64,000 bases of DNA from Candidatus Margulisiibacteriota bacterium (GCA_003242895.1 QKMY01000043.1:19106-83105); one strand, 5' to 3'. Shown: positions 1 to 64,000, counted from the stretch's first letter. Translations and numbers: made by a program. The notes: generated by a model not told the origin, from the sequence alone.

Positions 1-1304
1 CCGGTACATTATCAGGTTTGCTCAGTGTTAATTTGGATAAGGCCATCGAACAGATAAAGCAGCATTTTAAAACAAAATCTGAGGATATCATAAATAAAAA
101 TATAGAAGCACTAAAAAAGGGATATGAAATTGGTGCTCAGTTGTTAGAATCAGGCAAGGTAAAAATACCGAAGCTTGATAGGGTCGAAAACTCCGAAGAT
201 ATTGTAATCGAAGGTGCAACCGCGGTAGCACTTGGCGCCATTGCCGGAGGATGCAGTTTCATGTCAGCTTATCCGATGACTCCCGGGACTTCAGTGTTAA
301 CGCTCCTTGCCGGCTATGCAGATAAATTCAATATAATTGTTGAACAGGCTGAAGATGAGATTGCTGCTATCAATATGGCAATTGCAGCATGGTATGCGGG
401 GGCAAGAGGCATGGTAACTACTGCCGGCGGTGGCTTTGCTCTCATGGTTGAAGGATTAAGTCTAGCCGGTATGATTGAAATGCCAGTAGTCCTTCATGTC
501 GGGCAAAGACCTGCTCCGGCAACCGGACTTCCAACGAGAACTGAGCAAGGAGACCTAAAATTCATTATTAATGCCGGACATGGTGAATTCCCAAAGATCG
601 TATTTGCACCAGGTACGCTTGAAGATGGTTTTTATTTAGCCCAGAAAGCGTTCAATCTTGCTGACAAATATCAAATTCCGGTTTTCATACTCACTGACCA
701 ATATTACGTAGATTCATATTATACGATACCAACTATCAACGCTCTATCGGTTAATAATGAAAACTTTGTTGTTAAAACAAGCGAGAATTATAAACGCTAT
801 AAATTTACAGCTACTGGAATTTCTCCCAGAGGCATCCCTGGCTATGGAAATGGGTTGGTTGATGTGGATAGTGATGAACACGATGAAGAAGGCCATATTA
901 CCGAAGACCTTGATTTAAGAATCAGGATGGTTGATAAGCGGTTAAAAAAAATCGAGTTAATAAAAGAAGATATTATTCCACCGGAACTAATTGGTAATGA
1001 GGATTACCAAGTACTAGTAATCGGATGGGGTTCCACTTGTAATGTAATTAAAGAATCGCTGGAGAGGTTAGGACGACCGGATATTTCATTTTTATACTTT
1101 AAACAGGTATTTCCACTTTATCCTGATCTGCACAAATTTCTGGAGAAAGCAAAAAAAACTGTTATTATCGAAAATAATGCCACTTCACAATTTGGACAAT
1201 TAGTAAGGGAGATAACGGGTATTGAAATACAACACAAGATACTAAAATACAATGGATTACCATTTTCTGTAGAAGAAGTTATAGAAAACTTACAAGGGAT
1301 ATAG
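1..1304 (+). CDS. 2-oxoacid:ferredoxin oxidoreductase alpha subunit, 5'-truncated by window edge (probably a fused gamma-alpha polypeptide)
   Basis: Frame 3 is open from base 3 ([10 protein letters not shown]...), so the listed TTG at 18 is probably internal. The first ~45 aa ([24 protein letters not shown]) resemble the C-terminal end of an OFOR gamma domain. They are followed by alpha-domain motifs [24 protein letters not shown] and [22 protein letters not shown] beta subunit gene lies directly downstream. Confidence 0.85.
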
Positions 1305-1365
1305 CAGCATCAGGCTTATTATTGGATTGTCCAAGTAAATAATCGTAACTTCAAGGGGGATTATT

Positions 1366-2217
1366 ATGAATTATGAAATGGGAGATATAGATATAGCATG
1401 GTGTCCCGGATGCGGGAACTACGGGATATTGAGAGCGATAAAGCAAACACTGTCTGAGCTAGAGATAAAAACTGAAGATCTTGTTGTTGTCTCCGGGATT
1501 GGACAAGCTGCAAAGTTACCACAATATTTAAGATGTAATTATTTTAACGGTCTACATGGAAGACCGCTTCCTGCGGCTTTCGCAATTAAAGTAGCGAATC
1601 CCGGACTAAACGTTATTATTACCAGTGGTGATGGAGATATTTATGGAGAGGGTGGAAATCATTTTATCCATGCTATTCGTCGTAACCCTAATATTACGTT
1701 ATTTGTTCATGACAACATGGTGTACGGATTAACCAAGGGACAAGCTTCGCCAACAAGCGCAATAGGTTTTAAGACTAATATACAGCTGGGAGGTGTCGCT
1801 ATTGAACCCTTCAATCCAATCTCAGTTGCGATAGCTCTCAATGCTTCATTCGTTGCCAGGGCTTTTATAGGTGATGCAAAAGAAAGCGCTGATATATTTA
1901 AAAAGGCGATAAAACATAAAGGTTTTGCTCTCGTTGATATTTTCCAGCCGTGTGTAACCTATAATAAGGTAAATACGTTTAAATGGTTTAAGGATAATAC
2001 TTACTATCTTGATAGCTCTTACAATCCGCTTGATCGAAACGAAGCCTTTAAGATAGCTATGGAAAGAGATAAGCTAGCGCTCGGTGTAATCTATGTGAAC
2101 AATGACAGAGAAATATTTGAAGATAAACTTTCAGTATATAAAGATAATAAAGAGCCCCTCTACATGAGAACATTAAACAAAGAAAATCTTCAGGTTTCAA
2201 TTCTGGAAAGAAGATGA
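1366..2217 (+). CDS. 2-oxoacid:ferredoxin oxidoreductase beta (TPP-binding) subunit
   Basis: Motifs [19 protein letters not shown] and [18 protein letters not shown] (TPP GDG motif). RBS AAGGGGGA lies upstream. Paired with the alpha gene. Confidence 0.85.
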
Positions 2218-2288
2218 AATAAATAGATTTGTTTCAGCTACCAAAAAGCATTTCCTAAAATAACAATGCATTAAATCCAGCCGGGATT

Positions 2289-2312
2289 GTTGCCACGACT
2301 TTTTTTGGCAAC
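2289..2312 (+). terminator. weak hairpin downstream of the OFOR beta gene (GTTGCCA-N10-TGGCAAC), possible terminator
   Basis: 7-bp perfect stem at 2289-2295 / 2306-2312 with a T-rich loop. There is no 3' T-tract, so terminator function is uncertain. Confidence 0.25.
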
Positions 2313-2367
2313 AGGTCAAAATTGACTGACTTGCCGACTCAAACCCATATTTTACCTATTACAAAAA

Positions 2368-2402
2368 TTAACAAATTGGATTTATTGATTTAAATTTGTT
2401 AA
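2368..2402. repeat. 10-bp perfect inverted repeat TTAACAAATT / AATTTGTTAA with 15-nt spacer, upstream of hdrA
   Basis: Read directly: arms at 2368-2377 and 2393-2402 are exact reverse complements. Confidence 0.85.
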
Positions 2403-2634
2403 GATTCATTATAGGTACTATTAGTGATGCAAAGAAGAAGTACAGTTATGCAGTTATTGAGTGACCTTACAGACGCAGGAAATATCAAAAATATTGTTTT
2501 TTTCCTACGCGCACTCAAATAATAAAAATTTCAATTTCAAACAAATTATTATTTTTAAGTAAAAAATAACTGTGTGGATATAATAGCTTCATTGTTATGC
2601 TCTAAAAAACCCAAGAGAATGGAGAAGATAATAG

Positions 2635-4626
2635 ATGCAAAATAACATAGGCATTTTTATGTGCGGGTGTGGGACTAATATAAAAGACATGGTCAACATG
2701 GATGAAATCACTGCGTATGCAAAGTCGAGACCCGGTGTCGGACTGATATTGGTGAATGACTTCTACTGCAATATCGATGGTAAAAATCTTATCAAAGAGA
2801 CTATCCGTAAGGAAAAGTTAACCCATGTCATTGTTGTTGGGTGTTCGCCAAAAACGCATTTGGCAACATTCGAAAAATGCTGTGAAGAAGGCGGATTAAA
2901 TGCATATTACCTGCAAATGGTAAATGCCAGGGAGCAGGTAACCTGGGTAACTGAAGGGAAACAAAACTCGACAGAAAAGATTAAATCTTTGATTAATGGG
3001 GCTGTTAACCGCGTTGTTGTTCAGGAAGCGCTTGAGAAAAAACAAATTGATTGCAACACTGATGTAGTAATAATCGGTGGTGGCATTGCTGGTATCGAAG
3101 CGGCAATCCTTATCGGTCAAGCTGGTGATAGAAATGTTTATATTATTGAGAAAGAACCCTCTCTTGGTGGCAATATTGTTAAATACGATGAAGTTTTCCC
3201 AAATATGGAGTGTGCTCCTTGCATGGTAGCTCCCCGATTATCCGAGCTTAGCAGTCTGGAAAAAGTCAAAGTGATTACCAGCGCAGAAGTTCAGGATATC
3301 GTCGGCTACTTCGGAAATTATTCAATAAAAGTCAAACAAAATGCCAAATATGTTGATGAGCAAAAATGTATCGGATGCCAGGCTTGCTTCGAAGTATGTC
3401 CGGCAACATACAGCAGTAAATTCGATGAAAACATGAGAGATAAAAAAGCCATTGATATCTTGTTTCCCGGTTCAGTACCGAACTGTGCGTTTATTGTGAA
3501 AGAAAAGTGTTTAAGGTTCAATGGACAGGATTGTACACTTTGTAAAGATTCCTGCCCGTTTGACGCTTTGAAGTATGACGATACGGATAAAGAGACAGTT
3601 GTTAATGCAGGTGCAATAATAGTTGCAACAGGATCTGAACTGTATGATATTGCAAAAGCTCCTCAATATGGATACAAGCGAATCGACAATGTCTACACAA
3701 CTTTAGAGTTCGAGCGTATCATAGCGCAGACAGGCCCGACTGATGGACAGCTGGTTCTCAAGTCAGGGGATGCTCCTAAATCAGTTGCAGTAATTCATTG
3801 TGCAGGAAGTAAAAACAAAGATCACCTGCCATATTGTTCCGGAATTTGCTGTTTGAACGCGTTGAAAGCTTCGAAGATCATAAAACATCGAATACCTGAT
3901 GTCAAAGTAACCGAACTGTACGTTGATCTTACTTTACCGGGCAAACAGCATCACGATTTTTACGAAGGCATAAAACATGAAGGTGTCGATTTTGTTCAAT
4001 TAAAGAATTCGGCTGCGGTGAGTATTGATCAGGAAAACGCTAATATTCCTATTGATCCTAATGATCCTGCTGGTATTAAAATAAAAGTAACCTATACCGA
4101 TATTCACGGTAAAACCGATACAATAAGTGTTGACATGGTTGTATTGAGTCCCGGACTGGTCCCCGCACAAAGTACCAGGAATATTCAAGAGATGCTCAAG
4201 CTTCCTATAGATAAAAATGGATTCCTATCAGAGGACAACATGAAGCTTAATGAAGTCTCATCAACGATTGAAGGGATATTTATTGCAGGTACAGCTCAAT
4301 ACCCTAAAGATATTTCGGCGACGGTAAACCAGGCATTAGCTTCTTGCGGAAAAGTGTTCTCAAAACTTGTTCCAGGAAAGAAGCTTGATGTTGAAGTTAT
4401 GGTATCACAAATTGATCAAGATCTATGTGCCGGATGTAAGGTTTGTATAGCGCTCTGTCCTTATAAAGCAATAAATTTTAATGAGGATACAAAGAAGTCA
4501 GAGCTGATTGACGTATTATGCCAGGGATGCGGGACCTGCGTAGCGGCATGTCCTAGTGGAGCTGCCAAAAGCCTGCACTTTACCGATAAACAGATATTCG
4601 AAGAAATTAAGGGGGTGTTAGCATGA
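2635..4626 (+). CDS. hdrA: heterodisulfide reductase subunit A-like FAD/FeS flavoprotein (HdrA)
   Basis: 663 aa. FAD fold VVIIGGGIAGIEAAI..EKEPSLGG, plus ferredoxin-type clusters CIGCQACFEVCP, CAGCKVCIALCP and CQGCGTCVAACP. A Cys-rich N-terminal domain is present. Its stop overlaps the mvhD start (ATGA at 4623-4626). Confidence 0.85.
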   Translation: MQNNIGIFMCGCGTNIKDMVNMDEITAYAKSRPGVGLILVNDFYCNIDGKNLIKETIRKEKLTHVIVVGCSPKTHLATFEKCCEEGGLNAYYLQMVNAREQVTWVTEGKQNSTEKIKSLINGAVNRVVVQEALEKKQIDCNTDVVIIGGGIAGIEAAILIGQAGDRNVYIIEKEPSLGGNIVKYDEVFPNMECAPCMVAPRLSELSSLEKVKVITSAEVQDIVGYFGNYSIKVKQNAKYVDEQKCIGCQACFEVCPATYSSKFDENMRDKKAIDILFPGSVPNCAFIVKEKCLRFNGQDCTLCKDSCPFDALKYDDTDKETVVNAGAIIVATGSELYDIAKAPQYGYKRIDNVYTTLEFERIIAQTGPTDGQLVLKSGDAPKSVAVIHCAGSKNKDHLPYCSGICCLNALKASKIIKHRIPDVKVTELYVDLTLPGKQHHDFYEGIKHEGVDFVQLKNSAAVSIDQENANIPIDPNDPAGIKIKVTYTDIHGKTDTISVDMVVLSPGLVPAQSTRNIQEMLKLPIDKNGFLSEDNMKLNEVSSTIEGIFIAGTAQYPKDISATVNQALASCGKVFSKLVPGKKLDVEVMVSQIDQDLCAGCKVCIALCPYKAINFNEDTKKSELIDVLCQGCGTCVAACPSGAAKSLHFTDKQIFEEIKGVLA

Positions 4627-5069
4627 GTGATGAATTTGAACCAAAAATAATCGCATTTGTATGTAATTGGTGTTCCTATGGAGGGGCAGACTCAGCAGGA
4701 AATTCGAGACTTAAATATAATTCGGGTGTTAAGCTGGTAAGAGTCATGTGTAGTGGTAGAATTGACCCCCAGTTCGTACTCGAGGCTTACAAGAATGGCG
4801 CTGACGGAGTTCTCGTACTTGGTTGTCACCCTGGTGATTGCCATTATCAGAATGGAAATTATAAGACCCTCAAACGAGCTATATTGATGGAAAAAATGTT
4901 AGATCAATTTGGAATTGAAAAAGATAGATTTATTCTTGATTGGGTTGCTGCATCTGAAGGACAAAAGTTCGCAGCAGTTGTAAACCAGGCATATGACAAT
5001 GTAAAAGCCTTAGGCCCACTTAATATCAGGACCCTGGCTACAAGCGGAAAGGAGCTCGTAAATGAGTAA
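4623..5069 (+). CDS. mvhD: methyl-viologen-reducing hydrogenase delta subunit (MvhD/FlpD family)
   Basis: Motifs IIAFVCNWCSYGGADSAG, VRVMCSGRIDP and VLVLGCHPGDCHY are the family signature. Overlaps both neighbours. Confidence 0.85.
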   Translation: MSDEFEPKIIAFVCNWCSYGGADSAGNSRLKYNSGVKLVRVMCSGRIDPQFVLEAYKNGADGVLVLGCHPGDCHYQNGNYKTLKRAILMEKMLDQFGIEKDRFILDWVAASEGQKFAAVVNQAYDNVKALGPLNIRTLATSGKELVNE

Positions 5070-6048
5070 ACCCAAAATTGCTTTTTACTGGTGCGCAAGT
5101 TGTGGAGGATGCGAAGAAGCTATCGTAGACCTTGATGTTGATATTTTACCGGTTGTCGGAGCAGTCGATATCGTATTGTGGCCGATAGCATTAGACTTTA
5201 AAAAGTCTGACATTGAGGGGTTTCAAGACGGCGAGATAACTGTGTCATTTATAAACGGAGCAGTACGGACAGAAGAACAACAAGAGATGGTGCATTTACT
5301 ACGAAAGAAATCAAAATTAGTTGTTGCTTTCGGAGCATGCTCACAGTTAGGTGGTATTCCAGGACTCATGAATTTCAGTACCGGTAAAAACATGATGGAT
5401 GAAATCTATAAAAACAGTCCGATAGTGAACAATACGGAAGGAACCATTCCTCGTACAAAATGTGAAGTTGATCTGGGTGACAACAAGGATGAAAAAGGCG
5501 AATTAACACTGTCAGGTATGTTTAACCATGTCTATCCTCTCGATCAAATAATTGATGTTGATTATTATTTACCTGGTTGTGCGCCAACAAAAAACATTGT
5601 AGTAGGCGCAGTTAATGCAATCTTAACTGGAAATCTTCCGGCAAAAGGAACTGTCCTCTCTCCTAACAAGGCACTTTGTGAAGAATGCAAATTAAATTCT
5701 ACAAAGCCAGATAAGTTTACGATTAAAGAATTTAAACGACCTCATCTTCATAAAGTTGATCCGGATAAATGCTTGTTATCGCAAGGATTTATTTGTATGG
5801 GAATTGCTACCCGTGCAGGTTGCGGAGCGCAATGTATAAGCGCAAATATGCCTTGCGAAGGATGTTTTGGTCCTACCGATAATGTTAAAGACCAAGGCGC
5901 GAAATTTTTGTCAGCAGTGGCATCGATGATAGATACTGATGATGAAGAAGAGATCAAAAGAGTAATAGATACCATAGATGATCCGGCTGGATATTTTTAT
6001 CGTTTTAGCTTGGCTTCTTCTATTTTACAGGGAAAGGAGAATAAGTAG
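5062..6048 (+). CDS. mvhG: [NiFe]-hydrogenase small subunit (MvhG-type, F420-non-reducing)
   Basis: N-terminus KIAFYWCASCGGCEEAIVDLD (proximal cluster Cys), plus C-terminal Cys-rich FeS motifs (CMGIATRAGCGAQC, PCEGCFGP). Positioned between mvhD and the large subunit gene. Confidence 0.8.
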   Translation: MSKPKIAFYWCASCGGCEEAIVDLDVDILPVVGAVDIVLWPIALDFKKSDIEGFQDGEITVSFINGAVRTEEQQEMVHLLRKKSKLVVAFGACSQLGGIPGLMNFSTGKNMMDEIYKNSPIVNNTEGTIPRTKCEVDLGDNKDEKGELTLSGMFNHVYPLDQIIDVDYYLPGCAPTKNIVVGAVNAILTGNLPAKGTVLSPNKALCEECKLNSTKPDKFTIKEFKRPHLHKVDPDKCLLSQGFICMGIATRAGCGAQCISANMPCEGCFGPTDNVKDQGAKFLSAVASMIDTDDEEEIKRVIDTIDDPAGYFYRFSLASSILQGKENK

Positions 6049-7505
6049 TGAACCGCAAAATAACAATAGATCCGATAACGAGATTAGAAGGTCACGGAAA
6101 GATTGAAATCTTTCTAAACGAAGAAGGTAATGTTAAAGACGCGTATTTACAAATACCGGAACTGAGAGGTTTTGAAGAATTCTCGAAAGGCCGTCCGGCT
6201 GAAGACATGGCAAGAATTACTCCTAGAATATGCGGGGTATGCCCTTCCGCACACATGATGGCCTCTGCTAAAGCATTGGATAATCTCTACAAAATCGACC
6301 CGACTAGTGCTGCAAAAAAATTAAGAGAGCTTTTTTATTCAACATTTTTTGTTGAAGATCATGCAATTCATTTCTTTTATCTTGGAGGACCGGATTTCGT
6401 TGTCGGGCCTACAGCTCCGAAAGGCGAGAGAAATATTTTAGGTGTACTCAATAAGGTAGGGCTCGATGTTGGGAAAAAAGTCATTTTGATGAGAAAACAG
6501 CTTAGAGAAATCCTGGGATACTTTGGCGGTAAGCCAATACATCCGGCCTGGGTACTCCCTGGAGGTGTTTCAAAAGGATTGACTGAAGAGAAACGTGCCG
6601 AATTCGAAAAGGTTGCGCTTGAAGCTGTGGAGTTCGGAAAATTCTGCTTGCAGATATTCGATGATGTTGTGCTTAAAAACAAACAATATATAGATCTCAT
6701 TACCAGCGAGTCATATATACTACGAACAAAACACATGAGCATGGTAGATAGCAACAAAAAATCAAACTTCTATGACGGTGCTATACGGATTGTCGATGAG
6801 GATGGTAAGTTACTTAAAGAATTTGATGTCATTGACTATGAAAATTACTTTTCTGAAATTGTTGAACCTTGGACATATGGCAAATTCTTGCACATGAAAG
6901 ATTGTGCCTGGAATGGTCTTAACGAAGATAGGAATTCAGGTATTGTCAGTTCTACTCCGTTATCAAGAATAAACGCGTCAGATGGAATGTCAACTCCTTT
7001 AGCCCAGGCTGAAGCTGACAAAATGTATTCTATCCTAGGGCGACCGTCACATCACACACTAGCAGTACACTGGGCCAGATTGATTGAACTGGTTTCTGCA
7101 GCAGAAAGAATGGTTGAACTAATTCGTGATCCTGAAATTACTTCAGATAACGTCCGAACGATACCGACTGAGATTCCGACTAAAGGTGTTGGCGCAGTTC
7201 AAGCTCCACGAGGATTGTTGGTCCATCACTACGAAACTGACAGCAGAGGCCTGATCACCAAAGCGAATCTTTTGGTTGCTACCCAGTTTAATCTGGCACC
7301 GATTTGTATGTCAGTCAAAAAGGCTGCTACGGGCCTTATAAAAAATGGTGAAGTCAACGATGGGTTATTAAATATGGTCGAGATGGCTTTCAGGCTCTAT
7401 GACCCATGTTTTTCATGTACGACCCATAGCCTCCTCGGCGAAACGCCGCTAAAAGTAGATATCTACGACGAAAATAAAAAAATATATAAATCATTAGTGA
7501 AGTAA
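6048..7505 (+). CDS. mvhA: [NiFe]-hydrogenase large subunit (MvhA-type, group 3c-like)
   Basis: RLEGHGKI, N-terminal Ni-binding RICGVCPSAH, and C-terminal DPCFSCTTH followed by a 25-aa extension. GTG start with AAGGAG 8 nt upstream. Confidence 0.9.
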   Translation: MNRKITIDPITRLEGHGKIEIFLNEEGNVKDAYLQIPELRGFEEFSKGRPAEDMARITPRICGVCPSAHMMASAKALDNLYKIDPTSAAKKLRELFYSTFFVEDHAIHFFYLGGPDFVVGPTAPKGERNILGVLNKVGLDVGKKVILMRKQLREILGYFGGKPIHPAWVLPGGVSKGLTEEKRAEFEKVALEAVEFGKFCLQIFDDVVLKNKQYIDLITSESYILRTKHMSMVDSNKKSNFYDGAIRIVDEDGKLLKEFDVIDYENYFSEIVEPWTYGKFLHMKDCAWNGLNEDRNSGIVSSTPLSRINASDGMSTPLAQAEADKMYSILGRPSHHTLAVHWARLIELVSAAERMVELIRDPEITSDNVRTIPTEIPTKGVGAVQAPRGLLVHHYETDSRGLITKANLLVATQFNLAPICMSVKKAATGLIKNGEVNDGLLNMVEMAFRLYDPCFSCTTHSLLGETPLKVDIYDENKKIYKSLVK

Positions 7506-7521
7506 AGAGAATAAAGAAGGA

Positions 7522-7549
7522 GAGCCCGTTTTATAGCGGGCTTTTTTTT
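7522..7549. terminator. rho-independent terminator between convergent mvhA and the Fe-ADH gene
   Basis: AGCCCG-tttata-GCGGGCT stem followed by T8 (7542-7549). Lies 17 nt after the mvhA stop and 7 nt from the convergent gene's stop. Confidence 0.65.
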
Positions 7550-7555
7550 CTGTTG

Positions 7556-8671
7556 TTAACTAAAAATACCGGATAACATGCACTCGACATCATCAGGAGT
7601 AATCTTCTTAGGATTAGCAGCGGTTGATCCGGATTTGAGGGTATAGCTAATAATTGCGTCCTTATTGATTATTTCTTTTCCTTTAAACACATTGGTTATA
7701 TTCATTTTCTGCATTAGCTGTTTTACTTTTTCAATAAGGTCCATACCGCATTTTTGCGATAATATCTCGTATTTTTCAAGAATATATGGCTTGTTGATCT
7801 CAAGTGCAGGAACGAGGCAAAGAGCACAAACCAGGCCATGAGGCACACCATAATAGGAACCAAGAGGGTGTGCGATTCCATGGACTACTCCTAATCGTGA
7901 GTTAGTGAAGGCAACTCCTGTTAAATAGCTCCCAGTGAGGATATTAATGAAAGCCCGGTCCGTACCCTCGTTATTATCTTGAGCTCTATCGTAAGCTGTT
8001 TCTAAATTATTTATGAGCAAATCAAATCCTTTTATAGCCATCGTTTCTGTATAGCATGTAGAGTTGATCGAGCAATATGATTCTATTGCTTGAGTGATTG
8101 CGTCGAGACCGGAATGAGCAATAATAGGGGCGGGGGCCTCAATAAGCAATTCAGGGTCCAGAATAACAGTCTGCGCTAAAAACAAATCATCTCTAATCGA
8201 CAATTTGTCCATCGTCTTCTCGTTAATAATAACTGAATTAATACTGGCCTCGGCACCGGAACCCGCGGTTGTAGGGACAGCGATAAACGAGATTCCTTTT
8301 TTTTCTATGACTCCGCCTTGCATGTAGAATTCCGGATCTTTACCTGCATTTGCAAGTCCTGCTGCTGCTTTTGCCAAGTCGATTATCGCGCCGCCGCCGA
8401 TCCCCACAATCCAATTGCATTCAGACTCTCTAACACGAACAAGGAGATCGCGTACATCCTGCAATCGAGGTTCGCGCCCATTGTATTGGTAAAACTGCCC
8501 ACATGGAGCTAATGATTCTCGAAGAAGAGGATACTGTCTTTTAAGAGAAAAAGAAGTACCATGTACAATCAAACCCTTACCGCGCCCTAAAAGAATATCT
8601 TTTAAAGTGAAAAGCTTCTCTTTGCCGGTAATGGTAATAGACGGCACAATTAATTTATTACCGATGGTCAT
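7556..8671 (-). CDS. iron-containing (group III) alcohol dehydrogenase family protein
   Basis: Motifs GIGGGAIIDLAKAAAG, AVPTTAGSGAE and VVHGIAHPLG..GVPHG (metal His). Confidence 0.8.
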   Translation of the reverse strand: MTIGNKLIVPSITITGKEKLFTLKDILLGRGKGLIVHGTSFSLKRQYPLLRESLAPCGQFYQYNGREPRLQDVRDLLVRVRESECNWIVGIGGGAIIDLAKAAAGLANAGKDPEFYMQGGVIEKKGISFIAVPTTAGSGAEASINSVIINEKTMDKLSIRDDLFLAQTVILDPELLIEAPAPIIAHSGLDAITQAIESYCSINSTCYTETMAIKGFDLLINNLETAYDRAQDNNEGTDRAFINILTGSYLTGVAFTNSRLGVVHGIAHPLGSYYGVPHGLVCALCLVPALEINKPYILEKYEILSQKCGMDLIEKVKQLMQKMNITNVFKGKEIINKDAIISYTLKSGSTAANPKKITPDDVECMLSGIFS

Positions 8672-9024
8672 ATGCTTTGGTATTTCATAATTATTGCTAT
8701 AATTTCGAGGTTATCTTCACCAATATTTTTGATTGAGTGACTCTCTCCTTTTCCTGTGATCGATGAGTCACCAGCTTCTATGATAGTTTCGATCGTACCA
8801 TCAGATAGAAGCGCTTTTCCTTTTAATACAAGATAAATTTCATCTTCCTTTTCGTGCTTGTGTAATCCGATGCTTGTACCGGGGGCCATAGTCATCTTTG
8901 AACATAATCTGCAATTGGCCTTGATCTCGTCGATAGTAAAAAAATGTTCGATCGAAATTGTACCAATTCCCCCACGCATGTTTTCTCTGGTTTCTTTTAT
9001 TGTTTCTGACTTTCTCTTGATCAT
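8668..9024 (-). CDS. cupin domain protein
   Basis: 118 aa. Cupin motifs GTSIGLHKHEKEDEIYLVLKG and GESHSIKNIG. Overlaps the Fe-ADH start by 4 nt. Confidence 0.7.
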   Translation of the reverse strand: MIKRKSETIKETRENMRGGIGTISIEHFFTIDEIKANCRLCSKMTMAPGTSIGLHKHEKEDEIYLVLKGKALLSDGTIETIIEAGDSSITGKGESHSIKNIGEDNLEIIAIIMKYQSI

Positions 9025-9098
9025 TGCGAGGAACCTCCTTCGAATTATCTATAATAAAGTCTATTATATACAAAATAATAATGCAAATCGATCTATTC

Positions 9099-9551
9099 TT
9101 AATCCCGGCAGTGCCTCGTAAGAAAGCTATTGAGCTGGTTAGCGAAGGCTTGGCTGTCTTTTTTGTTGAAGGGAGCAGGTCCTCCGGTGGTCATTCCTGT
9201 GCTGCGAAGCCTATCTAATAAATCGCGCAGGGCGAGACGATCCTTGATATTATCGTTCGTATAGAGTTGGCCTCTTGGGTCGAGCGCAAAAGCGCCTTTG
9301 TCAACGACACGATTGGCTAGTGGTATATCTGCAGTAACTACCAGGTCTCCCGGTTGTACCAACTCAACGATACGGTCATCAGCCTCATCAGGACCGGCAG
9401 ATACTGCGATACCCGAAATGTAATCCGATTTAGGAAAATTCATATTCTGATTTGCAACCAGGATCAATGGAACGCAAACGCGCTGAGCTGCCCGAAACAG
9501 GATTTCTTTAATTACTTTTGGACTTGCATCCGCGTCGATGTATATATTCAT
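9099..9551 (-). CDS. YaiI/YqxD family protein (UPF0178/DUF188)
   Basis: 150 aa. N-terminus MNIYIDADASPKVIKEILFRAAQR and the overall pattern are typical of UPF0178. Confidence 0.7.
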   Translation of the reverse strand: MNIYIDADASPKVIKEILFRAAQRVCVPLILVANQNMNFPKSDYISGIAVSAGPDEADDRIVELVQPGDLVVTADIPLANRVVDKGAFALDPRGQLYTNDNIKDRLALRDLLDRLRSTGMTTGGPAPFNKKDSQAFANQLNSFLTRHCRD

Positions 9552-9606
9552 AATAAGCCTTGTCTAAATACAGAAATTTAAAATATATACTTGCCTTATC
9601 ACGAGC

Positions 9607-10575
9607 TTATTTCTTTAACTTTAATTCATCATTAAAGAGCTGATTTATTAATTCTTTATATTTTTGTGTGGTATGTATCCTGTATATTTTTTGTTGTATG
9701 GTTTTACTGTCTTCAAAACAGTTACCCAGGAATGACCATATCTCTTTCATTTTGTCTGTAAGATGGGCTGGGCCTGAGAGAATTTTTGAATATCCGTCAA
9801 ACAACTCGTTATGGAAGTTACAAAGTATCTCAAGTTTTTCATTATTTGTATGAATAGTTTTCGTTTGGATTTCCTCAGGGAGAAAAGGGTTGGCTAAAGC
9901 TCCTCTGCCAAGCATCCATTTATTGACGGTGTTAAATCTGCCGGAGAATTTTTGAAACGTCGAGGATGAATCAATATCGCCATTATAGACAACACTATGT
10001 TTCGAGAGAGCAAGACAGGTTTCGAAAGCGTCCAGGTCAACGACACCTTTATACATTTGTTTGCCTGTCCGCGGATGGATGATTATTTCATGCAGAGGAT
10101 ACCGGTTTAATATAGGAATTATTTGCAGTATTTCTTCTGATGAATAGAGTCCTAACCGGAGTTTTACCGATATCTTCGATTTAATATCCGGGATCACTTT
10201 TTCTAAAAAAGAATCAATTTGGTCCGGATGAGGAAGCATTCCGGATCCTTTGCCTTTTTTTACAACCACTGGAAACGGGCAACCCAGATTCCAATTGATA
10301 ACGTCATATCCAAGCTCACTCAGCGAATTCGCAAGCGATATAAAGTCTTGCGCGTTTTTGCTAAGTATCTGTGGAATCGTTTTTATTCCATAGTTGTTTT
10401 TTGGATCAAGTTCTCTTGCGACAACACCTCTTAGCTTATTGCTGTGCGAGGTTGCAATAAAAGGAGCAATAGCAAGATCAAATCCCTTAAAATATTTAGG
10501 AAAAATATTGCGAAATAAGCTTTCTGTTATTCCCTGTATCGGGGCAAGATAAAGTAGTGGTTTCATGGTAAGCAC
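9607..10575 (-). CDS. tRNA-dihydrouridine synthase family protein
   Basis: Motifs LAPIQGITE, NWNLGCP and IIHPRTGKQMYKG match the Dus TIM-barrel signatures. Confidence 0.75.
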   Translation of the reverse strand: MLTMKPLLYLAPIQGITESLFRNIFPKYFKGFDLAIAPFIATSHSNKLRGVVARELDPKNNYGIKTIPQILSKNAQDFISLANSLSELGYDVINWNLGCPFPVVVKKGKGSGMLPHPDQIDSFLEKVIPDIKSKISVKLRLGLYSSEEILQIIPILNRYPLHEIIIHPRTGKQMYKGVVDLDAFETCLALSKHSVVYNGDIDSSSTFQKFSGRFNTVNKWMLGRGALANPFLPEEIQTKTIHTNNEKLEILCNFHNELFDGYSKILSGPAHLTDKMKEIWSFLGNCFEDSKTIQQKIYRIHTTQKYKELINQLFNDELKLKK

Positions 10576-10759
10576 TAATAGTATGATGCTCTTTGGGTGA
10601 TGTCAATTGTTTTCTTGTTTTTCCACTAATGAGTTGGTAAAATCAACGCATTACAGCGGCACCTTCTTAAAAAGCTGATAATTATTAAAAAACCCCTTTG
10701 ATAACCAGATTACAGAATCATATAAAATCAAATATACCTAAAACAAATAATTGATTTCT

Positions 10760-10788
10760 ATTGATTTTTCCAATCATTAATATTATCA
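10760..10788 (+). promoter_or_regulatory. putative sigma70-type promoter upstream of pheS (TTGATT-N17-TATCAT)
   Basis: Hexamers read at 10760-10765 and 10783-10788. The region is AT-rich, so specificity is low. Confidence 0.25.
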
Positions 10789-10888
10789 TAATTGAGACTT
10801 ATAATTATCACCGTTACCGCTAAGTGATGGCTGATAATCTTTTCATTCATATCAATAATAATTAGCCTGACAGAAAGGTATTGAGGCA

Positions 10889-11905
10889 ATGCAATCGAAA
10901 TTAGATGCGATAAAAACCCAAGCAATTAATGAGATTAATCAATCAAAAAGTTCCAAGGATATAGAAGACATTAAGGTAAAGTATCTCGGCAAGAAAAGTG
11001 ATTTGAGTCAAACGCTAAAAGATGTTGGCACACTTACGGCTCAAGAACGTCCGTTTGTCGGGAAGCTGGTGAACCTTGTTAAAGTTGCTATCGAAGAATC
11101 TATTGAAAAAAGATATCAGGATATTGCAGCGCAGGAACAGGAACGACAGCTTATCTCAGAAAAAATTGATGTTACCCTTCCGGGAAAAAAAATAAAAAGA
11201 GGAACTAAACACCCTCTTACCCAGATATTAGAAGAGATTGTTGATATTTTCAAAAGCCTTGGCTATTCGGTAGCTGAGGGTCCGGAAATAGAAACTGACT
11301 TCTATAATTTCGAAGCACTAAATATTCCTAAAGATCATCCTTCCAGAGAGATGCACGATACTTTCTATCTCGAAAGTGAGTACTTACTAAGGACCCATAC
11401 CTCACCAGTACAGATACATACGATGATGAATCAGAAACCGCCAATCAAAATAATTGCACCGGGAAGAGTATATCGCCGTGACGCCGACGCAAGCCATTCT
11501 CCAGTGTTCCATCAGGTGGAAGGGCTTTATGTCGATCACAATGTTACCTTCTCTGACCTTAAGGGAACTCTGGAGATCTTCATCAAAAAAATGTTTGGTA
11601 TTACAAAAAAAGTCAGGCTTCGTCCAAGTTACTTCCCATTCACTGAACCAAGTGCCGAAGTTGATGTCGAGTGTGTTATCTGTAACGGTAACGGATGCAG
11701 GCTATGCAAAAATACCGGTTGGCTGGAGATCCTCGGCTCCGGAATGGTTGATCCTAATGTCTACGACATGGTCAATTATGATAAGAAGCAGTATACCGGA
11801 TTTGCTTTCGGTATGGGCCTTGAACGAATTGCTATGCTTAAGTACGGCATCGATAATATTAAATTATTCTATGATAACGATGTTAGATTTCTAAAACAGT
11901 TTTAA
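10889..11905 (+). CDS. pheS: phenylalanine--tRNA ligase alpha subunit
   Basis: Class II aaRS motifs [25 protein letters not shown] and [14 protein letters not shown]. pheT follows. Confidence 0.95.
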
Positions 11906-11930
11906 TAAGTGATATTCTGGAGGTAGTCGA

Positions 11931-14345
11931 ATGCTTGTTCCAATTAAATGGTTGAAAGAATATGTTGATATTTCGCTAACACCGCAAGAGCTTGCCCATG
12001 AACTGACCATGCATGCGCTGGAAGTTGACGAAGTCATTGAAAAAGGAAAAGACATATCGAATGTCTTCATAGGCAAAATAGAAAAAATTGAACCTCACCC
12101 GAATGCTGACAAACTGGTTATCTGTCAGGTCAATGTCGGACCAAAAAGTGAAACTATTATTCAAATTGTAACCGGTGCGAAAAACGTCTTCGAAGGAGCA
12201 GTCGTTCCGGTCGCCATGGTTGGCGCAAAGCTTCCTGGCGGCTTTGAGATTAAACAGTCCAAACTGCGGGGAATTGATTCTTCCGGTATGCTCTGCTCAG
12301 AAAAAGAGCTTGCCATTGCCGAAGATGCAGAAGGAATTCTTATACTTCCCAGTGAAGCTCCGCTGGGAGAAAACATCATTACCTATCTAGGTCTGGATCA
12401 AGCGATCCTTAATATCGCAGTTCTTCCCAATCGAGGTGACTGTCTGTCTATTATTGGCATAGCGCGTGAAATCAGCGCCCTCCTGAAAAAGCCGCTGAAA
12501 TATCCTGACCTTTCAATCAATGAAAATAATGTAATACATGAAGCTATGGACGCAAAAATAATCATCGAAGATAAAGATCTATGTCCCCGGTATATGGCCA
12601 AAGTTGTTAAGGGAATCACCATCTCCCCGTCGCCGGAATGGATGCAGCGCAAATTGGAAGCATCAGGAATACGGCCGATCAATAATATCGTTGATATAAC
12701 AAACTATGTTCTCCTGGAAATGGGACAGCCGCTACATGCGTTCGATTATGACAAATTGGTAGATCATACTATTGTTGTTCGAAGAGCGCATGACAAAGAG
12801 CTCATATTGACACTAGACGGTAACTCGCGGGAATTGGCATCAGATATGCTTGCCATTTGTGACCAGGAAAAACCTATAGCGGTTGCCGGGGTTATGGGTG
12901 GTTCAGATACTGAAATAACTGAAAATACCAAAAATATCTTAATAGAATCAGCCTATTTCCATCCAACATCTGTGCGGCGTACCAGTATCAAACTTGCCTT
13001 ACGCTCGGAATCTTCACACCGGTTTGAAAAGGGCGTTGATTTTGCCGGAGTCGAAAAGGCACTCAACAGGGCTGCACAATTAATGGTCGAACTCGGTGGA
13101 GGCAAGGCAGTTGAAGGGCATGCGGATGTCAAAGATGAATCATCTCCGCTCAACAGAAAGGTCACCATCAACTTTGATGCTGACAAAATAAACAAAGTCC
13201 TTGGAATGTCCATTGCACAAGAAGAAATGTTAGCAATCCTGAAATTACTCGGATTTGTTTATGAAATGGGTATTATAGAAGTTCCTTCCTGGAGGACAGG
13301 TGATGTTTCTCGTATCGAAGACTTAGTTGAAGATATCATTCGAATTTACGGTTATGAAAATGTCCCGGTTACATTGCCTTGCGGATATGTTCCATTTGAA
13401 CAACTCGACTACATCGACCGGCTCTCTGCTTTAACCCGAGAAAGCTTAACGGGGAACGGCCTCTCAGAAGCCGTCACGTTTTCAATCACTTCTCCTGACG
13501 AATTCAAACGGCTTAATAGTATCGAGGACCAGAGACAGGCTTTCACAATAACAAACCCTTTAAGTGTAGAAGAATCGGTTATGAGGACCCAGATGATCTC
13601 TAGTATTATGAATGTCCTCGCTTATAACAAAAAACGACAACTATCCAACCTGAAGTTATTTGAGATCGGCAGAGTGTATATAAAAAACAAAGAAGGCAAA
13701 CCGGAAGAGCAGACTATTGCTGCCGGAGCACTCGAAGGGGAACTGTTTGAAGGGGTAATCAATAGTGGAGAACGCAAGAAAAACATGGTAGAATATCTAG
13801 ACGTTAAAGGTATCGTAGAGAATCTCCTGGGAACGCTCAGAATAGCCAAATATGCTTTTGAAGCAGCAAAAATAAAAATCTTCCATTCCGGCAGAACAGC
13901 TCAGATAAAAATAGGTAACAATGTTATAGGAACAGTTGCACAGGTACATCCGGATATTATTAAGAATTATGATCTGACAGGGAAGATATATTATTTTGAA
14001 GTTAATCTGACAAAAGCAGCACAATTTTCCTCACAAAAAATACGATACAAGCAACTCCCGAAATTCCCTTCAACGAGAAGAGACACCACAATATGGGTGC
14101 CGGAAGAAGTTACCTCTAAGCAAGTTGAAGATACGATCTTCAAAGCAGGAGGAAAGCTACTCGTCAGCATGGAACTCCTTGATCGATACACAGGCCAGAA
14201 TATTCATGGCGATAACTACTATAATTTAACGTATGCACTCTACTTCCAATCTGAGGAAAAAACTCTTGTTGATGATGAAGTAAACCAGCTCTTTGAGAAG
14301 ATCATCGAGAGCCTTAAAACAAAAACCGGTGCAAAGTTTGGATAA
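11931..14345 (+). CDS. pheT: phenylalanine--tRNA ligase beta subunit
   Basis: 804 aa. N-terminal tRNA-binding domain (IEKIEPHPNADKLVICQV), B3/4 and B5 regions, and a C-terminal FDX-ACB-like end. Confidence 0.95.
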   Translation: MLVPIKWLKEYVDISLTPQELAHELTMHALEVDEVIEKGKDISNVFIGKIEKIEPHPNADKLVICQVNVGPKSETIIQIVTGAKNVFEGAVVPVAMVGAKLPGGFEIKQSKLRGIDSSGMLCSEKELAIAEDAEGILILPSEAPLGENIITYLGLDQAILNIAVLPNRGDCLSIIGIAREISALLKKPLKYPDLSINENNVIHEAMDAKIIIEDKDLCPRYMAKVVKGITISPSPEWMQRKLEASGIRPINNIVDITNYVLLEMGQPLHAFDYDKLVDHTIVVRRAHDKELILTLDGNSRELASDMLAICDQEKPIAVAGVMGGSDTEITENTKNILIESAYFHPTSVRRTSIKLALRSESSHRFEKGVDFAGVEKALNRAAQLMVELGGGKAVEGHADVKDESSPLNRKVTINFDADKINKVLGMSIAQEEMLAILKLLGFVYEMGIIEVPSWRTGDVSRIEDLVEDIIRIYGYENVPVTLPCGYVPFEQLDYIDRLSALTRESLTGNGLSEAVTFSITSPDEFKRLNSIEDQRQAFTITNPLSVEESVMRTQMISSIMNVLAYNKKRQLSNLKLFEIGRVYIKNKEGKPEEQTIAAGALEGELFEGVINSGERKKNMVEYLDVKGIVENLLGTLRIAKYAFEAAKIKIFHSGRTAQIKIGNNVIGTVAQVHPDIIKNYDLTGKIYYFEVNLTKAAQFSSQKIRYKQLPKFPSTRRDTTIWVPEEVTSKQVEDTIFKAGGKLLVSMELLDRYTGQNIHGDNYYNLTYALYFQSEEKTLVDDEVNQLFEKIIESLKTKTGAKFG

Positions 14346-14349
14346 ATGA

Positions 14350-16827
14350 TTGAGCATGTTGCCTGACAGTAATGACACTCCGATGATAAAGCAATATAAG
14401 GAAATCAAGGCTCAGCACCAGGACTGTATCCTTATGTTCCGTCTCGGTGATTTCTACGAAATGTTTTACGATGATGCGAAACTGGCATCGCGAATACTCG
14501 AACTCACCCTGACTGCACGAGGAAAAACGACAGAAGGCGCGCATGTGCCTATGTGCGGTATTCCTTACCATGCGGCAAACAATTATATTCCCAGGCTTAT
14601 CAATAAAGGCTACAAAGTAGCAATATGTGAACAAACAGAAGATCCAGCCGCATCCAAAGGGATAACGAAACGTGAAGTAGTCAAAATCGTAACTCCTGGA
14701 ACTGTTACGGAAACGACTATGCTCGACTCAAAAAGCAATAACTATCTCATGGCCGTTTATCAGGAAGACAAAAGTTCAGCATACGGCATAGCTTATATCG
14801 ATGTTTCTACCGGGGATTTCTATGTGTCACAGGCACAATCCGAAAAGAACCTGAAGGATGAAATAAGCAGAGTTAATCCCTCGGAGATTTTGATGACAAA
14901 AGAACTCTCGCAGTTACTTTTGCCGACCATAACTATCTATGAAGCGGAAAGCATAGAAAAATCACAGAAAGCACTTCTCGACTTTTTTAATATTAATAGC
15001 CTCGAAAGTTTTGGTTGCCAATCACTCCAACTAGCTTTTCCAGCAGTAAAAGCCATTATTAACTACGTATCAAGAACTCAGAAAACAAATATCGGTCACA
15101 TTAACAGGCTTACCCCGTATTTATCGGGAAAGTACATGTTCTTCGATGTCGCGACGCGAAGAAACCTCGAACTTAACACAACGATGCGTGAAAAAGATAA
15201 AACAGGTTCGCTACTATGGGTACTCGATAAGACCAGGACAGCAATGGGCGGAAGGTTACTTGCACACTGGGTTGCTAGTCCTCTCCTTGATTATAATGAA
15301 CTTATTACGCGACAGGAAGCTGTCACGGAATTATTCAAGAATTATTCATTACAATTGGAACTGGGTGAAAAACTCAAGTCCGTCTACGACATCGAAAGGA
15401 TCACAACAAGAATTGCATCGATGATTGCAAACCCCAAAGAAATAAGGGCATTGTGTACGTCGCTCAAGCAGGCAATAACAATTAAGGAACTGATTAAGGA
15501 CTGTATTTCTCCAATGATAGCAACGATGCTCTCAGCGGAAGATATCAATAAGATTGACGAAATAATTGAAGTTATCGACACTGCAATTGTCGACGATCCT
15601 CCTATCGCGCTCAAGGACGGCGGGATTATTCGAGAAGGATATTTTCAGGAACTCGATGATATACGGCTAGCATCCCGTGACGGCAAAGCCTGGATTGCGG
15701 CACTGGAGCTCAAAGAAAAAGAATCGACTGGAATTAAGTCATTAAAAGTTGGCTATAACAAAGTCTTCGGTTATTACCTGGAGGTCACAAATGCTAACAT
15801 TAGCCAGGTTCCGGACTACTATATCAGAAAACAAACATTAACCAATGGCGAGCGATATATCACTCCTGAACTAAAAGAGAAAGAATCTCAAATACTGAAT
15901 GCCGCCGATCAAGCGCTTGAGCTGGAATATAAGGTATTCACTGAAATTAGAGATGCTATAGCCAAGTACATACTTCCGCTTCAAAAAGCAGCCAAAAGCT
16001 TAGCGCAACTTGATGTCATGCTCTCCTTTGCTGAAGCTGCTATAGAGAATAATTACACCTGTCCCACCGTCTATCCGATGGACGAAAATCAGGGGATTTT
16101 AAGGGTCAAGGCTGCGCGGCACCCGGTCATAGAAAAAACAATCAACTCTTCAAACTTCATACCAAATGATGTTGATATGGATTCGACGGATAACCGGTTT
16201 ATGATCCTTACCGGTCCGAACATGGCAGGGAAGTCCACCTATATGAGACAGATTGCCCTTATTGTATTGTTAGCTCAGATCGGCTCGTATGTGCCTGCCC
16301 AGTCGGCAGAGTTAACAATGGTCGACCGAATATTCACAAGGGTAGGTGCTATGGACGATCTTTTCTCCGGGCAGAGTACCTTTATGGTTGAAATGAATGA
16401 AACCGCAAATATTCTTCATAATGCTACCAAATACAGCCTGGTTATCCTCGATGAGATCGGACGAGGCACATCGACTTATGACGGAATGAGTATCGCCGCC
16501 GCTGTCGCCGAGCATATTCATATGAACATTGGCGCCAAAACGATTTTTGCCACCCATTACCATGAATTAACCGGACTTACCTCACAGTATCATGGTATGA
16601 ATAATTTTAATATCGCAGTAGCCGAAGAGGATGACCATGTCGTTTTCTTAAGAAAAGTTATTCCCGGCGCTGCTGATAAAAGTTACGGAATCCATGTAGC
16701 GCAACTTGCGGGTCTTCCAATAAATGTCATATCGAGAGCAAAAGAATTGCTCTTTGGTCTAGAAGAAAACACCGTCAAGATCAATGTAGAGGAGGTTAAA
16801 CAACCACGGCAACTCGGGTTGTTTTAA
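14350..16827 (+). CDS. mutS: DNA mismatch repair protein MutS
   Basis: Motifs TPMIKQYKEIK, GDFYEMFYDDA, Walker A GPNMAGKST and DEIGRGTSTYDG. The start is TTG at 14350 or ATG at 14356. Confidence 0.95.
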   Translation: MSMLPDSNDTPMIKQYKEIKAQHQDCILMFRLGDFYEMFYDDAKLASRILELTLTARGKTTEGAHVPMCGIPYHAANNYIPRLINKGYKVAICEQTEDPAASKGITKREVVKIVTPGTVTETTMLDSKSNNYLMAVYQEDKSSAYGIAYIDVSTGDFYVSQAQSEKNLKDEISRVNPSEILMTKELSQLLLPTITIYEAESIEKSQKALLDFFNINSLESFGCQSLQLAFPAVKAIINYVSRTQKTNIGHINRLTPYLSGKYMFFDVATRRNLELNTTMREKDKTGSLLWVLDKTRTAMGGRLLAHWVASPLLDYNELITRQEAVTELFKNYSLQLELGEKLKSVYDIERITTRIASMIANPKEIRALCTSLKQAITIKELIKDCISPMIATMLSAEDINKIDEIIEVIDTAIVDDPPIALKDGGIIREGYFQELDDIRLASRDGKAWIAALELKEKESTGIKSLKVGYNKVFGYYLEVTNANISQVPDYYIRKQTLTNGERYITPELKEKESQILNAADQALELEYKVFTEIRDAIAKYILPLQKAAKSLAQLDVMLSFAEAAIENNYTCPTVYPMDENQGILRVKAARHPVIEKTINSSNFIPNDVDMDSTDNRFMILTGPNMAGKSTYMRQIALIVLLAQIGSYVPAQSAELTMVDRIFTRVGAMDDLFSGQSTFMVEMNETANILHNATKYSLVILDEIGRGTSTYDGMSIAAAVAEHIHMNIGAKTIFATHYHELTGLTSQYHGMNNFNIAVAEEDDHVVFLRKVIPGAADKSYGIHVAQLAGLPINVISRAKELLFGLEENTVKINVEEVKQPRQLGLF

Positions 16828-16903
16828 TCGTAGATTCGCTCCCCAATATGGATAATTCAAATCCTTTATGGTAAACTATTCAAAACAAGGTGACTATCAT
16901 ATC

Positions 16904-17920
16904 ATGAACAAAAATATCCCTCTATTATCAGTCCTATATGGCGAAGAAGACTTTCTTATTGATAAACACATTCAAGATATAATAACAACTGTCTTGCCTG
17001 CGGAGTCCCGGGCTCTCGGTCTAGAAGTCTACGAAAACGAATCTGCAACAATTACGAATATCATTAATGCCTGCCAATCGCTAGGCATGTTTGCTACAAC
17101 TAAAGTTGTCGTCGTTAAGAATTTTTATTTGCTGAAAAATACAAAAACAGAATCCGAACCATCCAAAAATGAAGAATTTGAAATAGCTAATCTCAAAGCC
17201 GTGCTTCGCAATCTCAGCTCAGACACCTATCTTATATTTGTTGTATATGGCAACGTCGATAACCGCAAAAAATTCGTCAAACATCTTAAGGAACTCTCTG
17301 AGTTCAGTGAGTATAAACCTTTCGCATCATGGGAAGGCGAAAAGGTTGTCAACTGGGTTAACAATTGGGTAAAGAAAAACGGCAAAGAAATAGAGGAAAC
17401 AGCAGCATTTAGACTCCATACGATCGTAGGCGAAAATCTTCGCCTTCTTGATAACGAAATCCAAAAGCTGATAACGTTTATCGGAAAAAATGACCGGATA
17501 ACTGTGACTGATGTCGACACAGTTGTCAGCTCTGCCGGAGCGAATTCCTTTCAATTGCTTGATTGCCTTGTTGAAGGAAAAACGGCCTTAAGTATGGAAC
17601 TTATCTCCAAAATCCTTTACCATGGTGAAGAGCCAATCAAACTATTAGGATTGATTGTATCTCATTTCAGAGGCCTCTTGATGATTAAATCGCTCTATGA
17701 AGGAAGAACTCAATTCGGAGATATAGCCAAAATGTGCGGAAAACATCCTTTTATCGTCAAGAACACTATTGGAATGATGAAAAATGTTACTTCTTCGGAT
17801 TTTGTAAAAATTATGGATATGCTATGCCAAACTGATCTCGCAATTAAAACCGGACAGTTGAAACCGGATATTGCATTAGAATTATTATGCCAGGATATAC
17901 TTAGTATTACTAAAAAATAG
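16904..17920 (+). CDS. holA: DNA polymerase III delta subunit
   Basis: About 338 aa. The N-terminus (LLSVLYGEEDFLIDK) and helical C-terminal domains are typical of HolA. ATG at 16904 has AAGGTGA about 11 nt upstream; the ORF is open from 16868. Confidence 0.7.
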   Translation: MNKNIPLLSVLYGEEDFLIDKHIQDIITTVLPAESRALGLEVYENESATITNIINACQSLGMFATTKVVVVKNFYLLKNTKTESEPSKNEEFEIANLKAVLRNLSSDTYLIFVVYGNVDNRKKFVKHLKELSEFSEYKPFASWEGEKVVNWVNNWVKKNGKEIEETAAFRLHTIVGENLRLLDNEIQKLITFIGKNDRITVTDVDTVVSSAGANSFQLLDCLVEGKTALSMELISKILYHGEEPIKLLGLIVSHFRGLLMIKSLYEGRTQFGDIAKMCGKHPFIVKNTIGMMKNVTSSDFVKIMDMLCQTDLAIKTGQLKPDIALELLCQDILSITKK

Positions 17921-17967
17921 ATATATTTTCCTGCTTGTTCAGGTAAATAAATGTGGGGTAGGTACAA

Positions 17968-19101
17968 ATGATCTTATTTAATGAACCTCTGGTTACCGGC
18001 AAAGAAAATTATTATATTTCTCAGGTACTTAAAAACAAAAAATTCTGCGGAGACGGTATCTATACAAAAAAATGCAATCAATGGATTGAAGAAAATACCA
18101 AGACAAAAAAAGCCTTACTCACGACCTCTTGCACACACGCGATAGAAATGGCGGCCATTTTGGCAGACATTCAAAAAGGCGATGAAGTGATCATGCCGTC
18201 ATATACGTTTGTCTCAAGTGCCAACCCGTTTGTCCTTCGCGGCGCCAGGATCGTCTTCGTTGATATACGACCGGACACCATGAACATTGATGAAACCAAA
18301 ATCGAAGAAGCAATCACGCCAAGGACAAAAGCCATAGTCCCTGTCCATTACGCTGGCGTCGGGTGTGACATGGATGCGGTTATGAACATAGCAAAAAAAC
18401 ATAATCTGATTGTCATCGAAGATGCTGCGCAAGGGATTATGTCCAGCTATAATTGGACAGCACTGGGCAGTATCGGACATATAGGCTGTTTTAGTTTCCA
18501 CGAAACCAAGAACTACCAATGCGGAGAAGGTGGGGCAATCCTCGTCAACGATCCGAAGTTCATGGAGCAGGCTGAGATCATCAGAGAAAAAGGTACCAAC
18601 CGTACAAAGTTTTTGAGGGGTCAGATAGATAAATATACCTGGGTAGATATCGGGTCCAGTTATTTGCCCAGCGAAATCAATGCCGCGTTCCTGTTTGCCC
18701 AATTAGAAATGTCAGAAGAAGTAAACATAAAACGACATCAATTATGGAATAGATACTATAAGAATTTAAAAGACTTGGAAATAAAAGGATTTCTGGAGTT
18801 ACCCACGATACCTCATCACTGTAGACATAACGCGCATATGTTCTACCTTAAATTGGCAGATATGGAAAAAAGGCATGAGCTTATTGGTTATTTAAGAAGT
18901 AACGAAATACAATCTGCTTTTCATTATATTCCGCTCCATACAGCAAAGGCAGGTTATCAATTCGGAACTTTTGTCGGAGAAGACAAGTATACGACAAGGG
19001 ATAGCGAGAGGATACTCAGATTACCGATGCATTATGATTTGAGCATGGATAATATCGATTTTATTTGCGAAAGAATCCAGTGTTTTTTCGGGAATAAATA
19101 A
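17968..19101 (+). CDS. DegT/DnrJ/EryC1-family sugar aminotransferase, WecE-like (dTDP-4-amino-4,6-dideoxygalactose transaminase type)
   Basis: N-terminus MILFNEPLVTGKENYYISQVLKNKKFCGDGIYTKKCNQWIEE parallels E. coli WecE. PLP-lysine motif FSFHETKN is present. Confidence 0.75.
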   Translation: MILFNEPLVTGKENYYISQVLKNKKFCGDGIYTKKCNQWIEENTKTKKALLTTSCTHAIEMAAILADIQKGDEVIMPSYTFVSSANPFVLRGARIVFVDIRPDTMNIDETKIEEAITPRTKAIVPVHYAGVGCDMDAVMNIAKKHNLIVIEDAAQGIMSSYNWTALGSIGHIGCFSFHETKNYQCGEGGAILVNDPKFMEQAEIIREKGTNRTKFLRGQIDKYTWVDIGSSYLPSEINAAFLFAQLEMSEEVNIKRHQLWNRYYKNLKDLEIKGFLELPTIPHHCRHNAHMFYLKLADMEKRHELIGYLRSNEIQSAFHYIPLHTAKAGYQFGTFVGEDKYTTRDSERILRLPMHYDLSMDNIDFICERIQCFFGNK

Positions 19102-19112
19102 AGGAACTATTA

Positions 19113-20267
19113 ATGGCAGAAGCACTCCAAACCTGTGTGATACATAGCTTTCCGAAATGGCTTGCACAGACACAAACATGGCTATACAACCAGGTCCGCT
19201 ATCTCCCGGAGACGATAGAGAATCATGTTGTTTGCGAAAAGACTTCTAATCTGGAACAATTCCGGGTCCCGAACATACACTGCATGTCTGATATTTCCCG
19301 ATGGAACCTGCTACGCAAAAAGTTCCCGCACAAGCTATTTGCAAGTACTTATTCAGAGTATCTTATTTCACAGGCACAACAGTATGATGCAAACATCCTG
19401 CATTCTCATTTCGGGTACATTGGCTGGGCAAATTTACGGGCAGCTAAAAAAGCGGGACTTAAACATGTCGTAACGTTCTATGGTCTGGATGTTACCTATC
19501 TCCCCAAGGCTTTTTTCCTTTGGTACAGCAGGTATAGAGAATTATTCAAGCACGTTGACCGTGTTCTTTGCGAAGGGCCATTTATGGCAAAAACCGTCGT
19601 TCAAAAGCTTGGTTGCCCGGAAGAAAAAATAATAGTACAGCACCTGGGAGTCACACTTGATACGATACCATTTAAGCTTAGAACCTGGGATGATAATTCC
19701 CCGTTAAAGATATTAATTGCGGCATCCTTTAGAGAAAAAAAAGGAATACCTTATGCACTGGAGGCATTGGGCAGGTTGCAAAAAGATGTACCGATAGAAA
19801 TAACGATTATCGGTGATGCAGGCAGCAAAAGTGAGAAAGACAAAATCCTCGCGATCATAAAAAAATATAAAATGGAATCAAAAACCACGATGCTTGGCTA
19901 TAGACCGTTCTCTGTGCTATTTGAAGAAGCTTACAAGCATCATATATTTTTATCGCCGAGTGTCACAGCAAAAGATGGAGACACGGAAGGCGGAGCACCG
20001 GTATCGGTCATCGAAATGGCAGCAACAGGAATGCCGGTAGTCAGCTCACAACACTGTGATATCCCGGAAATAATCAAACATGGGAAAACGGGATTGCTAT
20101 CAAAAGAACGAGATGTTGATGAAATCTTTGAAAATCTTATGTGGTTAGTGAATAACAAAACCGAATGGGTTACAATTGCTAAAGCAGCCCGGCAGCATAT
20201 TGAATCTGAGTTCAACGCAACGGTCCAAGGCAAGAAACTGGCTTCGATATATGAGGAATTAACGTAG
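19113..20267 (+). CDS. glycosyltransferase family 4 (WcaL-like)
   Basis: C-terminal GT-B motif: EGGAPVSVIEMAATGMPVVSSQHCDIPEII. Confidence 0.7.
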   Translation: MAEALQTCVIHSFPKWLAQTQTWLYNQVRYLPETIENHVVCEKTSNLEQFRVPNIHCMSDISRWNLLRKKFPHKLFASTYSEYLISQAQQYDANILHSHFGYIGWANLRAAKKAGLKHVVTFYGLDVTYLPKAFFLWYSRYRELFKHVDRVLCEGPFMAKTVVQKLGCPEEKIIVQHLGVTLDTIPFKLRTWDDNSPLKILIAASFREKKGIPYALEALGRLQKDVPIEITIIGDAGSKSEKDKILAIIKKYKMESKTTMLGYRPFSVLFEEAYKHHIFLSPSVTAKDGDTEGGAPVSVIEMAATGMPVVSSQHCDIPEIIKHGKTGLLSKERDVDEIFENLMWLVNNKTEWVTIAKAARQHIESEFNATVQGKKLASIYEELT

Positions 20268-20399
20268 TTTTCGGTTATTTTTTGATTTAGGCTTCTATAA
20301 TCAGGCAAAAGCTTGTAAAATAGTATAAGAAATCATAACAAATTATATGTAGTATGTTGATACAATGATATTTCAAATAAGGAGTATATTTAAGTAAAT

Positions 20400-21389
20400 A
20401 TGACTGTTATATTATATATTATTTTTATAGCTCTCTCGGTCTACATATACACTAGGCCGACGATCATGGTATTTAAGTATCATCATATCAGTCCTTTACC
20501 AGAGAATAACCTTAACTACCGGCCTGATACCTTTGACAGACAGATCACTTATATGCTGAATCAAGGATATCAATGCATCAGCGCAGAAGAAATGTATTTC
20601 CAGGTATTTCTCAAAAAAAAAATCAAAAAAAAACAATTTGTTATTACCTTTGACGACGGTTATCTTGATAATTATCTGTACGCATACACTATCCTCAAAA
20701 AACATAACATTCCGGCAACAATATTCTTAACGACTTCACTCATTGCAGATAATGACCAAGAAAGAAATTGTGATAATGCAGTCATGAAAGATGATAATGA
20801 CGCTTTTATTGAATCCTTAAAGAAACGCTACGAAAGTTATCTGAACTGGACTGAAATAGAAGATATGCACAAATCCGGATTAATTGATTTTGAACCTCAC
20901 GGTCATTATCATAGGTATATTTATGTCTCGGATAAGATCGAATATTATAACATTGGAAAAACATTATATGAAAGTTTCAAACTTAAGTCACTCGAAGATA
21001 ATACCATAAAAATCGGTTCCGACGTTTTTAACTCCGGGCCAAGCCTTGCATATCGAGCCTACGATCCACATACCAGAATACGCGAGACTGATTGGCAAGC
21101 TTACAAACGATTTGTTGACGAAATAGGCATTTCAAAGAAAATGATTGAAGAAAAGCTTGAAAAACATTGCGACTTCTTTTCCTGGCCATGGGGTAAGTTC
21201 TGTCACTCAAGCGTTAATGCGGCAAAATATCTAGGGTTTAAAATGATATTTACCAGCTACCCCGGTACAAATAGCCGATTCACTAATCATTTTTACATAA
21301 AACGTTTTAATCCATGCTTAAATGACAAAATATTCAGGAAACAAGTAAAAAAATTCTCGAATTTCCTGCTATCATTATTTAATCGTTAG
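20400..21389 (+). CDS. polysaccharide deacetylase (NodB homology domain) with N-terminal membrane anchor
   Basis: Hydrophobic N-terminus ILYIIFIALSVYIY. NodB motif 1 ITFDDGYLDNY and the HGHYH metal motif. Carries A10 and A9 tracts in the coding sequence. Confidence 0.7.
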   Translation: MTVILYIIFIALSVYIYTRPTIMVFKYHHISPLPENNLNYRPDTFDRQITYMLNQGYQCISAEEMYFQVFLKKKIKKKQFVITFDDGYLDNYLYAYTILKKHNIPATIFLTTSLIADNDQERNCDNAVMKDDNDAFIESLKKRYESYLNWTEIEDMHKSGLIDFEPHGHYHRYIYVSDKIEYYNIGKTLYESFKLKSLEDNTIKIGSDVFNSGPSLAYRAYDPHTRIRETDWQAYKRFVDEIGISKKMIEEKLEKHCDFFSWPWGKFCHSSVNAAKYLGFKMIFTSYPGTNSRFTNHFYIKRFNPCLNDKIFRKQVKKFSNFLLSLFNR

Positions 21390-21512
21390 CTTTGTTTAAC
21401 CTATGCTTAGCCGCTGTCCAAACCCTTGATCGGATTACTGGTACTGCGTAGACCAATAAACTGGAAACAGCGTTCATTACTTATTCCAGTGAAATAATCC
21501 CCTACAATTATC

Positions 21513-21541
21513 ATGACCATTTCAAAAGATTGTAGTATAAT
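21513..21541 (+). promoter_or_regulatory. putative promoter (ATGACC-N17-TATAAT) upstream of the GT4 gene at 21580
   Basis: Hexamers read at 21513-21518 and 21536-21541. Confidence 0.3.
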
Positions 21542-21579
21542 TACCCTGTGGAATTAATAAATTACGGAATACCAATATA

Positions 21580-22821
21580 ATGAAAAAGTTAAAAATAATC
21601 CATCTATTATCAGACAAATCGATTGTCCCGTCACCACAGCAAGGTGCTGTGCAAAATGTAGCGACCAATTTAGCCGATCAACTTGCGGGTAAACACGATA
21701 CTTATATAGTTTCCTGCTTGGGTAAAGACCAGAAACAATATGAGCTGATCAACGGAGTTCATTATCTGAGGGTTATGCACCGGCTCAAAGGTTTTTACCA
21801 TTACGTCAACAAACTTTCTTTTAACGCGTCATATTACGAGTACCTATTAACATCGGCTTTTGTCATCAAGAAGCTAATGCCGGATATTCTCATCGTCCAC
21901 AACAGACCTGACTATGTCCAGTTACTCCGTAAACACCTTGGTAACGCAGTCAAAATTATTCTCCATGAACATAATCATAATATACGAGATATGTTTTCTG
22001 AGCGCAAAGCCCGGAGAATACTGGATGAAACCGATCTTATTATTGAACTGAGTGAATATAGCAAGAATTATGATATTACAGAGAAATACTCTAAGTATGC
22101 CGGTAAAGCGTGTGTCATTAATAACGCAGTTGACAGCATGATTTTCCGTCCATATTGGGAATCAGAAAACAAACGCCGGCAATTACGAAAAGAACATGGC
22201 CTGGAAAACAAAACAGTAATCTTATTTGCCGGAGCAATTCGAGAAAGAAAGGGCATTCATGTCCTTGTCGATGCGATGGAAAAACTCATAAATGACCATT
22301 CCGATACAGTGCTCCTCATAGCAGGAGGATCAGCTCAGAATACTAACGCAACTGACTCATTTAGTAAAAAAGTATTTAAAAAAGCAAAACAATTGGGAGA
22401 TAAAATAAAAATATTAGGATTTATCCCGCATAGTGAAATGCCGGATATCTATTTGATGGCGGATATTTTCTGTGCTCCCTCGGTATGGGACGAACCTTTT
22501 GGGCTCATCCTCGTTGAGGCAATGGCGACGGGGCTGCCGGTAGTAAGCTCAAAAAGAGGTGGAATTCCTGAAATCGTGGAAGACCGGAAAACCGGACTTC
22601 TGGTTGAGAATCCTGAAGATGCGATTAGTCTTGCCGATTCGCTGACAACGCTATTAAATGATCATAAAATGAGAACCAGCATGGGCAGAAAAGGAAGAGA
22701 AAGAGTAGAGAATAACTTTTCCTGGAAAGATTCCGCGCAGCAGTTAAATAAAATTTTAACTATTGTCGAAAACAAAAGATTAAACAAATTTCGTAGATTT
22801 GATAGAAGGGTAGGCAATTAA
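21580..22821 (+). CDS. glycosyltransferase family 4
   Basis: Motif EPFGLILVEAMATGLPVVSSKRGGIPEIVEDRKTG (E-x7-E region). Confidence 0.8.
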   Translation: MKKLKIIHLLSDKSIVPSPQQGAVQNVATNLADQLAGKHDTYIVSCLGKDQKQYELINGVHYLRVMHRLKGFYHYVNKLSFNASYYEYLLTSAFVIKKLMPDILIVHNRPDYVQLLRKHLGNAVKIILHEHNHNIRDMFSERKARRILDETDLIIELSEYSKNYDITEKYSKYAGKACVINNAVDSMIFRPYWESENKRRQLRKEHGLENKTVILFAGAIRERKGIHVLVDAMEKLINDHSDTVLLIAGGSAQNTNATDSFSKKVFKKAKQLGDKIKILGFIPHSEMPDIYLMADIFCAPSVWDEPFGLILVEAMATGLPVVSSKRGGIPEIVEDRKTGLLVENPEDAISLADSLTTLLNDHKMRTSMGRKGRERVENNFSWKDSAQQLNKILTIVENKRLNKFRRFDRRVGN

Positions 22822-22898
22822 GTATTTTACCAAAATATATTTTTGTTTTATAATATTTAGGATTTCTTATAAAATTATTTTACAATAAGGAGTAAAAG

Positions 22899-23936
22899 AT
22901 GAAAAAAGCATTAATCACAGGGATAACAGGACAAGACGGTTCGTATCTTACCGAGATTCTCATTGACAAAGGTTACGAGGTTCACGGAATTATCAGACGC
23001 AGTAGCCAGTTTAACACGGGAAGAATTGACCACCTGTATCAGGACCCTCATAACCAAGATATAAAAATGCATCTTCATTACGGAGACCTTACTGACTCAA
23101 GCAACCTCAATCGAATCCTTGAGAAAGTCCATCCTGACGAGATCTATAACTTAGCGGCTCAGTCCCACGTACAGGTGTCATTTCAAGTCCCTGAGTATAC
23201 TGCTGAAGTCGATGCAGTAGGCACTCTCAGGTTTCTTGATGCTATCAAAGAGACTGGAATTAAGACAAGATTTTATCAGGCTTCAACGTCTGAATTATAT
23301 GGAAAAGTACAAGAAGTTCCTCAATCAGAGACCACTCCCTTCTACCCACGGTCACCTTATGCGGTCGCTAAGCTTTATGCATATTGGATTGTTGTGAACT
23401 ATCGAGAGGCGTATAACCTGCATGCCTCAAATGGTATCCTGTTTAACCATGAGTCACCTCGTCGCGGCGAAACTTTCGTAACCAGAAAAATTACACTTGC
23501 CGTAGCGGACATTTTAGCCGGAAAAAAAGAAAAGCTTTTCATGGGAAATCTCGACGCAAAAAGAGATTGGGGTTTTGCTCCTGATTTTGTCGAAGGTATG
23601 TGGAGAATTATGCAACAAGATGAACCGGGTGATTATGTTCTTGCTACCGGAGAGATGCATACCGTAAAAGAGTTCATCGAGCGTTCATTTAAGGTTGCTG
23701 GAATAGATATTGAATGGAAAGGCCACGCCAGGGAAGAAGTCGGGATTAACAAAAAAACCGGTAAAGTTATAGTCGAAATAGATCCTCGCTATTTCCGTCC
23801 TGCAGAAGTTGAACAGTTGCTGGGTAATCCTGCAAAAGCTAAATCAAAACTTGGTTGGGAACCAACTGTAAAATTTGACGACCTCGTTGAGATTATGGTA
23901 AAAGCGGACTGTAAAGCCGTTGGCATTAATTTATAA
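22899..23936 (+). CDS. gmd: GDP-mannose 4,6-dehydratase
   Basis: Motifs [24 protein letters not shown] (YxxxK) and [17 protein letters not shown]. Confidence 0.95.
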
Positions 23937-24000
23937 TATCACAAACTCTTTATACTGAGACCAGGTTTATTATATTGTAATTAATTAAAAAGGAATAAGC

Positions 24001-24936
24001 ATGAATAAAAACTCAAAAATATACGTAGCAGGACACAATGGTCTCGTTGGCTCTGCATTAATGAGAAAGCTATCGAATGATGGCTATACGAATATTGTTT
24101 ACAGAACGGGACGAGAACTTGATCTGCGAGAACAAGCAGCCGTCCGGAATTTCTTCGAGCAGGAGAAGCCCGAGTACGTCTTTTTAGCTGCTGCAAAAGT
24201 TGGAGGCATTCATGCTAACAATACCTATACCGCAGAATTTATCTATGATAATCTCATGATAGAATCGAACGTTATACACCATAGCTACAAAAATAAGGTA
24301 AAAAAATTACTATTTCTGGGAAGCTCTTGTATTTATCCCAAATTGTCATCTCAACCGATAAAAGAAGAATATTTGCTTACCGGGGAATTAGAACCGACGA
24401 ATGAGCCTTATGCAATTGCCAAGATTACCGGAATTAAAATGTGTCAGTCTTACAACAAGCAATACGGAACGAAGTTTATCAGTGTCATGCCGACGAACCT
24501 TTATGGTCCAAATGATAACTACGACCTTCAGAATTCTCATGTTCTTCCGGCCCTTATTAGAAAATTTCATGAAGCGAAGGTTAATAGTTCACCAACCGTA
24601 TGCGTCTGGGGTACTGGCAGCCCCCGCCGTGAATTCCTTTATGTCGATGATCTTGCCGATGCTTGTGTTTATTTAATGAACTCTTATGAAGGCGATGACA
24701 TCGTGAATATCGGTACAGGAGAAGATATTACGATCGCAGAACTTGCTTCAACCATAAAAACCATTGTAGGATTTCAAGGAGAACTTGTTTATGATACCAC
24801 GAAACCTGATGGAACACCTCGCAAACAGCTTGATGTCAACAAGGTTCATGGACTAGGCTGGAAACATAAAACAGCGCTTAAAGACGGGATACTGAAAGCG
24901 TACCAAAGCTACATTGAAAAAAGCAAAGCTTATTAG
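24001..24936 (+). CDS. fcl: GDP-L-fucose synthase (GDP-4-keto-6-deoxymannose 3,5-epimerase/4-reductase)
   Basis: Motifs [21 protein letters not shown] (YxxxK) and [12 protein letters not shown]. Follows gmd. Confidence 0.9.
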
Positions 24937-24984
24937 GCTAATTAGCTTAAGGCTAAATTAACAAAGCATACCAGGTTAGCAATA

Positions 24985-25866
24985 GTGAAAAAAAAGATAA
25001 AAATAAATTTTGCAGATTTCTGGCCTGACTTTATTAAAACAGATAATTATTTTTATAATCTACTGCGCCAGGTCTATGATGTCGAAATATCAGAATCACC
25101 GGATTTTCTGTTTTATTCCGCATTTACCAATAACCACAAAAAATATAAATGTCTAAAAATATATTACACCGGAGAGAACCGCAGACCTGACTTCAATGAA
25201 TGTGATTACGCTTTTACTTTTGATTACATCGACAACCCGGACCATTACAGATTGCCTCTTTATGTCATGTATGATGAGCCTACAAAACTCATTAAACCAG
25301 CTTCTTTTAATGCTGAAGATATATTAAAAGAGAAAACAAAATTCTGCAATTTCGTCTTTTCAAATGGGAGAGATTCTGCAAAAAAACGTACCGATTTTTT
25401 TCATGCTTTGTCAAAATACAAAAGAGTAGATTCAGGAGGCAAATTCCTCAATAACATCGGAGGTCCAGTAAAAGACAAACTTGCCTTCATCAAAGATTAC
25501 AAATTTACAATTGCGTTTGAGAATGCCTCATATCCCGGGTATACTACCGAAAAAATATTTCAGCCTATGCAAGTTAACAGTCTGCCGATCTATTGGGGAA
25601 ATGAACTTGTCGATAGAGATTTTAATACCAAAAGCTTTTTGAATTACCATGAGTTTGAAAGTATGGAAGCGTTGATTGAAAAGGTGATTGAATTAGACAA
25701 AAATGACGACCATTATATAGAATATGTAAAACAACCTTTTTACAAAAACAATACCTTAAATGAATTTATCAATCCGGAAAAAATTCTGAAACAATTTGAT
25801 TATATTTTAAAAAATGAGAAAGTTCCCGTTGCTCAAGCCAAGAAGAAACGCTTTTTCTTTTTCTGA
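24985..25866 (+). CDS. alpha-1,3(/4)-fucosyltransferase, glycosyltransferase family 10
   Basis: Strong resemblance to Helicobacter pylori FutA: YYTGENRRPDFNECDYAFTFD, YRLPLY, YKFTIAFENASYPGYTTEKI and LPIYWGN..DFNTKSFLN. GTG start. Basic/hydrophobic C-terminal tail KKKRFFFF. Confidence 0.85.
   Translation: MKKKIKINFADFWPDFIKTDNYFYNLLRQVYDVEISESPDFLFYSAFTNNHKKYKCLKIYYTGENRRPDFNECDYAFTFDYIDNPDHYRLPLYVMYDEPTKLIKPASFNAEDILKEKTKFCNFVFSNGRDSAKKRTDFFHALSKYKRVDSGGKFLNNIGGPVKDKLAFIKDYKFTIAFENASYPGYTTEKIFQPMQVNSLPIYWGNELVDRDFNTKSFLNYHEFESMEALIEKVIELDKNDDHYIEYVKQPFYKNNTLNEFINPEKILKQFDYILKNEKVPVAQAKKKRFFFF
25839..25859 (+). repeat. copy 1 of a 21-nt exact direct repeat CAAGAAGAAACGCTTTTTCTT
   Basis: Identical 21-mer read at 25839-25859 and 27967-27987 on the + strand. 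Confidence 0.9.
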
Positions 25867-26029
25867 TATGATGGCAATTTGAAACGGTAATCCTTGTCAT
25901 GATATCCAGTGCAACCGAATAATAGATTCATTATTTATTCTAATTAATGGACGATCATTCGTTATTATGATAATCTATAAAGCAGCATTTTTGCACAACT
26001 ATTTTTGATATAACAACTATATTATTACC

Positions 26030-26965
26030 ATGAGCAAAATAAATATATTTATAACAGGAAGTACCGGATGTGTAGGCTCTTACGTTTTTGACGAGCTCAT
26101 TAAAAACAGCAGCTACAAGCTCCACCTGCTCGCAAAAACTCCCGGCAAACTGCGAATCAACGAGGCACAAAAAGAGAACGTAGTTCCTATTCATTCCAGT
26201 CTTTATTCCATTTCGGAATTCAAAGATTTACTCCAGGAAATGGATTATGTTATTCATATTGCCACCGTTTGGGGCGGGCGGGCATGCTGGGACATTAATT
26301 TTGAAAAAACCATGGAGTTTTTTTCATTGCTCAATCCACAACGATGCCGCAAAATCATCAATTTCTCTACTGCCAGTATTCTAACTGATAATAACGAACT
26401 TATTTCGCAATCTGTTGTGGAGCAAGCAACCGGATATATCGAAACAAAATATAGGCTCTACCAACAGATGAAGTCATTACCTATAGCTTCCAAAATTACA
26501 ACGCTCTTCCCGACGCTAGTTATGGGAGGTGGTTATGGGCATTCAATATCCCATATTAACTCAGGTCTTAAAACAGCAGCAAAATATATAAAACTACTAC
26601 GCTACTTTACTGCTGATTCCCAATTCCATCACATTCACGGACAAGACATTGCCTTAGTTATTAATTATCTTCTTGAAAATGATAACCATGACAACAACCT
26701 GGTATTGGGAAATGATATTATTTCAGCAGACTACATAATTGAGACACTAAGCAAGGTAAAAGGGGTTAACCGAAGCTTCAAGCTGGATATCACCGACGGA
26801 ATTACTAAATATTTCCCTCAGCTCCTCAATATGTCCCCATGGCAAAAGTACAGCCTTGAAAAGCGCCACTTTGTATATAATACGGTGAATACCAAGACAT
26901 TTGGAATAGATTCTCCGTATCAGGATTTTGAGTATTGTGTCCGCGATTGTCTTGGCTTAATATAA
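26030..26965 (+). CDS. NAD(P)-dependent epimerase/dehydratase (extended SDR) family protein
   Basis: N-terminal Rossmann motif IFITGSTGCVGSYV. Size and context fit a sugar-nucleotide-modifying SDR. Otherwise divergent. Confidence 0.55.
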   Translation: MSKINIFITGSTGCVGSYVFDELIKNSSYKLHLLAKTPGKLRINEAQKENVVPIHSSLYSISEFKDLLQEMDYVIHIATVWGGRACWDINFEKTMEFFSLLNPQRCRKIINFSTASILTDNNELISQSVVEQATGYIETKYRLYQQMKSLPIASKITTLFPTLVMGGGYGHSISHINSGLKTAAKYIKLLRYFTADSQFHHIHGQDIALVINYLLENDNHDNNLVLGNDIISADYIIETLSKVKGVNRSFKLDITDGITKYFPQLLNMSPWQKYSLEKRHFVYNTVNTKTFGIDSPYQDFEYCVRDCLGLI

Positions 26966-27003
26966 GGCAGCTTATTAAATCTTAAAATCATAAGGAGCCC
27001 CCC

Positions 27004-27945
27004 ATGAACAACAAAAGCAAAGCAGTTGTCGTGACGCCTCTATACAAAGAAACCTTGAGCGATAACGAGGTTATTTCTTTCATCCAATTAGTACATGTGC
27101 TCAAAAACTGGCCGTTGGTTTTTGTATGTCCGGAAAACCTTAATTTAACTTATTACCAACAGTTTTTAAACGATAAAGATCTCAATATCACTTTTTTAAG
27201 ACTTCCAGCTGTTTTTTTTAAAGATGTTGAAGCCTATAACAGATTGATGTACCAAAAATCTTTTTACAAAAAATTCATTAATTATGAGTATGTGCTTATA
27301 TATCAGCTTGATTGCCTTGTGTTCTCTGATGAACTTAGTTACTGGTGTGATCAGGGATATAGTTACATTGGAGCTCCCTGGTTGCGTGGAAACAAATTTA
27401 CTGGAGTAGCCGGTAACGGAGGCTTTTCTTTACGAAAAGTAGATGACATAATTGCAGCGATTGAATGTTACTTAAGTAAAAGAAATAAAATATTAAATTT
27501 GATTTATAAGATTAATCAAATAAAACTGACCCCCCACGCATCATTTTATGAGTTATTAAAAAAAACCATATTTTTAGGATTAACGTGGGTCTACTTAAAA
27601 ACCAGTAAAATGTATGAATTCAGGAAAAAATATAAAAACACTAACGAAGATATTTTCTTTGTCCGTTATGTTCCCATGTTTTATAAACAGTTTAATATTG
27701 CAAAACCTAAAGTTGCACTTAGGTTTTCTTTCGAAAAAAGTCCCAGATTTCTCTATAAAATCAATAAGAACAAACTTCCATTCGGATGTCATGCATGGCA
27801 GGTGTTTGACCTGGAATTCTGGAAAGAACAGTGTCCAGCATTATTCGTGAAATTTTCAGATAACCAGAATCTGACAGCAGAAGATTCTTCTATAGATACT
27901 GTATCTTTATATCAGGTAGCAACGGAAGCGGTCTCTACCAAATAG
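27004..27945 (+). CDS. DUF5672-like protein (putative glycan-modifying enzyme)
   Basis: Motif YSYIGAPW....GNGGFSLRK is characteristic of DUF5672. AAGGAG RBS, separated from the ATG by a C6 tract. Confidence 0.55.
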   Translation: MNNKSKAVVVTPLYKETLSDNEVISFIQLVHVLKNWPLVFVCPENLNLTYYQQFLNDKDLNITFLRLPAVFFKDVEAYNRLMYQKSFYKKFINYEYVLIYQLDCLVFSDELSYWCDQGYSYIGAPWLRGNKFTGVAGNGGFSLRKVDDIIAAIECYLSKRNKILNLIYKINQIKLTPHASFYELLKKTIFLGLTWVYLKTSKMYEFRKKYKNTNEDIFFVRYVPMFYKQFNIAKPKVALRFSFEKSPRFLYKINKNKLPFGCHAWQVFDLEFWKEQCPALFVKFSDNQNLTAEDSSIDTVSLYQVATEAVSTK

Positions 27946-27960
27946 TTGAAATTCGGCTGC

Positions 27961-28845
27961 TTAAAACAAGAAGAAACGCTTTTTCTTATCATGTTTCCTG
28001 AAAAACCCGGTTATTTCATTCTCGATTTTGAGATTATTGTTTGTGCTCATAATAGCTTCAAGCATAGCAGGTTCATATTTTCTTAATCGAGGCTTCATGC
28101 TTGGATTATGGAGTCCGACATTTTTGCTGTTCAGATCAGCGCATAACCATTTTTCTTTAAACCATTTTTCGAAGTATTCTTCGGTTTTATCATGTGCATG
28201 GCCCCAATGCATCAATTTCTCGTACATTCGTGTTTCATCTTTTATAAAGCTATGATGTTCCAGTAAACCAATTGATAATGGGACATGGACTTCTTTAATG
28301 TTCCCCTCCACTAATCGAGAAAATTTCGGTTTTAATTCAGGTTTATATGCGATTGATATGTTTTGGAAATAAAATTTGTTACGATTTTTTAAGGCTACTG
28401 CCAATGTTTCTCCATTGTATAGTTTTCTGAACAACAGAACTGCTTTTGCTCGAAAATAATTGCCTTCATCAAAATGATCGGAAATATATTTAATAACATT
28501 TTTTAATATTTCAGGCTTCCAAATCTCATCAGAATCAGCAACAAAAAAGATATCAGGATTAATCCGGCTGGAGTTCCTGGCGATTTCCCTTTGCTTGCGA
28601 TCATTATATAGCGGCGCAAGGTTAGGGTCATAGAACTCGCCGAATATCTTCACGATTTTGTTCTTGGGATCAGGGAAATTATTGATGACATTAACGGTAT
28701 TATCGGGAGTGATAATTTCACCGGTAAAACTATATTTTGTATCAGAAATGACAACAATTTCATCCAGCGCATCATAGATACCATTCAGACATTTTCCGAT
28801 GAATTCTTCTTCGTTCTGAACAAGTACAATACCGGTTGTTTTCAT
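27961..28845 (-). CDS. putative GT-A fold glycosyltransferase (GT2-like)
   Basis: N-terminus GIVLVQNEEEFIGKCLNGIYDALDEIVVISD and the acidic motif FVADSDEIW resemble GT2-type folds. C-terminal tail KKKRFFLF. Confidence 0.45.
   Translation of the reverse strand: MKTTGIVLVQNEEEFIGKCLNGIYDALDEIVVISDTKYSFTGEIITPDNTVNVINNFPDPKNKIVKIFGEFYDPNLAPLYNDRKQREIARNSSRINPDIFFVADSDEIWKPEILKNVIKYISDHFDEGNYFRAKAVLLFRKLYNGETLAVALKNRNKFYFQNISIAYKPELKPKFSRLVEGNIKEVHVPLSIGLLEHHSFIKDETRMYEKLMHWGHAHDKTEEYFEKWFKEKWLCADLNSKNVGLHNPSMKPRLRKYEPAMLEAIMSTNNNLKIENEITGFFRKHDKKKRFFLF
27967..27987 (+). repeat. copy 2 of the 21-nt exact direct repeat CAAGAAGAAACGCTTTTTCTT
   Basis: Same as copy 1. Here it is the reverse complement of the last codons (KKKRFFL) of the minus-strand gene 27961-28845. 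Confidence 0.9.
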
Positions 28846-28876
28846 GAAGCACTCCTTAAGTTACTCTGGTCGAATA

Positions 28877-29806
28877 TCACCATTGATAATTGTTACTAAA
28901 ATAAATAAATAAATAATATATATACCGTTTCATGACATAAGGATTTAATCTTATGGATAGCGATAGGCACTTTAATGCACGTTTTTTATCATTAATTTGT
29001 TTTTTATTATATATCTGAGCCATTCTGTAAAAAACATCGGAAAAATATTTTTTATTAAATCCAAAGTTTTGCACATCCTTAATCGCATCAATTTCTTTAT
29101 TGATTACACTGACATACTTCTGTCGTAAGCTTTGTGCTTCGTCTCCTGTAAGTTCTGACAGAACATTGCTGGTACTATAGATACCATTTCTTATGTTGAC
29201 CAGATAGTCGTTAATTATAATCGGTTGATTATCGTTTCCGATCCTGAACCAGAGATCATAGTCCATTGCACACTTATATGAAATATCAAATGATCCATAT
29301 TTTTCGAATAACGATTTTTTTATGAATACCGTCGGATGGGGCACAACCGATCTATTAAACAATTCAGGGTAATAGAAAATCTCGCATAATTGGAATTTTT
29401 GGAATACATTATTATGATCAATTAGCCGGTACCCGCTGTAGAGCCAGTAGAATTCAGGGTTGGTCTCAAAGGCGTTTGTAACTGTTAATAAGACATGATC
29501 ATGCTGATATGAATCATCACTATGAAGGTGATTGATTATGTCTCCGGTTGCTGCCTCGATACCTAAGTTCATAGCATGGGATATCCCTATTGCTTCTTTT
29601 TCATGAATTAGCTTGATCCTCCCCGGGTAATCATTCTGATACTCAAGAATGATATTGAGAGTATCATCTTCAGAAGGAGCGTAGACAAAAATATGCTCAA
29701 GCTGATATTGTTCATTGATGCCTTTTTGCATAATAACGCTCTGAATTGTACTACGGAGAAATCTTTCGGAGTTTTTGGTTATAGTAACAATAGATATTTT
29801 CAACAT
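28877..29806 (-). CDS. glycosyltransferase family 2
   Basis: Motifs ISIVTITKNSERFLRSTIQSVIMQ and HLHSDD (DxD-like). Confidence 0.75.
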   Translation of the reverse strand: MLKISIVTITKNSERFLRSTIQSVIMQKGINEQYQLEHIFVYAPSEDDTLNIILEYQNDYPGRIKLIHEKEAIGISHAMNLGIEAATGDIINHLHSDDSYQHDHVLLTVTNAFETNPEFYWLYSGYRLIDHNNVFQKFQLCEIFYYPELFNRSVVPHPTVFIKKSLFEKYGSFDISYKCAMDYDLWFRIGNDNQPIIINDYLVNIRNGIYSTSNVLSELTGDEAQSLRQKYVSVINKEIDAIKDVQNFGFNKKYFSDVFYRMAQIYNKKQINDKKRALKCLSLSIRLNPYVMKRYIYYLFIYFSNNYQW

Positions 29807-30176
29807 TGTTTAAATTTCTTTTGATATCAAAATTATTAATTCTAACATTTTACTACAGTTCCATGATTAGTTCTATGTGTTGAATAAACGCTACTTCGAT
29901 AATTCTTGCAACCGGTTTAATTATTAAGATAAATTGGCATATATACATTTAACAGAATTATCCGGGGATAAAGACACCGTTTCGACAAACCTTGTCCAGG
30001 TTTTCTTATGCAAATATCTGTGTTATATTATTTAAAGCCTTTTTATATTTAATAACATTATGGTGCCATAACATTTTGTGGTCACTAGATTATACGCTTT
30101 TCATCCTACAACGGAAACAGTTCTAATAGCTTATACGAGATGATATAACTAAACAAATAAAAGGACGGGAAATAAT

Positions 30177-31118
30177 ATGATAAGGAAAAGGATACTTGTA
30201 ACCGGAGGAGCGGGATTCATCGGCTCACATTTGTGCGAGCGGTTGTTAACGGAAGGGAATGAAGTTGTTTGTGTCGACAATTTCTTTACCGGATCAAAAG
30301 AAAATATTTTCAATTTAATGGATAATAAACGATTTGAGCTTATACGTCACGATATTATCGAACCGATTCTGGTAGAGGTAGACCAAATATACAATCTAGC
30401 GTGCCCAGCATCCCCGGTGCATTATCAATATAACCCAGTTAAGACAATTAAAACTAACGTTATTGGGACGACTAACATGCTGGGACTAGCGAAAAGATTA
30501 AAGGCAACAATACTACAAGCTTCTACTTCTGAAGTTTACGGAGATCCCACCGAGCACCCGCAAAAAGAAACCTATTGGGGGAATGTTAACCCGATCGGCA
30601 TCAGAAGTTGTTATGATGAAGGAAAAAGAGTAGCCGAAACCCTGATGATGGACTATCACAGGCAGAACAACGTTAGTATAAAAATTATCCGCATATTTAA
30701 TACCTATGGCCCGCGAATGGCAGAAAACGACGGCAGGGTAGTTAGCAATTTTATTGTCCAGGCACTAAAAGGCAATAATATAACAGTTTATGGTGATGGT
30801 TCACAAACCAGATCTTTTTGTTATGTAGATGACCTCGTTGACGGAATGATAAAAATGATGAACTCAGAAAAGGGATATATAGGTCCTGTTAACTTAGGTA
30901 ATCCTGTAGAAACCCCAATAGTCGAGTTTGCAAAAAAAATTATCGAATTAACCGGCAGCAAATCTAAAATAATATATGAAAAGCTTCCTGCTGATGATCC
31001 CAAGCAAAGACAGCCAGATATTACACTCGCAAAAACAAAATTAGATTGGGAGCCAAAAGTACCTTTGGAAATGGGACTTAAGAAAGTTATTGAATATTTC
31101 GAAAACAACATGGGATAG
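30177..31118 (+). CDS. uxs: UDP-glucuronate decarboxylase (UDP-xylose synthase)
   Basis: Motifs [47 protein letters not shown] (YxxxK) and IFNTYGPRM. Confidence 0.9.
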
Positions 31119-31216
31119 TTGCAATTATACTTCCAGTTTTATTAAGTCATTGAAAAGAAGTAGTGATCAAAAAAAGAACAGTAGTTCTTAGAAAATCAGA
31201 GCAAATCAGGGGCAGT

Positions 31217-32131
31217 ATGATTTTTAAAACACCAATACTATTTATAATATTTAATCGACCGGATACAACTCAAGTGGTTTTTGATGAAATAAAAAAGGTT
31301 AAACCCGAAAGACTATTTATAGCCGCAGATGGTCCCCGGGCTGACAAAGAAGAAAATGAAAAATGTCAAATGACGAGGGATATAATAAAACAAGTTAATT
31401 GGGATTGTGATATACATACCTTATTCAGGGAGAAGAATGTCGGTTGTAAGCGTGCTGTAAGCTCTGCAATTGATTGGTTTTTTGAGAATGTAGAGGAAGG
31501 AATAATATTAGAAGATGATTGTGTTCCCAGCCAATCTTTTTTTATGTTTTGCAACCAATTACTAGAACATTACAGGCACGATAAACGGGTTATGATGATA
31601 TCCGGTGATAACTTCCAAAATGGAGTACAACGAGGAAATGCTACCTATTATTTCTCCAGAATTGCTCATATTTGGGGATGGGCAACATGGAGAAGGGCTT
31701 GGCATCTTTACGATGCAAATTTAAAAACATTCCCGGATTTTCTTGCCAGTAACCAAATAAGCAATGTTTATTCCGAACCTGAAATTAAAGAATACTGGAT
31801 CAATTGCCTTAGCGCGGTTTCAAGCAATAAAATTAATACATGGGATTACCAATGGGGCTATACTCTTCTAATGAATAATGGCCTATCGATAATGCCTAAT
31901 ATAAACCTTATCAGCAATATTGGATTTGGGGCAGATGCGACTCATGTAACCAACAGTAACAGCGAATTATCAAATATGAATAAATATGAGCTTTCAGAAA
32001 AGATTATACATCCGATGTTTACTTTGCCTAACAAAGAAGCTGACAACTATACCTATATTAATCATTACGGCTTGAAAAAACCAACTTTTAAGAAAAAGTT
32101 TAAAAGAGCAATAAGCTCCTTAAATGCCTAG
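31217..32131 (+). CDS. GT-A nucleotide-diphospho-sugar transferase (HlpA-like / GNT-I-like family)
   Basis: Motifs PILFIIFNRPDTTQVVFDEIKK..LFIAADGPR and GIILEDDCVPSQSFF (EDD motif). ATG at 31217 follows GGGGCA; the ORF is open from GTG 31163. Confidence 0.6.
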   Translation: MIFKTPILFIIFNRPDTTQVVFDEIKKVKPERLFIAADGPRADKEENEKCQMTRDIIKQVNWDCDIHTLFREKNVGCKRAVSSAIDWFFENVEEGIILEDDCVPSQSFFMFCNQLLEHYRHDKRVMMISGDNFQNGVQRGNATYYFSRIAHIWGWATWRRAWHLYDANLKTFPDFLASNQISNVYSEPEIKEYWINCLSAVSSNKINTWDYQWGYTLLMNNGLSIMPNINLISNIGFGADATHVTNSNSELSNMNKYELSEKIIHPMFTLPNKEADNYTYINHYGLKKPTFKKKFKRAISSLNA

Positions 32132-32245
32132 CCAGAAATAACCCAAGTATATTCTTTTTAGTCTATTCCTGAAAAAAATATCATTTCCATTTCAAACAAT
32201 TTATGGCAATCAAATACATATATTCACAAATCCTAATAATATGCT

Positions 32246-33436
32246 ATGATAGGCGCGCCATTAATGATAGGGGGATATTGCGTGAGAAGCTCTATTCAAT
32301 TATTCTTGAATAAAAGGTTTTTTAATAAAAATGAGGACATCACTCATAGAGGATATCACAATACAATAATAGACTATATCAAGGCAGATGGCACAATAGA
32401 TTACAAACTCATTTACCCATCGCATAGAATTAAGAGAAAACGTCCGTTTACTTTAGGAGAGTTACACTGGAAATTCGAGCGTGACCGGGAATTTGTAACT
32501 CCGGATGCTTTTTTTACCATGATAAAAAATGGCAAAATCTTTGGGGAGACAGGTTCTGTTATTACGCCTGACAATAAAATCATTGGAGACCTAGCTGTTG
32601 AGATGGGTAAAACAACAGCTCACCACACATATCTAACTCTTAACTCGATTCCCAGTCCTACTAGGATAGATGGCAACGTTGCAGTTATCGCCTGTGATGC
32701 CGGTAAAAATTATTTTCACTGGATGTTTGACGTATTACCCCGGCTTGACTTGATATCCAAGGCTGGGGTCCCTTTCAATAGTATTGATAAGTTTGTTGCC
32801 AACAAATGCACTAATAAGTTTCAACTCGATACATTGAAAGTAATCGGCATACCAAAAAGCAAGCTTATTTATGCCGATAAAAGTTTTTATGGGCAGGCTT
32901 CTTCGCTACTCGTACCTTCATATCCGGGATTATCTGGGTTTATGCCGAAGTGGTCTTGTGATTTTTTACGAAGAAATTTATTAGATAAAACTGATTTAAA
33001 GCAAAAAAAAAATTATCCGGAGAAAATTTATATTTCGAGAAACAAAAAGAACAATGTTCGACAGATTTCCAATGAAAATGAAATGCTGAACATAATTAAA
33101 CCGATAGGATTCAAGACAATTGTTCTTGAGGATATGCCCATTCTAGAACAGATACGGTATTTTGCGCATGCCGGAGTTGTATTAGCTGCTCATGGTGCGG
33201 GATTATCTAATCTCGTTTTCTGTAAGCCGGAATGCAAAGTCATAGAGCTGTTCTCTCCTAATTATTTAAATTTATGTTTTTATTATTTATCCGATTTACT
33301 CGATTTAGACTACGCGTATGTGCTTGGTGAAGGAGAAGAACCTCCCAGATTTGTCTGTCCGGGGAAAGGACGAGAAAATATCACTATAAATATTGAGCTG
33401 CTGAAAAAAATGCTGCAGACATTTGTAGCTTTTTAA
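32246..33436 (+). CDS. glycosyltransferase family 61 (DUF563)
   Basis: Motifs NYFHWMFDVLPRL and AHGAGLSNLVFCKPECKVIELF are typical of DUF563/GT61. Contains an A10 tract. Confidence 0.7.
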   Translation: MIGAPLMIGGYCVRSSIQLFLNKRFFNKNEDITHRGYHNTIIDYIKADGTIDYKLIYPSHRIKRKRPFTLGELHWKFERDREFVTPDAFFTMIKNGKIFGETGSVITPDNKIIGDLAVEMGKTTAHHTYLTLNSIPSPTRIDGNVAVIACDAGKNYFHWMFDVLPRLDLISKAGVPFNSIDKFVANKCTNKFQLDTLKVIGIPKSKLIYADKSFYGQASSLLVPSYPGLSGFMPKWSCDFLRRNLLDKTDLKQKKNYPEKIYISRNKKNNVRQISNENEMLNIIKPIGFKTIVLEDMPILEQIRYFAHAGVVLAAHGAGLSNLVFCKPECKVIELFSPNYLNLCFYYLSDLLDLDYAYVLGEGEEPPRFVCPGKGRENITINIELLKKMLQTFVAF

Positions 33437-33486
33437 AACATATCCGCTTTTACCGTTTTCAACTGTTTGCATGCTAAGGTGAGGAA

Positions 33487-34629
33487 ATGCTTATATTTGA
33501 TAAACTTTTTCGTGGTTTTAATAAAAAGAAGAAAAAACAAAAGATAGAGTTGCTTGAAAATATAAATGGAACTTACTTTAGCAAAAATGCATTGATTCTA
33601 TACATGACAGCACCATTTCTTCCTGATAATCCGAACAAAACCCACCAAAACATGCTACAAGTAAAAGAATTAGTAAAAATTGTTGGCAATTACAAATATA
33701 ATGTAGATCTTGTAGATTTCAATAATAAGCTACAATTAAACCGAACGTACGACCTCATCATCGATATACATCCTGGAATCGCACCTATCTATGAGCATAA
33801 AATGAGTCCTGACTGCAAAAAAATTGCCTATATAACCGGATCTAATCCGGATTTTTCTATCAAAGCAGAGTTACTGCGGGTGCAGGCAGCAAATAGTAGG
33901 ACCGGAGCAACCTTAAAACAAAGACGAATAGTTAATCTCTTCAGGAAAGATGTTCTTGATACTTTTGATTCATTCTTTCTAATAGGTAACGAGCATACCC
34001 GCAGTACTTTTAACGAATATGCTGCGAATAGATTTTTTTTAATAAGAAATACAGGATACATTAATTTCCCTCAACCTGACTTTTCTAAGAAGCAAACCAA
34101 CAACTTCTTGTATTTCGCTAGTTTTGGTCAAATCCACAAAGGGCTTGATCTACTGTTAGAAGTTTTTTCCAAGAATAAAAATATCAATCTTTATGTTTGC
34201 AGCAACTTTGAAAGTGAAGGGGATTTTTACCGTGCATATAAAAGATATTTGTACAAAAACAAAAACATTTTCCCTATAGGCTTTGTAGATATTAATAGTA
34301 AACAGTATCAGCAAATTGCAGATAAATGCAGCTATGTGGTTATGCCGTCCTGTTCGGAAGGAATGGCTGGCAGTATACTGACAGGGATGTCATCCGGGCT
34401 AATTCCTATTGTAAGTAGAGAGTGCGGATTAGACGAAGGGGACGTATATATATTTGAAAATTGTTCTATTGATTGTATAGATAAAACTCTAACAGCATTT
34501 GCAAGAAAAAGTAGTGAATGGATAAGGCATGAATCCAGTAGAATTCAGCAAATAGTTCGTGATAAATATTCGATGAATAACTATAGAGAACAGATTAGAG
34601 CTGCCTTAACAAATATTATACCGGTATAA
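33487..34629 (+). CDS. putative GT-B fold glycosyltransferase
   Basis: C-terminal MPSCSEGMAGSILTGMSSGLIPIVSRECG resembles the GT1/GT4 nucleotide-sugar binding region. The N-terminal half is not recognisable. Confidence 0.5.
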   Translation: MLIFDKLFRGFNKKKKKQKIELLENINGTYFSKNALILYMTAPFLPDNPNKTHQNMLQVKELVKIVGNYKYNVDLVDFNNKLQLNRTYDLIIDIHPGIAPIYEHKMSPDCKKIAYITGSNPDFSIKAELLRVQAANSRTGATLKQRRIVNLFRKDVLDTFDSFFLIGNEHTRSTFNEYAANRFFLIRNTGYINFPQPDFSKKQTNNFLYFASFGQIHKGLDLLLEVFSKNKNINLYVCSNFESEGDFYRAYKRYLYKNKNIFPIGFVDINSKQYQQIADKCSYVVMPSCSEGMAGSILTGMSSGLIPIVSRECGLDEGDVYIFENCSIDCIDKTLTAFARKSSEWIRHESSRIQQIVRDKYSMNNYREQIRAALTNIIPV

Positions 34630-34712
34630 TATTGTTTTAATTGTTTACTAATATAGTTAGGTATCATTAGTATTATTTAAGAGTACCTGATTAAAAAAGA
34701 AGTTAACAAAGG

Positions 34713-35840
34713 TTACGTAAGGATACTCGCATATACCTGGTTTGTTGATTCTGCAGTCTTATCCCATGAAAACTTCGCCAATTGTTCATACCCTTTTAAT
34801 TTATAATCATTTAAGATATCTTTATCATAGAGTATTTTCCCAACTTCACTTCGAATGGAATCTTTTTCTGTCGGCTCAAAATATATACCGGCTTTCCCTG
34901 CAACCTCAGGAAACGAACTGCTGTTACTCAATAGAACAGGGCACCCGTAAGTAAACGCTTCGAGTATAGGAAGTCCGAATCCTTCGTAAAGCGAAGGGAA
35001 TACGAACGCTAATGCTCGCGAATATAAACACGCTAAAGTATCATCATTTACAGGTAATTGAATTGTTTTATCTTTCACCCGTAATTTTTCGAAGACTTCT
35101 AATTCTGCAGAGGAAAAAGAACCACCTCCGGCACAGATCAAATAAAGATTTTTGTCCTCCGATAATAGTGGGGTAATCGCAGAAATAAAGGTGTCGAAGT
35201 TTTTATAGCCGCCTCTATTGCCCACAAACAATATAAATCGTTCAGGAGTTGTCGCAACATGCTTATTCAAATCACTTTCGCTTAATGTTGGAGGACCAAG
35301 ATAAACCGTTGAGATCTTATCAGAACCTATGTTATAAAACTTCATAATGTCTATTTTCGTATTTTCAGAGATCGCGATAATCTTTGCTGCTTTCCGGGCT
35401 AATTCTTTTTTTCTTTCTATAGATTTGTCCGAGGCATGATTAGATCCCGGGAATAATTCATGGATCATATCATAAATAGTAAGGACAAAAGGTTTATTGC
35501 CAATATGCTCCAAAAAGTACGTATCGTAATAAGTTGGGTGGAAAATATCAAATTGCCCAGATCTAAGGGCATTAACACTATGCGCTATATTAACCTGGGA
35601 CCTTTTTTTATTAAAGTGGCGTCTCAGTCCTTTAAAAAACCTGTTCTTCATAAATTGTTTGTGTGTGGAAAAGGAAGCGTTGGTCAAATAATGATTGTCA
35701 GAGTAACGAAGAGAAAAATCGACGGTCACATTATATTTGGAAGTGCCTAGGTGAAACGTATTGATAATCTCGGAAAAATATCTGGAGATCCCTCCATATT
35801 GCTGTATATTAAAAATTTGATGATCGTATAGTATCTTCAT
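34713..35840 (-). CDS. glycosyltransferase family 4 (mannosyltransferase-like)
   Basis: MKILYDHQIFNIQQYGGISRYF is a typical N-terminus for this GT4 subgroup. Motif FPSLYEGFGLPILEAFTYGCPVLLSNSSSFPEV is present. The ORF is open up to TTG 35870, and that extension includes an A10 tract. Confidence 0.8.
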   Translation of the reverse strand: MKILYDHQIFNIQQYGGISRYFSEIINTFHLGTSKYNVTVDFSLRYSDNHYLTNASFSTHKQFMKNRFFKGLRRHFNKKRSQVNIAHSVNALRSGQFDIFHPTYYDTYFLEHIGNKPFVLTIYDMIHELFPGSNHASDKSIERKKELARKAAKIIAISENTKIDIMKFYNIGSDKISTVYLGPPTLSESDLNKHVATTPERFILFVGNRGGYKNFDTFISAITPLLSEDKNLYLICAGGGSFSSAELEVFEKLRVKDKTIQLPVNDDTLACLYSRALAFVFPSLYEGFGLPILEAFTYGCPVLLSNSSSFPEVAGKAGIYFEPTEKDSIRSEVGKILYDKDILNDYKLKGYEQLAKFSWDKTAESTNQVYASILT

Positions 35841-35915
35841 TTGTTCACTTGTGATTTTTTTTTTATTCAATTATAGTATATGAGATACAATGAAATAAGA
35901 CAATTAGGGTGAAAA

Positions 35916-36698
35916 ATGAAATGTAAAATTTGCTATAATGAATCTACTTATATATTTTCATCAATTTTGTTGAACAAACATAACGTATCTTATTTTTTTT
36001 GCCCTTTTTGTAATTTTCTGCAAACAGAAGAACCGTACTGGTTAGAAGAATCCTATAATGAAGCCATCAACAAATCAGACACTGGCATTTTTGAAAGAAA
36101 TTTTTATTACAGAGAGAAAACCGCAATTTTAATATATCATTTTTTTGACAAAAATAAAAAGTTTTTGGAGTATGCCGGTGGTTATGGAATACTCACAAGG
36201 CTGATGCGTGATATAGGCTTCGATTTCTATTGGAGCGACAAATATTCAAAAAATCTTTTTGGAAGAGGATTCGAATTCAACGAAACACATTCCAATATCG
36301 AGTTGATTACTACATTTGAAAGTTTTGAGCATTTTGATGAGCCGATTAAAGAAATTGAGACTATGCTGGCGATTTCCGACAGCGTCTTTTTTTCGACGGA
36401 ATTACTACCAAGCCCCATACCACAACCTGACAACTGGTGGTATTACGGCTTAGATCATGGGCAACATATTTCGTTTTATTCAATTAAAACATTGAACTAT
36501 TTGGCGCAAAAATACAATTTGAACTTATATACAAATAAAAACAACTTTCATCTTCTCACAAAAAATGACATTAAAGAAAAATATTTCATCAAATTACTTT
36601 GTTCTAAAAACAAATTGTTTGAGAAAATTAAACACAAGATGGACAGCAAAACAATGAATGATTATTATTACATCACTGAAGAGATTTTAAGAAAATAA
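35916..36698 (+). CDS. class I SAM-dependent methyltransferase with N-terminal Cys4 zinc-ribbon
   Basis: CKIC..(x22)..CPFC zinc ribbon. Motif I-like LEYAGGYGILTRLM. Located inside the glycan island. Confidence 0.6.
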   Translation: MKCKICYNESTYIFSSILLNKHNVSYFFCPFCNFLQTEEPYWLEESYNEAINKSDTGIFERNFYYREKTAILIYHFFDKNKKFLEYAGGYGILTRLMRDIGFDFYWSDKYSKNLFGRGFEFNETHSNIELITTFESFEHFDEPIKEIETMLAISDSVFFSTELLPSPIPQPDNWWYYGLDHGQHISFYSIKTLNYLAQKYNLNLYTNKNNFHLLTKNDIKEKYFIKLLCSKNKLFEKIKHKMDSKTMNDYYYITEEILRK

Positions 36699-36746
36699 TA
36701 ATAATCAAGAGAAAAATGACTTTTTTCGAAAACGAAATCAAACAAT

Positions 36747-37952
36747 ATGAAAAAAATAATGAAAAAAACAGCCATTATAGCTCCATATACGAGACCCGTA
36801 CCGCCGGTACGGGGTGGGGGAGTACAAATCGGGATCGCGGAAGTCGTCAATCACTTCAAACAATTTAAGCCTTATGTCTTCTCCGTTGCGGATAAAGAGC
36901 TCCCGGAAAAGCACATCATTGGGAATGCACAGTTCATACATATAACGGTTACCAAAGAAAGTATGAGGAGTTCCGTATTCGATATATGGAGCCTTAAGGA
37001 ATACGTACATTATTGTTACCAGATTGCGCAATATCTCAATGAAATCCAACCGGAGATAATCCATATCCGTGTCAACCCATGGTTCGTGAGGCCCCTGAAA
37101 AGATTTTTGAAATATAACCCTAAAATCATTTTGCAACATCACACCTGCCCATTCAGCAGATCGATGAAATCCTGGGAAATAAAGTCGATAATGAACAGTA
37201 TCGATATGTTTACCGGGGTATCTGGTTATGTAGTTAATCGTGAAGTACTAAGTCCATATCCGGTTTATGAAAAAAAATGCAGGGTTATCTATAATGGGAT
37301 AAATCCTGAACATTTTACGCCGTACTGGCTCAATGGGTCAGAAAGAAAGAAGCATAGAGCTTCCTTTGGAATAGATGATCATGAACTATTATTGCTCTAT
37401 GTAGGACAGATCAGGGAAAATAAGGGAGTACTCTCCGTTATTAAAGCTTTCAATGAACTGGAAAAGATAAATAAAAATGTTAAACTAATGATGATCGGCA
37501 GTCCTTCCGGTGGAAGCGACAAACCGGACAAAGAACAGAAGGTGTTTTTTGATAGCTTCAAAAAAGAGATAGCCAATAAACCTGCCATTATATACAACGG
37601 CTTTACCGGAAGAAATAAGATACAGGACCTATACCAAATGGCAGACATTTTTTGTGCGCCGTCTATCGTAACAGAAACTTTCGGACTTGTTATTGCTGAA
37701 GCTATGGCGTCAGGGCTTCCGGTTATTTCGAGTACGCGGGGAGGTATACCGGAACTTGTGGGTGATGCAGGTTATATGGTTGAACATCCTGAATTTCCAG
37801 ACGAAATACTACCTTTAATGCAGATGTTAGTTTCGGATAGGCAATTGCGAGAGAGAATAGGGCGTTCAGCCAGGACAAGGATTGAAAACAATTTCACATG
37901 GGAGAAAACTGCCGCAACTACAGAGCAAATTTATCTGGAATTATTGGAGTAA
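36747..37952 (+). CDS. glycosyltransferase family 4 (first of a tandem paralog pair)
   Basis: Motifs AIIAPYTRPVPPVRGGGV and ETFGLVIAEAMASGLPVISSTRGGIPELV. An alternative ATG lies at 36759. Confidence 0.8.
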   Translation: MKKIMKKTAIIAPYTRPVPPVRGGGVQIGIAEVVNHFKQFKPYVFSVADKELPEKHIIGNAQFIHITVTKESMRSSVFDIWSLKEYVHYCYQIAQYLNEIQPEIIHIRVNPWFVRPLKRFLKYNPKIILQHHTCPFSRSMKSWEIKSIMNSIDMFTGVSGYVVNREVLSPYPVYEKKCRVIYNGINPEHFTPYWLNGSERKKHRASFGIDDHELLLLYVGQIRENKGVLSVIKAFNELEKINKNVKLMMIGSPSGGSDKPDKEQKVFFDSFKKEIANKPAIIYNGFTGRNKIQDLYQMADIFCAPSIVTETFGLVIAEAMASGLPVISSTRGGIPELVGDAGYMVEHPEFPDEILPLMQMLVSDRQLRERIGRSARTRIENNFTWEKTAATTEQIYLELLE

Positions 37953-37954
37953 TA

Positions 37955-39148
37955 ATGAAAAAAGTAGCAATTATCGCACCGGATGCATTACCAGTTCCGC
38001 CAATCAGGGGAGGCGGAATAGAAAATGGCATATGGGAAATCCTGCCACATTTGAAAAAATTCGAAGTACACGTACTCTCGATATATGAACCGGAAATCGA
38101 TAAGCTGTCATCATACGAGAAGGAAGGGCAGCATCATATTCATCGTTTTTACCTCTCTGATCGAAAAAAAGCGCTTCTCCGGCTACGACATTTATCTTTT
38201 AACTTCCATTTTCCATATGCTTTTGCCACTGCAAAAAAACTGAATGAATTAAAACCTGATATCATCCATATCAGAAGTCGATTATGGTTACTGCCATATT
38301 ATAAAAAGCTTCTAACTTTTAAACCGAAAATTATTTTACATCACCATAACCACTATTTCTGCAATATGAAGGATAAATCAGTAAAGAAATATCTCGATAT
38401 GATCGACGCTTTTGTTGGTGTGAGCCATTATACCTCATCCCTTGAAGTAATTAACCGGTTCCCAGAATACCAGAATAAGTGTTTTGATATCCATAACGGA
38501 ATAACTCTCGAAAAATTTCATCTTTCACCTCAACAAAAAAACAAAGATCTATTGCAGAAATTAGGACTAAAAGCAACCGATACTACTATGATCTTTGTTG
38601 GGAGATTGACTCACTCTAAAGGAGTTCACACAATACTCTTAGCCATGAAGGAGCTCGTTCCTCAGTATCCGGATTTGAAGTTGTTGATTATTGGCAGTTC
38701 CTGGTTTGGCGAAAATAAAGAAGACACTTATTCTACCTATTTAAAGGAATTATCACTCTCGATAAAGAATAACGTAATTTTCACGGGATTTATCAATCGT
38801 AATGAAATAGAGTCCTATTACCACGTGGCAGATCTTTTCGTTGCACCGTCTATTTTTCAAGACCCTTCGCCAAACACTTGCTATGAAGCCTCGGCAGTAG
38901 GATTGCCGATAGTAGCATCAACACGGGGCGGAATACCAGAAATTGTTGAGGATGGAAAAACCGGAATCCTGATGAAAACTGCCGAAAATTATCAAGAACT
39001 AAAAGAGAAAATCACTTACTTCTTAACCAATCGTGAGGTGATGGAAATGATGGGAAAGGCAGCGAGAAAACGAATGGAAAATGTTTTCACATGGAAATGT
39101 GCTGCAGAAAAAACTGAGAAATTATATAGTTATCTCTTAGACTCTTAA
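37955..39148 (+). CDS. glycosyltransferase family 4 (second of a tandem paralog pair)
   Basis: MKKVAIIAPDALPVPPIRGGGI parallels the upstream paralog. Motif PNTCYEASAVGLPIVASTRGGIPEIVEDGKTG is present. ATG at 37955 lies 2 nt after the previous stop. Confidence 0.8.
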   Translation: MKKVAIIAPDALPVPPIRGGGIENGIWEILPHLKKFEVHVLSIYEPEIDKLSSYEKEGQHHIHRFYLSDRKKALLRLRHLSFNFHFPYAFATAKKLNELKPDIIHIRSRLWLLPYYKKLLTFKPKIILHHHNHYFCNMKDKSVKKYLDMIDAFVGVSHYTSSLEVINRFPEYQNKCFDIHNGITLEKFHLSPQQKNKDLLQKLGLKATDTTMIFVGRLTHSKGVHTILLAMKELVPQYPDLKLLIIGSSWFGENKEDTYSTYLKELSLSIKNNVIFTGFINRNEIESYYHVADLFVAPSIFQDPSPNTCYEASAVGLPIVASTRGGIPEIVEDGKTGILMKTAENYQELKEKITYFLTNREVMEMMGKAARKRMENVFTWKCAAEKTEKLYSYLLDS

Positions 39149-39220
39149 CTTCATAGTTTACAATTCATAATGTATCTTCCATAATATTAAGTAAATCAAT
39201 TCCTTGATTAAGGAGCTAAT

Positions 39221-39913
39221 TTGATAAAACATATACCGATTATTCGTTACCAAGATATCGCTAAAACAGCCAAAGATAAAGAAACAACAACTCTCGATCT
39301 CCTTGAATACCAACTTAAATATCTTCATAATAAAGGATTCGAGACTTTGACATTAGAACATTTAAGCGAGAGCCTTGATGAATATACTCCTCGAAAAATA
39401 GTTCTTACCTTTGACGGAGGGTATTTAGGGCACTACCAATATGTATTTCCATTACTTCAACGCTACAACTATACCGGAGTATTCTTTATACCTACAAACC
39501 ATATCGGAGTCTTATCTTCCTGGGGTTATTCAAAAAAAAGCCTGCTCAGTTTTGAAGATATCTTTGAAATGTATCAATGGGGGATGGAGATAGGTGTCAA
39601 CTCTGCTTCTCATTGCGATTTGACAACACTAACCGCTGAGGAGCTGGCAGAAGAGATTATTGATAGCAAAAAATGTCTTGAAAAAATGCTGACCAGTGAA
39701 GTCAAATACTTTTCTTATCCTTATGGAAAGTATAACAATAAAGTTAAAGATTGTGTTCAACAAGCAGGATATACTAATGCTGTAAGCATATTTGACAAGC
39801 AAAAAGACTTATCAAATTCGAGGTTTGCTATAGACAGACTTCAGACAACCAACAAAAAGAATATTTTTAGCTATCTCGATATTCGCCGGGTTGCAAGTGG
39901 AACCTGGAAATAG
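39221..39913 (+). CDS. polysaccharide deacetylase (NodB homology domain)
   Basis: Motifs LTFDGGYLGHY and SHCDL. TTG start with AAGGAG 5 nt upstream. Confidence 0.7.
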   Translation: MIKHIPIIRYQDIAKTAKDKETTTLDLLEYQLKYLHNKGFETLTLEHLSESLDEYTPRKIVLTFDGGYLGHYQYVFPLLQRYNYTGVFFIPTNHIGVLSSWGYSKKSLLSFEDIFEMYQWGMEIGVNSASHCDLTTLTAEELAEEIIDSKKCLEKMLTSEVKYFSYPYGKYNNKVKDCVQQAGYTNAVSIFDKQKDLSNSRFAIDRLQTTNKKNIFSYLDIRRVASGTWK

Positions 39914-39937
39914 TCTCTTTTTATTCACTACCTGAGC

Positions 39938-40201
39938 TTAACGAAACATCCTTTGAAATGACATTAAAAAAAGATCTAACGAGAATAATTTTTTATTGAT
40001 ATAGTAAAAATCCGTTCTTATCTCTTTCATATATCCGCCTAGTCCACAGTTAATACCAGCAAAAAAATCCAAAATTCTTTCTTTTTGATTATCGCTCATA
40101 CGTCTTAGATCGAGATAGACAGGGATGCCTCTCTTTACCTTATTTGCAAGCACAAAAAGATCTTTTGAGGTATTCGGTGTCATTGTTATTACTTCATTCA
40201 T
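39938..40201 (-). CDS. SepF-like (DUF552) small protein
   Basis: 87 aa. VYLDLRRMSDNQKERILDFFAGINCGLGGYMKEIRTDFY aligns by eye with B. subtilis SepF [45 protein letters not shown] RBS. Confidence 0.55.
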   Translation of the reverse strand: MNEVITMTPNTSKDLFVLANKVKRGIPVYLDLRRMSDNQKERILDFFAGINCGLGGYMKEIRTDFYYINKKLFSLDLFLMSFQRMFR

Positions 40202-40281
40202 TTATTTTCTCCTCTTTTGAAGCCGTTTTAATTTCGTTAGTAACGTTTGGCTTTCTTTGTTTCCATAATACTCCCACCACC

Positions 40282-40298
40282 CTGACAGGATCTGTCAG
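40282..40298. repeat. palindrome CTGACAG-GAT-CTGTCAG in the sepF-like/alr divergent intergenic region
   Basis: 7-bp arms read directly at 40282-40288 and 40292-40298. Confidence 0.85.
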
Positions 40299-40589
40299 TT
40301 TACTAATCTCTAAAAAATTTGATATGTCCTTGAAAGGGCAAACATAAGTAATAAATAAATAATTCCACTCATTAGTACAATTTTTTCGAGCACTATCATG
40401 GGTGACAAATATTAAGTATGCGATAGCCCTGGTCGCCAGTATCCCTAGCCTTGTTATTTAATAAGTGTCGTAGTAATATTTATCGTAATAGTTCTGAATG
40501 ATGTGCTTCGCGGGACAGAACATTAACTGATGATATTCAATAATTAGCCATCACATTCATCAAAAAAATCACTCAAGGTGCTATAAACA

Positions 40590-41657
40590 TTGAAACGTGC
40601 TTATGTTGAAATTAATTTAACAAAATATGCAGAAAATATTAATAGATTCCGTACAATAATTCCGGCAGAAACAAAGCTTATGGCAGTTGTAAAGGCTGAC
40701 GCTTATGGTCACGGAGCTAACGAAATTTCTGATGTCGCAGTGGCAAACGGGATTGATTACTTAGGCGTTGCCTGGGTAAGTGAAGCTATTGCCCTGCGAG
40801 AAGCTGGAATTAAGTCGCCAATACTCATTCTATCCGAACCAACAATTAACATTGCAGCGGATATTGTACGATTAGACGTTACGCAAACGGTATATACTCT
40901 TAATTTTGCCAGGGCACTTTCTGATGCTGCAAAACAATTTAACAAAATTGCTAAAATACATATAAAAATAGACACCGGAATGAATAGAATAGGGGTAAAT
41001 GGCGATGAAGCAACTCTACTCGTAGAGCAGATACATGAACTAGACAATATATTTATAGAAGGCGTTTTCACTCACTTTGCCAAAGCCGATACTATAGATG
41101 ATAATTATACATTACAGCAAGTAAAACAGTTTACAGAAATTGTAACTTCCTTAGAAAAAAAGGGGTATAGTTTTCCCATTAAGCATTGTGCAAATACTGC
41201 CGGGACCTTTAACTATCCTTCAGCCCATGTAAATATGGTCAGGGTAGGAATCGGTTCATATCAGGACGTGCTGACATTTAAGAGCCGGATCGCTTATGTA
41301 AAAAGAGTCCCGAAGGATTCATATGTAAGCTACAGTTGCTCGTATAAAACAGAGAAAGAAACAACGATAGCAACTCTTTCAGTTGGATATGCTGACGGAC
41401 TGGTACGCGCATTATCAAACAAGGGCCATGTTATTGTAAATGGAAAAAAATATCCGATTGTTGGACGAATATGTATGGATATGACAATGATCGATTTAGG
41501 CGACGACATTTATCACGTTGGTGAAGAAGTAATTCTTATTGGCAGTCAAGGCAGCGAAACCATTTCGGTTGAAGAAGTTGCTGAACTAGCAGGTACAATA
41601 AGTTATGAGATACTATGTGGAATAGGAAAACGGGTTAATAGAATATATCATTATTAA
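40590..41657 (+). CDS. alr: alanine racemase
   Basis: Motifs VVKADAYGHGA (PLP Lys), GYADG and GRICMDM. TTG start with AAGGTG upstream. Confidence 0.9.
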   Translation: MKRAYVEINLTKYAENINRFRTIIPAETKLMAVVKADAYGHGANEISDVAVANGIDYLGVAWVSEAIALREAGIKSPILILSEPTINIAADIVRLDVTQTVYTLNFARALSDAAKQFNKIAKIHIKIDTGMNRIGVNGDEATLLVEQIHELDNIFIEGVFTHFAKADTIDDNYTLQQVKQFTEIVTSLEKKGYSFPIKHCANTAGTFNYPSAHVNMVRVGIGSYQDVLTFKSRIAYVKRVPKDSYVSYSCSYKTEKETTIATLSVGYADGLVRALSNKGHVIVNGKKYPIVGRICMDMTMIDLGDDIYHVGEEVILIGSQGSETISVEEVAELAGTISYEILCGIGKRVNRIYHY

Positions 41658-41668
41658 GGAGGACAGCC

Positions 41669-43417
41669 ATGTCGTACATAACACTCTATAGGAAGTACAG
41701 GTCCCAAAGCTTTAAAGATTTGGTCGGACAAGAATCTATCATAAAAACATTATCGAATGCAATAGAAAATGACCGACTTACTCACGCATATATATTTTCG
41801 GGACCTCGTGGAACCGGGAAAACGTCCACGGCAAGAATTCTTGCGAAATCTCTTAACTGCCGAACCGGTAAATCAGTAAATCCATGCAATGTATGCAATG
41901 TTTGTAAAGGAATAACAGATGGCTCCAGTATGGATGTCATCGAAATTGACGCAGCATCTAATCGGGGAATTGACGAAATGCGCCAGGTCAGGGAGAAAGT
42001 TAACTTTGCCCCTGTAGAAGGGAAATATAAAGTCTATATAATTGACGAAGTTCATATGCTCACTGAACCTGCTTTCAATGCACTTCTAAAAACTCTGGAG
42101 GAACCGCCAACTCATACGATATTCATACTAGCGACCACTGATCCGCAAAAAGTGCCGGTAACCATACTATCCCGTTGCCAAAGATTGGACTTCGGCCGGA
42201 TACCTATATCGCAAATATCTGAACACCTGAAATATATTGCGGCAAAAGAAAATGCCACAATCGAGGAAAAAGCAGCCTTAATGATTGCAAAAAATTCTGA
42301 AGGAGGCTTGAGAGATGCAATCTCCCTCATGGATCAAGTAATTGCTTTCTCCGGCAATACGATTACAAGCGATAGCGTCATTACAATCATTGGTAATTAC
42401 TCATCGGATTTTCTTTTTGATATAGCAGAAATAATGGCAAAAAACGGCATTAATGAATTACTATCTCAATTGGATGAAGTTATAAACCAAGGGAAAAACA
42501 TTACGCAGATCGTACGTGATCTTATTGATTTCTATCGGTCTATGATGTTCGTAAAGCTAGGAAATACAAAGACCATAGAAATGAGCGAAGATCAGATTAC
42601 CCGCTTAAAGAATATTACAGCCAACTATCCGGTAAAACGAATTAAAGAAATAATAATGGTGCTGTCAAAAGCTGAACTCGATATGAAATGGCATCCGAAC
42701 TCTCGCTTATTAGTAGAAATCGCATTTATTGATCTTACTATGCTCGCTGAAAATACTGAAGTTGAAAAAGAAGCTGCCTTACCTAAACACGATTATGGCA
42801 GCAATTCTCCGGCGACCAAGGCAGCTAATCCAGCCAGGCAGGGCAGTGCTCAATCAGGAACTCCGGTGAGTGAGCCGAAAAAAGAGGAGAAGGCTTTCAC
42901 CTCACATATTAGCTCTGAGCCATCAACAATTAATACTCTCACTTTTAACCAGGTATCTTCTAAGGATAGTAGCAAAAATATTTCAGCTATTGAACCGGTA
43001 ATAGAAAAGAAAATGGAGGAAATAAAAGCCAGTATAAAACAAATTGACAATCTTCATGTAGAACTATCCTTGCCAGCAGTGAAACATCACTGGACAGATA
43101 TCATCAATAAAATAAAGGGTAAGAATAAAATAAAATTATCAGTATATTTGCTGGAATGTGAGCCCTTTAAAATTGAAAACCAAAAAGTCTTCTTGGCTTT
43201 CAAAGAAAAATATTCTTTTCATAAAGATCAAGTTTCACAAAAAGAAAATGCAGACCTGATTGAAGAAGTTTTCAAGTCTATATTCGGCAACAATACTACT
43301 GTCGAATTTGTTACAAGACCTTCCGACGCCCAACAAAACAGGCTTGGAGATCAGGCGAAAGAAAACAACGAAGACACCAATAATTTGGTAAGCCTTTTCG
43401 ACGGACAGTTGCTCTAG
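41669..43417 (+). CDS. dnaX: DNA polymerase III subunit gamma/tau
   Basis: Walker A GPRGTGKTS, zinc module CRTGKSVNPCNVCNVC, IIDEVHML and SRCQRLDF. Confidence 0.95.
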   Translation: MSYITLYRKYRSQSFKDLVGQESIIKTLSNAIENDRLTHAYIFSGPRGTGKTSTARILAKSLNCRTGKSVNPCNVCNVCKGITDGSSMDVIEIDAASNRGIDEMRQVREKVNFAPVEGKYKVYIIDEVHMLTEPAFNALLKTLEEPPTHTIFILATTDPQKVPVTILSRCQRLDFGRIPISQISEHLKYIAAKENATIEEKAALMIAKNSEGGLRDAISLMDQVIAFSGNTITSDSVITIIGNYSSDFLFDIAEIMAKNGINELLSQLDEVINQGKNITQIVRDLIDFYRSMMFVKLGNTKTIEMSEDQITRLKNITANYPVKRIKEIIMVLSKAELDMKWHPNSRLLVEIAFIDLTMLAENTEVEKEAALPKHDYGSNSPATKAANPARQGSAQSGTPVSEPKKEEKAFTSHISSEPSTINTLTFNQVSSKDSSKNISAIEPVIEKKMEEIKASIKQIDNLHVELSLPAVKHHWTDIINKIKGKNKIKLSVYLLECEPFKIENQKVFLAFKEKYSFHKDQVSQKENADLIEEVFKSIFGNNTTVEFVTRPSDAQQNRLGDQAKENNEDTNNLVSLFDGQLL

Positions 43418-43619
43418 GTACTATTTTTTTAGACTTAACTTCCAATCGATGCAGGCTTTTCGGCCATGTTGCATACTAATTTATATTAAAAAAAGACCAA
43501 TATGGCGATGAAGCTGATATAAATCCTTTTTTCTTATTTACCAAATCCGGCATTTCAATCCACACTATTTTTACTATATATGTAATAAAAAAAACGATAT
43601 TCCAGTCGTAATTTACTTA

Positions 43620-43648
43620 TAGAAAACATATTATGCCTATGGTATAAT
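43620..43648 (+). promoter_or_regulatory. putative promoter with extended -10 (TGGTATAAT) upstream of ybaB
   Basis: TGGTATAAT at 43640-43648, about 35 nt upstream of the ybaB ATG. The -35 is weak. Confidence 0.4.
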
Positions 43649-43682
43649 TAGCCTGTTTGAAAACTTTTAAAGGAGGATTCCC

Positions 43683-43976
43683 ATGTTCGGCAAATTAGGT
43701 GATTTAGGCGGCATTATGAAACAAATGAAAGATCTGAAAAAAGCTCAAAAAGAATTAAAGAAGATTACAGCAGAAGTTACAAAAGATAATGTTAAAGTTG
43801 TTGTTAACGGAGAAATGAAAATAGTTGATCTTTTTATCGATGAACCGGTCGATGTTAAAAAATTACAAAAGACGATCAAAGAAGCAGTAAACGATGCAAT
43901 TAACAAAGTTCAGTTTGATTCAGCACAAAAACTATCAGGAATGGCTGGAGGATTAAATATCCCTGGCTTAAGTTAA
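43683..43976 (+). CDS. ybaB: YbaB/EbfC family nucleoid-associated protein
   Basis: 97 aa. N-terminus GDLGGIMKQMKDLKKAQKEL. Sits in the conserved dnaX-ybaB-recR order. Confidence 0.85.
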   Translation: MFGKLGDLGGIMKQMKDLKKAQKELKKITAEVTKDNVKVVVNGEMKIVDLFIDEPVDVKKLQKTIKEAVNDAINKVQFDSAQKLSGMAGGLNIPGLS

Positions 43977-43986
43977 TAGAGATATA

Positions 43987-44592
43987 TTGATGATGTATTC
44001 TTACAGCGGGCCACTCGCAAAGCTAATAAATGAATTCACAAAAATGCCTGGAATAGGACCTAAGTCAGCCCAGCGACTAGCATTTTATATTCTTTCAATT
44101 GACAAAGAATCTGTTAGAGACCTGCTAGAAGCAATAGATCAAGTCAAAAAAAACATAAAGTTTTGCAGTAGATGTTTCAATATCTCAGTAAATGATCTTT
44201 GCGATGTATGTGCTAACACAGCCAGGGAGACAGATAAAATATGCGTTGTAGCTGAGTCAAAAGATCTCATCGCGATGGAGAGGACCAATCTTTATAAAGG
44301 AACATATCATGTTCTCGGGGGAGTGATATCTCCAATAAATGGCATAGGTCCCGAGGCATTAAGGGTAGCTGAACTAATGAGAAGATTGCAAAAAGAAGAG
44401 ATATCGGAAATTATTTTTGCATTCAATCCTAACGTGGAAGGCGAAGCGACCATACTTTATCTCAGCAGTCGCATAAAACCACTCAACATAAAAGTTTCAC
44501 GAATAGCTTATGGGCTTCCGGTAGGAAGTGACATGGATTACGCTGATGAGAACACATTATCAAAATCTTTCGAAGGCCGTATAAATCTATAA
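43987..44592 (+). CDS. recR: recombination protein RecR
   Basis: HhH motif MPGIGPKSAQRLAFYIL, C4 zinc finger CSRCFNISVNDLCDVC, and a Toprim region. Confidence 0.95.
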   Translation: MMMYSYSGPLAKLINEFTKMPGIGPKSAQRLAFYILSIDKESVRDLLEAIDQVKKNIKFCSRCFNISVNDLCDVCANTARETDKICVVAESKDLIAMERTNLYKGTYHVLGGVISPINGIGPEALRVAELMRRLQKEEISEIIFAFNPNVEGEATILYLSSRIKPLNIKVSRIAYGLPVGSDMDYADENTLSKSFEGRINL

Positions 44593-44604
44593 AGGAGGAA
44601 AAGA

Positions 44605-45177
44605 ATGGCAGAAATTACAGAAATAAGATGGCATGGACGAGGTGGACAGGGTGCAAAAACAGTAGCGCTGTTATTTGCAGATGCTGCGTTAGCCACGGGG
44701 AAACAAATTCAAGCGTTTCCAGAATATGGACCTGAGAGAATGGGGGCTCCCGTACGATCCTTCAATAGACTGAGTGACGGACCAATAACGCTTCATTGCT
44801 CAGTAGATAGTCCGTCAATAGTTATCGTACTTGACGAAACGTTATGTAAATCAGTTGACGTTACAGCAGGCCTACCAAAAGATGGCATATTACTGATTAA
44901 TACAGCAAAAAATGCAGCATATTTTAAAGAACTGCTCAAGTTTAGCGGCAAGGTATACGCAGTTGATGCATCTCAAATTGCAATTCAGGAAATCGGGATG
45001 AACAAACCAAATACCCCTATGTTAGGTGCTCTTGTTAAAGCATCAGGAATACTTGATTTCGATAAAATGATACAGGATACAGAACAAAAATTAGCCAAAA
45101 AATTCGCTCACAAACCTGAGGTTATCAAAGGTAATGTAAATGCAATTAAAAGAGCTTATGCGGAGGTGAAATCTTAA
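44605..45177 (+). CDS. porG: pyruvate/2-oxoacid:ferredoxin oxidoreductase gamma subunit
   Basis: N-terminus IRWHGRGGQGAKT. First gene of a gamma-delta-alpha-beta set. Confidence 0.85.
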   Translation: MAEITEIRWHGRGGQGAKTVALLFADAALATGKQIQAFPEYGPERMGAPVRSFNRLSDGPITLHCSVDSPSIVIVLDETLCKSVDVTAGLPKDGILLINTAKNAAYFKELLKFSGKVYAVDASQIAIQEIGMNKPNTPMLGALVKASGILDFDKMIQDTEQKLAKKFAHKPEVIKGNVNAIKRAYAEVKS

Positions 45178-45470
45178 TGGGATCCATATTTGAAGAACTA
45201 AAAAAATCACAAGAATTAGACAGGGGCGCCTACTTGGGAATTCCAGGATCATCCGAATATAGAAAAACTGGTGACTGGAGAGTAAATATTCCTGTAAAGA
45301 ACGAGAAATGTATAAGCTGTGCATTGTGTTGGGCTTATTGTCCTGACTCGTCAATTTTGTTCAAAGATGGCAAGATGACGGGAATTGATTATGACCACTG
45401 TAAAGGTTGTGGCATTTGTGCTAAAGTGTGCCCAGTAAAGGCAATAGAGATGGCAATAGAAGAAAAATAA
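45177..45470 (+). CDS. porD: pyruvate:ferredoxin oxidoreductase delta subunit (2x[4Fe-4S])
   Basis: Clusters CISCALCWAYCP and CKGCGICAKVCP. The start overlaps the porG stop (TAATG). Confidence 0.85.
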   Translation: MGSIFEELKKSQELDRGAYLGIPGSSEYRKTGDWRVNIPVKNEKCISCALCWAYCPDSSILFKDGKMTGIDYDHCKGCGICAKVCPVKAIEMAIEEK

Positions 45471-45493
45471 AATCTTAAGGAGTGAAAAAAAGA

Positions 45494-46672
45494 ATGGTAA
45501 GAGTAGCAAAAACTGGTAATGAAGCAATGGCCGAAGCTATGAGACAGATAAACCCTGACGTGGTTCCTGTTTATCCAATTACTCCAGCAACAGAAATAGC
45601 ACAAATTTTTGCGGGTTTCGTTGCCGATGGTAAAGTCGATTCTGAAATGGTAAGAGTTGAAAGTGAACATTCAGCTATAAGTGCTGCATTTGGCGCATCT
45701 GCTGCCGGAGCCCGTGCTATGACTGCAACTTCCTCCCAAGGATTAGCACTAATGTGGGAAATATTACCGATCTGTTCAGCAGTAAGATTACCAATCATAA
45801 TGGCCGAAGTTAATAGAGCTATAAGTGGACCTATCAATATTCATTGTGATCATTCGGATACAATGGGTGCACGAGATGTAGGCTGGATTCAGATATTCTC
45901 TGAAAACGCGCAAGAAGCTTATGATAATATGTTACAAGCAGTTAAGATCTCCGAACATGATGATGTAAGACTTCCTTCTATGGTAACAACAGATGGATTT
46001 ATAATCAGCCATGCGATGGAAGCTGTTGATATGCTTGATGACAAAGATGCAAAAGAATATGTTGGTAATTTCGTTGCAGATCATCCATTACTCGATACAA
46101 CGAAGCCAGGAACTATCGGAGCTATCGATTTGCAGAATTATTATTTTGAACATAAATATCCAGTTGCTATGGCGATGAAAGCAGCAATAAATGTTATCGT
46201 CGAAACCGGGAAATCATATGGCGAAAAAACCGGTCGACACTATGGACTATTTGAAGAAGTAGCGATGGATGATGCCGAACTTGTACTCGTAATACTAGGT
46301 TCAACAGCAGGAACAAACAGAACGGCAATTGAGCAGCTGAGAGCCGAAGGCATCAAAGCTGGAATGATAAAGTTGCGTGTTTTTCGTCCATTTCCATTTG
46401 AAGAATTAGCAAAAGCACTTGGAAATGCAAAAGTGGTTGGAGTACTTGATAGATCAGATTCATATAACGCTTTTGGCGGACCTTTGTTTACAGAAATCTG
46501 TGCCGCATTATTCAATTCAGACAAAAGACCGAAAGTTAAAAATTATATTTATGGACTTGGCGGCAGAGATATAAACGTTAAGGACCTGAAAGATATATAT
46601 ATGGAACTTAATTCCGTTAAAGAAACAGGAACAATCAAAGAACTAGTTACCTATAAAGGTGTAAGAATTTAA
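45494..46672 (+). CDS. porA: pyruvate:ferredoxin oxidoreductase alpha subunit
   Basis: Motifs GNEAMAEAM, VYPITPATEI and SEHSAISAAFGASAAGAR. ATG at 45494 lies 11 nt after AAGGAG; the ORF is open from GTG 45482. Confidence 0.9.
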   Translation: MVRVAKTGNEAMAEAMRQINPDVVPVYPITPATEIAQIFAGFVADGKVDSEMVRVESEHSAISAAFGASAAGARAMTATSSQGLALMWEILPICSAVRLPIIMAEVNRAISGPINIHCDHSDTMGARDVGWIQIFSENAQEAYDNMLQAVKISEHDDVRLPSMVTTDGFIISHAMEAVDMLDDKDAKEYVGNFVADHPLLDTTKPGTIGAIDLQNYYFEHKYPVAMAMKAAINVIVETGKSYGEKTGRHYGLFEEVAMDDAELVLVILGSTAGTNRTAIEQLRAEGIKAGMIKLRVFRPFPFEELAKALGNAKVVGVLDRSDSYNAFGGPLFTEICAALFNSDKRPKVKNYIYGLGGRDINVKDLKDIYMELNSVKETGTIKELVTYKGVRI

Positions 46673-46687
46673 AAGGAGGAACCTAAA

Positions 46688-47614
46688 TTGGCTACGTTAA
46701 AAGAATTAGCATCAAAAGAAGAGAAATTGGCCGGAGGACATACATCCTGTGCAGGATGTGGATATCCTTCGATCATCAGATTAATCATGCAAGCAGCTAA
46801 ATACCCACTTGTTATTGGTTCAGCGACAGGATGTCTAGAAGTTAACACAACTATATTTCCATATACTTCATGGAAGGTGCCGTTTATTCACTGCGCTTTT
46901 GAAAACTCAGCAGCGACTGTAAGTGGCGTTGAGGCAGCATACAGATCCCTTGTAAGACAAGAAAAATTACCGGAAACTAATATCAAATTCATTGCTTTTG
47001 GTGGTGATGGAGGTACATACGATATCGGTTTACAATCTTTATCGGGTGCTATGGAACGCGGACATGATATGCTCTATGTTTGCTATGATAACGGCGCATA
47101 TATGAATACTGGTATTCAAAGATCTGGCGCTACTCCTAAATACGCAAATACAACAACTGCACCAGCAGGAAAAGTAAAGCAGGGAAAAGAACAATTCAGA
47201 AAAGATCTGACGGCTATTCTTGTAGCGCACGGGATACCATATATCGGACAAGCTATTGGTGGAAATTGGAAAGATTTAACGAATAAGATAGAAAAGGCTA
47301 TGGAAATAAAGGGACCAAAATTTCTTAATGTTTTATCAACATGTCCGCTTGGATGGGGAACTAACTCTGAAGATACGGTTATGTTAACCCAACTTGCAAC
47401 AGAAACATGCTTCTGGCCTTTATTTGAAGTTGAAAATGGAGTTTATAAACTTACTTACAAACCAAAAACAAAGAAACCAATTGTTGAATGGTTAAAGTTG
47501 CAAACTCGTTTCAAACATCTATTCAAACCAGGGAACGAAGCCTTAATCGAGGAAGTACAGCAAGATGTAGATATTCGATGGAATAAATTATTAAAATTAT
47601 GTGGCGAAATTTAA
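46688..47614 (+). CDS. porB: pyruvate:ferredoxin oxidoreductase beta (TPP) subunit
   Basis: Motifs GHTSCAGCGY and FGGDGGTYDIGLQSL. TTG start with AAGGAGG 8 nt upstream. Confidence 0.9.
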   Translation: MATLKELASKEEKLAGGHTSCAGCGYPSIIRLIMQAAKYPLVIGSATGCLEVNTTIFPYTSWKVPFIHCAFENSAATVSGVEAAYRSLVRQEKLPETNIKFIAFGGDGGTYDIGLQSLSGAMERGHDMLYVCYDNGAYMNTGIQRSGATPKYANTTTAPAGKVKQGKEQFRKDLTAILVAHGIPYIGQAIGGNWKDLTNKIEKAMEIKGPKFLNVLSTCPLGWGTNSEDTVMLTQLATETCFWPLFEVENGVYKLTYKPKTKKPIVEWLKLQTRFKHLFKPGNEALIEEVQQDVDIRWNKLLKLCGEI

Positions 47615-47650
47615 ATTTTTCCACATATTATTATGGAAGGGGGAGTTTAG

Positions 47651-47932
47651 ATGAACAAGAAAGAGCTAATAGAAAAAATATCAAACAATACTGGGAAAAA
47701 CAAGTCAGATGTAAAAGATGTCGTTGAAATGGCAATTGATCTCATGATCGATGAGTTAAAACACGGCAATCCGGTTCGTCTTGTAGGATTTGGTCAGTTT
47801 GAAGTTAAAAAAAGAGCTTCGAGAGAAGGTCGTAACCCTCAAACTGGTGCAAAAATAACGATTCCAGCTACTGTCACACCTACTTTTGTAGCAGGTAAAA
47901 CACTTAAAGATGAAGTAAAAGGTAGGGTTTAA
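47651..47932 (+). CDS. hup: HU family DNA-binding protein
   Basis: 93 aa. Motifs MNKKELIEKIS, GFGQFEV and GRNPQTGAKI. Confidence 0.9.
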   Translation: MNKKELIEKISNNTGKNKSDVKDVVEMAIDLMIDELKHGNPVRLVGFGQFEVKKRASREGRNPQTGAKITIPATVTPTFVAGKTLKDEVKGRV

Positions 47933-47943
47933 TTAATTTAGAT

Positions 47944-47972
47944 TTGGTCTAGATACTAAGTGCTGGTATAAT
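47944..47972 (+). promoter_or_regulatory. putative promoter TTGGTC-N14-TGGTATAAT upstream of the R3H ATPase gene
   Basis: -35-like TTGGTC at 47944-47949 and extended -10 TGGTATAAT at 47964-47972. Embedded in the loop of an inverted repeat. Confidence 0.4.
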
Positions 47973-47999
47973 AATTTTATATCAACTTAGTATCTAGAC
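47947..47999. repeat. 15-bp perfect inverted repeat GTCTAGATACTAAGT / ACTTAGTATCTAGAC with 23-nt spacer
   Basis: Arms read at 47947-47961 and 47985-47999. No T-tract follows. Confidence 0.9.
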
Positions 48000-48019
48000 T
48001 ATGCATAGGATTAGGAAAT

Positions 48020-49555
48020 ATGGCATTCAATCAAATAATCGATAACATAGATCTGCTACTTACGATTTTACCAGAAGTGGTTAAATCAGCGATAACTCAA
48101 TATCCTGATCATACAAACCTCTATGAGATAGTGCTCGATGTAGGCAGATATCCTGAAGCCCGATTCAAGGGGAATCAAATCGTTAGGCTATCAGAAAATA
48201 AAATCAGGTACGAAGATATTGATTATGTAGTTTCCCGAATCGGATTCTTCACAGCAGATAACAGAGCTGGAATTGAAGGAACACTGCACAGAATATCAGC
48301 CATACGTAACAGACAAGGTAAAATTATCGGACTTACATTGCGTATTGGGCGAGCTATTCAAGGAACAATTGAAGTAATTAGAGATATCGTCAACTTAGGA
48401 AAAAGCATTCTTGTTGTTGGGCCTCCAGGCATGGGAAAAACAACCAAACTTCGTGAAATTTCAAGAGTTATGAGTGACGAATTAAAAAAAAGAGTTATTA
48501 TTGTCGATACTTCGAATGAAATAGGCGGTGATGGAGATATCCCTCATCCAGGTATCGGTGGAGCCCGTAGAATGCAGGTTTCTCATCCTAATCGTCAACA
48601 TGCGGTGATGATTGAAGCCGTCGAAAACCATATGCCTGAAGTAATTGTAATTGACGAAATCGGCACTGAAGAAGAAGCTGCCGCCTCAAGAACAATAGCA
48701 GAAAGAGGCGTAACCTTAGTTGCTACTGCACATGGTAATACAATCGAGAATCTCATGAAAAACCCGACACTTTCAGATCTTGTCGGTGGAATTCAGTCGG
48801 TAACCCTGAGTGATGAAGAGGCTCGACGCAGAGGAACGCAAAAAGCTATTTTAGAACGGAAAGGTCCGCCAACTTTTAGTATCATAGTAGAGATGAGAGA
48901 TATGCATACTCTCGCTATATACAAAGAGGTATCAGATACAATAGACAAACTTCTTCTTGGTAAAAAAGTCAGTCCTGAAATCAGGGTTTTTGATGAAGAA
49001 GGCAAAGTAACAGTTACCCAGCAAGAAATAGAGGTTTCGTTTGAAGAAGAATATAGGCATTACGAAACTGATAAACCTAAAGATGAAAAGGTAACTGCTA
49101 TTTTCCCTTATGCTGTCAATAGAAATCGACTCGAAAGGGCTATTCATTCGATAGATGTGCCGGCGATAGTTGTAAATAACTTAGATGAAGCGAACATTGT
49201 TGTTACAACAAAGTTACAGGCTAAAAACGATTCCCGGTTCGTACAAAAAGTAGCAGATATGAATTTATCACTTCACGTTATTAAAAGTAATACCTCTTCT
49301 CAAATTACAAAATTTCTTCGTTATATCTTTAAAGTTTACACTGATAATGAGATGAAGGACGAAGAAGCTTTAAGAGAAATCAATGATGTGATTGAAAATG
49401 TAATTAAAACTAACAAGCATAAAGACGCAGCTCCTTCGTCACCCTATACCCGAAGATTGCAACATAATTTTGCTGCGGAAAAGGGATTTTATACTGAAAC
49501 TATCGGAGATGAGCCGAATCGTTTTGTTCGTGTCTATCCTGAACATACAGAGTAA
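48020..49555 (+). CDS. AAA ATPase with C-terminal R3H-like domain (Ycf45 / SpoIIIAA-like family)
   Basis: Walker A VVGPPGMGKTT and Walker B VIVIDEIGTEEE. The C-terminus (YTETIGDEPNRFVRVYP) resembles R3H. Confidence 0.7.
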   Translation: MAFNQIIDNIDLLLTILPEVVKSAITQYPDHTNLYEIVLDVGRYPEARFKGNQIVRLSENKIRYEDIDYVVSRIGFFTADNRAGIEGTLHRISAIRNRQGKIIGLTLRIGRAIQGTIEVIRDIVNLGKSILVVGPPGMGKTTKLREISRVMSDELKKRVIIVDTSNEIGGDGDIPHPGIGGARRMQVSHPNRQHAVMIEAVENHMPEVIVIDEIGTEEEAAASRTIAERGVTLVATAHGNTIENLMKNPTLSDLVGGIQSVTLSDEEARRRGTQKAILERKGPPTFSIIVEMRDMHTLAIYKEVSDTIDKLLLGKKVSPEIRVFDEEGKVTVTQQEIEVSFEEEYRHYETDKPKDEKVTAIFPYAVNRNRLERAIHSIDVPAIVVNNLDEANIVVTTKLQAKNDSRFVQKVADMNLSLHVIKSNTSSQITKFLRYIFKVYTDNEMKDEEALREINDVIENVIKTNKHKDAAPSSPYTRRLQHNFAAEKGFYTETIGDEPNRFVRVYPEHTE

Positions 49556-49566
49556 AAGGAATTACA

Positions 49567-50214
49567 ATGTTTATTACTTTCGAAGGTATTGACGGATGTG
49601 GAAAATCTACCCAGATTGATCTATTAGTCAAATATTTACAAGATAAAGGTCAAGAGACTATTATCACCCGAGAACCGGGCGGAACTGAAATTGGGAAACA
49701 GATAAGGAATATCTTATTATCCAGTAATAATAATAAGTTATCGAATCTTACCGAAGTTTTTCTTTTTGCCGCGGACCGGGCACAGCACATTGAGGAAATA
49801 ATTAAACCGGCACTCAACCAGAACAAACTAGTAATCTGTGATCGATATGTAGATTCTACCATCGCATATCAAATCGGAGGAAGAAAACTAGATGAAAATC
49901 TTATAAGTACTATCATCTCATACTCTACAAGAGACCTTAACCCAAACAAGACGTTTCTCCTGGATATTTCGCCGGAAACAGGTCTGAGAAGAGCTAGAAA
50001 GATCAAAACCGCAGACAGGTTTGAACGAGAAACAATCTCTTTTTATGAACGTATTCGAAAAAAATATTTAGAATTAGCAGCTAAAAATTCACAAAGATAC
50101 GTTGTTTTTGACTCAGAAAAATTTTCAATTGCAGAAATCCATGCCCAGATAATCAATACCTTTGAAACGAGTTATAATAAATCAACCAGCGCTCAAGAGC
50201 TAAAGGATCATTAG
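49567..50214 (+). CDS. tmk: thymidylate kinase
   Basis: Motifs FITFEGIDGCGKSTQ, REPGGT and DRY. Confidence 0.9.
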   Translation: MFITFEGIDGCGKSTQIDLLVKYLQDKGQETIITREPGGTEIGKQIRNILLSSNNNKLSNLTEVFLFAADRAQHIEEIIKPALNQNKLVICDRYVDSTIAYQIGGRKLDENLISTIISYSTRDLNPNKTFLLDISPETGLRRARKIKTADRFERETISFYERIRKKYLELAAKNSQRYVVFDSEKFSIAEIHAQIINTFETSYNKSTSAQELKDH

Positions 50215-50226
50215 TCCAAGAGAATT

Positions 50227-51126
50227 ATGCCTAAAGTAAGCATTATAATACCCACATATAACAGATCTCAAAGACTTTCAGAGGCTATCGACTCTGTTAT
50301 TGCTCAAACTTACACAAATATCGAAATCATTGTTATTGACGACGGTTCCACAGATGAAACAGAAGAAATAATAAACTCAAAAAAAGCTTCATTCCCAATA
50401 TTGTATACAAAACAAAAAAATAAAGGCGTTAGTGCTGCACGAAACTACGGGATATCGCTTGCTTCAGGAGATTATATCTGCTTTCTTGACTCTGATGATA
50501 TCTGGTATCCCCAAAAAGTCCAAGTACAGTTAGCAATCATGGAAAAAACACCGGATATACAAATATCTCAGGTACAGGAAGTCTGGATGAGAAAGGGAAA
50601 ACATGTCAACCCGATGAAAAAACACTTAAAACCGTCAGGTGATATTTTTATTCCCTCTCTAAAATTATGTCTTGTAAGCCCTTCAGCAGTAATGATAAAA
50701 AAAACATTATTTACCGAAGTGGGTTTGTTTGACGAAAAAATGCCGGTTTGTGAAGATTATGATCTCTGGCTAAGAATCTCTTATAAATACGGGATTTACC
50801 TGATTCATGATAATCTCATAGAAAAACGCGGAGGCCATGAAGACCAGTTATCAAAAAAATACTGGGGCATGGACCGATTCCGGATCTATTCAATGGAGAA
50901 ATTATTAACAAAAAAGCTAACATATGAAAGAAAAGAAGCTTTATTGTCTGAGCTAAGAATCAAATCAACTGTTGTTCACGAAGGAGCGCGCAACCACAAT
51001 CGATATTTCTTGTTTCTAAAATATAGGATAAAATCCATCAAATACAGAATACTTCATAAAATACTATGGTTTACGAGTATCATTAGCACCCCAGAATATA
51101 ATAATAAAAAAGAGGATAATGGCTAA
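50227..51126 (+). CDS. glycosyltransferase family 2
   Basis: Motifs VSIIIPTYNRSQRLSEAIDSVIAQTY, VIDDGSTD and LDSDD. Confidence 0.8.
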   Translation: MPKVSIIIPTYNRSQRLSEAIDSVIAQTYTNIEIIVIDDGSTDETEEIINSKKASFPILYTKQKNKGVSAARNYGISLASGDYICFLDSDDIWYPQKVQVQLAIMEKTPDIQISQVQEVWMRKGKHVNPMKKHLKPSGDIFIPSLKLCLVSPSAVMIKKTLFTEVGLFDEKMPVCEDYDLWLRISYKYGIYLIHDNLIEKRGGHEDQLSKKYWGMDRFRIYSMEKLLTKKLTYERKEALLSELRIKSTVVHEGARNHNRYFLFLKYRIKSIKYRILHKILWFTSIISTPEYNNKKEDNG

Positions 51127-51252
51127 TAACTTCCCTGACATACAGTGAATACCGATACCGGTCATTTCAACTTACCGAAAATAATCTCCTAAATACACAA
51201 AAAAATATCTCAGATAGCCACTGATAATGGAACAACAAAAGGGGGCAGGAGA

Positions 51253-52062
51253 TTGAAAAAAACAATACTAACTTTGGTCATCCTAGTGTTTCTACTTTCC
51301 GGATTAATGGCTTTTGTTGAACAGCATCAAATCCGTATAAATAGGATAATTATAAAAGATGCCAGTATCCCTCAACAATTTAATAACAAAAAGATAGCTT
51401 TCATCTCTGATATACATTGCGGACCATATTTCTCGATAAAAAGAGTAAGAAACCTCGTAGAAATTATCAACAAATTACACCCTGATATCATTCTTCTTGG
51501 AGGAGATTATGTTTATCGTAACAAAGCGAATATCTATCTTTGCGCAAAAGAATTAAAGGAGTTAAAAGCCCCATTAGGGGTTATCGCTGTTCTTGGAAAT
51601 CATGATTATGGGCAAGGGCCGATTAGCATTAAAAATGTCCTGACAGAAGCAGGAATATTGATTATGGACAATACCGGCAAATGGATTAATGTCGATAATT
51701 CGAGAATAAAGATTGGGGGTCTTGCTGATTTCTGGTGCAGTTCACCGAATATTACAAATATTCTACAGGAAACTTCTGAAAAAGACTTTGTGATGGTTCT
51801 TTCTCATAACCCGGATTTTTCTGAAAGAATTACCTGCAATAGGGTAGATCTGGTCCTGAGTGGGCATACTCATGGCGGACAGATAACCTGCTTTGGTCTG
51901 TGGGCCCCGTTTACCTCTTCTCAATATGGTCAAAAGTATAGATCCGGCGTAGTGCAGACGCCGCATACAAAAGTAGTTATTACCAATGGAATCGGAACAA
52001 CTGGCATGCCATTAAGATTTTTCGCGCCTCCATCAATAGAATTGTTGACACTCAACCACTAA
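51253..52062 (+). CDS. membrane-anchored metallophosphoesterase (calcineurin-like)
   Basis: Hydrophobic N-terminus. Motifs ISDIHCG, GGDYV, GNHDY and GHTHGGQ. Confidence 0.8.
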   Translation: MKKTILTLVILVFLLSGLMAFVEQHQIRINRIIIKDASIPQQFNNKKIAFISDIHCGPYFSIKRVRNLVEIINKLHPDIILLGGDYVYRNKANIYLCAKELKELKAPLGVIAVLGNHDYGQGPISIKNVLTEAGILIMDNTGKWINVDNSRIKIGGLADFWCSSPNITNILQETSEKDFVMVLSHNPDFSERITCNRVDLVLSGHTHGGQITCFGLWAPFTSSQYGQKYRSGVVQTPHTKVVITNGIGTTGMPLRFFAPPSIELLTLNH

Positions 52063-52120
52063 CTATCGGATAATCTGTAAGAGAAAAGATGCTGTTTCGT
52101 CAAAAAAAAAAGTAGAACAG

Positions 52121-52149
52121 ATGACTGATTTGTTCATTAATGGTATAAT
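52121..52149 (+). promoter_or_regulatory. putative promoter ATGACT-N14-TGGTATAAT upstream of yqeY-like gene
   Basis: -35-like hexamer at 52121-52126 and extended -10 at 52141-52149, with 17 nt between the hexamers. Confidence 0.45.
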
Positions 52150-52244
52150 TCTGTGCACGTTGTGCCCGAACCTAGGCAGCTAAAAATCATATGCTTGTTT
52201 GGTAATTTAATTAAAATAATATATAATAAAAAAAGGAGAGATTA

Positions 52245-52676
52245 GTGCTCTACCAAAAGATATCCGATGATATAAAACAATCCATGAAAGAAAAAAATAC
52301 AGCCCGTCTAGAAGTGCTTCGGATGATCAAATCAAAAATAATGACTGTCGACGCACGTGGTGAATTATCTGAGGAGGACATTATTAAGATAATCAAATCC
52401 TACCAAAAGAGCCTGAAGGATGCGATGGAACAAACAACTGCACTAGGCAGAAATGAAGAGGCAAAAACCCTCTCAGAAGAAATAAGAATAGTTGATGAAT
52501 ATCTTCCTAAAATGTTATCGGAAGAAGAACTAAAGAAGCTCATTACAGCGATTATTAACCAAAATGGCTATACCAGCAGCTCAGACTTCGGCAAGGTGAT
52601 GAAAGAACTCAAAACGAAAAACTCCAACATTGATGGAAATACGGCACGTACAATAATTAATGAAATCTTAACGTAG
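52245..52676 (+). CDS. GatB/YqeY domain protein
   Basis: 143 aa. The pattern I..D.K.AMK......L..LRM..S is typical of YqeY. GTG start after AAGGAGA. Confidence 0.8.
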   Translation: MLYQKISDDIKQSMKEKNTARLEVLRMIKSKIMTVDARGELSEEDIIKIIKSYQKSLKDAMEQTTALGRNEEAKTLSEEIRIVDEYLPKMLSEEELKKLITAIINQNGYTSSSDFGKVMKELKTKNSNIDGNTARTIINEILT

Positions 52677-52724
52677 TAGCTCTTATTCAAATACAAATTA
52701 ATATCATAATATAGGTAACAAAAA

Positions 52725-53669
52725 ATGTTGATCATAAATAATTATGCAAAGAAATCAGTGATAGTCATTATCATGTCATTATGTTTATGGTTTATGATAG
52801 GACTCGCGTTTACTGACAATACGATGCCTCCCACAGGTCAGGACTCATGGTTGGTATACGCATTTAAGGATTTATATGACCACGTCAATCAGTACTCGAA
52901 TGGCGGGACAGTTGGAATCTCCATCAAGGATCTCACATCTGAGGAGTATATTTCGATCAATGGCGATATTCAATTTAATCCTGCCAGTGTTATTAAAGTA
53001 CCTGTTATGGCAGAAGTTTTTCATCAATTGGCAAATGGAAAACTCACACTCGACAAATGTATTGTGTTAAAACGGAATAATAAAGTCCCCGGATCAGGAG
53101 GATTATATTATTGCCAAAACGGAAATTCTTATACCATTAAACATCTTGTGGAAAAAATGATTACCGAAAGTGATAATACTGCGACTAATATGTTAATTAA
53201 TTTTGTTGGTATGAATAATATCAATAAATATATGAACAGTTTAGGATTATCTCAAACAGTTATCAAAGATGACACAATGCTCAGCAAAAAACCAGGATAT
53301 CAAAACACAACAACTCCAGATGATATGCTGTTGCTTCTGGATATGATGTATCAAGGAAAGCTAGTAAACAAAAAATATTCCCTGCAAATGCTCGAAATTA
53401 TGTCCGCACAAAAGCATAAATGGGGAATTCGTAAATATTTACCTGAAACTTTAAAAATAGCAAATAAAACAGGTTCACTCAATAGTGTTAGAAATGATAT
53501 CGGCATTATATTTGTGAAAGATAAACCTTATATCTTAACAATATTTGCCAAGCAAATACCCTCTGATTTTGAAGCAACGTTATTTGTACGTACGATTTCT
53601 AAATTAATTTATGATAAGGTCATTAAAACCCAGGAATCAATCAAATTTGCAGCTGATGTGAACAGCTAA
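52725..53669 (+). CDS. class A beta-lactamase-related serine hydrolase with N-terminal membrane anchor
   Basis: SxxK (ASVIK), SDN (TESDNTA) and KTG (ANKTGS) motifs occur in the canonical order. Hydrophobic N-terminus. Confidence 0.7.
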   Translation: MLIINNYAKKSVIVIIMSLCLWFMIGLAFTDNTMPPTGQDSWLVYAFKDLYDHVNQYSNGGTVGISIKDLTSEEYISINGDIQFNPASVIKVPVMAEVFHQLANGKLTLDKCIVLKRNNKVPGSGGLYYCQNGNSYTIKHLVEKMITESDNTATNMLINFVGMNNINKYMNSLGLSQTVIKDDTMLSKKPGYQNTTTPDDMLLLLDMMYQGKLVNKKYSLQMLEIMSAQKHKWGIRKYLPETLKIANKTGSLNSVRNDIGIIFVKDKPYILTIFAKQIPSDFEATLFVRTISKLIYDKVIKTQESIKFAADVNS

Positions 53670-53750
53670 TAATATTATCAAGGGGTTACTTTTGATTGAT
53701 TATTATGCTACTATAGTTCAACTTATCTCAAAACTTATGGATTACTAGTA

Positions 53751-54452
53751 ATGAAAAGAATCAATCGACTATACAGAATCATCAATCATCTAATGGCGAT
53801 AAAGAATCAACCAGGTATTGGGGTTCAAGAATTAGCAAAAAAATGTAACGTATCAGGCAGAACAATTTATAAAGATATTGCTATATTGATTGCCTTAGGG
53901 GTTCCGATATCGACAGATGGCGGATATAATCTGGCACCACACCTTTTCATTCCAAACATAGCATTCACGCTCAATGAAGCTTTTTTCCTAAGAGATACAT
54001 GTTATACGCTGCTGGAAACCGTACATAATAATGAAATGCTTGAACGTATTCTAGAAAAACTAAACTCTGCGATCTATCTTCAAAATTCCCCATTATATGC
54101 ACAAAACAAAAGTCTTTTTGCCACGTTGAAAGAATACCTGACTACTGGAAAAGTCGATAAAATTGCAGAACAGCAACAAAAAGAGATAATTAACGAGATT
54201 ACAATTGCCATTGCCGATTCTTCCTACATCGAGATAAAACACTACAACACTGTAAAAGAGAAGAAAGTCGATGAAATTGTTCAACCGATTAGCCTTATAT
54301 ATCAGAGAAAAGGGTGGATACTTTTGGCAAAAGAAAAAAATAGCAGTTCTATAAAAAATATAAAAACCGAAAACATTGAAGAGATAACCATAACAAATCT
54401 TAAGTATTCGGGATCAAATCTAATGGTGGACTTCTCAGTCCAGGCTTATTAA
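53751..54452 (+). CDS. HTH (DeoR/HTH_11-type) plus WYL-domain transcriptional regulator
   Basis: N-terminal GVQELAKKCNVSGRTIYKDIAIL. C-terminal WYL-like beta-rich region (ISLIYQRKGWILLAKEKN). Confidence 0.6.
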   Translation: MKRINRLYRIINHLMAIKNQPGIGVQELAKKCNVSGRTIYKDIAILIALGVPISTDGGYNLAPHLFIPNIAFTLNEAFFLRDTCYTLLETVHNNEMLERILEKLNSAIYLQNSPLYAQNKSLFATLKEYLTTGKVDKIAEQQQKEIINEITIAIADSSYIEIKHYNTVKEKKVDEIVQPISLIYQRKGWILLAKEKNSSSIKNIKTENIEEITITNLKYSGSNLMVDFSVQAY

Positions 54453-54454
54453 TC

Positions 54455-55231
54455 ATGAAAAGACGATTACAAAAAGACAAACTTCAACCATATTCAATTT
54501 CTGCGCAATATTACGACTTGTTAGCTCAATATATAGATTTCAACGAAATTGTAGATTATCTTGAAGAGATTTTATTTTACAAAGAAATTTCTCCCAAAAA
54601 GGTGCTCGATTTAGGATGTGGAACGGGAATTGCATCACTTATCATGAGCGAGAAAGGCTATAGTGTTACTGGAGTAGATTGCTCCATTGATATGCTTGAT
54701 GTTGCAAAAAACAAGGCAGCCGAAAAAAAAATTAAGATCCCTTTTATACAAGCAAAAATGGAGGAATTCAAAAAAGATGATGAGTTCGATCTTGTTATTA
54801 GTTTATCGGATTGTATAAATCATCTAATTCCACATAAGTTAGTACAGAAAACCTTTCGTAATGTATATGATAGTTTAACTGATGGAGGTATATTTATTTT
54901 TGACATTAATACCCCATATGAGCTGGAACATGTCATGAGTGTTGAGCAAGAAGAAATTATCGGATCGTTAAAGTATACCTGGAGCGGATATTTCGATCAC
55001 AAAGTAGGGATCGGCACATTCATTCAATCATTTTATTCACTTGAAAACGGACAAGAAGTATTTATTGGCAAAGAGGTACATAAAGAACAGGCATATAAAC
55101 CGCGAGAGATCAGAATATGGCTAAAAGATGCCGGATTCAAAAACATTGAATACTATGAAGCTTTCACAAGAGAAAAGCCGGATAAAGTGAATATTGAAAG
55201 AATCTATTTTGTAGCCGAAAAACATGTATAA
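54455..55231 (+). CDS. class I SAM-dependent methyltransferase
   Basis: Motif I VLDLGCGTGIASL, and post-I GVDCSIDML. Starts 2 nt after the WYL regulator stop. Confidence 0.75.
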   Translation: MKRRLQKDKLQPYSISAQYYDLLAQYIDFNEIVDYLEEILFYKEISPKKVLDLGCGTGIASLIMSEKGYSVTGVDCSIDMLDVAKNKAAEKKIKIPFIQAKMEEFKKDDEFDLVISLSDCINHLIPHKLVQKTFRNVYDSLTDGGIFIFDINTPYELEHVMSVEQEEIIGSLKYTWSGYFDHKVGIGTFIQSFYSLENGQEVFIGKEVHKEQAYKPREIRIWLKDAGFKNIEYYEAFTREKPDKVNIERIYFVAEKHV

Positions 55232-55264
55232 TAGGGAATCATCCAAATAGTTACCGGAAAGACA

Positions 55265-56152
55265 TTACGCTAATGTCAAAATTATTGATGGATCGTCTAC
55301 AATAATTGTATGTTCCGCTTGAACAATAACGTCATTTTTCTCAGCGCATAAAGGCTCGTAACTAATAAAAGCCTTTTTATCACTAAGTTCTTTAACGGCA
55401 GGAAGCCATTTTTCAAGGGGGAGACGCTTTGATATCCACCGCAACGAAAGCGGCAGATGCTTAAATGGTTCAATAGCCTGTATAAACTCATCCGAGATTC
55501 CATATTCGTAGAGTAGGTGAGGGCTTTTTAACATAATAATGTAAGGATCGCCCTTTTCATATATGTAACTACTGCGAGGCGCGGCAAACGGCTCTATCGC
55601 AATAATCTGTCCTTTTTCAAGTTTAATTTTTGATTTGTCATTATAGTTCGGGATAAAAGTACCACAATGAAGGTTATTTTCTTTCATTTGATGTCCACCT
55701 AGGTTTTTGATCGGCTTAAACCCCATACGTGTGATGGTTTTTTCTATCGTTTCACCAATCAAGTTAGTACTTACACCTGGCTTTATCATAGCTATTGCTG
55801 CTGCCAAGGCTGCCTCAACAGACTGGACCAGTTTATCGTGTTTTCCGCTAAGGTCAACTGTCAGCGCAGTATCTCCCAGGCATCCCTGATACACGACACC
55901 AACATCAAGTTTAACTACATCTTTTTTATTAAAAACACTTGAATCATTGATCATCGGAGAATAATGAGCGGCAATATTATTAAGAGATAAATTAACCGGA
56001 AATGCAGGATTAGCCCCTTCATTATAAATATATGCCTCAATAGATTCGGCTACATCCAATAGTTTAACGCCGGGCTTTATAAGCCCTTTTCCATATTGCA
56101 AAGCCTTTGCGGCAATAGAACCGGCGATCTTCCAATTTTCCAGATTTTCCAT
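55265..56152 (-). CDS. map: type 2 (archaeal/eukaryotic-type) methionine aminopeptidase
   Basis: 295 aa. Motifs WKIAGSIAAKAL, AFPVNLSLNNIAAHYSP, KLDVGVVYQGCLGDTA and VQAEHTIIV. A helical insert (LSLRWISKRL...) precedes the last metal ligand, as in Pyrococcus-type MetAP. Confidence 0.8.
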   Translation of the reverse strand: MENLENWKIAGSIAAKALQYGKGLIKPGVKLLDVAESIEAYIYNEGANPAFPVNLSLNNIAAHYSPMINDSSVFNKKDVVKLDVGVVYQGCLGDTALTVDLSGKHDKLVQSVEAALAAAIAMIKPGVSTNLIGETIEKTITRMGFKPIKNLGGHQMKENNLHCGTFIPNYNDKSKIKLEKGQIIAIEPFAAPRSSYIYEKGDPYIIMLKSPHLLYEYGISDEFIQAIEPFKHLPLSLRWISKRLPLEKWLPAVKELSDKKAFISYEPLCAEKNDVIVQAEHTIIVDDPSIILTLA

Positions 56153-56302
56153 AGTTAACTCCCGGGATCTTAGTTATTCTCTTTATCAAAATCTTATTAT
56201 TTACTGATCATTATTATAGAAAAAATATTTGATTTTATTATATCTTCTGTATACTATTAGGGCAAGCTGACAAAAAGTCTAATATTGATCAATGGAGATA
56301 AA

Positions 56303-56842
56303 ATGAAAACTTACTTTCACAATGAACAGATTATTTATGATGGCAGCAATCTGCAATCGCTATATGCCTACAAAAACTTTGACGTAAATGGCGATAGTGT
56401 AATATCCTTTACCGGACCATGCCTGGTTGATGAACATCTTGTCGATATTGAAGATAAGAAAGCACACGCATTCATACGATCCGATAATATGGTGCATTTT
56501 ATTATAGAACATTTTGATATCTCTTTAACAGAAACGATTTTTCGTCAAAGATTGTTCATTGCGATAATAAGAGACTACCTAGGTTCAAAAGTGATTCGTA
56601 AAGGTGATGATTTATTCTATGATGAAGGAAAATTATCAGTATCTATTGCAACCCAAACTCCAGTATCTACGATTATACATACAGGAATCAATATCATCAC
56701 TGATAATACACCAATACATACTGCTTCGCTTTCGGAACTCTCTATTGATCCGTCTACGTTTGCAAAAGCAATAATGACGCTATACAAAGAAGAAATCGAG
56801 GATATTTACTTTGCCCGCCGTAAAGTAAGAGGTGTAATCTAA
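56303..56842 (+). CDS. conserved hypothetical protein (possibly DUF366-like)
   Basis: Clean ORF of about 180 aa; ATG at 56303, open from TTG 56285. The DUF366 family call rests on vague recollection only. Confidence 0.35.
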   Translation: MKTYFHNEQIIYDGSNLQSLYAYKNFDVNGDSVISFTGPCLVDEHLVDIEDKKAHAFIRSDNMVHFIIEHFDISLTETIFRQRLFIAIIRDYLGSKVIRKGDDLFYDEGKLSVSIATQTPVSTIIHTGINIITDNTPIHTASLSELSIDPSTFAKAIMTLYKEEIEDIYFARRKVRGVI

Positions 56843-56916
56843 ATATGCAACAGATTTTGGCTTGCCGACAGATAAACTGCTTCATGCTTTAACTGCATAC
56901 ACAATAGCAGATATAT

Positions 56917-56934
56917 AATTGGGACAATTGGGAC
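56917..56934 (+). repeat. perfect tandem 9-mer AATTGGGAC x2
   Basis: Read at 56917-56925 and 56926-56934, immediately after a TATAAT hexamer (56914-56919). Confidence 0.9.
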
Positions 56935-57118
56935 CTTGCAGCCACAATTGCCGGCTGGGCAGCCTATCGCGGGGTCCATGTGAGTATCCGTTGGTAATAA
57001 CCATAAAAAAAGGCTTCAATTCGTAGATAATTTATACTACAATATAACCCGAACGCACATTCTGGATTTTGATAAAAAAATACCTATTCCAAAATATCGG
57101 CAATGAAAGGAAATAATA

Positions 57119-58417
57119 ATGATCGAACGTTATACAACTCCGGAGATGAAACAAATATGGACGGAACAGAACAAGTTCCAAAAATGGCTTGATGTTGAGT
57201 TAGCCGCCTGTGAAGCTCATAATAAACTAGGTAATATTCCCGATGAGTCGCTCAAAACAATTAAGAATAAAGCAACTTTTGAAATTAATAGGATCAATGA
57301 AATTGAAAAAACCACTAACCACGATGTTATTGCATTTCTTACGAGCGTAGCAGAAAATGTTGGACCGGAGTCACGATTTATTCATCTGGGAATGACATCA
57401 AGTGACGTTGTTGATACTGCATTTGCTATCTTAATTAAAGAATCCGGACAGCAATTATTGACCAGAATAAAGGAACTCCAAGCTGCGATAAAAGAAAGAG
57501 CACTTGAACATAAGAATACTATAATGATCGGTCGTACTCACGGGGTTCATGCAGAACCAATGACCTTTGGCTTAAAGCTGGCATTATGGTACGAAGAAAT
57601 GGAAAGAAATACCCAGAGGCTCGAACGCGCTATTGAAAATATCTCTTTCGGTAAATTGTCAGGTGCTGTTGGAACGTATGCCAATATTGATCCATTTATA
57701 GAAGAATACGTTTGCAAAAAACTAAAGTTAACCCCAGCCAAAATATCTACACAAATCCTGCAAAGGGACCGTCACGCTGAATTCATGACAACACTCGCAA
57801 TTACCGCTGGATCCCTGGAAAAATTCTCAACGGAGATTCGCGCGCTGCAAAAAACCGAATTCAACGAAGCGGAAGAAGGATTCACAAAAGGGCAGAAGGG
57901 TTCTTCTGCTATGCCTCATAAAAAAAACCCAATCACCTGTGAAAGAATAACCGGGCTGGCTCGAGTTATCAGAGGCAATTCACTAGTCGCAATAGAAAAC
58001 ATGGCCCTATGGCACGAAAGAGATATTTCTCATTCATCAACAGAAAGAATAATATTTCCAGATAGCACTCTGGCATTAGATTATATGCTTAAACTTTTTG
58101 TCGGTGTAGTAACAAACCTGGTTGTTCATCCTGATAACATGAAAAGAAATCTTGAGAGTACCGGAGGACTTGTCTTTTCCCAGCGTGTCCTGCTTAAGCT
58201 CGTAGATTCAGGACTAACAAGAGAAGATTCATATAAAATTGTACAAGAAAACGCAATGAAATCAAGGGAGCATAACTTTAAAGTTACGTTTATCGATATC
58301 TGCAATCAAGACGAACGAATACTTTCAAGAATATCAAAAGAATCGTTAAATGAATGCTTTGATTATGGTTTTCACACAAAAAATATTGATATGATTTTCG
58401 GAAGGATATTCGAATAA
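57119..58417 (+). CDS. purB: adenylosuccinate lyase
   Basis: Fumarate-lyase signature GSSAMPHKKNP. N-terminus RYTTPEMKQIW. Confidence 0.95.
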   Translation: MIERYTTPEMKQIWTEQNKFQKWLDVELAACEAHNKLGNIPDESLKTIKNKATFEINRINEIEKTTNHDVIAFLTSVAENVGPESRFIHLGMTSSDVVDTAFAILIKESGQQLLTRIKELQAAIKERALEHKNTIMIGRTHGVHAEPMTFGLKLALWYEEMERNTQRLERAIENISFGKLSGAVGTYANIDPFIEEYVCKKLKLTPAKISTQILQRDRHAEFMTTLAITAGSLEKFSTEIRALQKTEFNEAEEGFTKGQKGSSAMPHKKNPITCERITGLARVIRGNSLVAIENMALWHERDISHSSTERIIFPDSTLALDYMLKLFVGVVTNLVVHPDNMKRNLESTGGLVFSQRVLLKLVDSGLTREDSYKIVQENAMKSREHNFKVTFIDICNQDERILSRISKESLNECFDYGFHTKNIDMIFGRIFE

Positions 58418-58553
58418 CATCCTTTCTCCGATGAATGCTGTGTCACAATTATTGTGTAGCATCGTTGCTGAGAGAGCACTACCGAATCCGAAATAAATAG
58501 TATATAATTCTTTGTTATACAAGCACATAGAATATCAAGAAAGAGGTATTGTC

Positions 58554-60044
58554 ATGGTTTTCGTTTATCCCGAGGTTTCAAGAACGTTCAGCGAGTATTT
58601 ACTTGTACCAAACCTAACAGCGAAAGACTGTACTCCAGAAAACATATCGCTCAAAACCCCACTTGTGAGATTTAACCGAGGGGCTGAACCTGCTATATCC
58701 CTTAACATTCCATTCGTTTCTGCAATTATGCAGTCAGTTTCGGACCATAATATGTCAATTGCTTTGGCGCGGAGTGGCGGACTCTCATTCATCTACGGCT
58801 CACAATCAATCGAAACTCAGGTAGATATGATAAAAAAAGCAAAAAAATACAAAGCTGGATTTGTATTGAGCGATACAAACCTTACAGAGAGGCATACGTT
58901 AAGAGAGGTCCTTGATGTTACGCAAAAAACCGGACATTCCACGATCGCGATTACTGATGATGGCACTGCAAATGGAAAACTGCTAGGTCTGGTTACCAGC
59001 AAGGATTACCGGCTAACGAGAGACTCTTTGGAAAAACCTGTTCATGAATTAATGACCTGTTTTGAGAAACTTATTATCGGGAACCATGGAATTACCTTAA
59101 GTGAAGCAAATGATATAATCTGGGAACACAAGATTAATTGTTTACCTATCGTAGATGCAAACCAGAAACTACGCTACATGGTATTTCGAAAAGATTATGA
59201 AGATCACAAACAAAATCCGAATACGATGATGGATAAAGATAAGCGGCTCATCGTAGGGGCAGGGATCAATACTAGAGATTACAAAGAAAGAGTGCCTCTG
59301 CTTGTTGAAGCTGGTGTAGATATTCTTTGTATAGATTCATCCGACGGGTTTTCGCAATGGCAGAGAGAAGCAATTGAATACATAAAGAGCTATTTCGGAG
59401 ACAAAGTGAAGATCGGAGGAGGAAACGTAGTCGATAGAGAAGGATTTAAATATCTCGTTGATGCAGGTGCCGATTTTGTGAAAGTAGGTATTGGGGGCGG
59501 TTCAATCTGTATTACTCGAGAGCAGAAAGGAATAGGAAGAGGCCAGGCTTCTTCTATCATCGATACCGCAGCTTATAGAGACGAACTTTACAAAGAAACC
59601 GGGACCTATATCCCAATATGTTCTGATGGCGGTATTGTTCATGATTATCATATTGTCCTTGCACTTGCGATGGGTGCAGATTTCGTTATGATGGGAAGAT
59701 ACTTTGCTCGATTCGATGAGAGTCCGGCAAAAAAAATAAAATTGGGAAATCGGTACGTAAAAGAATACTGGGGTGAAGGATCTAACAAAGCACGGAACTG
59801 GCAACGCTATGATGCAGGTGATACAGGTACGTATTTAAAGTTCGAAGAAGGCGTTGATAGCTACGTACCGTACGCAGGCAAGCTAAAAGACAACCTCGAT
59901 GTAACAATACACAAGATAAAATCTACAATGTGCAGCTGCGGCGCGAAAACGATAAGACAACTTCAAGATACTGCAAGGCTGACTGCCGTTTCCTCTACCA
60001 GTATTAAAGAAGGCGGAGCCCACGACGTGATTTTAAAGGAATAG
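58554..60044 (+). CDS. guaB: IMP dehydrogenase
   Basis: Catalytic loop [12 protein letters not shown], an inserted CBS pair, and [11 protein letters not shown] at 58554 follows AAAGAGG; the ORF is open from 58512. Confidence 0.9.
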
Positions 60045-60109
60045 TTTGTTTACATAAAATATTTTTTCTGTTAGAATATTTTTAACTTAAATAAAGAAGG
60101 TTTAGTATT

Positions 60110-61645
60110 GTGATAGTCATATTGGATTTTGGTTCTCAGTATACAGAGCTTATAGCAAGAAGAGTCAGAGAATGTAAAGTTTATTCAGAAATTCTTCCAA
60201 GCAGCAGTACTCCAGAAGATATAAGAAAATTTAATCCTTCTGGAATTATTATTTCTGGTGGACCTTCAAGTGTCTATGACGAAGATGCCCCAAAACTCAA
60301 CAAAGACATTTACAAAATGAATTTACCGATTCTCGGAATATGTTATGGGATGCAATTACTAGCCAATGACCTCGGAGGAGAAGTTCAAAAAAAAGATACA
60401 CAGGAATACGGTAAAAGTCACTTAATGATTGACGATAACTTCGATCTATTTGAAGGACTTTGGCTTGAAATGGTGGTTTGGATGAGCCATGGAGATGCTG
60501 TTGTGAAATTGCCTGAAGGATTTAAGGCTATTGCACATACTGCAAATTGTCCGATAGCAGGCATGGCCAATAGAAAGAGCCAATTTTTTGGTGTTCAGTT
60601 CCATCCGGAAGTTGCACACACACCAAAAGGTATGGAAATAATTCGTAACTTTGTTTTCAAAATTTGTGGATGCTTACCAACGTGGACAACAACTTCATTT
60701 GTAAGAGATAGTATCAAAGAAATTCGCCAAATTGTAGGAAAAGACAAAGTACTTCTAGGGCTCAGTGGTGGAGTAGATTCTACTACAGCAGCTGCCTTGA
60801 TCCATGAAGCTATTGGAGATCAACTGGTGTGCATGTTCATTGACCAAGGTTTCATGAGAAAAAACGAAGGCGTCAAAATCGTAAAAATGTTTCGTGATTA
60901 TTTTAAAATTAATCTTGTTCATATCGATGCTTGTGAACGTTTTTATAATAAGCTTGATAAAGTCATCGATCCAGAAGAAAAACGCAAAGTTATCGGACAT
61001 GAATTTGTTCGTACCTTTGAAGAAGAAGCTAAAAACTTAAAAACTGAAATCCCATTCTTAGCCCAGGGTACCCTATACCCTGACGTTATTGAAAGTGCTA
61101 CATCAGGAACATCTCAAAATGCTGTAAAAATTAAGACCCATCATAATGTTGGTGGGCTACCTGACGATATTCAGTTCAAGGTAATTGAACCACTAAGAAA
61201 GCTATTTAAAGACGAAGTAAGAAAAGTTGCAGCAGAACTTAATGTTCCTGATGAAATTGTTCATAGACAGCCATTTCCAGGACCTGGACTTGCGATAAGG
61301 ATAATAGGAGAAGTTACAAAAGAACGAATAAAAGTTCTACAAGACGCTGATGATATTATTATGGATGAAATCAAAAAAGCTGGATACTACAGAAAAGTAT
61401 GGCAAGCGTTTGGTGTTTTACTCCCAATAAGAACCGTAGGTGTTATGGGAGATAAAAGAACATATTTATCAACACTTGCTCTTCGTGTTGTAACATCTGA
61501 AGATGCGATGACGGCAAACTGGGCTGATTTACCGTACGAACTATTAGAAAAGATATCTACTCGCGTTATTAACGAAGTAGGTGAGATTAATCGTGTTGTT
61601 TACGATATTACCTCAAAACCACCTGGAACCATTGAATGGGAATAA
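60110..61645 (+). CDS. guaA: GMP synthase (glutamine-hydrolysing)
   Basis: GATase motif [11 protein letters not shown]-loop SGGVDS, and C-terminal dimerisation end PPGTIEWE. Confidence 0.95.
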
Positions 61646-61769
61646 TATATTACCAGAACTTATTAGTTTGTAATACATAACTTAAAAACATTGCTACTAC
61701 CACAAAAATATTTCTTTTCAATTTGCCACTTAAATCTATAGATAAAAGAATTGCGATTCGCTCGAAAAA

Positions 61770-63059
61770 TTAGCGAACCATATCGTATCCCAGTTTAGCT
61801 CTCAATGCATTATGTTGCTTTTCATTAAAAGAGAAACAGTGAGTACCATCACCTTTTGCAATAAAATAAAGATATTTACTCTTGGCCGGAAAAAGAACCG
61901 AAACGAAAGACTTAATACCCGGGGATGCTATCGGACCAGGAGGCAATCCGGGATTCTTATAGGTGTTGTACGGTGAGTCTATCTTAATATCTGCAAAGGT
62001 AACAATCTTTTTTCTTGGCTCATTGAGAGCATACTTAACTGTCGGATCAGCACCAAAAAGCATACGTTTTTCAAGCCTGTTAATGAATACTTCAGCAATA
62101 AGACTACGCTCTTTGTCGATCACAGCTTCTTTTTCAACGATTGATGCCAACGTCAATAATTCATGAAGGGTTAATTGCTTTTCTTTATACGTTGCCGATT
62201 GACTCTGATTTTTTTTATAATATGCATAAATTTTATCATTAAATCGATCGACCATCATTTTAGCTATCTGATGAGGCGATAAACCAGGCACCACCGTATA
62301 AGTATCAGGGAACAGATAGCCTTCCAGGGAAGAAATAGGAGAGTTAGACAGGAACTCGTATTGCTCGGCAAGCGTTCCTACTGCACCATAGCTTGCATAT
62401 TCCATAAATTCGTTAGCAGAAACAATTTGGTTCTTTTCCAAAAGATCCGCAATTTCCCGCATGCTGAATCCTTCAGGAATAGTAAACGTGATAGAGGAAA
62501 ACCCTTTCTTTCCAGTTATATATTCGATTATTAGTTTGATATTCATATTTGTTGTTAACTCAAATATACCAGCGTGCAAGTTCTTATCTGCTTTCAACAG
62601 TTTAAGAGCTACTTTAAATATAATAGGGTGCTTAATTAACTTCTGGTCGTATAATCTTATCGCGATATCTTGCGCTGAGGTGTTTTGCGGCACTTTGAAC
62701 ACTACCGTTTGTACATTAACCGGATCCACAGTATCAACCAAAATATAATAAGAAACAGTACTGATTAGCAAAGCAGTAAAAAGGCAAACACCCAAAAAGA
62801 ATAGTATTATTTTTTTTGGACTAAAGGTTCTCAGGTTATTCTTTTGAGTTTCTATTTTTTGATTAGTTACCTCTGTAGCCGGTAAATACGAGAGCAGTCC
62901 GTTTTCGAGATTTTTTCGAACATCTTTACGTTTATTGAGCGAAACAAAAATCAATTTTAGCTTCGCTTCAAAAGCAGTTCGGAATTTCGCTGTCCCAAAA
63001 CGAATATTGTCGATGATATTATTTACTTTCTTTGACCAATTATCAGATTGTTTAACCAT
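61770..63059 (-). CDS. mltG: endolytic murein transglycosylase MltG (YceG-like)
   Basis: Single TM segment (FFLGVCLFTALLISTVSYYILV). YceG motifs ASIVEKEA, NTYKNPGLPPGPI and LYFIAKGDGTH. Confidence 0.85.
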   Translation of the reverse strand: MVKQSDNWSKKVNNIIDNIRFGTAKFRTAFEAKLKLIFVSLNKRKDVRKNLENGLLSYLPATEVTNQKIETQKNNLRTFSPKKIILFFLGVCLFTALLISTVSYYILVDTVDPVNVQTVVFKVPQNTSAQDIAIRLYDQKLIKHPIIFKVALKLLKADKNLHAGIFELTTNMNIKLIIEYITGKKGFSSITFTIPEGFSMREIADLLEKNQIVSANEFMEYASYGAVGTLAEQYEFLSNSPISSLEGYLFPDTYTVVPGLSPHQIAKMMVDRFNDKIYAYYKKNQSQSATYKEKQLTLHELLTLASIVEKEAVIDKERSLIAEVFINRLEKRMLFGADPTVKYALNEPRKKIVTFADIKIDSPYNTYKNPGLPPGPIASPGIKSFVSVLFPAKSKYLYFIAKGDGTHCFSFNEKQHNALRAKLGYDMVR

Positions 63060-63134
63060 ATATCAACCCCAATTAATGTTGGCTGGCAGTCTAGCACTTC
63101 TAGTAACGAATGTATACGTATCTCTTATTGGAAA

Positions 63135-63548
63135 TTATTTTCGTTTTCTGCAATCCATATAAGACTGTAGAATAAAAACAGCTGCGATCTTGTCTACGAG
63201 TTGCTTTCTTTTACCTCGCGAAACATTACCCTCAAGAAGCGCATTATTGGCTGATTTTGTTGATAACCGTTCATCCCAGAATGCTATAGGAAGAGAAATC
63301 TCTTGTTCTAATTTCTCTTTAAACTCTCTCGCTTTAATTGTCGATGCAGTTTCTGCACCCTTTAAATTAATCGGTCTTCCAACAACAATCTCAGAAACGT
63401 CGTATTCCTTAATTATTTCTTTAATTTCTGATATCGCTTTGTTATCGTTAGCAACAACTTTGAAAGGGGATGCAATAATCTGTAATGGATCTGACAGTGC
63501 TACCCCGATACGCTTTTCGCCATAATCAATACCTAATAGTCTATTCAT
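63135..63548 (-). CDS. ruvX: Holliday junction resolvase-like protein RuvX (YqgF)
   Basis: Motifs LGIDYGEKRIGVALSD and WDERLST. Confidence 0.9.
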   Translation of the reverse strand: MNRLLGIDYGEKRIGVALSDPLQIIASPFKVVANDNKAISEIKEIIKEYDVSEIVVGRPINLKGAETASTIKAREFKEKLEQEISLPIAFWDERLSTKSANNALLEGNVSRGKRKQLVDKIAAVFILQSYMDCRKRK

Positions 63549-64000
63549 GATAGCCTTTCTCTGATGATTGTTTCAACCTTAGTAAGTGCTTGATCGACAT
63601 TCTGAAGAAGTTTTCCGCCGGCCTGTGCCCGGAGAGGACTTCCACCGCCACTTCCACCGCAAATCAATGCAGCCGCGCGAACGAGCTCATCACAGCTTAG
63701 TTTTTTTTCAACCAAATCTTTACTTGCCTTGGCAATAAATAGCACCTTATCGTCAATAACTGAAGCCAGAAATACGATACCAGATGACATTCGGTTCATT
63801 AATTCATCAGATATCGCCAGAAGCGATTTGTTATCAGTATCAGTAAATTTTTTTACAACTGCTCTGGTATTTCCATATAGCTCTGCATGTTCAATTAACG
63901 ATGGAATTGATTGATTAATCAACTCCATATTTAGTTTATCTATGAGTTTTTCCTTCTGCTTAGCTTGCTCAAGTATTTCTGATATTTTTGCGGATAGTTT
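63545..64000 (-). CDS. alaS: alanine--tRNA ligase, C-terminal part (5' end lies beyond the window)
   Basis: The minus-strand frame is open to base 64000 (KLSAKISEILEQAKQKEKLIDKLNMELINQ...). DHHA1-type C-terminus with GGSGGGSPLRAQAGG. Conserved alaS-ruvX-mltG order. Confidence 0.85.
   Translation of the reverse strand, partial: KLSAKISEILEQAKQKEKLIDKLNMELINQSIPSLIEHAELYGNTRAVVKKFTDTDNKSLLAISDELMNRMSSGIVFLASVIDDKVLFIAKASKDLVEKKLSCDELVRAAALICGGSGGGSPLRAQAGGKLLQNVDQALTKVETIIRERLS

Follow-up and report, generated by a model that had tools for sequence, protein, structure and literature searches.

Helicobacter pylori, the bearer of Lewis-antigen lipopolysaccharide (LPS), has its initiation and flipping genes (WecA and Wzk) and WaaL unlinked to the transferases, and its fucosyltransferase (FucT) possesses a heptad-repeat tail. 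In three Wzx/Wzy clusters on metagenome contigs (L137, L124 and L110), the genes for Wzx, Wzy or EpsG, Wzc, Wza and a priming transferase fall inside 10 kb. The locus described here is a 22-kb island of 20 consecutive sugar-building genes, at 17968–39913 of a 64-kb stretch of DNA (the window). It shares with the three clusters a GT13-like glycosyltransferase (GT13L; 47–52% identity) and homologues of a GT4 (GT4c), a methyltransferase (MT) and GT61 or Gmd/Fcl, with all transferases soluble and nucleotide-sugar genes embedded, but it has none of their membrane components within more than 60 kb. Like the H. pylori system, the island combines a GDP-fucose supply and a predicted fucosylated glycan with a GT10 most similar to the H. 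pylori α-1,3-FucT (E = 1e-30); it differs in clustering 20 genes (including UXS, GT61, GT13L, WecE, deacetylases and the methyltransferase) and in having a FucT of 293 aa, much shorter than the matched H. pylori chains (371 and 420 residues). We read the island, with a probability of about 0.6, as the cytoplasmic half of a pathway for an undecaprenyl pyrophosphate (Und-PP)-linked surface heteroglycan of the O-antigen, capsule or exopolysaccharide (EPS) kind in a diderm Margulisbacteria bacterium, with the membrane steps encoded elsewhere.

The window derives from an uncultivated Candidatus Margulisbacteria bacterium of the Rifle aquifer. The island is bounded on the left by mutS and holA, and on the right by a convergent sepF, followed by alr and dnaX. 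Families were assigned by Pfam and NCBIfam profile searches, using NCBIfam equivalog cutoffs. The transferase set comprises five GT4s, GT10, GT61, two GT2-type proteins, a weak GT-B, a DUF5672 protein and a GnT-I/POMGnT1-like protein; the remaining genes encode WecE, Gmd, Fcl, UXS, a zinc-ribbon methyltransferase, an SDR and two NodB deacetylases. All 20 ORFs lie where the preliminary description had placed them, and its family calls were borne out by the profile searches, a match to UXS1 and a GnT-I-like model, with DUF5672 remaining a presumed transferase only. Judged by sequence, the island thus holds some 11–12 predicted soluble or peripheral glycosyltransferases, one S-adenosylmethionine (SAM) methyltransferase and two NodB deacetylases; Gmd and Fcl are predicted to supply GDP-L-fucose, UXS to supply UDP-xylose, and WecE to act in making a dTDP-4-amino-4,6-dideoxyhexose. 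There are no Ugd, RmlA/RmlB or ManB/ManC supply genes in the window.

The left arm lies entirely on the plus strand, opening with a WecE-type dTDP-4-amino-4,6-dideoxygalactose transaminase (17968–19101; NCBIfam NF008687, 627.6 bits, cutoff 375; Pfam DegT_DnrJ_EryC1, E = 9e-89). This scores above the equivalog cutoff for the enzyme of the Escherichia coli enterobacterial common antigen pathway; unlike that pathway, the window has no WecA, WecD, WecF, WzxE, WzyE or rmlA/rmlB. There follow GT4a (19113–20267; Pfam Glycos_transf_1 and Glyco_transf_4, with a distant likeness to WcaL that falls under the NCBIfam cutoff), a NodB-family polysaccharide deacetylase (20400–21389; Polysacc_deac_1, E = 1.7e-18), GT4b (21580–22821; Glycos_transf_1, 152 bits), a GDP-mannose 4,6-dehydratase (Gmd, 22899–23936; TIGR01472, 587 bits, cutoff 415) and a GDP-L-fucose synthase (Fcl, 24001–24936; NF047922, 514 bits, cutoff 500). 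The deacetylase has a single N-terminal membrane helix (residues 1–19), with positive charges after the helix only, a pattern kept in its orthologue from a related contig (L099). In that relative, WecE (65% identity) comes after holA, and the arm (WecE, GT4, NodB, GT4 and Fcl) is syntenic at 59–72% identity (GT4a 64%, GT4b 59%, Fcl 72%), similar to the 59–75% of housekeeping genes. These comparisons indicate that the left arm is vertically inherited.

The AT-rich core that had suggested a variable or acquired region does exist, though the effect is modest. Genes of the core have a GC of 0.350, versus 0.384 in non-island genes (p = 0.003), but the difference is unseen at third codon positions (GC3 0.345 versus 0.331, p = 0.25), and codon usage does not differ between core and non-island genes, giving no foreign signal. 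No integrase or transposase domains came up when the island and most other ORFs of the window were scanned with Pfam, and the window has no tRNA genes. The AT-richness stands as lower gene GC, while the idea of a variable or acquired region is not supported, given the synteny of the left arm, the unexceptional core codons and the lack of mobility features in the ORFs scanned.

The core and right end are on the plus strand except where stated. The core includes an orphan extended SDR (26030–26965; Pfam Epimerase, E = 1e-13), epimerase/reductase-like and matching no NCBIfam model above cutoff, and the DUF5672 protein (27004–27945; PF18922, 174 bits), for which a PDB sequence search gave no match and a single-sequence AF2 model was unusable (pLDDT 41). 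Two minus-strand genes encode a borderline GT2-like GT-A protein (27961–28845; Glycos_transf_2, 24.5 bits, cutoff 23.3) and a GT2 (28877–29806; 67.6 bits) with no transmembrane helix by Kyte–Doolittle analysis. The UDP-glucuronate decarboxylase (UDP-xylose synthase, UXS; 30177–31118) matches human UXS1 over its full length (phmmer, E = 4.5e-127). Further along are a divergent GT-B with a GT1/GT4-type C-terminal domain (33487–34629; Glyco_trans_1_4, 36 bits; Glycos_transf_1, 33 bits), GT4d (36747–37952; Glycos_transf_1, 115 bits), GT4e (37955–39148; 145 bits) and a second NodB-family deacetylase (39221–39913; Polysacc_deac_1, 86 bits). The latter is predicted to be cytoplasmic, with no signal peptide or transmembrane helix, and bears a weak likeness to the oligosaccharide deacetylase HfsH. 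GT4e is a 397-aa protein from 37955 in other assemblies, and the ORF starting at 37898 is over-extended.

GT13L (31217–32131, the start following calls in other assemblies) has zero matches in sequence searches of Pfam (GNT-I included), NCBIfam and the PDB. Its AF2 model (pLDDT 93) resembles a GT-A glycosyltransferase of the GnT-I/POMGnT1 fold, the top Foldseek matches being 5ggi and 1fo8 (E ~1e-10, TM ~0.55), with 12–16% identity in structural alignments to eukaryotic GT13 enzymes. GnT-I/MGAT1, POMGnT1 and GT13L have in common this fold and an E-D-D metal and nucleotide motif, which is invariant in GT13L; unlike the eukaryotic enzymes, the island protein lacks a membrane anchor or stem. Because UXS adjoins GT13L, the donor sugar may be xylose, that is, UDP-Xyl rather than UDP-GlcNAc. 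Two further genes are cassette partners of GT13L: GT4c (34713–35840, minus strand; Glycos_transf_1, 86 bits; 375-aa start taken from other assemblies) and MT (35916–36698; Methyltransf_23, 66 bits), a class I SAM methyltransferase whose N-terminal zinc ribbon is read from a CxxC...CxxC sequence. GT13L also occurs fused to methyltransferase, GT2 and GT4 domains, and these fusions support a predicted role in polysaccharide assembly.

We compared the neighbourhoods of GT13L homologues in 39 metagenome loci, each of at least 7 kb. GT4c homologues lie beside GT13L in 18 (mostly 39–48% identical where in the cassette) and MT homologues (33–52% identity) in 10, while UXS (64–69%) is directly upstream in four (L113, L159, L161 and L163). 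Elsewhere the GT13L–MT–GT4c cassette is sometimes accompanied by UXS, GT10 or GT61, and is found near Wzx, Wzy, Wzc, Wza, PglK-like ABC flippases and priming transferases. Wzx is present in 10/39 GT13L loci, usually just upstream, and a PglK/MsbA-like ABC half-transporter is upstream in five, directly adjacent in three. Pfam scans give the gene orders Wzc-GT61-GT2-Wzx-GT13L-Wzy-GT4-...-WecG (L137), Wza-...-MT-Wzx-GT13L-GT4c-Gmd-MT-MBOAT (L124) and Fcl-Wzx-...-GT13L-MT-GT4c-EpsG-...-Bac_transf (L110). A GT10 homologue (54% identity) adjoins the cassette in L138, and a GT61 homologue in L086 is accompanied by Wzm/Wzt and methyltransferases.

A Kyte–Doolittle scan detected no polytopic membrane protein in the window, and ~15 kb of extra flank has none either. 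Genes for a phosphoglycosyl transferase (PGT), Wzx, Wzy, Wzz/Wzc, an ABC transporter, a ligase or an oligosaccharyltransferase are missing from the 64-kb window, and also from the 8.6 kb upstream and ~6 kb downstream that sibling assemblies supply. The helix of the first NodB deacetylase is the sole membrane feature of the island, an apparent one in the ORF from 37898 falling within the over-extended start. Kyte–Doolittle and Pfam scans of the window thus agree with the preliminary description, which had noted for the island a lack of priming, flipping and export genes and of polytopic proteins. In other organisms a flippase usually accompanies the GT13L cassette, so an island without one is a genuine departure. 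The same description held acceptor and export route to be unexplained, a fair statement for the window; a split locus is the simplest reading.

An earlier proposal that the enzyme set is eukaryote-like, and not a classical capsule or O-antigen one, is not supported by the relatives of its members. GT10 (24985–25866; Pfam FucT_N and Glyco_transf_10) is an α-1,3/4-fucosyltransferase of the bacterial type, its best PDB match being H. pylori FucT (E = 1.2e-30, versus 6e-10 for a plant core FucT). GT61 (32246–33436; PF04577, 105 bits) belongs to a bacterial clade with more than 1,345 bacterial homologues, whereas eukaryotic GT61 structures match at E ≥ 6e-4, the best being EOGT at 6e-4. The best named homologues (40–46% identity) are cyanobacterial EPS or 'capsular polysaccharide biosynthesis protein' genes from the sister lineage of Margulisbacteria; these are uncharacterized, and we identified no cyanobacterial locus with the 20-gene content of the island. 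The family to which GT13L belongs numbers 14,472 cluster representatives yet has no Pfam model, and all homologues bearing an organism name are bacterial. Decoration of a protein-linked core glycan in the manner of N-glycans (GnT-I, then β-1,2-Xyl, then core α-1,3-Fuc) would account for a supply of GDP-Fuc and UDP-Xyl alongside GT10, GT61 and a GnT-I-fold enzyme, a trio of transferases found together in 0/39 comparison loci. It is nonetheless highly improbable: the nearest relatives of each enzyme are bacterial, pairs of the enzymes occur in canonical bacterial Wzx/Wzy clusters, homologues of these genes are found in the L137 cluster and in others with Wza or Bac_transf, and neither window nor island holds an oligosaccharyltransferase, mannosyl core machinery or a type-II membrane anchor.

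Extension of a lipooligosaccharide or LPS outer core, with lipid A-core as the direct acceptor of the sugars on the cytoplasmic side, would make a dedicated primer, Wzx or Wzy unnecessary because the general flippase MsbA exports the product. The missing priming and flippase genes, the diderm status ascribed to the lineage, the resemblance of GT10 to an LPS-decorating enzyme and sub-cutoff matches of several GT4s to LPS GlcNAc- and Gal-transferase models are all consistent with this, but we consider it unlikely, as the window has no GT9 heptosyltransferase, Kdo transferase, lpx or waaL, and GT13L, MT, GT4c and GT61 elsewhere accompany Wzx, Wzy, Wzc, Wza and PGT genes. Moreover, Und-PP is also the carrier on which H. 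pylori assembles its Lewis antigens, which counts against such a route. Similarly doubtful is general protein glycosylation (of S-layer, pilin, flagellin or OmpM-type targets), in which an unlinked O- or N-oligosaccharyltransferase would move an Und-PP oligosaccharide to protein. Many distinct transferases and a methyl cap suit a defined, non-repeating oligosaccharide, Wzy and Wzz are absent here, and PglK-like flippases flank GT13L in the five loci above; against this, no oligosaccharyltransferase (PglB, PglL, STT3 or Wzy_C-type ligase) or target protein gene is nearby, and PglH and PglJ models were matched far below cutoffs only. A carrier-independent cytoplasmic product, either a diacylglycerol glycolipid or a soluble or protein-bound glycan, could be made without a priming PGT or dedicated flippase, and agrees with the solubility of all transferases, the weak resemblance of the GT4s to diacylglycerol glycosyltransferase models and the deacetylase without an export signal. 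We judge it very unlikely, with glycolipid synthase models matching far under cutoffs and with fucose, xylose and 4-amino-sugar chemistry, and the homologue neighbourhoods, indicating exported polymers.

The Und-PP-linked half-pathway is preferred because the supposedly eukaryote-like families are large bacterial ones that elsewhere sit in capsule and O-antigen clusters. Against a split locus, twelve transferases exceed the need of a typical Wzy repeat unit, the Ugd, RmlA/RmlB and ManB/ManC genes are likewise missing from the window, and the unlinked membrane components are an assumption. The phylum is treated as diderm Terrabacteria with OmpM, and in Cyanobacteria, the sister phylum, assembly and export genes are reported to be scattered in genomes (PMC4594306). 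Under the split-locus reading, a priming phosphoglycosyl transferase, assumed to be unlinked, would act first, and the island transferases, working at the inner face of the cytoplasmic membrane, would then build an oligosaccharide on the lipid carrier. Next would come a flippase of the Wzx or PglK/MsbA type, then a polymerase or ligase, all assumed to be encoded elsewhere. The resulting oligosaccharide would contain fucose and xylose and be in part O-methylated and in part de-N-acetylated, with the GT13L–MT–GT4c cassette probably adding a conserved methylated motif.

The island comprises 20 back-to-back ORFs (17968–39913), 17 on the forward strand and three on the reverse, with gaps of at most 371 bp in the ORF listing. 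It is bordered by mutS and holA on the left and by a convergent sepF, alr and dnaX on the right. Pfam and NCBIfam searches on all 20 ORFs matched the inventory of the preliminary description almost item by item. The WecE-type aminotransferase exceeds the NCBIfam equivalog cutoff for dTDP-4-amino-4,6-dideoxygalactose transaminase. Other Pfam/NCBIfam assignments are a DUF5672 protein, one solid and one borderline GT2, a GT61, a weak GT-B and five clear GT4s, and further members include an orphan SDR, two NodB-family deacetylases and a Methyltransf_23 enzyme with a CxxC...CxxC amino terminus (hereafter MT; 35916–36698, +). The DUF5672 protein returned noise only against PDB sequences, and its single-sequence AlphaFold model (pLDDT 41) was unusable; the domain is mentioned in a paper on Streptococcus suis secretion-system effectors. 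A promoter and terminator scan of the island stayed near shuffle expectation and did not delimit operons, and no hidden small membrane ORF was found in the 371-bp divergent gap at 29806–30177.

The de novo GDP-L-fucose pathway is represented by Gmd (587 bits against an equivalog cutoff of 415) and Fcl (514 against 500), and UDP-xylose synthesis by UXS, a full-length match to human UDP-glucuronate decarboxylase UXS1 (E = 4.5e-127). Ugd, the UDP-glucose 6-dehydrogenase for UDP-GlcA supply, has no counterpart by UDPG_MGDP_dh match among the Pfam-scanned ORFs; for the last six ORFs of the window, precomputed Pfam labels of a near-identical contig were used. Going by these enzyme assignments, the donors supplied by the island are GDP-L-fucose, UDP-xylose and a dTDP-4-amino-4,6-dideoxyhexose; it also encodes about 12 soluble transferases, two deacetylases and a single methyltransferase. 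An Arn-like pathway built from the aminotransferase, a UXS/ArnA-like decarboxylase and NodB/ArnD was rejected: the aminotransferase is a WecE equivalog that reaches 206 bits against an ArnB cutoff of 631, and the decarboxylase is a true UXS. An anti-phage 'GT4-conflict' assignment was likewise discarded, its matches being much weaker than those to generic GT4 models.

GT10, GT61 and a GnT-I-like enzyme had been singled out as a eukaryote-like repertoire, a view that did not survive comparison, as the nearest relatives of all three are bacterial. The GT10 protein is a clear family member (Glyco_transf_10, 81.7 bits against a gathering threshold of 23.9; FucT_N, 95 bits), whose nearest structure match is the Helicobacter pylori α-1,3-fucosyltransferase (E = 1e-30), ahead of a plant core fucosyltransferase (6e-10) and human FUT9 (2e-7). 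The GT61 protein (Glyco_transf_61/DUF563, 105 bits against 27) falls in the bacterial clade and has over 1,345 homologues. Those with a name that match best are cyanobacterial (Nostoc, Laspinema and Fischerella) or from Heliobacteria, at 40–46% identity, and in some sources the homologues carry the label 'capsular polysaccharide biosynthesis protein'. The eukaryotic GT61 structures EOGT and POMGNT2 are barely detectable from it (E ≥ 6e-4).

The third enzyme, GT13L (31217–32131, +), had been described as a GnT-I-like GT-A protein, which is right at the level of fold and wrong at the level of sequence family. No Pfam model, GNT-I included, matches it at E ≤ 0.01, nor does any NCBIfam model, and PDB sequences yield nothing at E ≤ 1, whether searched with the sequence alone or with a profile; only fold comparison succeeded. 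In a model built from 35 homologues (pLDDT 93), the top Foldseek matches are human POMGnT1 (5ggi) and rabbit GnT-I (1fo8), both at E of about 1e-10, followed by GnT-II. E99-D100-D101 is invariant across the 35 homologues, giving both the fold and the EDD motif of GT13, and it is these fold matches and this motif that justify 'GnT-I-like'. At least 8,000 homologues exist, mostly labelled 'hypothetical'; named ones, from Atribacteria, Spirochaetes, Omnitrophota, Bacteroidetes and Wallbacteria, are 53–65% identical. A profile search collected 14,472 cluster representatives at 50% identity (5,522 at E ≤ 1e-30), a family with no Pfam or NCBIfam model. The GT13L domain also occurs fused to methyltransferases (Methyltransf_23/11, FkbM or TylF), GT2 or GT4. 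In two UBA-type assemblies, L091 and L092 (DPRN01000014.1 and DPKH01000041.1), short stretches corresponding to 31397–31450 and 32138–32218 are missing, splitting the GT13L gene into 238-aa and 63-aa pieces; GT61 is also shortened, to 305 aa, in DPKH01000041.1. The gaps, which affect precisely this pair of genes, may reflect assembly error or genuine variation in the population.

Of 80 metagenome loci retrieved with a GT13-like gene, we analysed the 39 with a length of 7 kb or more. A cassette of GT13L, optionally MT, and a GT4 homologous to that at 34713–35840 (−; GT4c) recurs across unrelated metagenome contigs (for example L106, L110, L122, L124, L138, L145 and L159). Homologues of GT4c were present in 18 of the 39 loci, mostly at 39–48% identity inside the cassette, and those of MT in ten (33–52%). 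In four loci, UXS (64–69% identity) is the gene immediately upstream of GT13L, in the same order as in the window; from this adjacency, here and in those four, GT13L may use a donor other than UDP-GlcNAc and is a candidate xylosyltransferase. In L138, the cassette is followed by a GT10 with 54% identity to the island enzyme. In the island version (30177–36698), GT61 and the weak GT-B interrupt the cassette and GT4c is inverted. GT10, GT61 and GT13L occur together in none of the 39 comparison loci.

Wzx dominates the membrane proteins beside these homologues. By Pfam, the 66 polytopic neighbours include 21 Wzx flippases (Polysacc_synt), six MsbA/PglK-like ABC half-transporters, four Wzy_C, two WecA-type and two ABC-2 proteins and one Bac_transf. 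Wzx is found in ten of the 39 loci, mostly just upstream of GT13L, and an ABC half-transporter stands upstream of GT13L in five, directly adjacent in three. Detailed annotation of three loci gave the orders Wzc-GT61-GT2-Wzx-GT13L-Wzy-GT4-x-GT2-GT1-WecG (L137), Wza-x-MT-Wzx-GT13L-GT4c-Gmd-MT-MBOAT (L124) and Fcl-Wzx-...-GT13L-MT-GT4c-EpsG-...-Bac_transf (L110). In L086, a GT61 homologue sits beside Wzm/Wzt (with Wzt_C) and many methyltransferases. From these neighbourhoods, the building blocks of the island are standard parts of lipid-linked bacterial surface-polysaccharide pathways.

Whereas the cassette elsewhere often has a flippase nearby, the Margulisbacteria island has no linked membrane genes. 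The absence of any polytopic membrane protein, first judged by eye, was borne out by a hydropathy scan of all 56 ORFs in the 64-kb window. Equally in line with the preliminary description, Pfam gave no match in the window for a priming transferase, for Wzx, Wzy or Wzz, or for an ABC exporter, a ligase or an oligosaccharyltransferase. An initiating phosphoglycosyl transferase (PF02397 Bac_transf/WbaP or PF00953 Glycos_transf_4/WecA) is absent from the window and the contig flanks examined; within the window we found no Wzx flippase (Polysacc_synt/MOP), no Wzy_C, EpsG, Wzz or GNVR match, nor a polytopic ORF in their stead, and no Wzm/Wzt pair (ABC2_membrane and ABC_tran) or PglK-like exporter. 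The sequence covered by sibling assemblies extends 8.6 kb further upstream and about 6 kb further downstream, and these flanks too are free of polytopic proteins and priming enzymes.

The upstream flank (L001 1151–8054, about 1–8 kb before the window) encodes a 380-aa GT2 of the Glyco_trans_2_3 type with two weak transmembrane helices, a secreted 1,185-aa GH8 protein and a WYL/HTH regulator; the rest of the flanks is housekeeping. This GT2 and the GH8 protein may form a separate β-glucan or cellulose-like synthase/hydrolase system unrelated to the island. Ten kilobases downstream of the island, at 50227–52062, a strong GT2 (299 aa, no transmembrane helix) and a membrane-anchored metallophosphoesterase lie among housekeeping genes and may be another unlinked envelope-glycan component.

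Within the island, a membrane feature is present only on the first NodB deacetylase (20400–21389), as a single N-terminal helix; an apparent helix in ORF 37898 falls within an over-extended start. The NodB helix has no positive charge before it and Arg and Lys just after, a pattern shared by the orthologue (13492–14484) in L099, a relative carrying the left arm of the island. By the positive-inside rule, the protein may be membrane-tethered with its catalytic domain towards the cytoplasm, in contrast to PgaB/IcaB-type deacetylases, which are periplasmic.

Gmd, Fcl, UXS, WecE and 11–12 glycosyltransferases stand side by side, the clustering looked for in a Wzx/Wzy-type locus. The predicted SAM methyltransferase, whose counterparts elsewhere are recurrently linked or fused to GT13L, is a possible methyl-type chain terminator of the kind that marks the ABC pathway. 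In its workings, the island resembles a surface-glycan cluster of the Wzx/Wzy or ABC type, although it is not a complete one, because primer, flippase and polymerase are not in the window. We favour, with a probability of roughly 0.6, a split-locus model for an undecaprenyl diphosphate-linked surface glycan. On the cytoplasmic side of the membrane, the island enzymes would use undecaprenyl diphosphate as the carrier for a complex oligosaccharide that is fucosylated and xylosylated, in part methylated and in part de-N-acetylated, and priming, flipping, and polymerization or ligation would be carried out by genes elsewhere in the genome. Scattered pathway genes are known for H. pylori LPS. A scattered arrangement of assembly and export genes has been described for the sister phylum Cyanobacteria (PMC4594306).

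Margulisbacteria are treated as diderm Terrabacteria with OmpM homologues in an analysis of outer-membrane tethering. Direct extension of lipid A–core by the island enzymes is unlikely. The window has no Pfam or NCBIfam match to LPS core (waa-type) enzymes, Kdo transferase or GT9 heptosyltransferases, its proteins score far below the cutoffs of LPS glycosyltransferase models, and the island is not a waa-type core cluster. An oligosaccharide destined for protein glycosylation would share the early steps of the split-locus model and is as unlikely as lipid A–core extension; oligosaccharyltransferase is among the functions with no Pfam match in the window. A carrier-independent cytoplasmic glycoconjugate, with which soluble transferases would fit, is very improbable; homologues of GT13L and GT61 sit beside flippases and transporters. 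The N-glycan-like decoration system first proposed drew on the GT10, GT61 and GnT-I-like combination, which is present, and on a eukaryotic affinity, which is not, and we consider it hardly credible. A joint reading, in which the large unannotated GT13L family is the prokaryotic counterpart of eukaryotic GT13/GT16 and acts with bacterial-clade GT10 and GT61 on a fucose/xylose glycan paralleling plant-type decoration, in its bolder version on a non-canonical acceptor without dedicated primer or flippase, is distinctly doubtful. The missing membrane steps are probably a mundane question.

Margulisbacteria are a sister lineage of Cyanobacteria. Metagenomes from groundwater and sediment of the Rifle aquifer yielded the contigs of this population, with near-identical proteins in Candidatus Margulisbacteria bacterium GWE2_39_32, GWF2_38_17 and GWD2_39_127. 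The same island occurs in about ten population assemblies at 99.5–99.98% nucleotide identity, a level uninformative on variability. A MutS search of a genome collection gave distant relatives only (≤50% identity, mostly Clostridia) and no synteny. The Riflemargulisbacteria paper contains nothing on envelope or glycans. Elsewhere in the window, 2635–7505 encodes an HdrA-like Fe–S flavoprotein, MvhD (FlpD) and NiFe hydrogenase small and large subunits, with pyruvate:ferredoxin oxidoreductase genes on the flanks, which agrees with a report of hydrogen-based metabolism in sediment Margulisbacteria (PMC6349859).

An AT-rich core had suggested acquired DNA. The composition part stands, with gene GC in the core (24.9–36.7 kb) at 0.350 against 0.384 for non-island genes (p = 0.003), but neither GC3 (0.345 against 0.331, p = 0.25) nor synonymous codon usage is distinct; the AT-richness therefore reflects the amino acids encoded and gives no foreign codon signature. 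Acquisition itself found no backing: besides the unremarkable GC3 and codon usage, the window has no tRNA gene, Pfam scans, which took in the island and the majority of the window's ORFs, detected no integrase or transposase domain, and the left arm is syntenic in L099 (HolA 59% identical). There, pheS-pheT-mutS-holA is followed by orthologues of WecE (65%), the first GT4 (64%), the anchored NodB (59%), the second GT4 (59%) and Fcl (72%); housekeeping genes are 59–75% identical, and the comparison reaches the left arm only, as the contig stops before the core. An extra GT4 (L099 14474–15559, −) lies between the NodB and second GT4 orthologues, and Fcl directly follows the latter with no gmd between. 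Synteny at housekeeping-level identity marks the left arm as an old, vertically inherited segment that has undergone some internal remodelling. Outside the island, a DUF188 (YaiI/YqxD) gene (9099–9551, −) stands out in composition: its GC is 0.477, where the window averages 0.377, and its codon-usage distance of 2.05 is among the highest in the window.

The island is an ordinary, though large and compositionally interesting, bacterial glycan locus from a poorly known phylum. What lifts it slightly above routine is the unusual co-occurrence of GT10, GT61 and GT13L, the lack of linked membrane genes and an unmodelled GnT-I-fold family with its cassette. GT10, GT61 and GnT-I-like enzymes are common parts of capsule and O-antigen clusters in bacteria, and not markers of eukaryote-like glycosylation. 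For uncultivated Margulisbacteria, the locus offers a first gene-level view of surface-glycan biosynthesis, with a predicted glycan containing fucose, xylose, an amino-deoxyhexose and O-methyl groups. The most useful by-product is a very large uncharacterized GnT-I-fold family and a conserved GT13L–methyltransferase–GT4 cassette, not yet modelled in databases.
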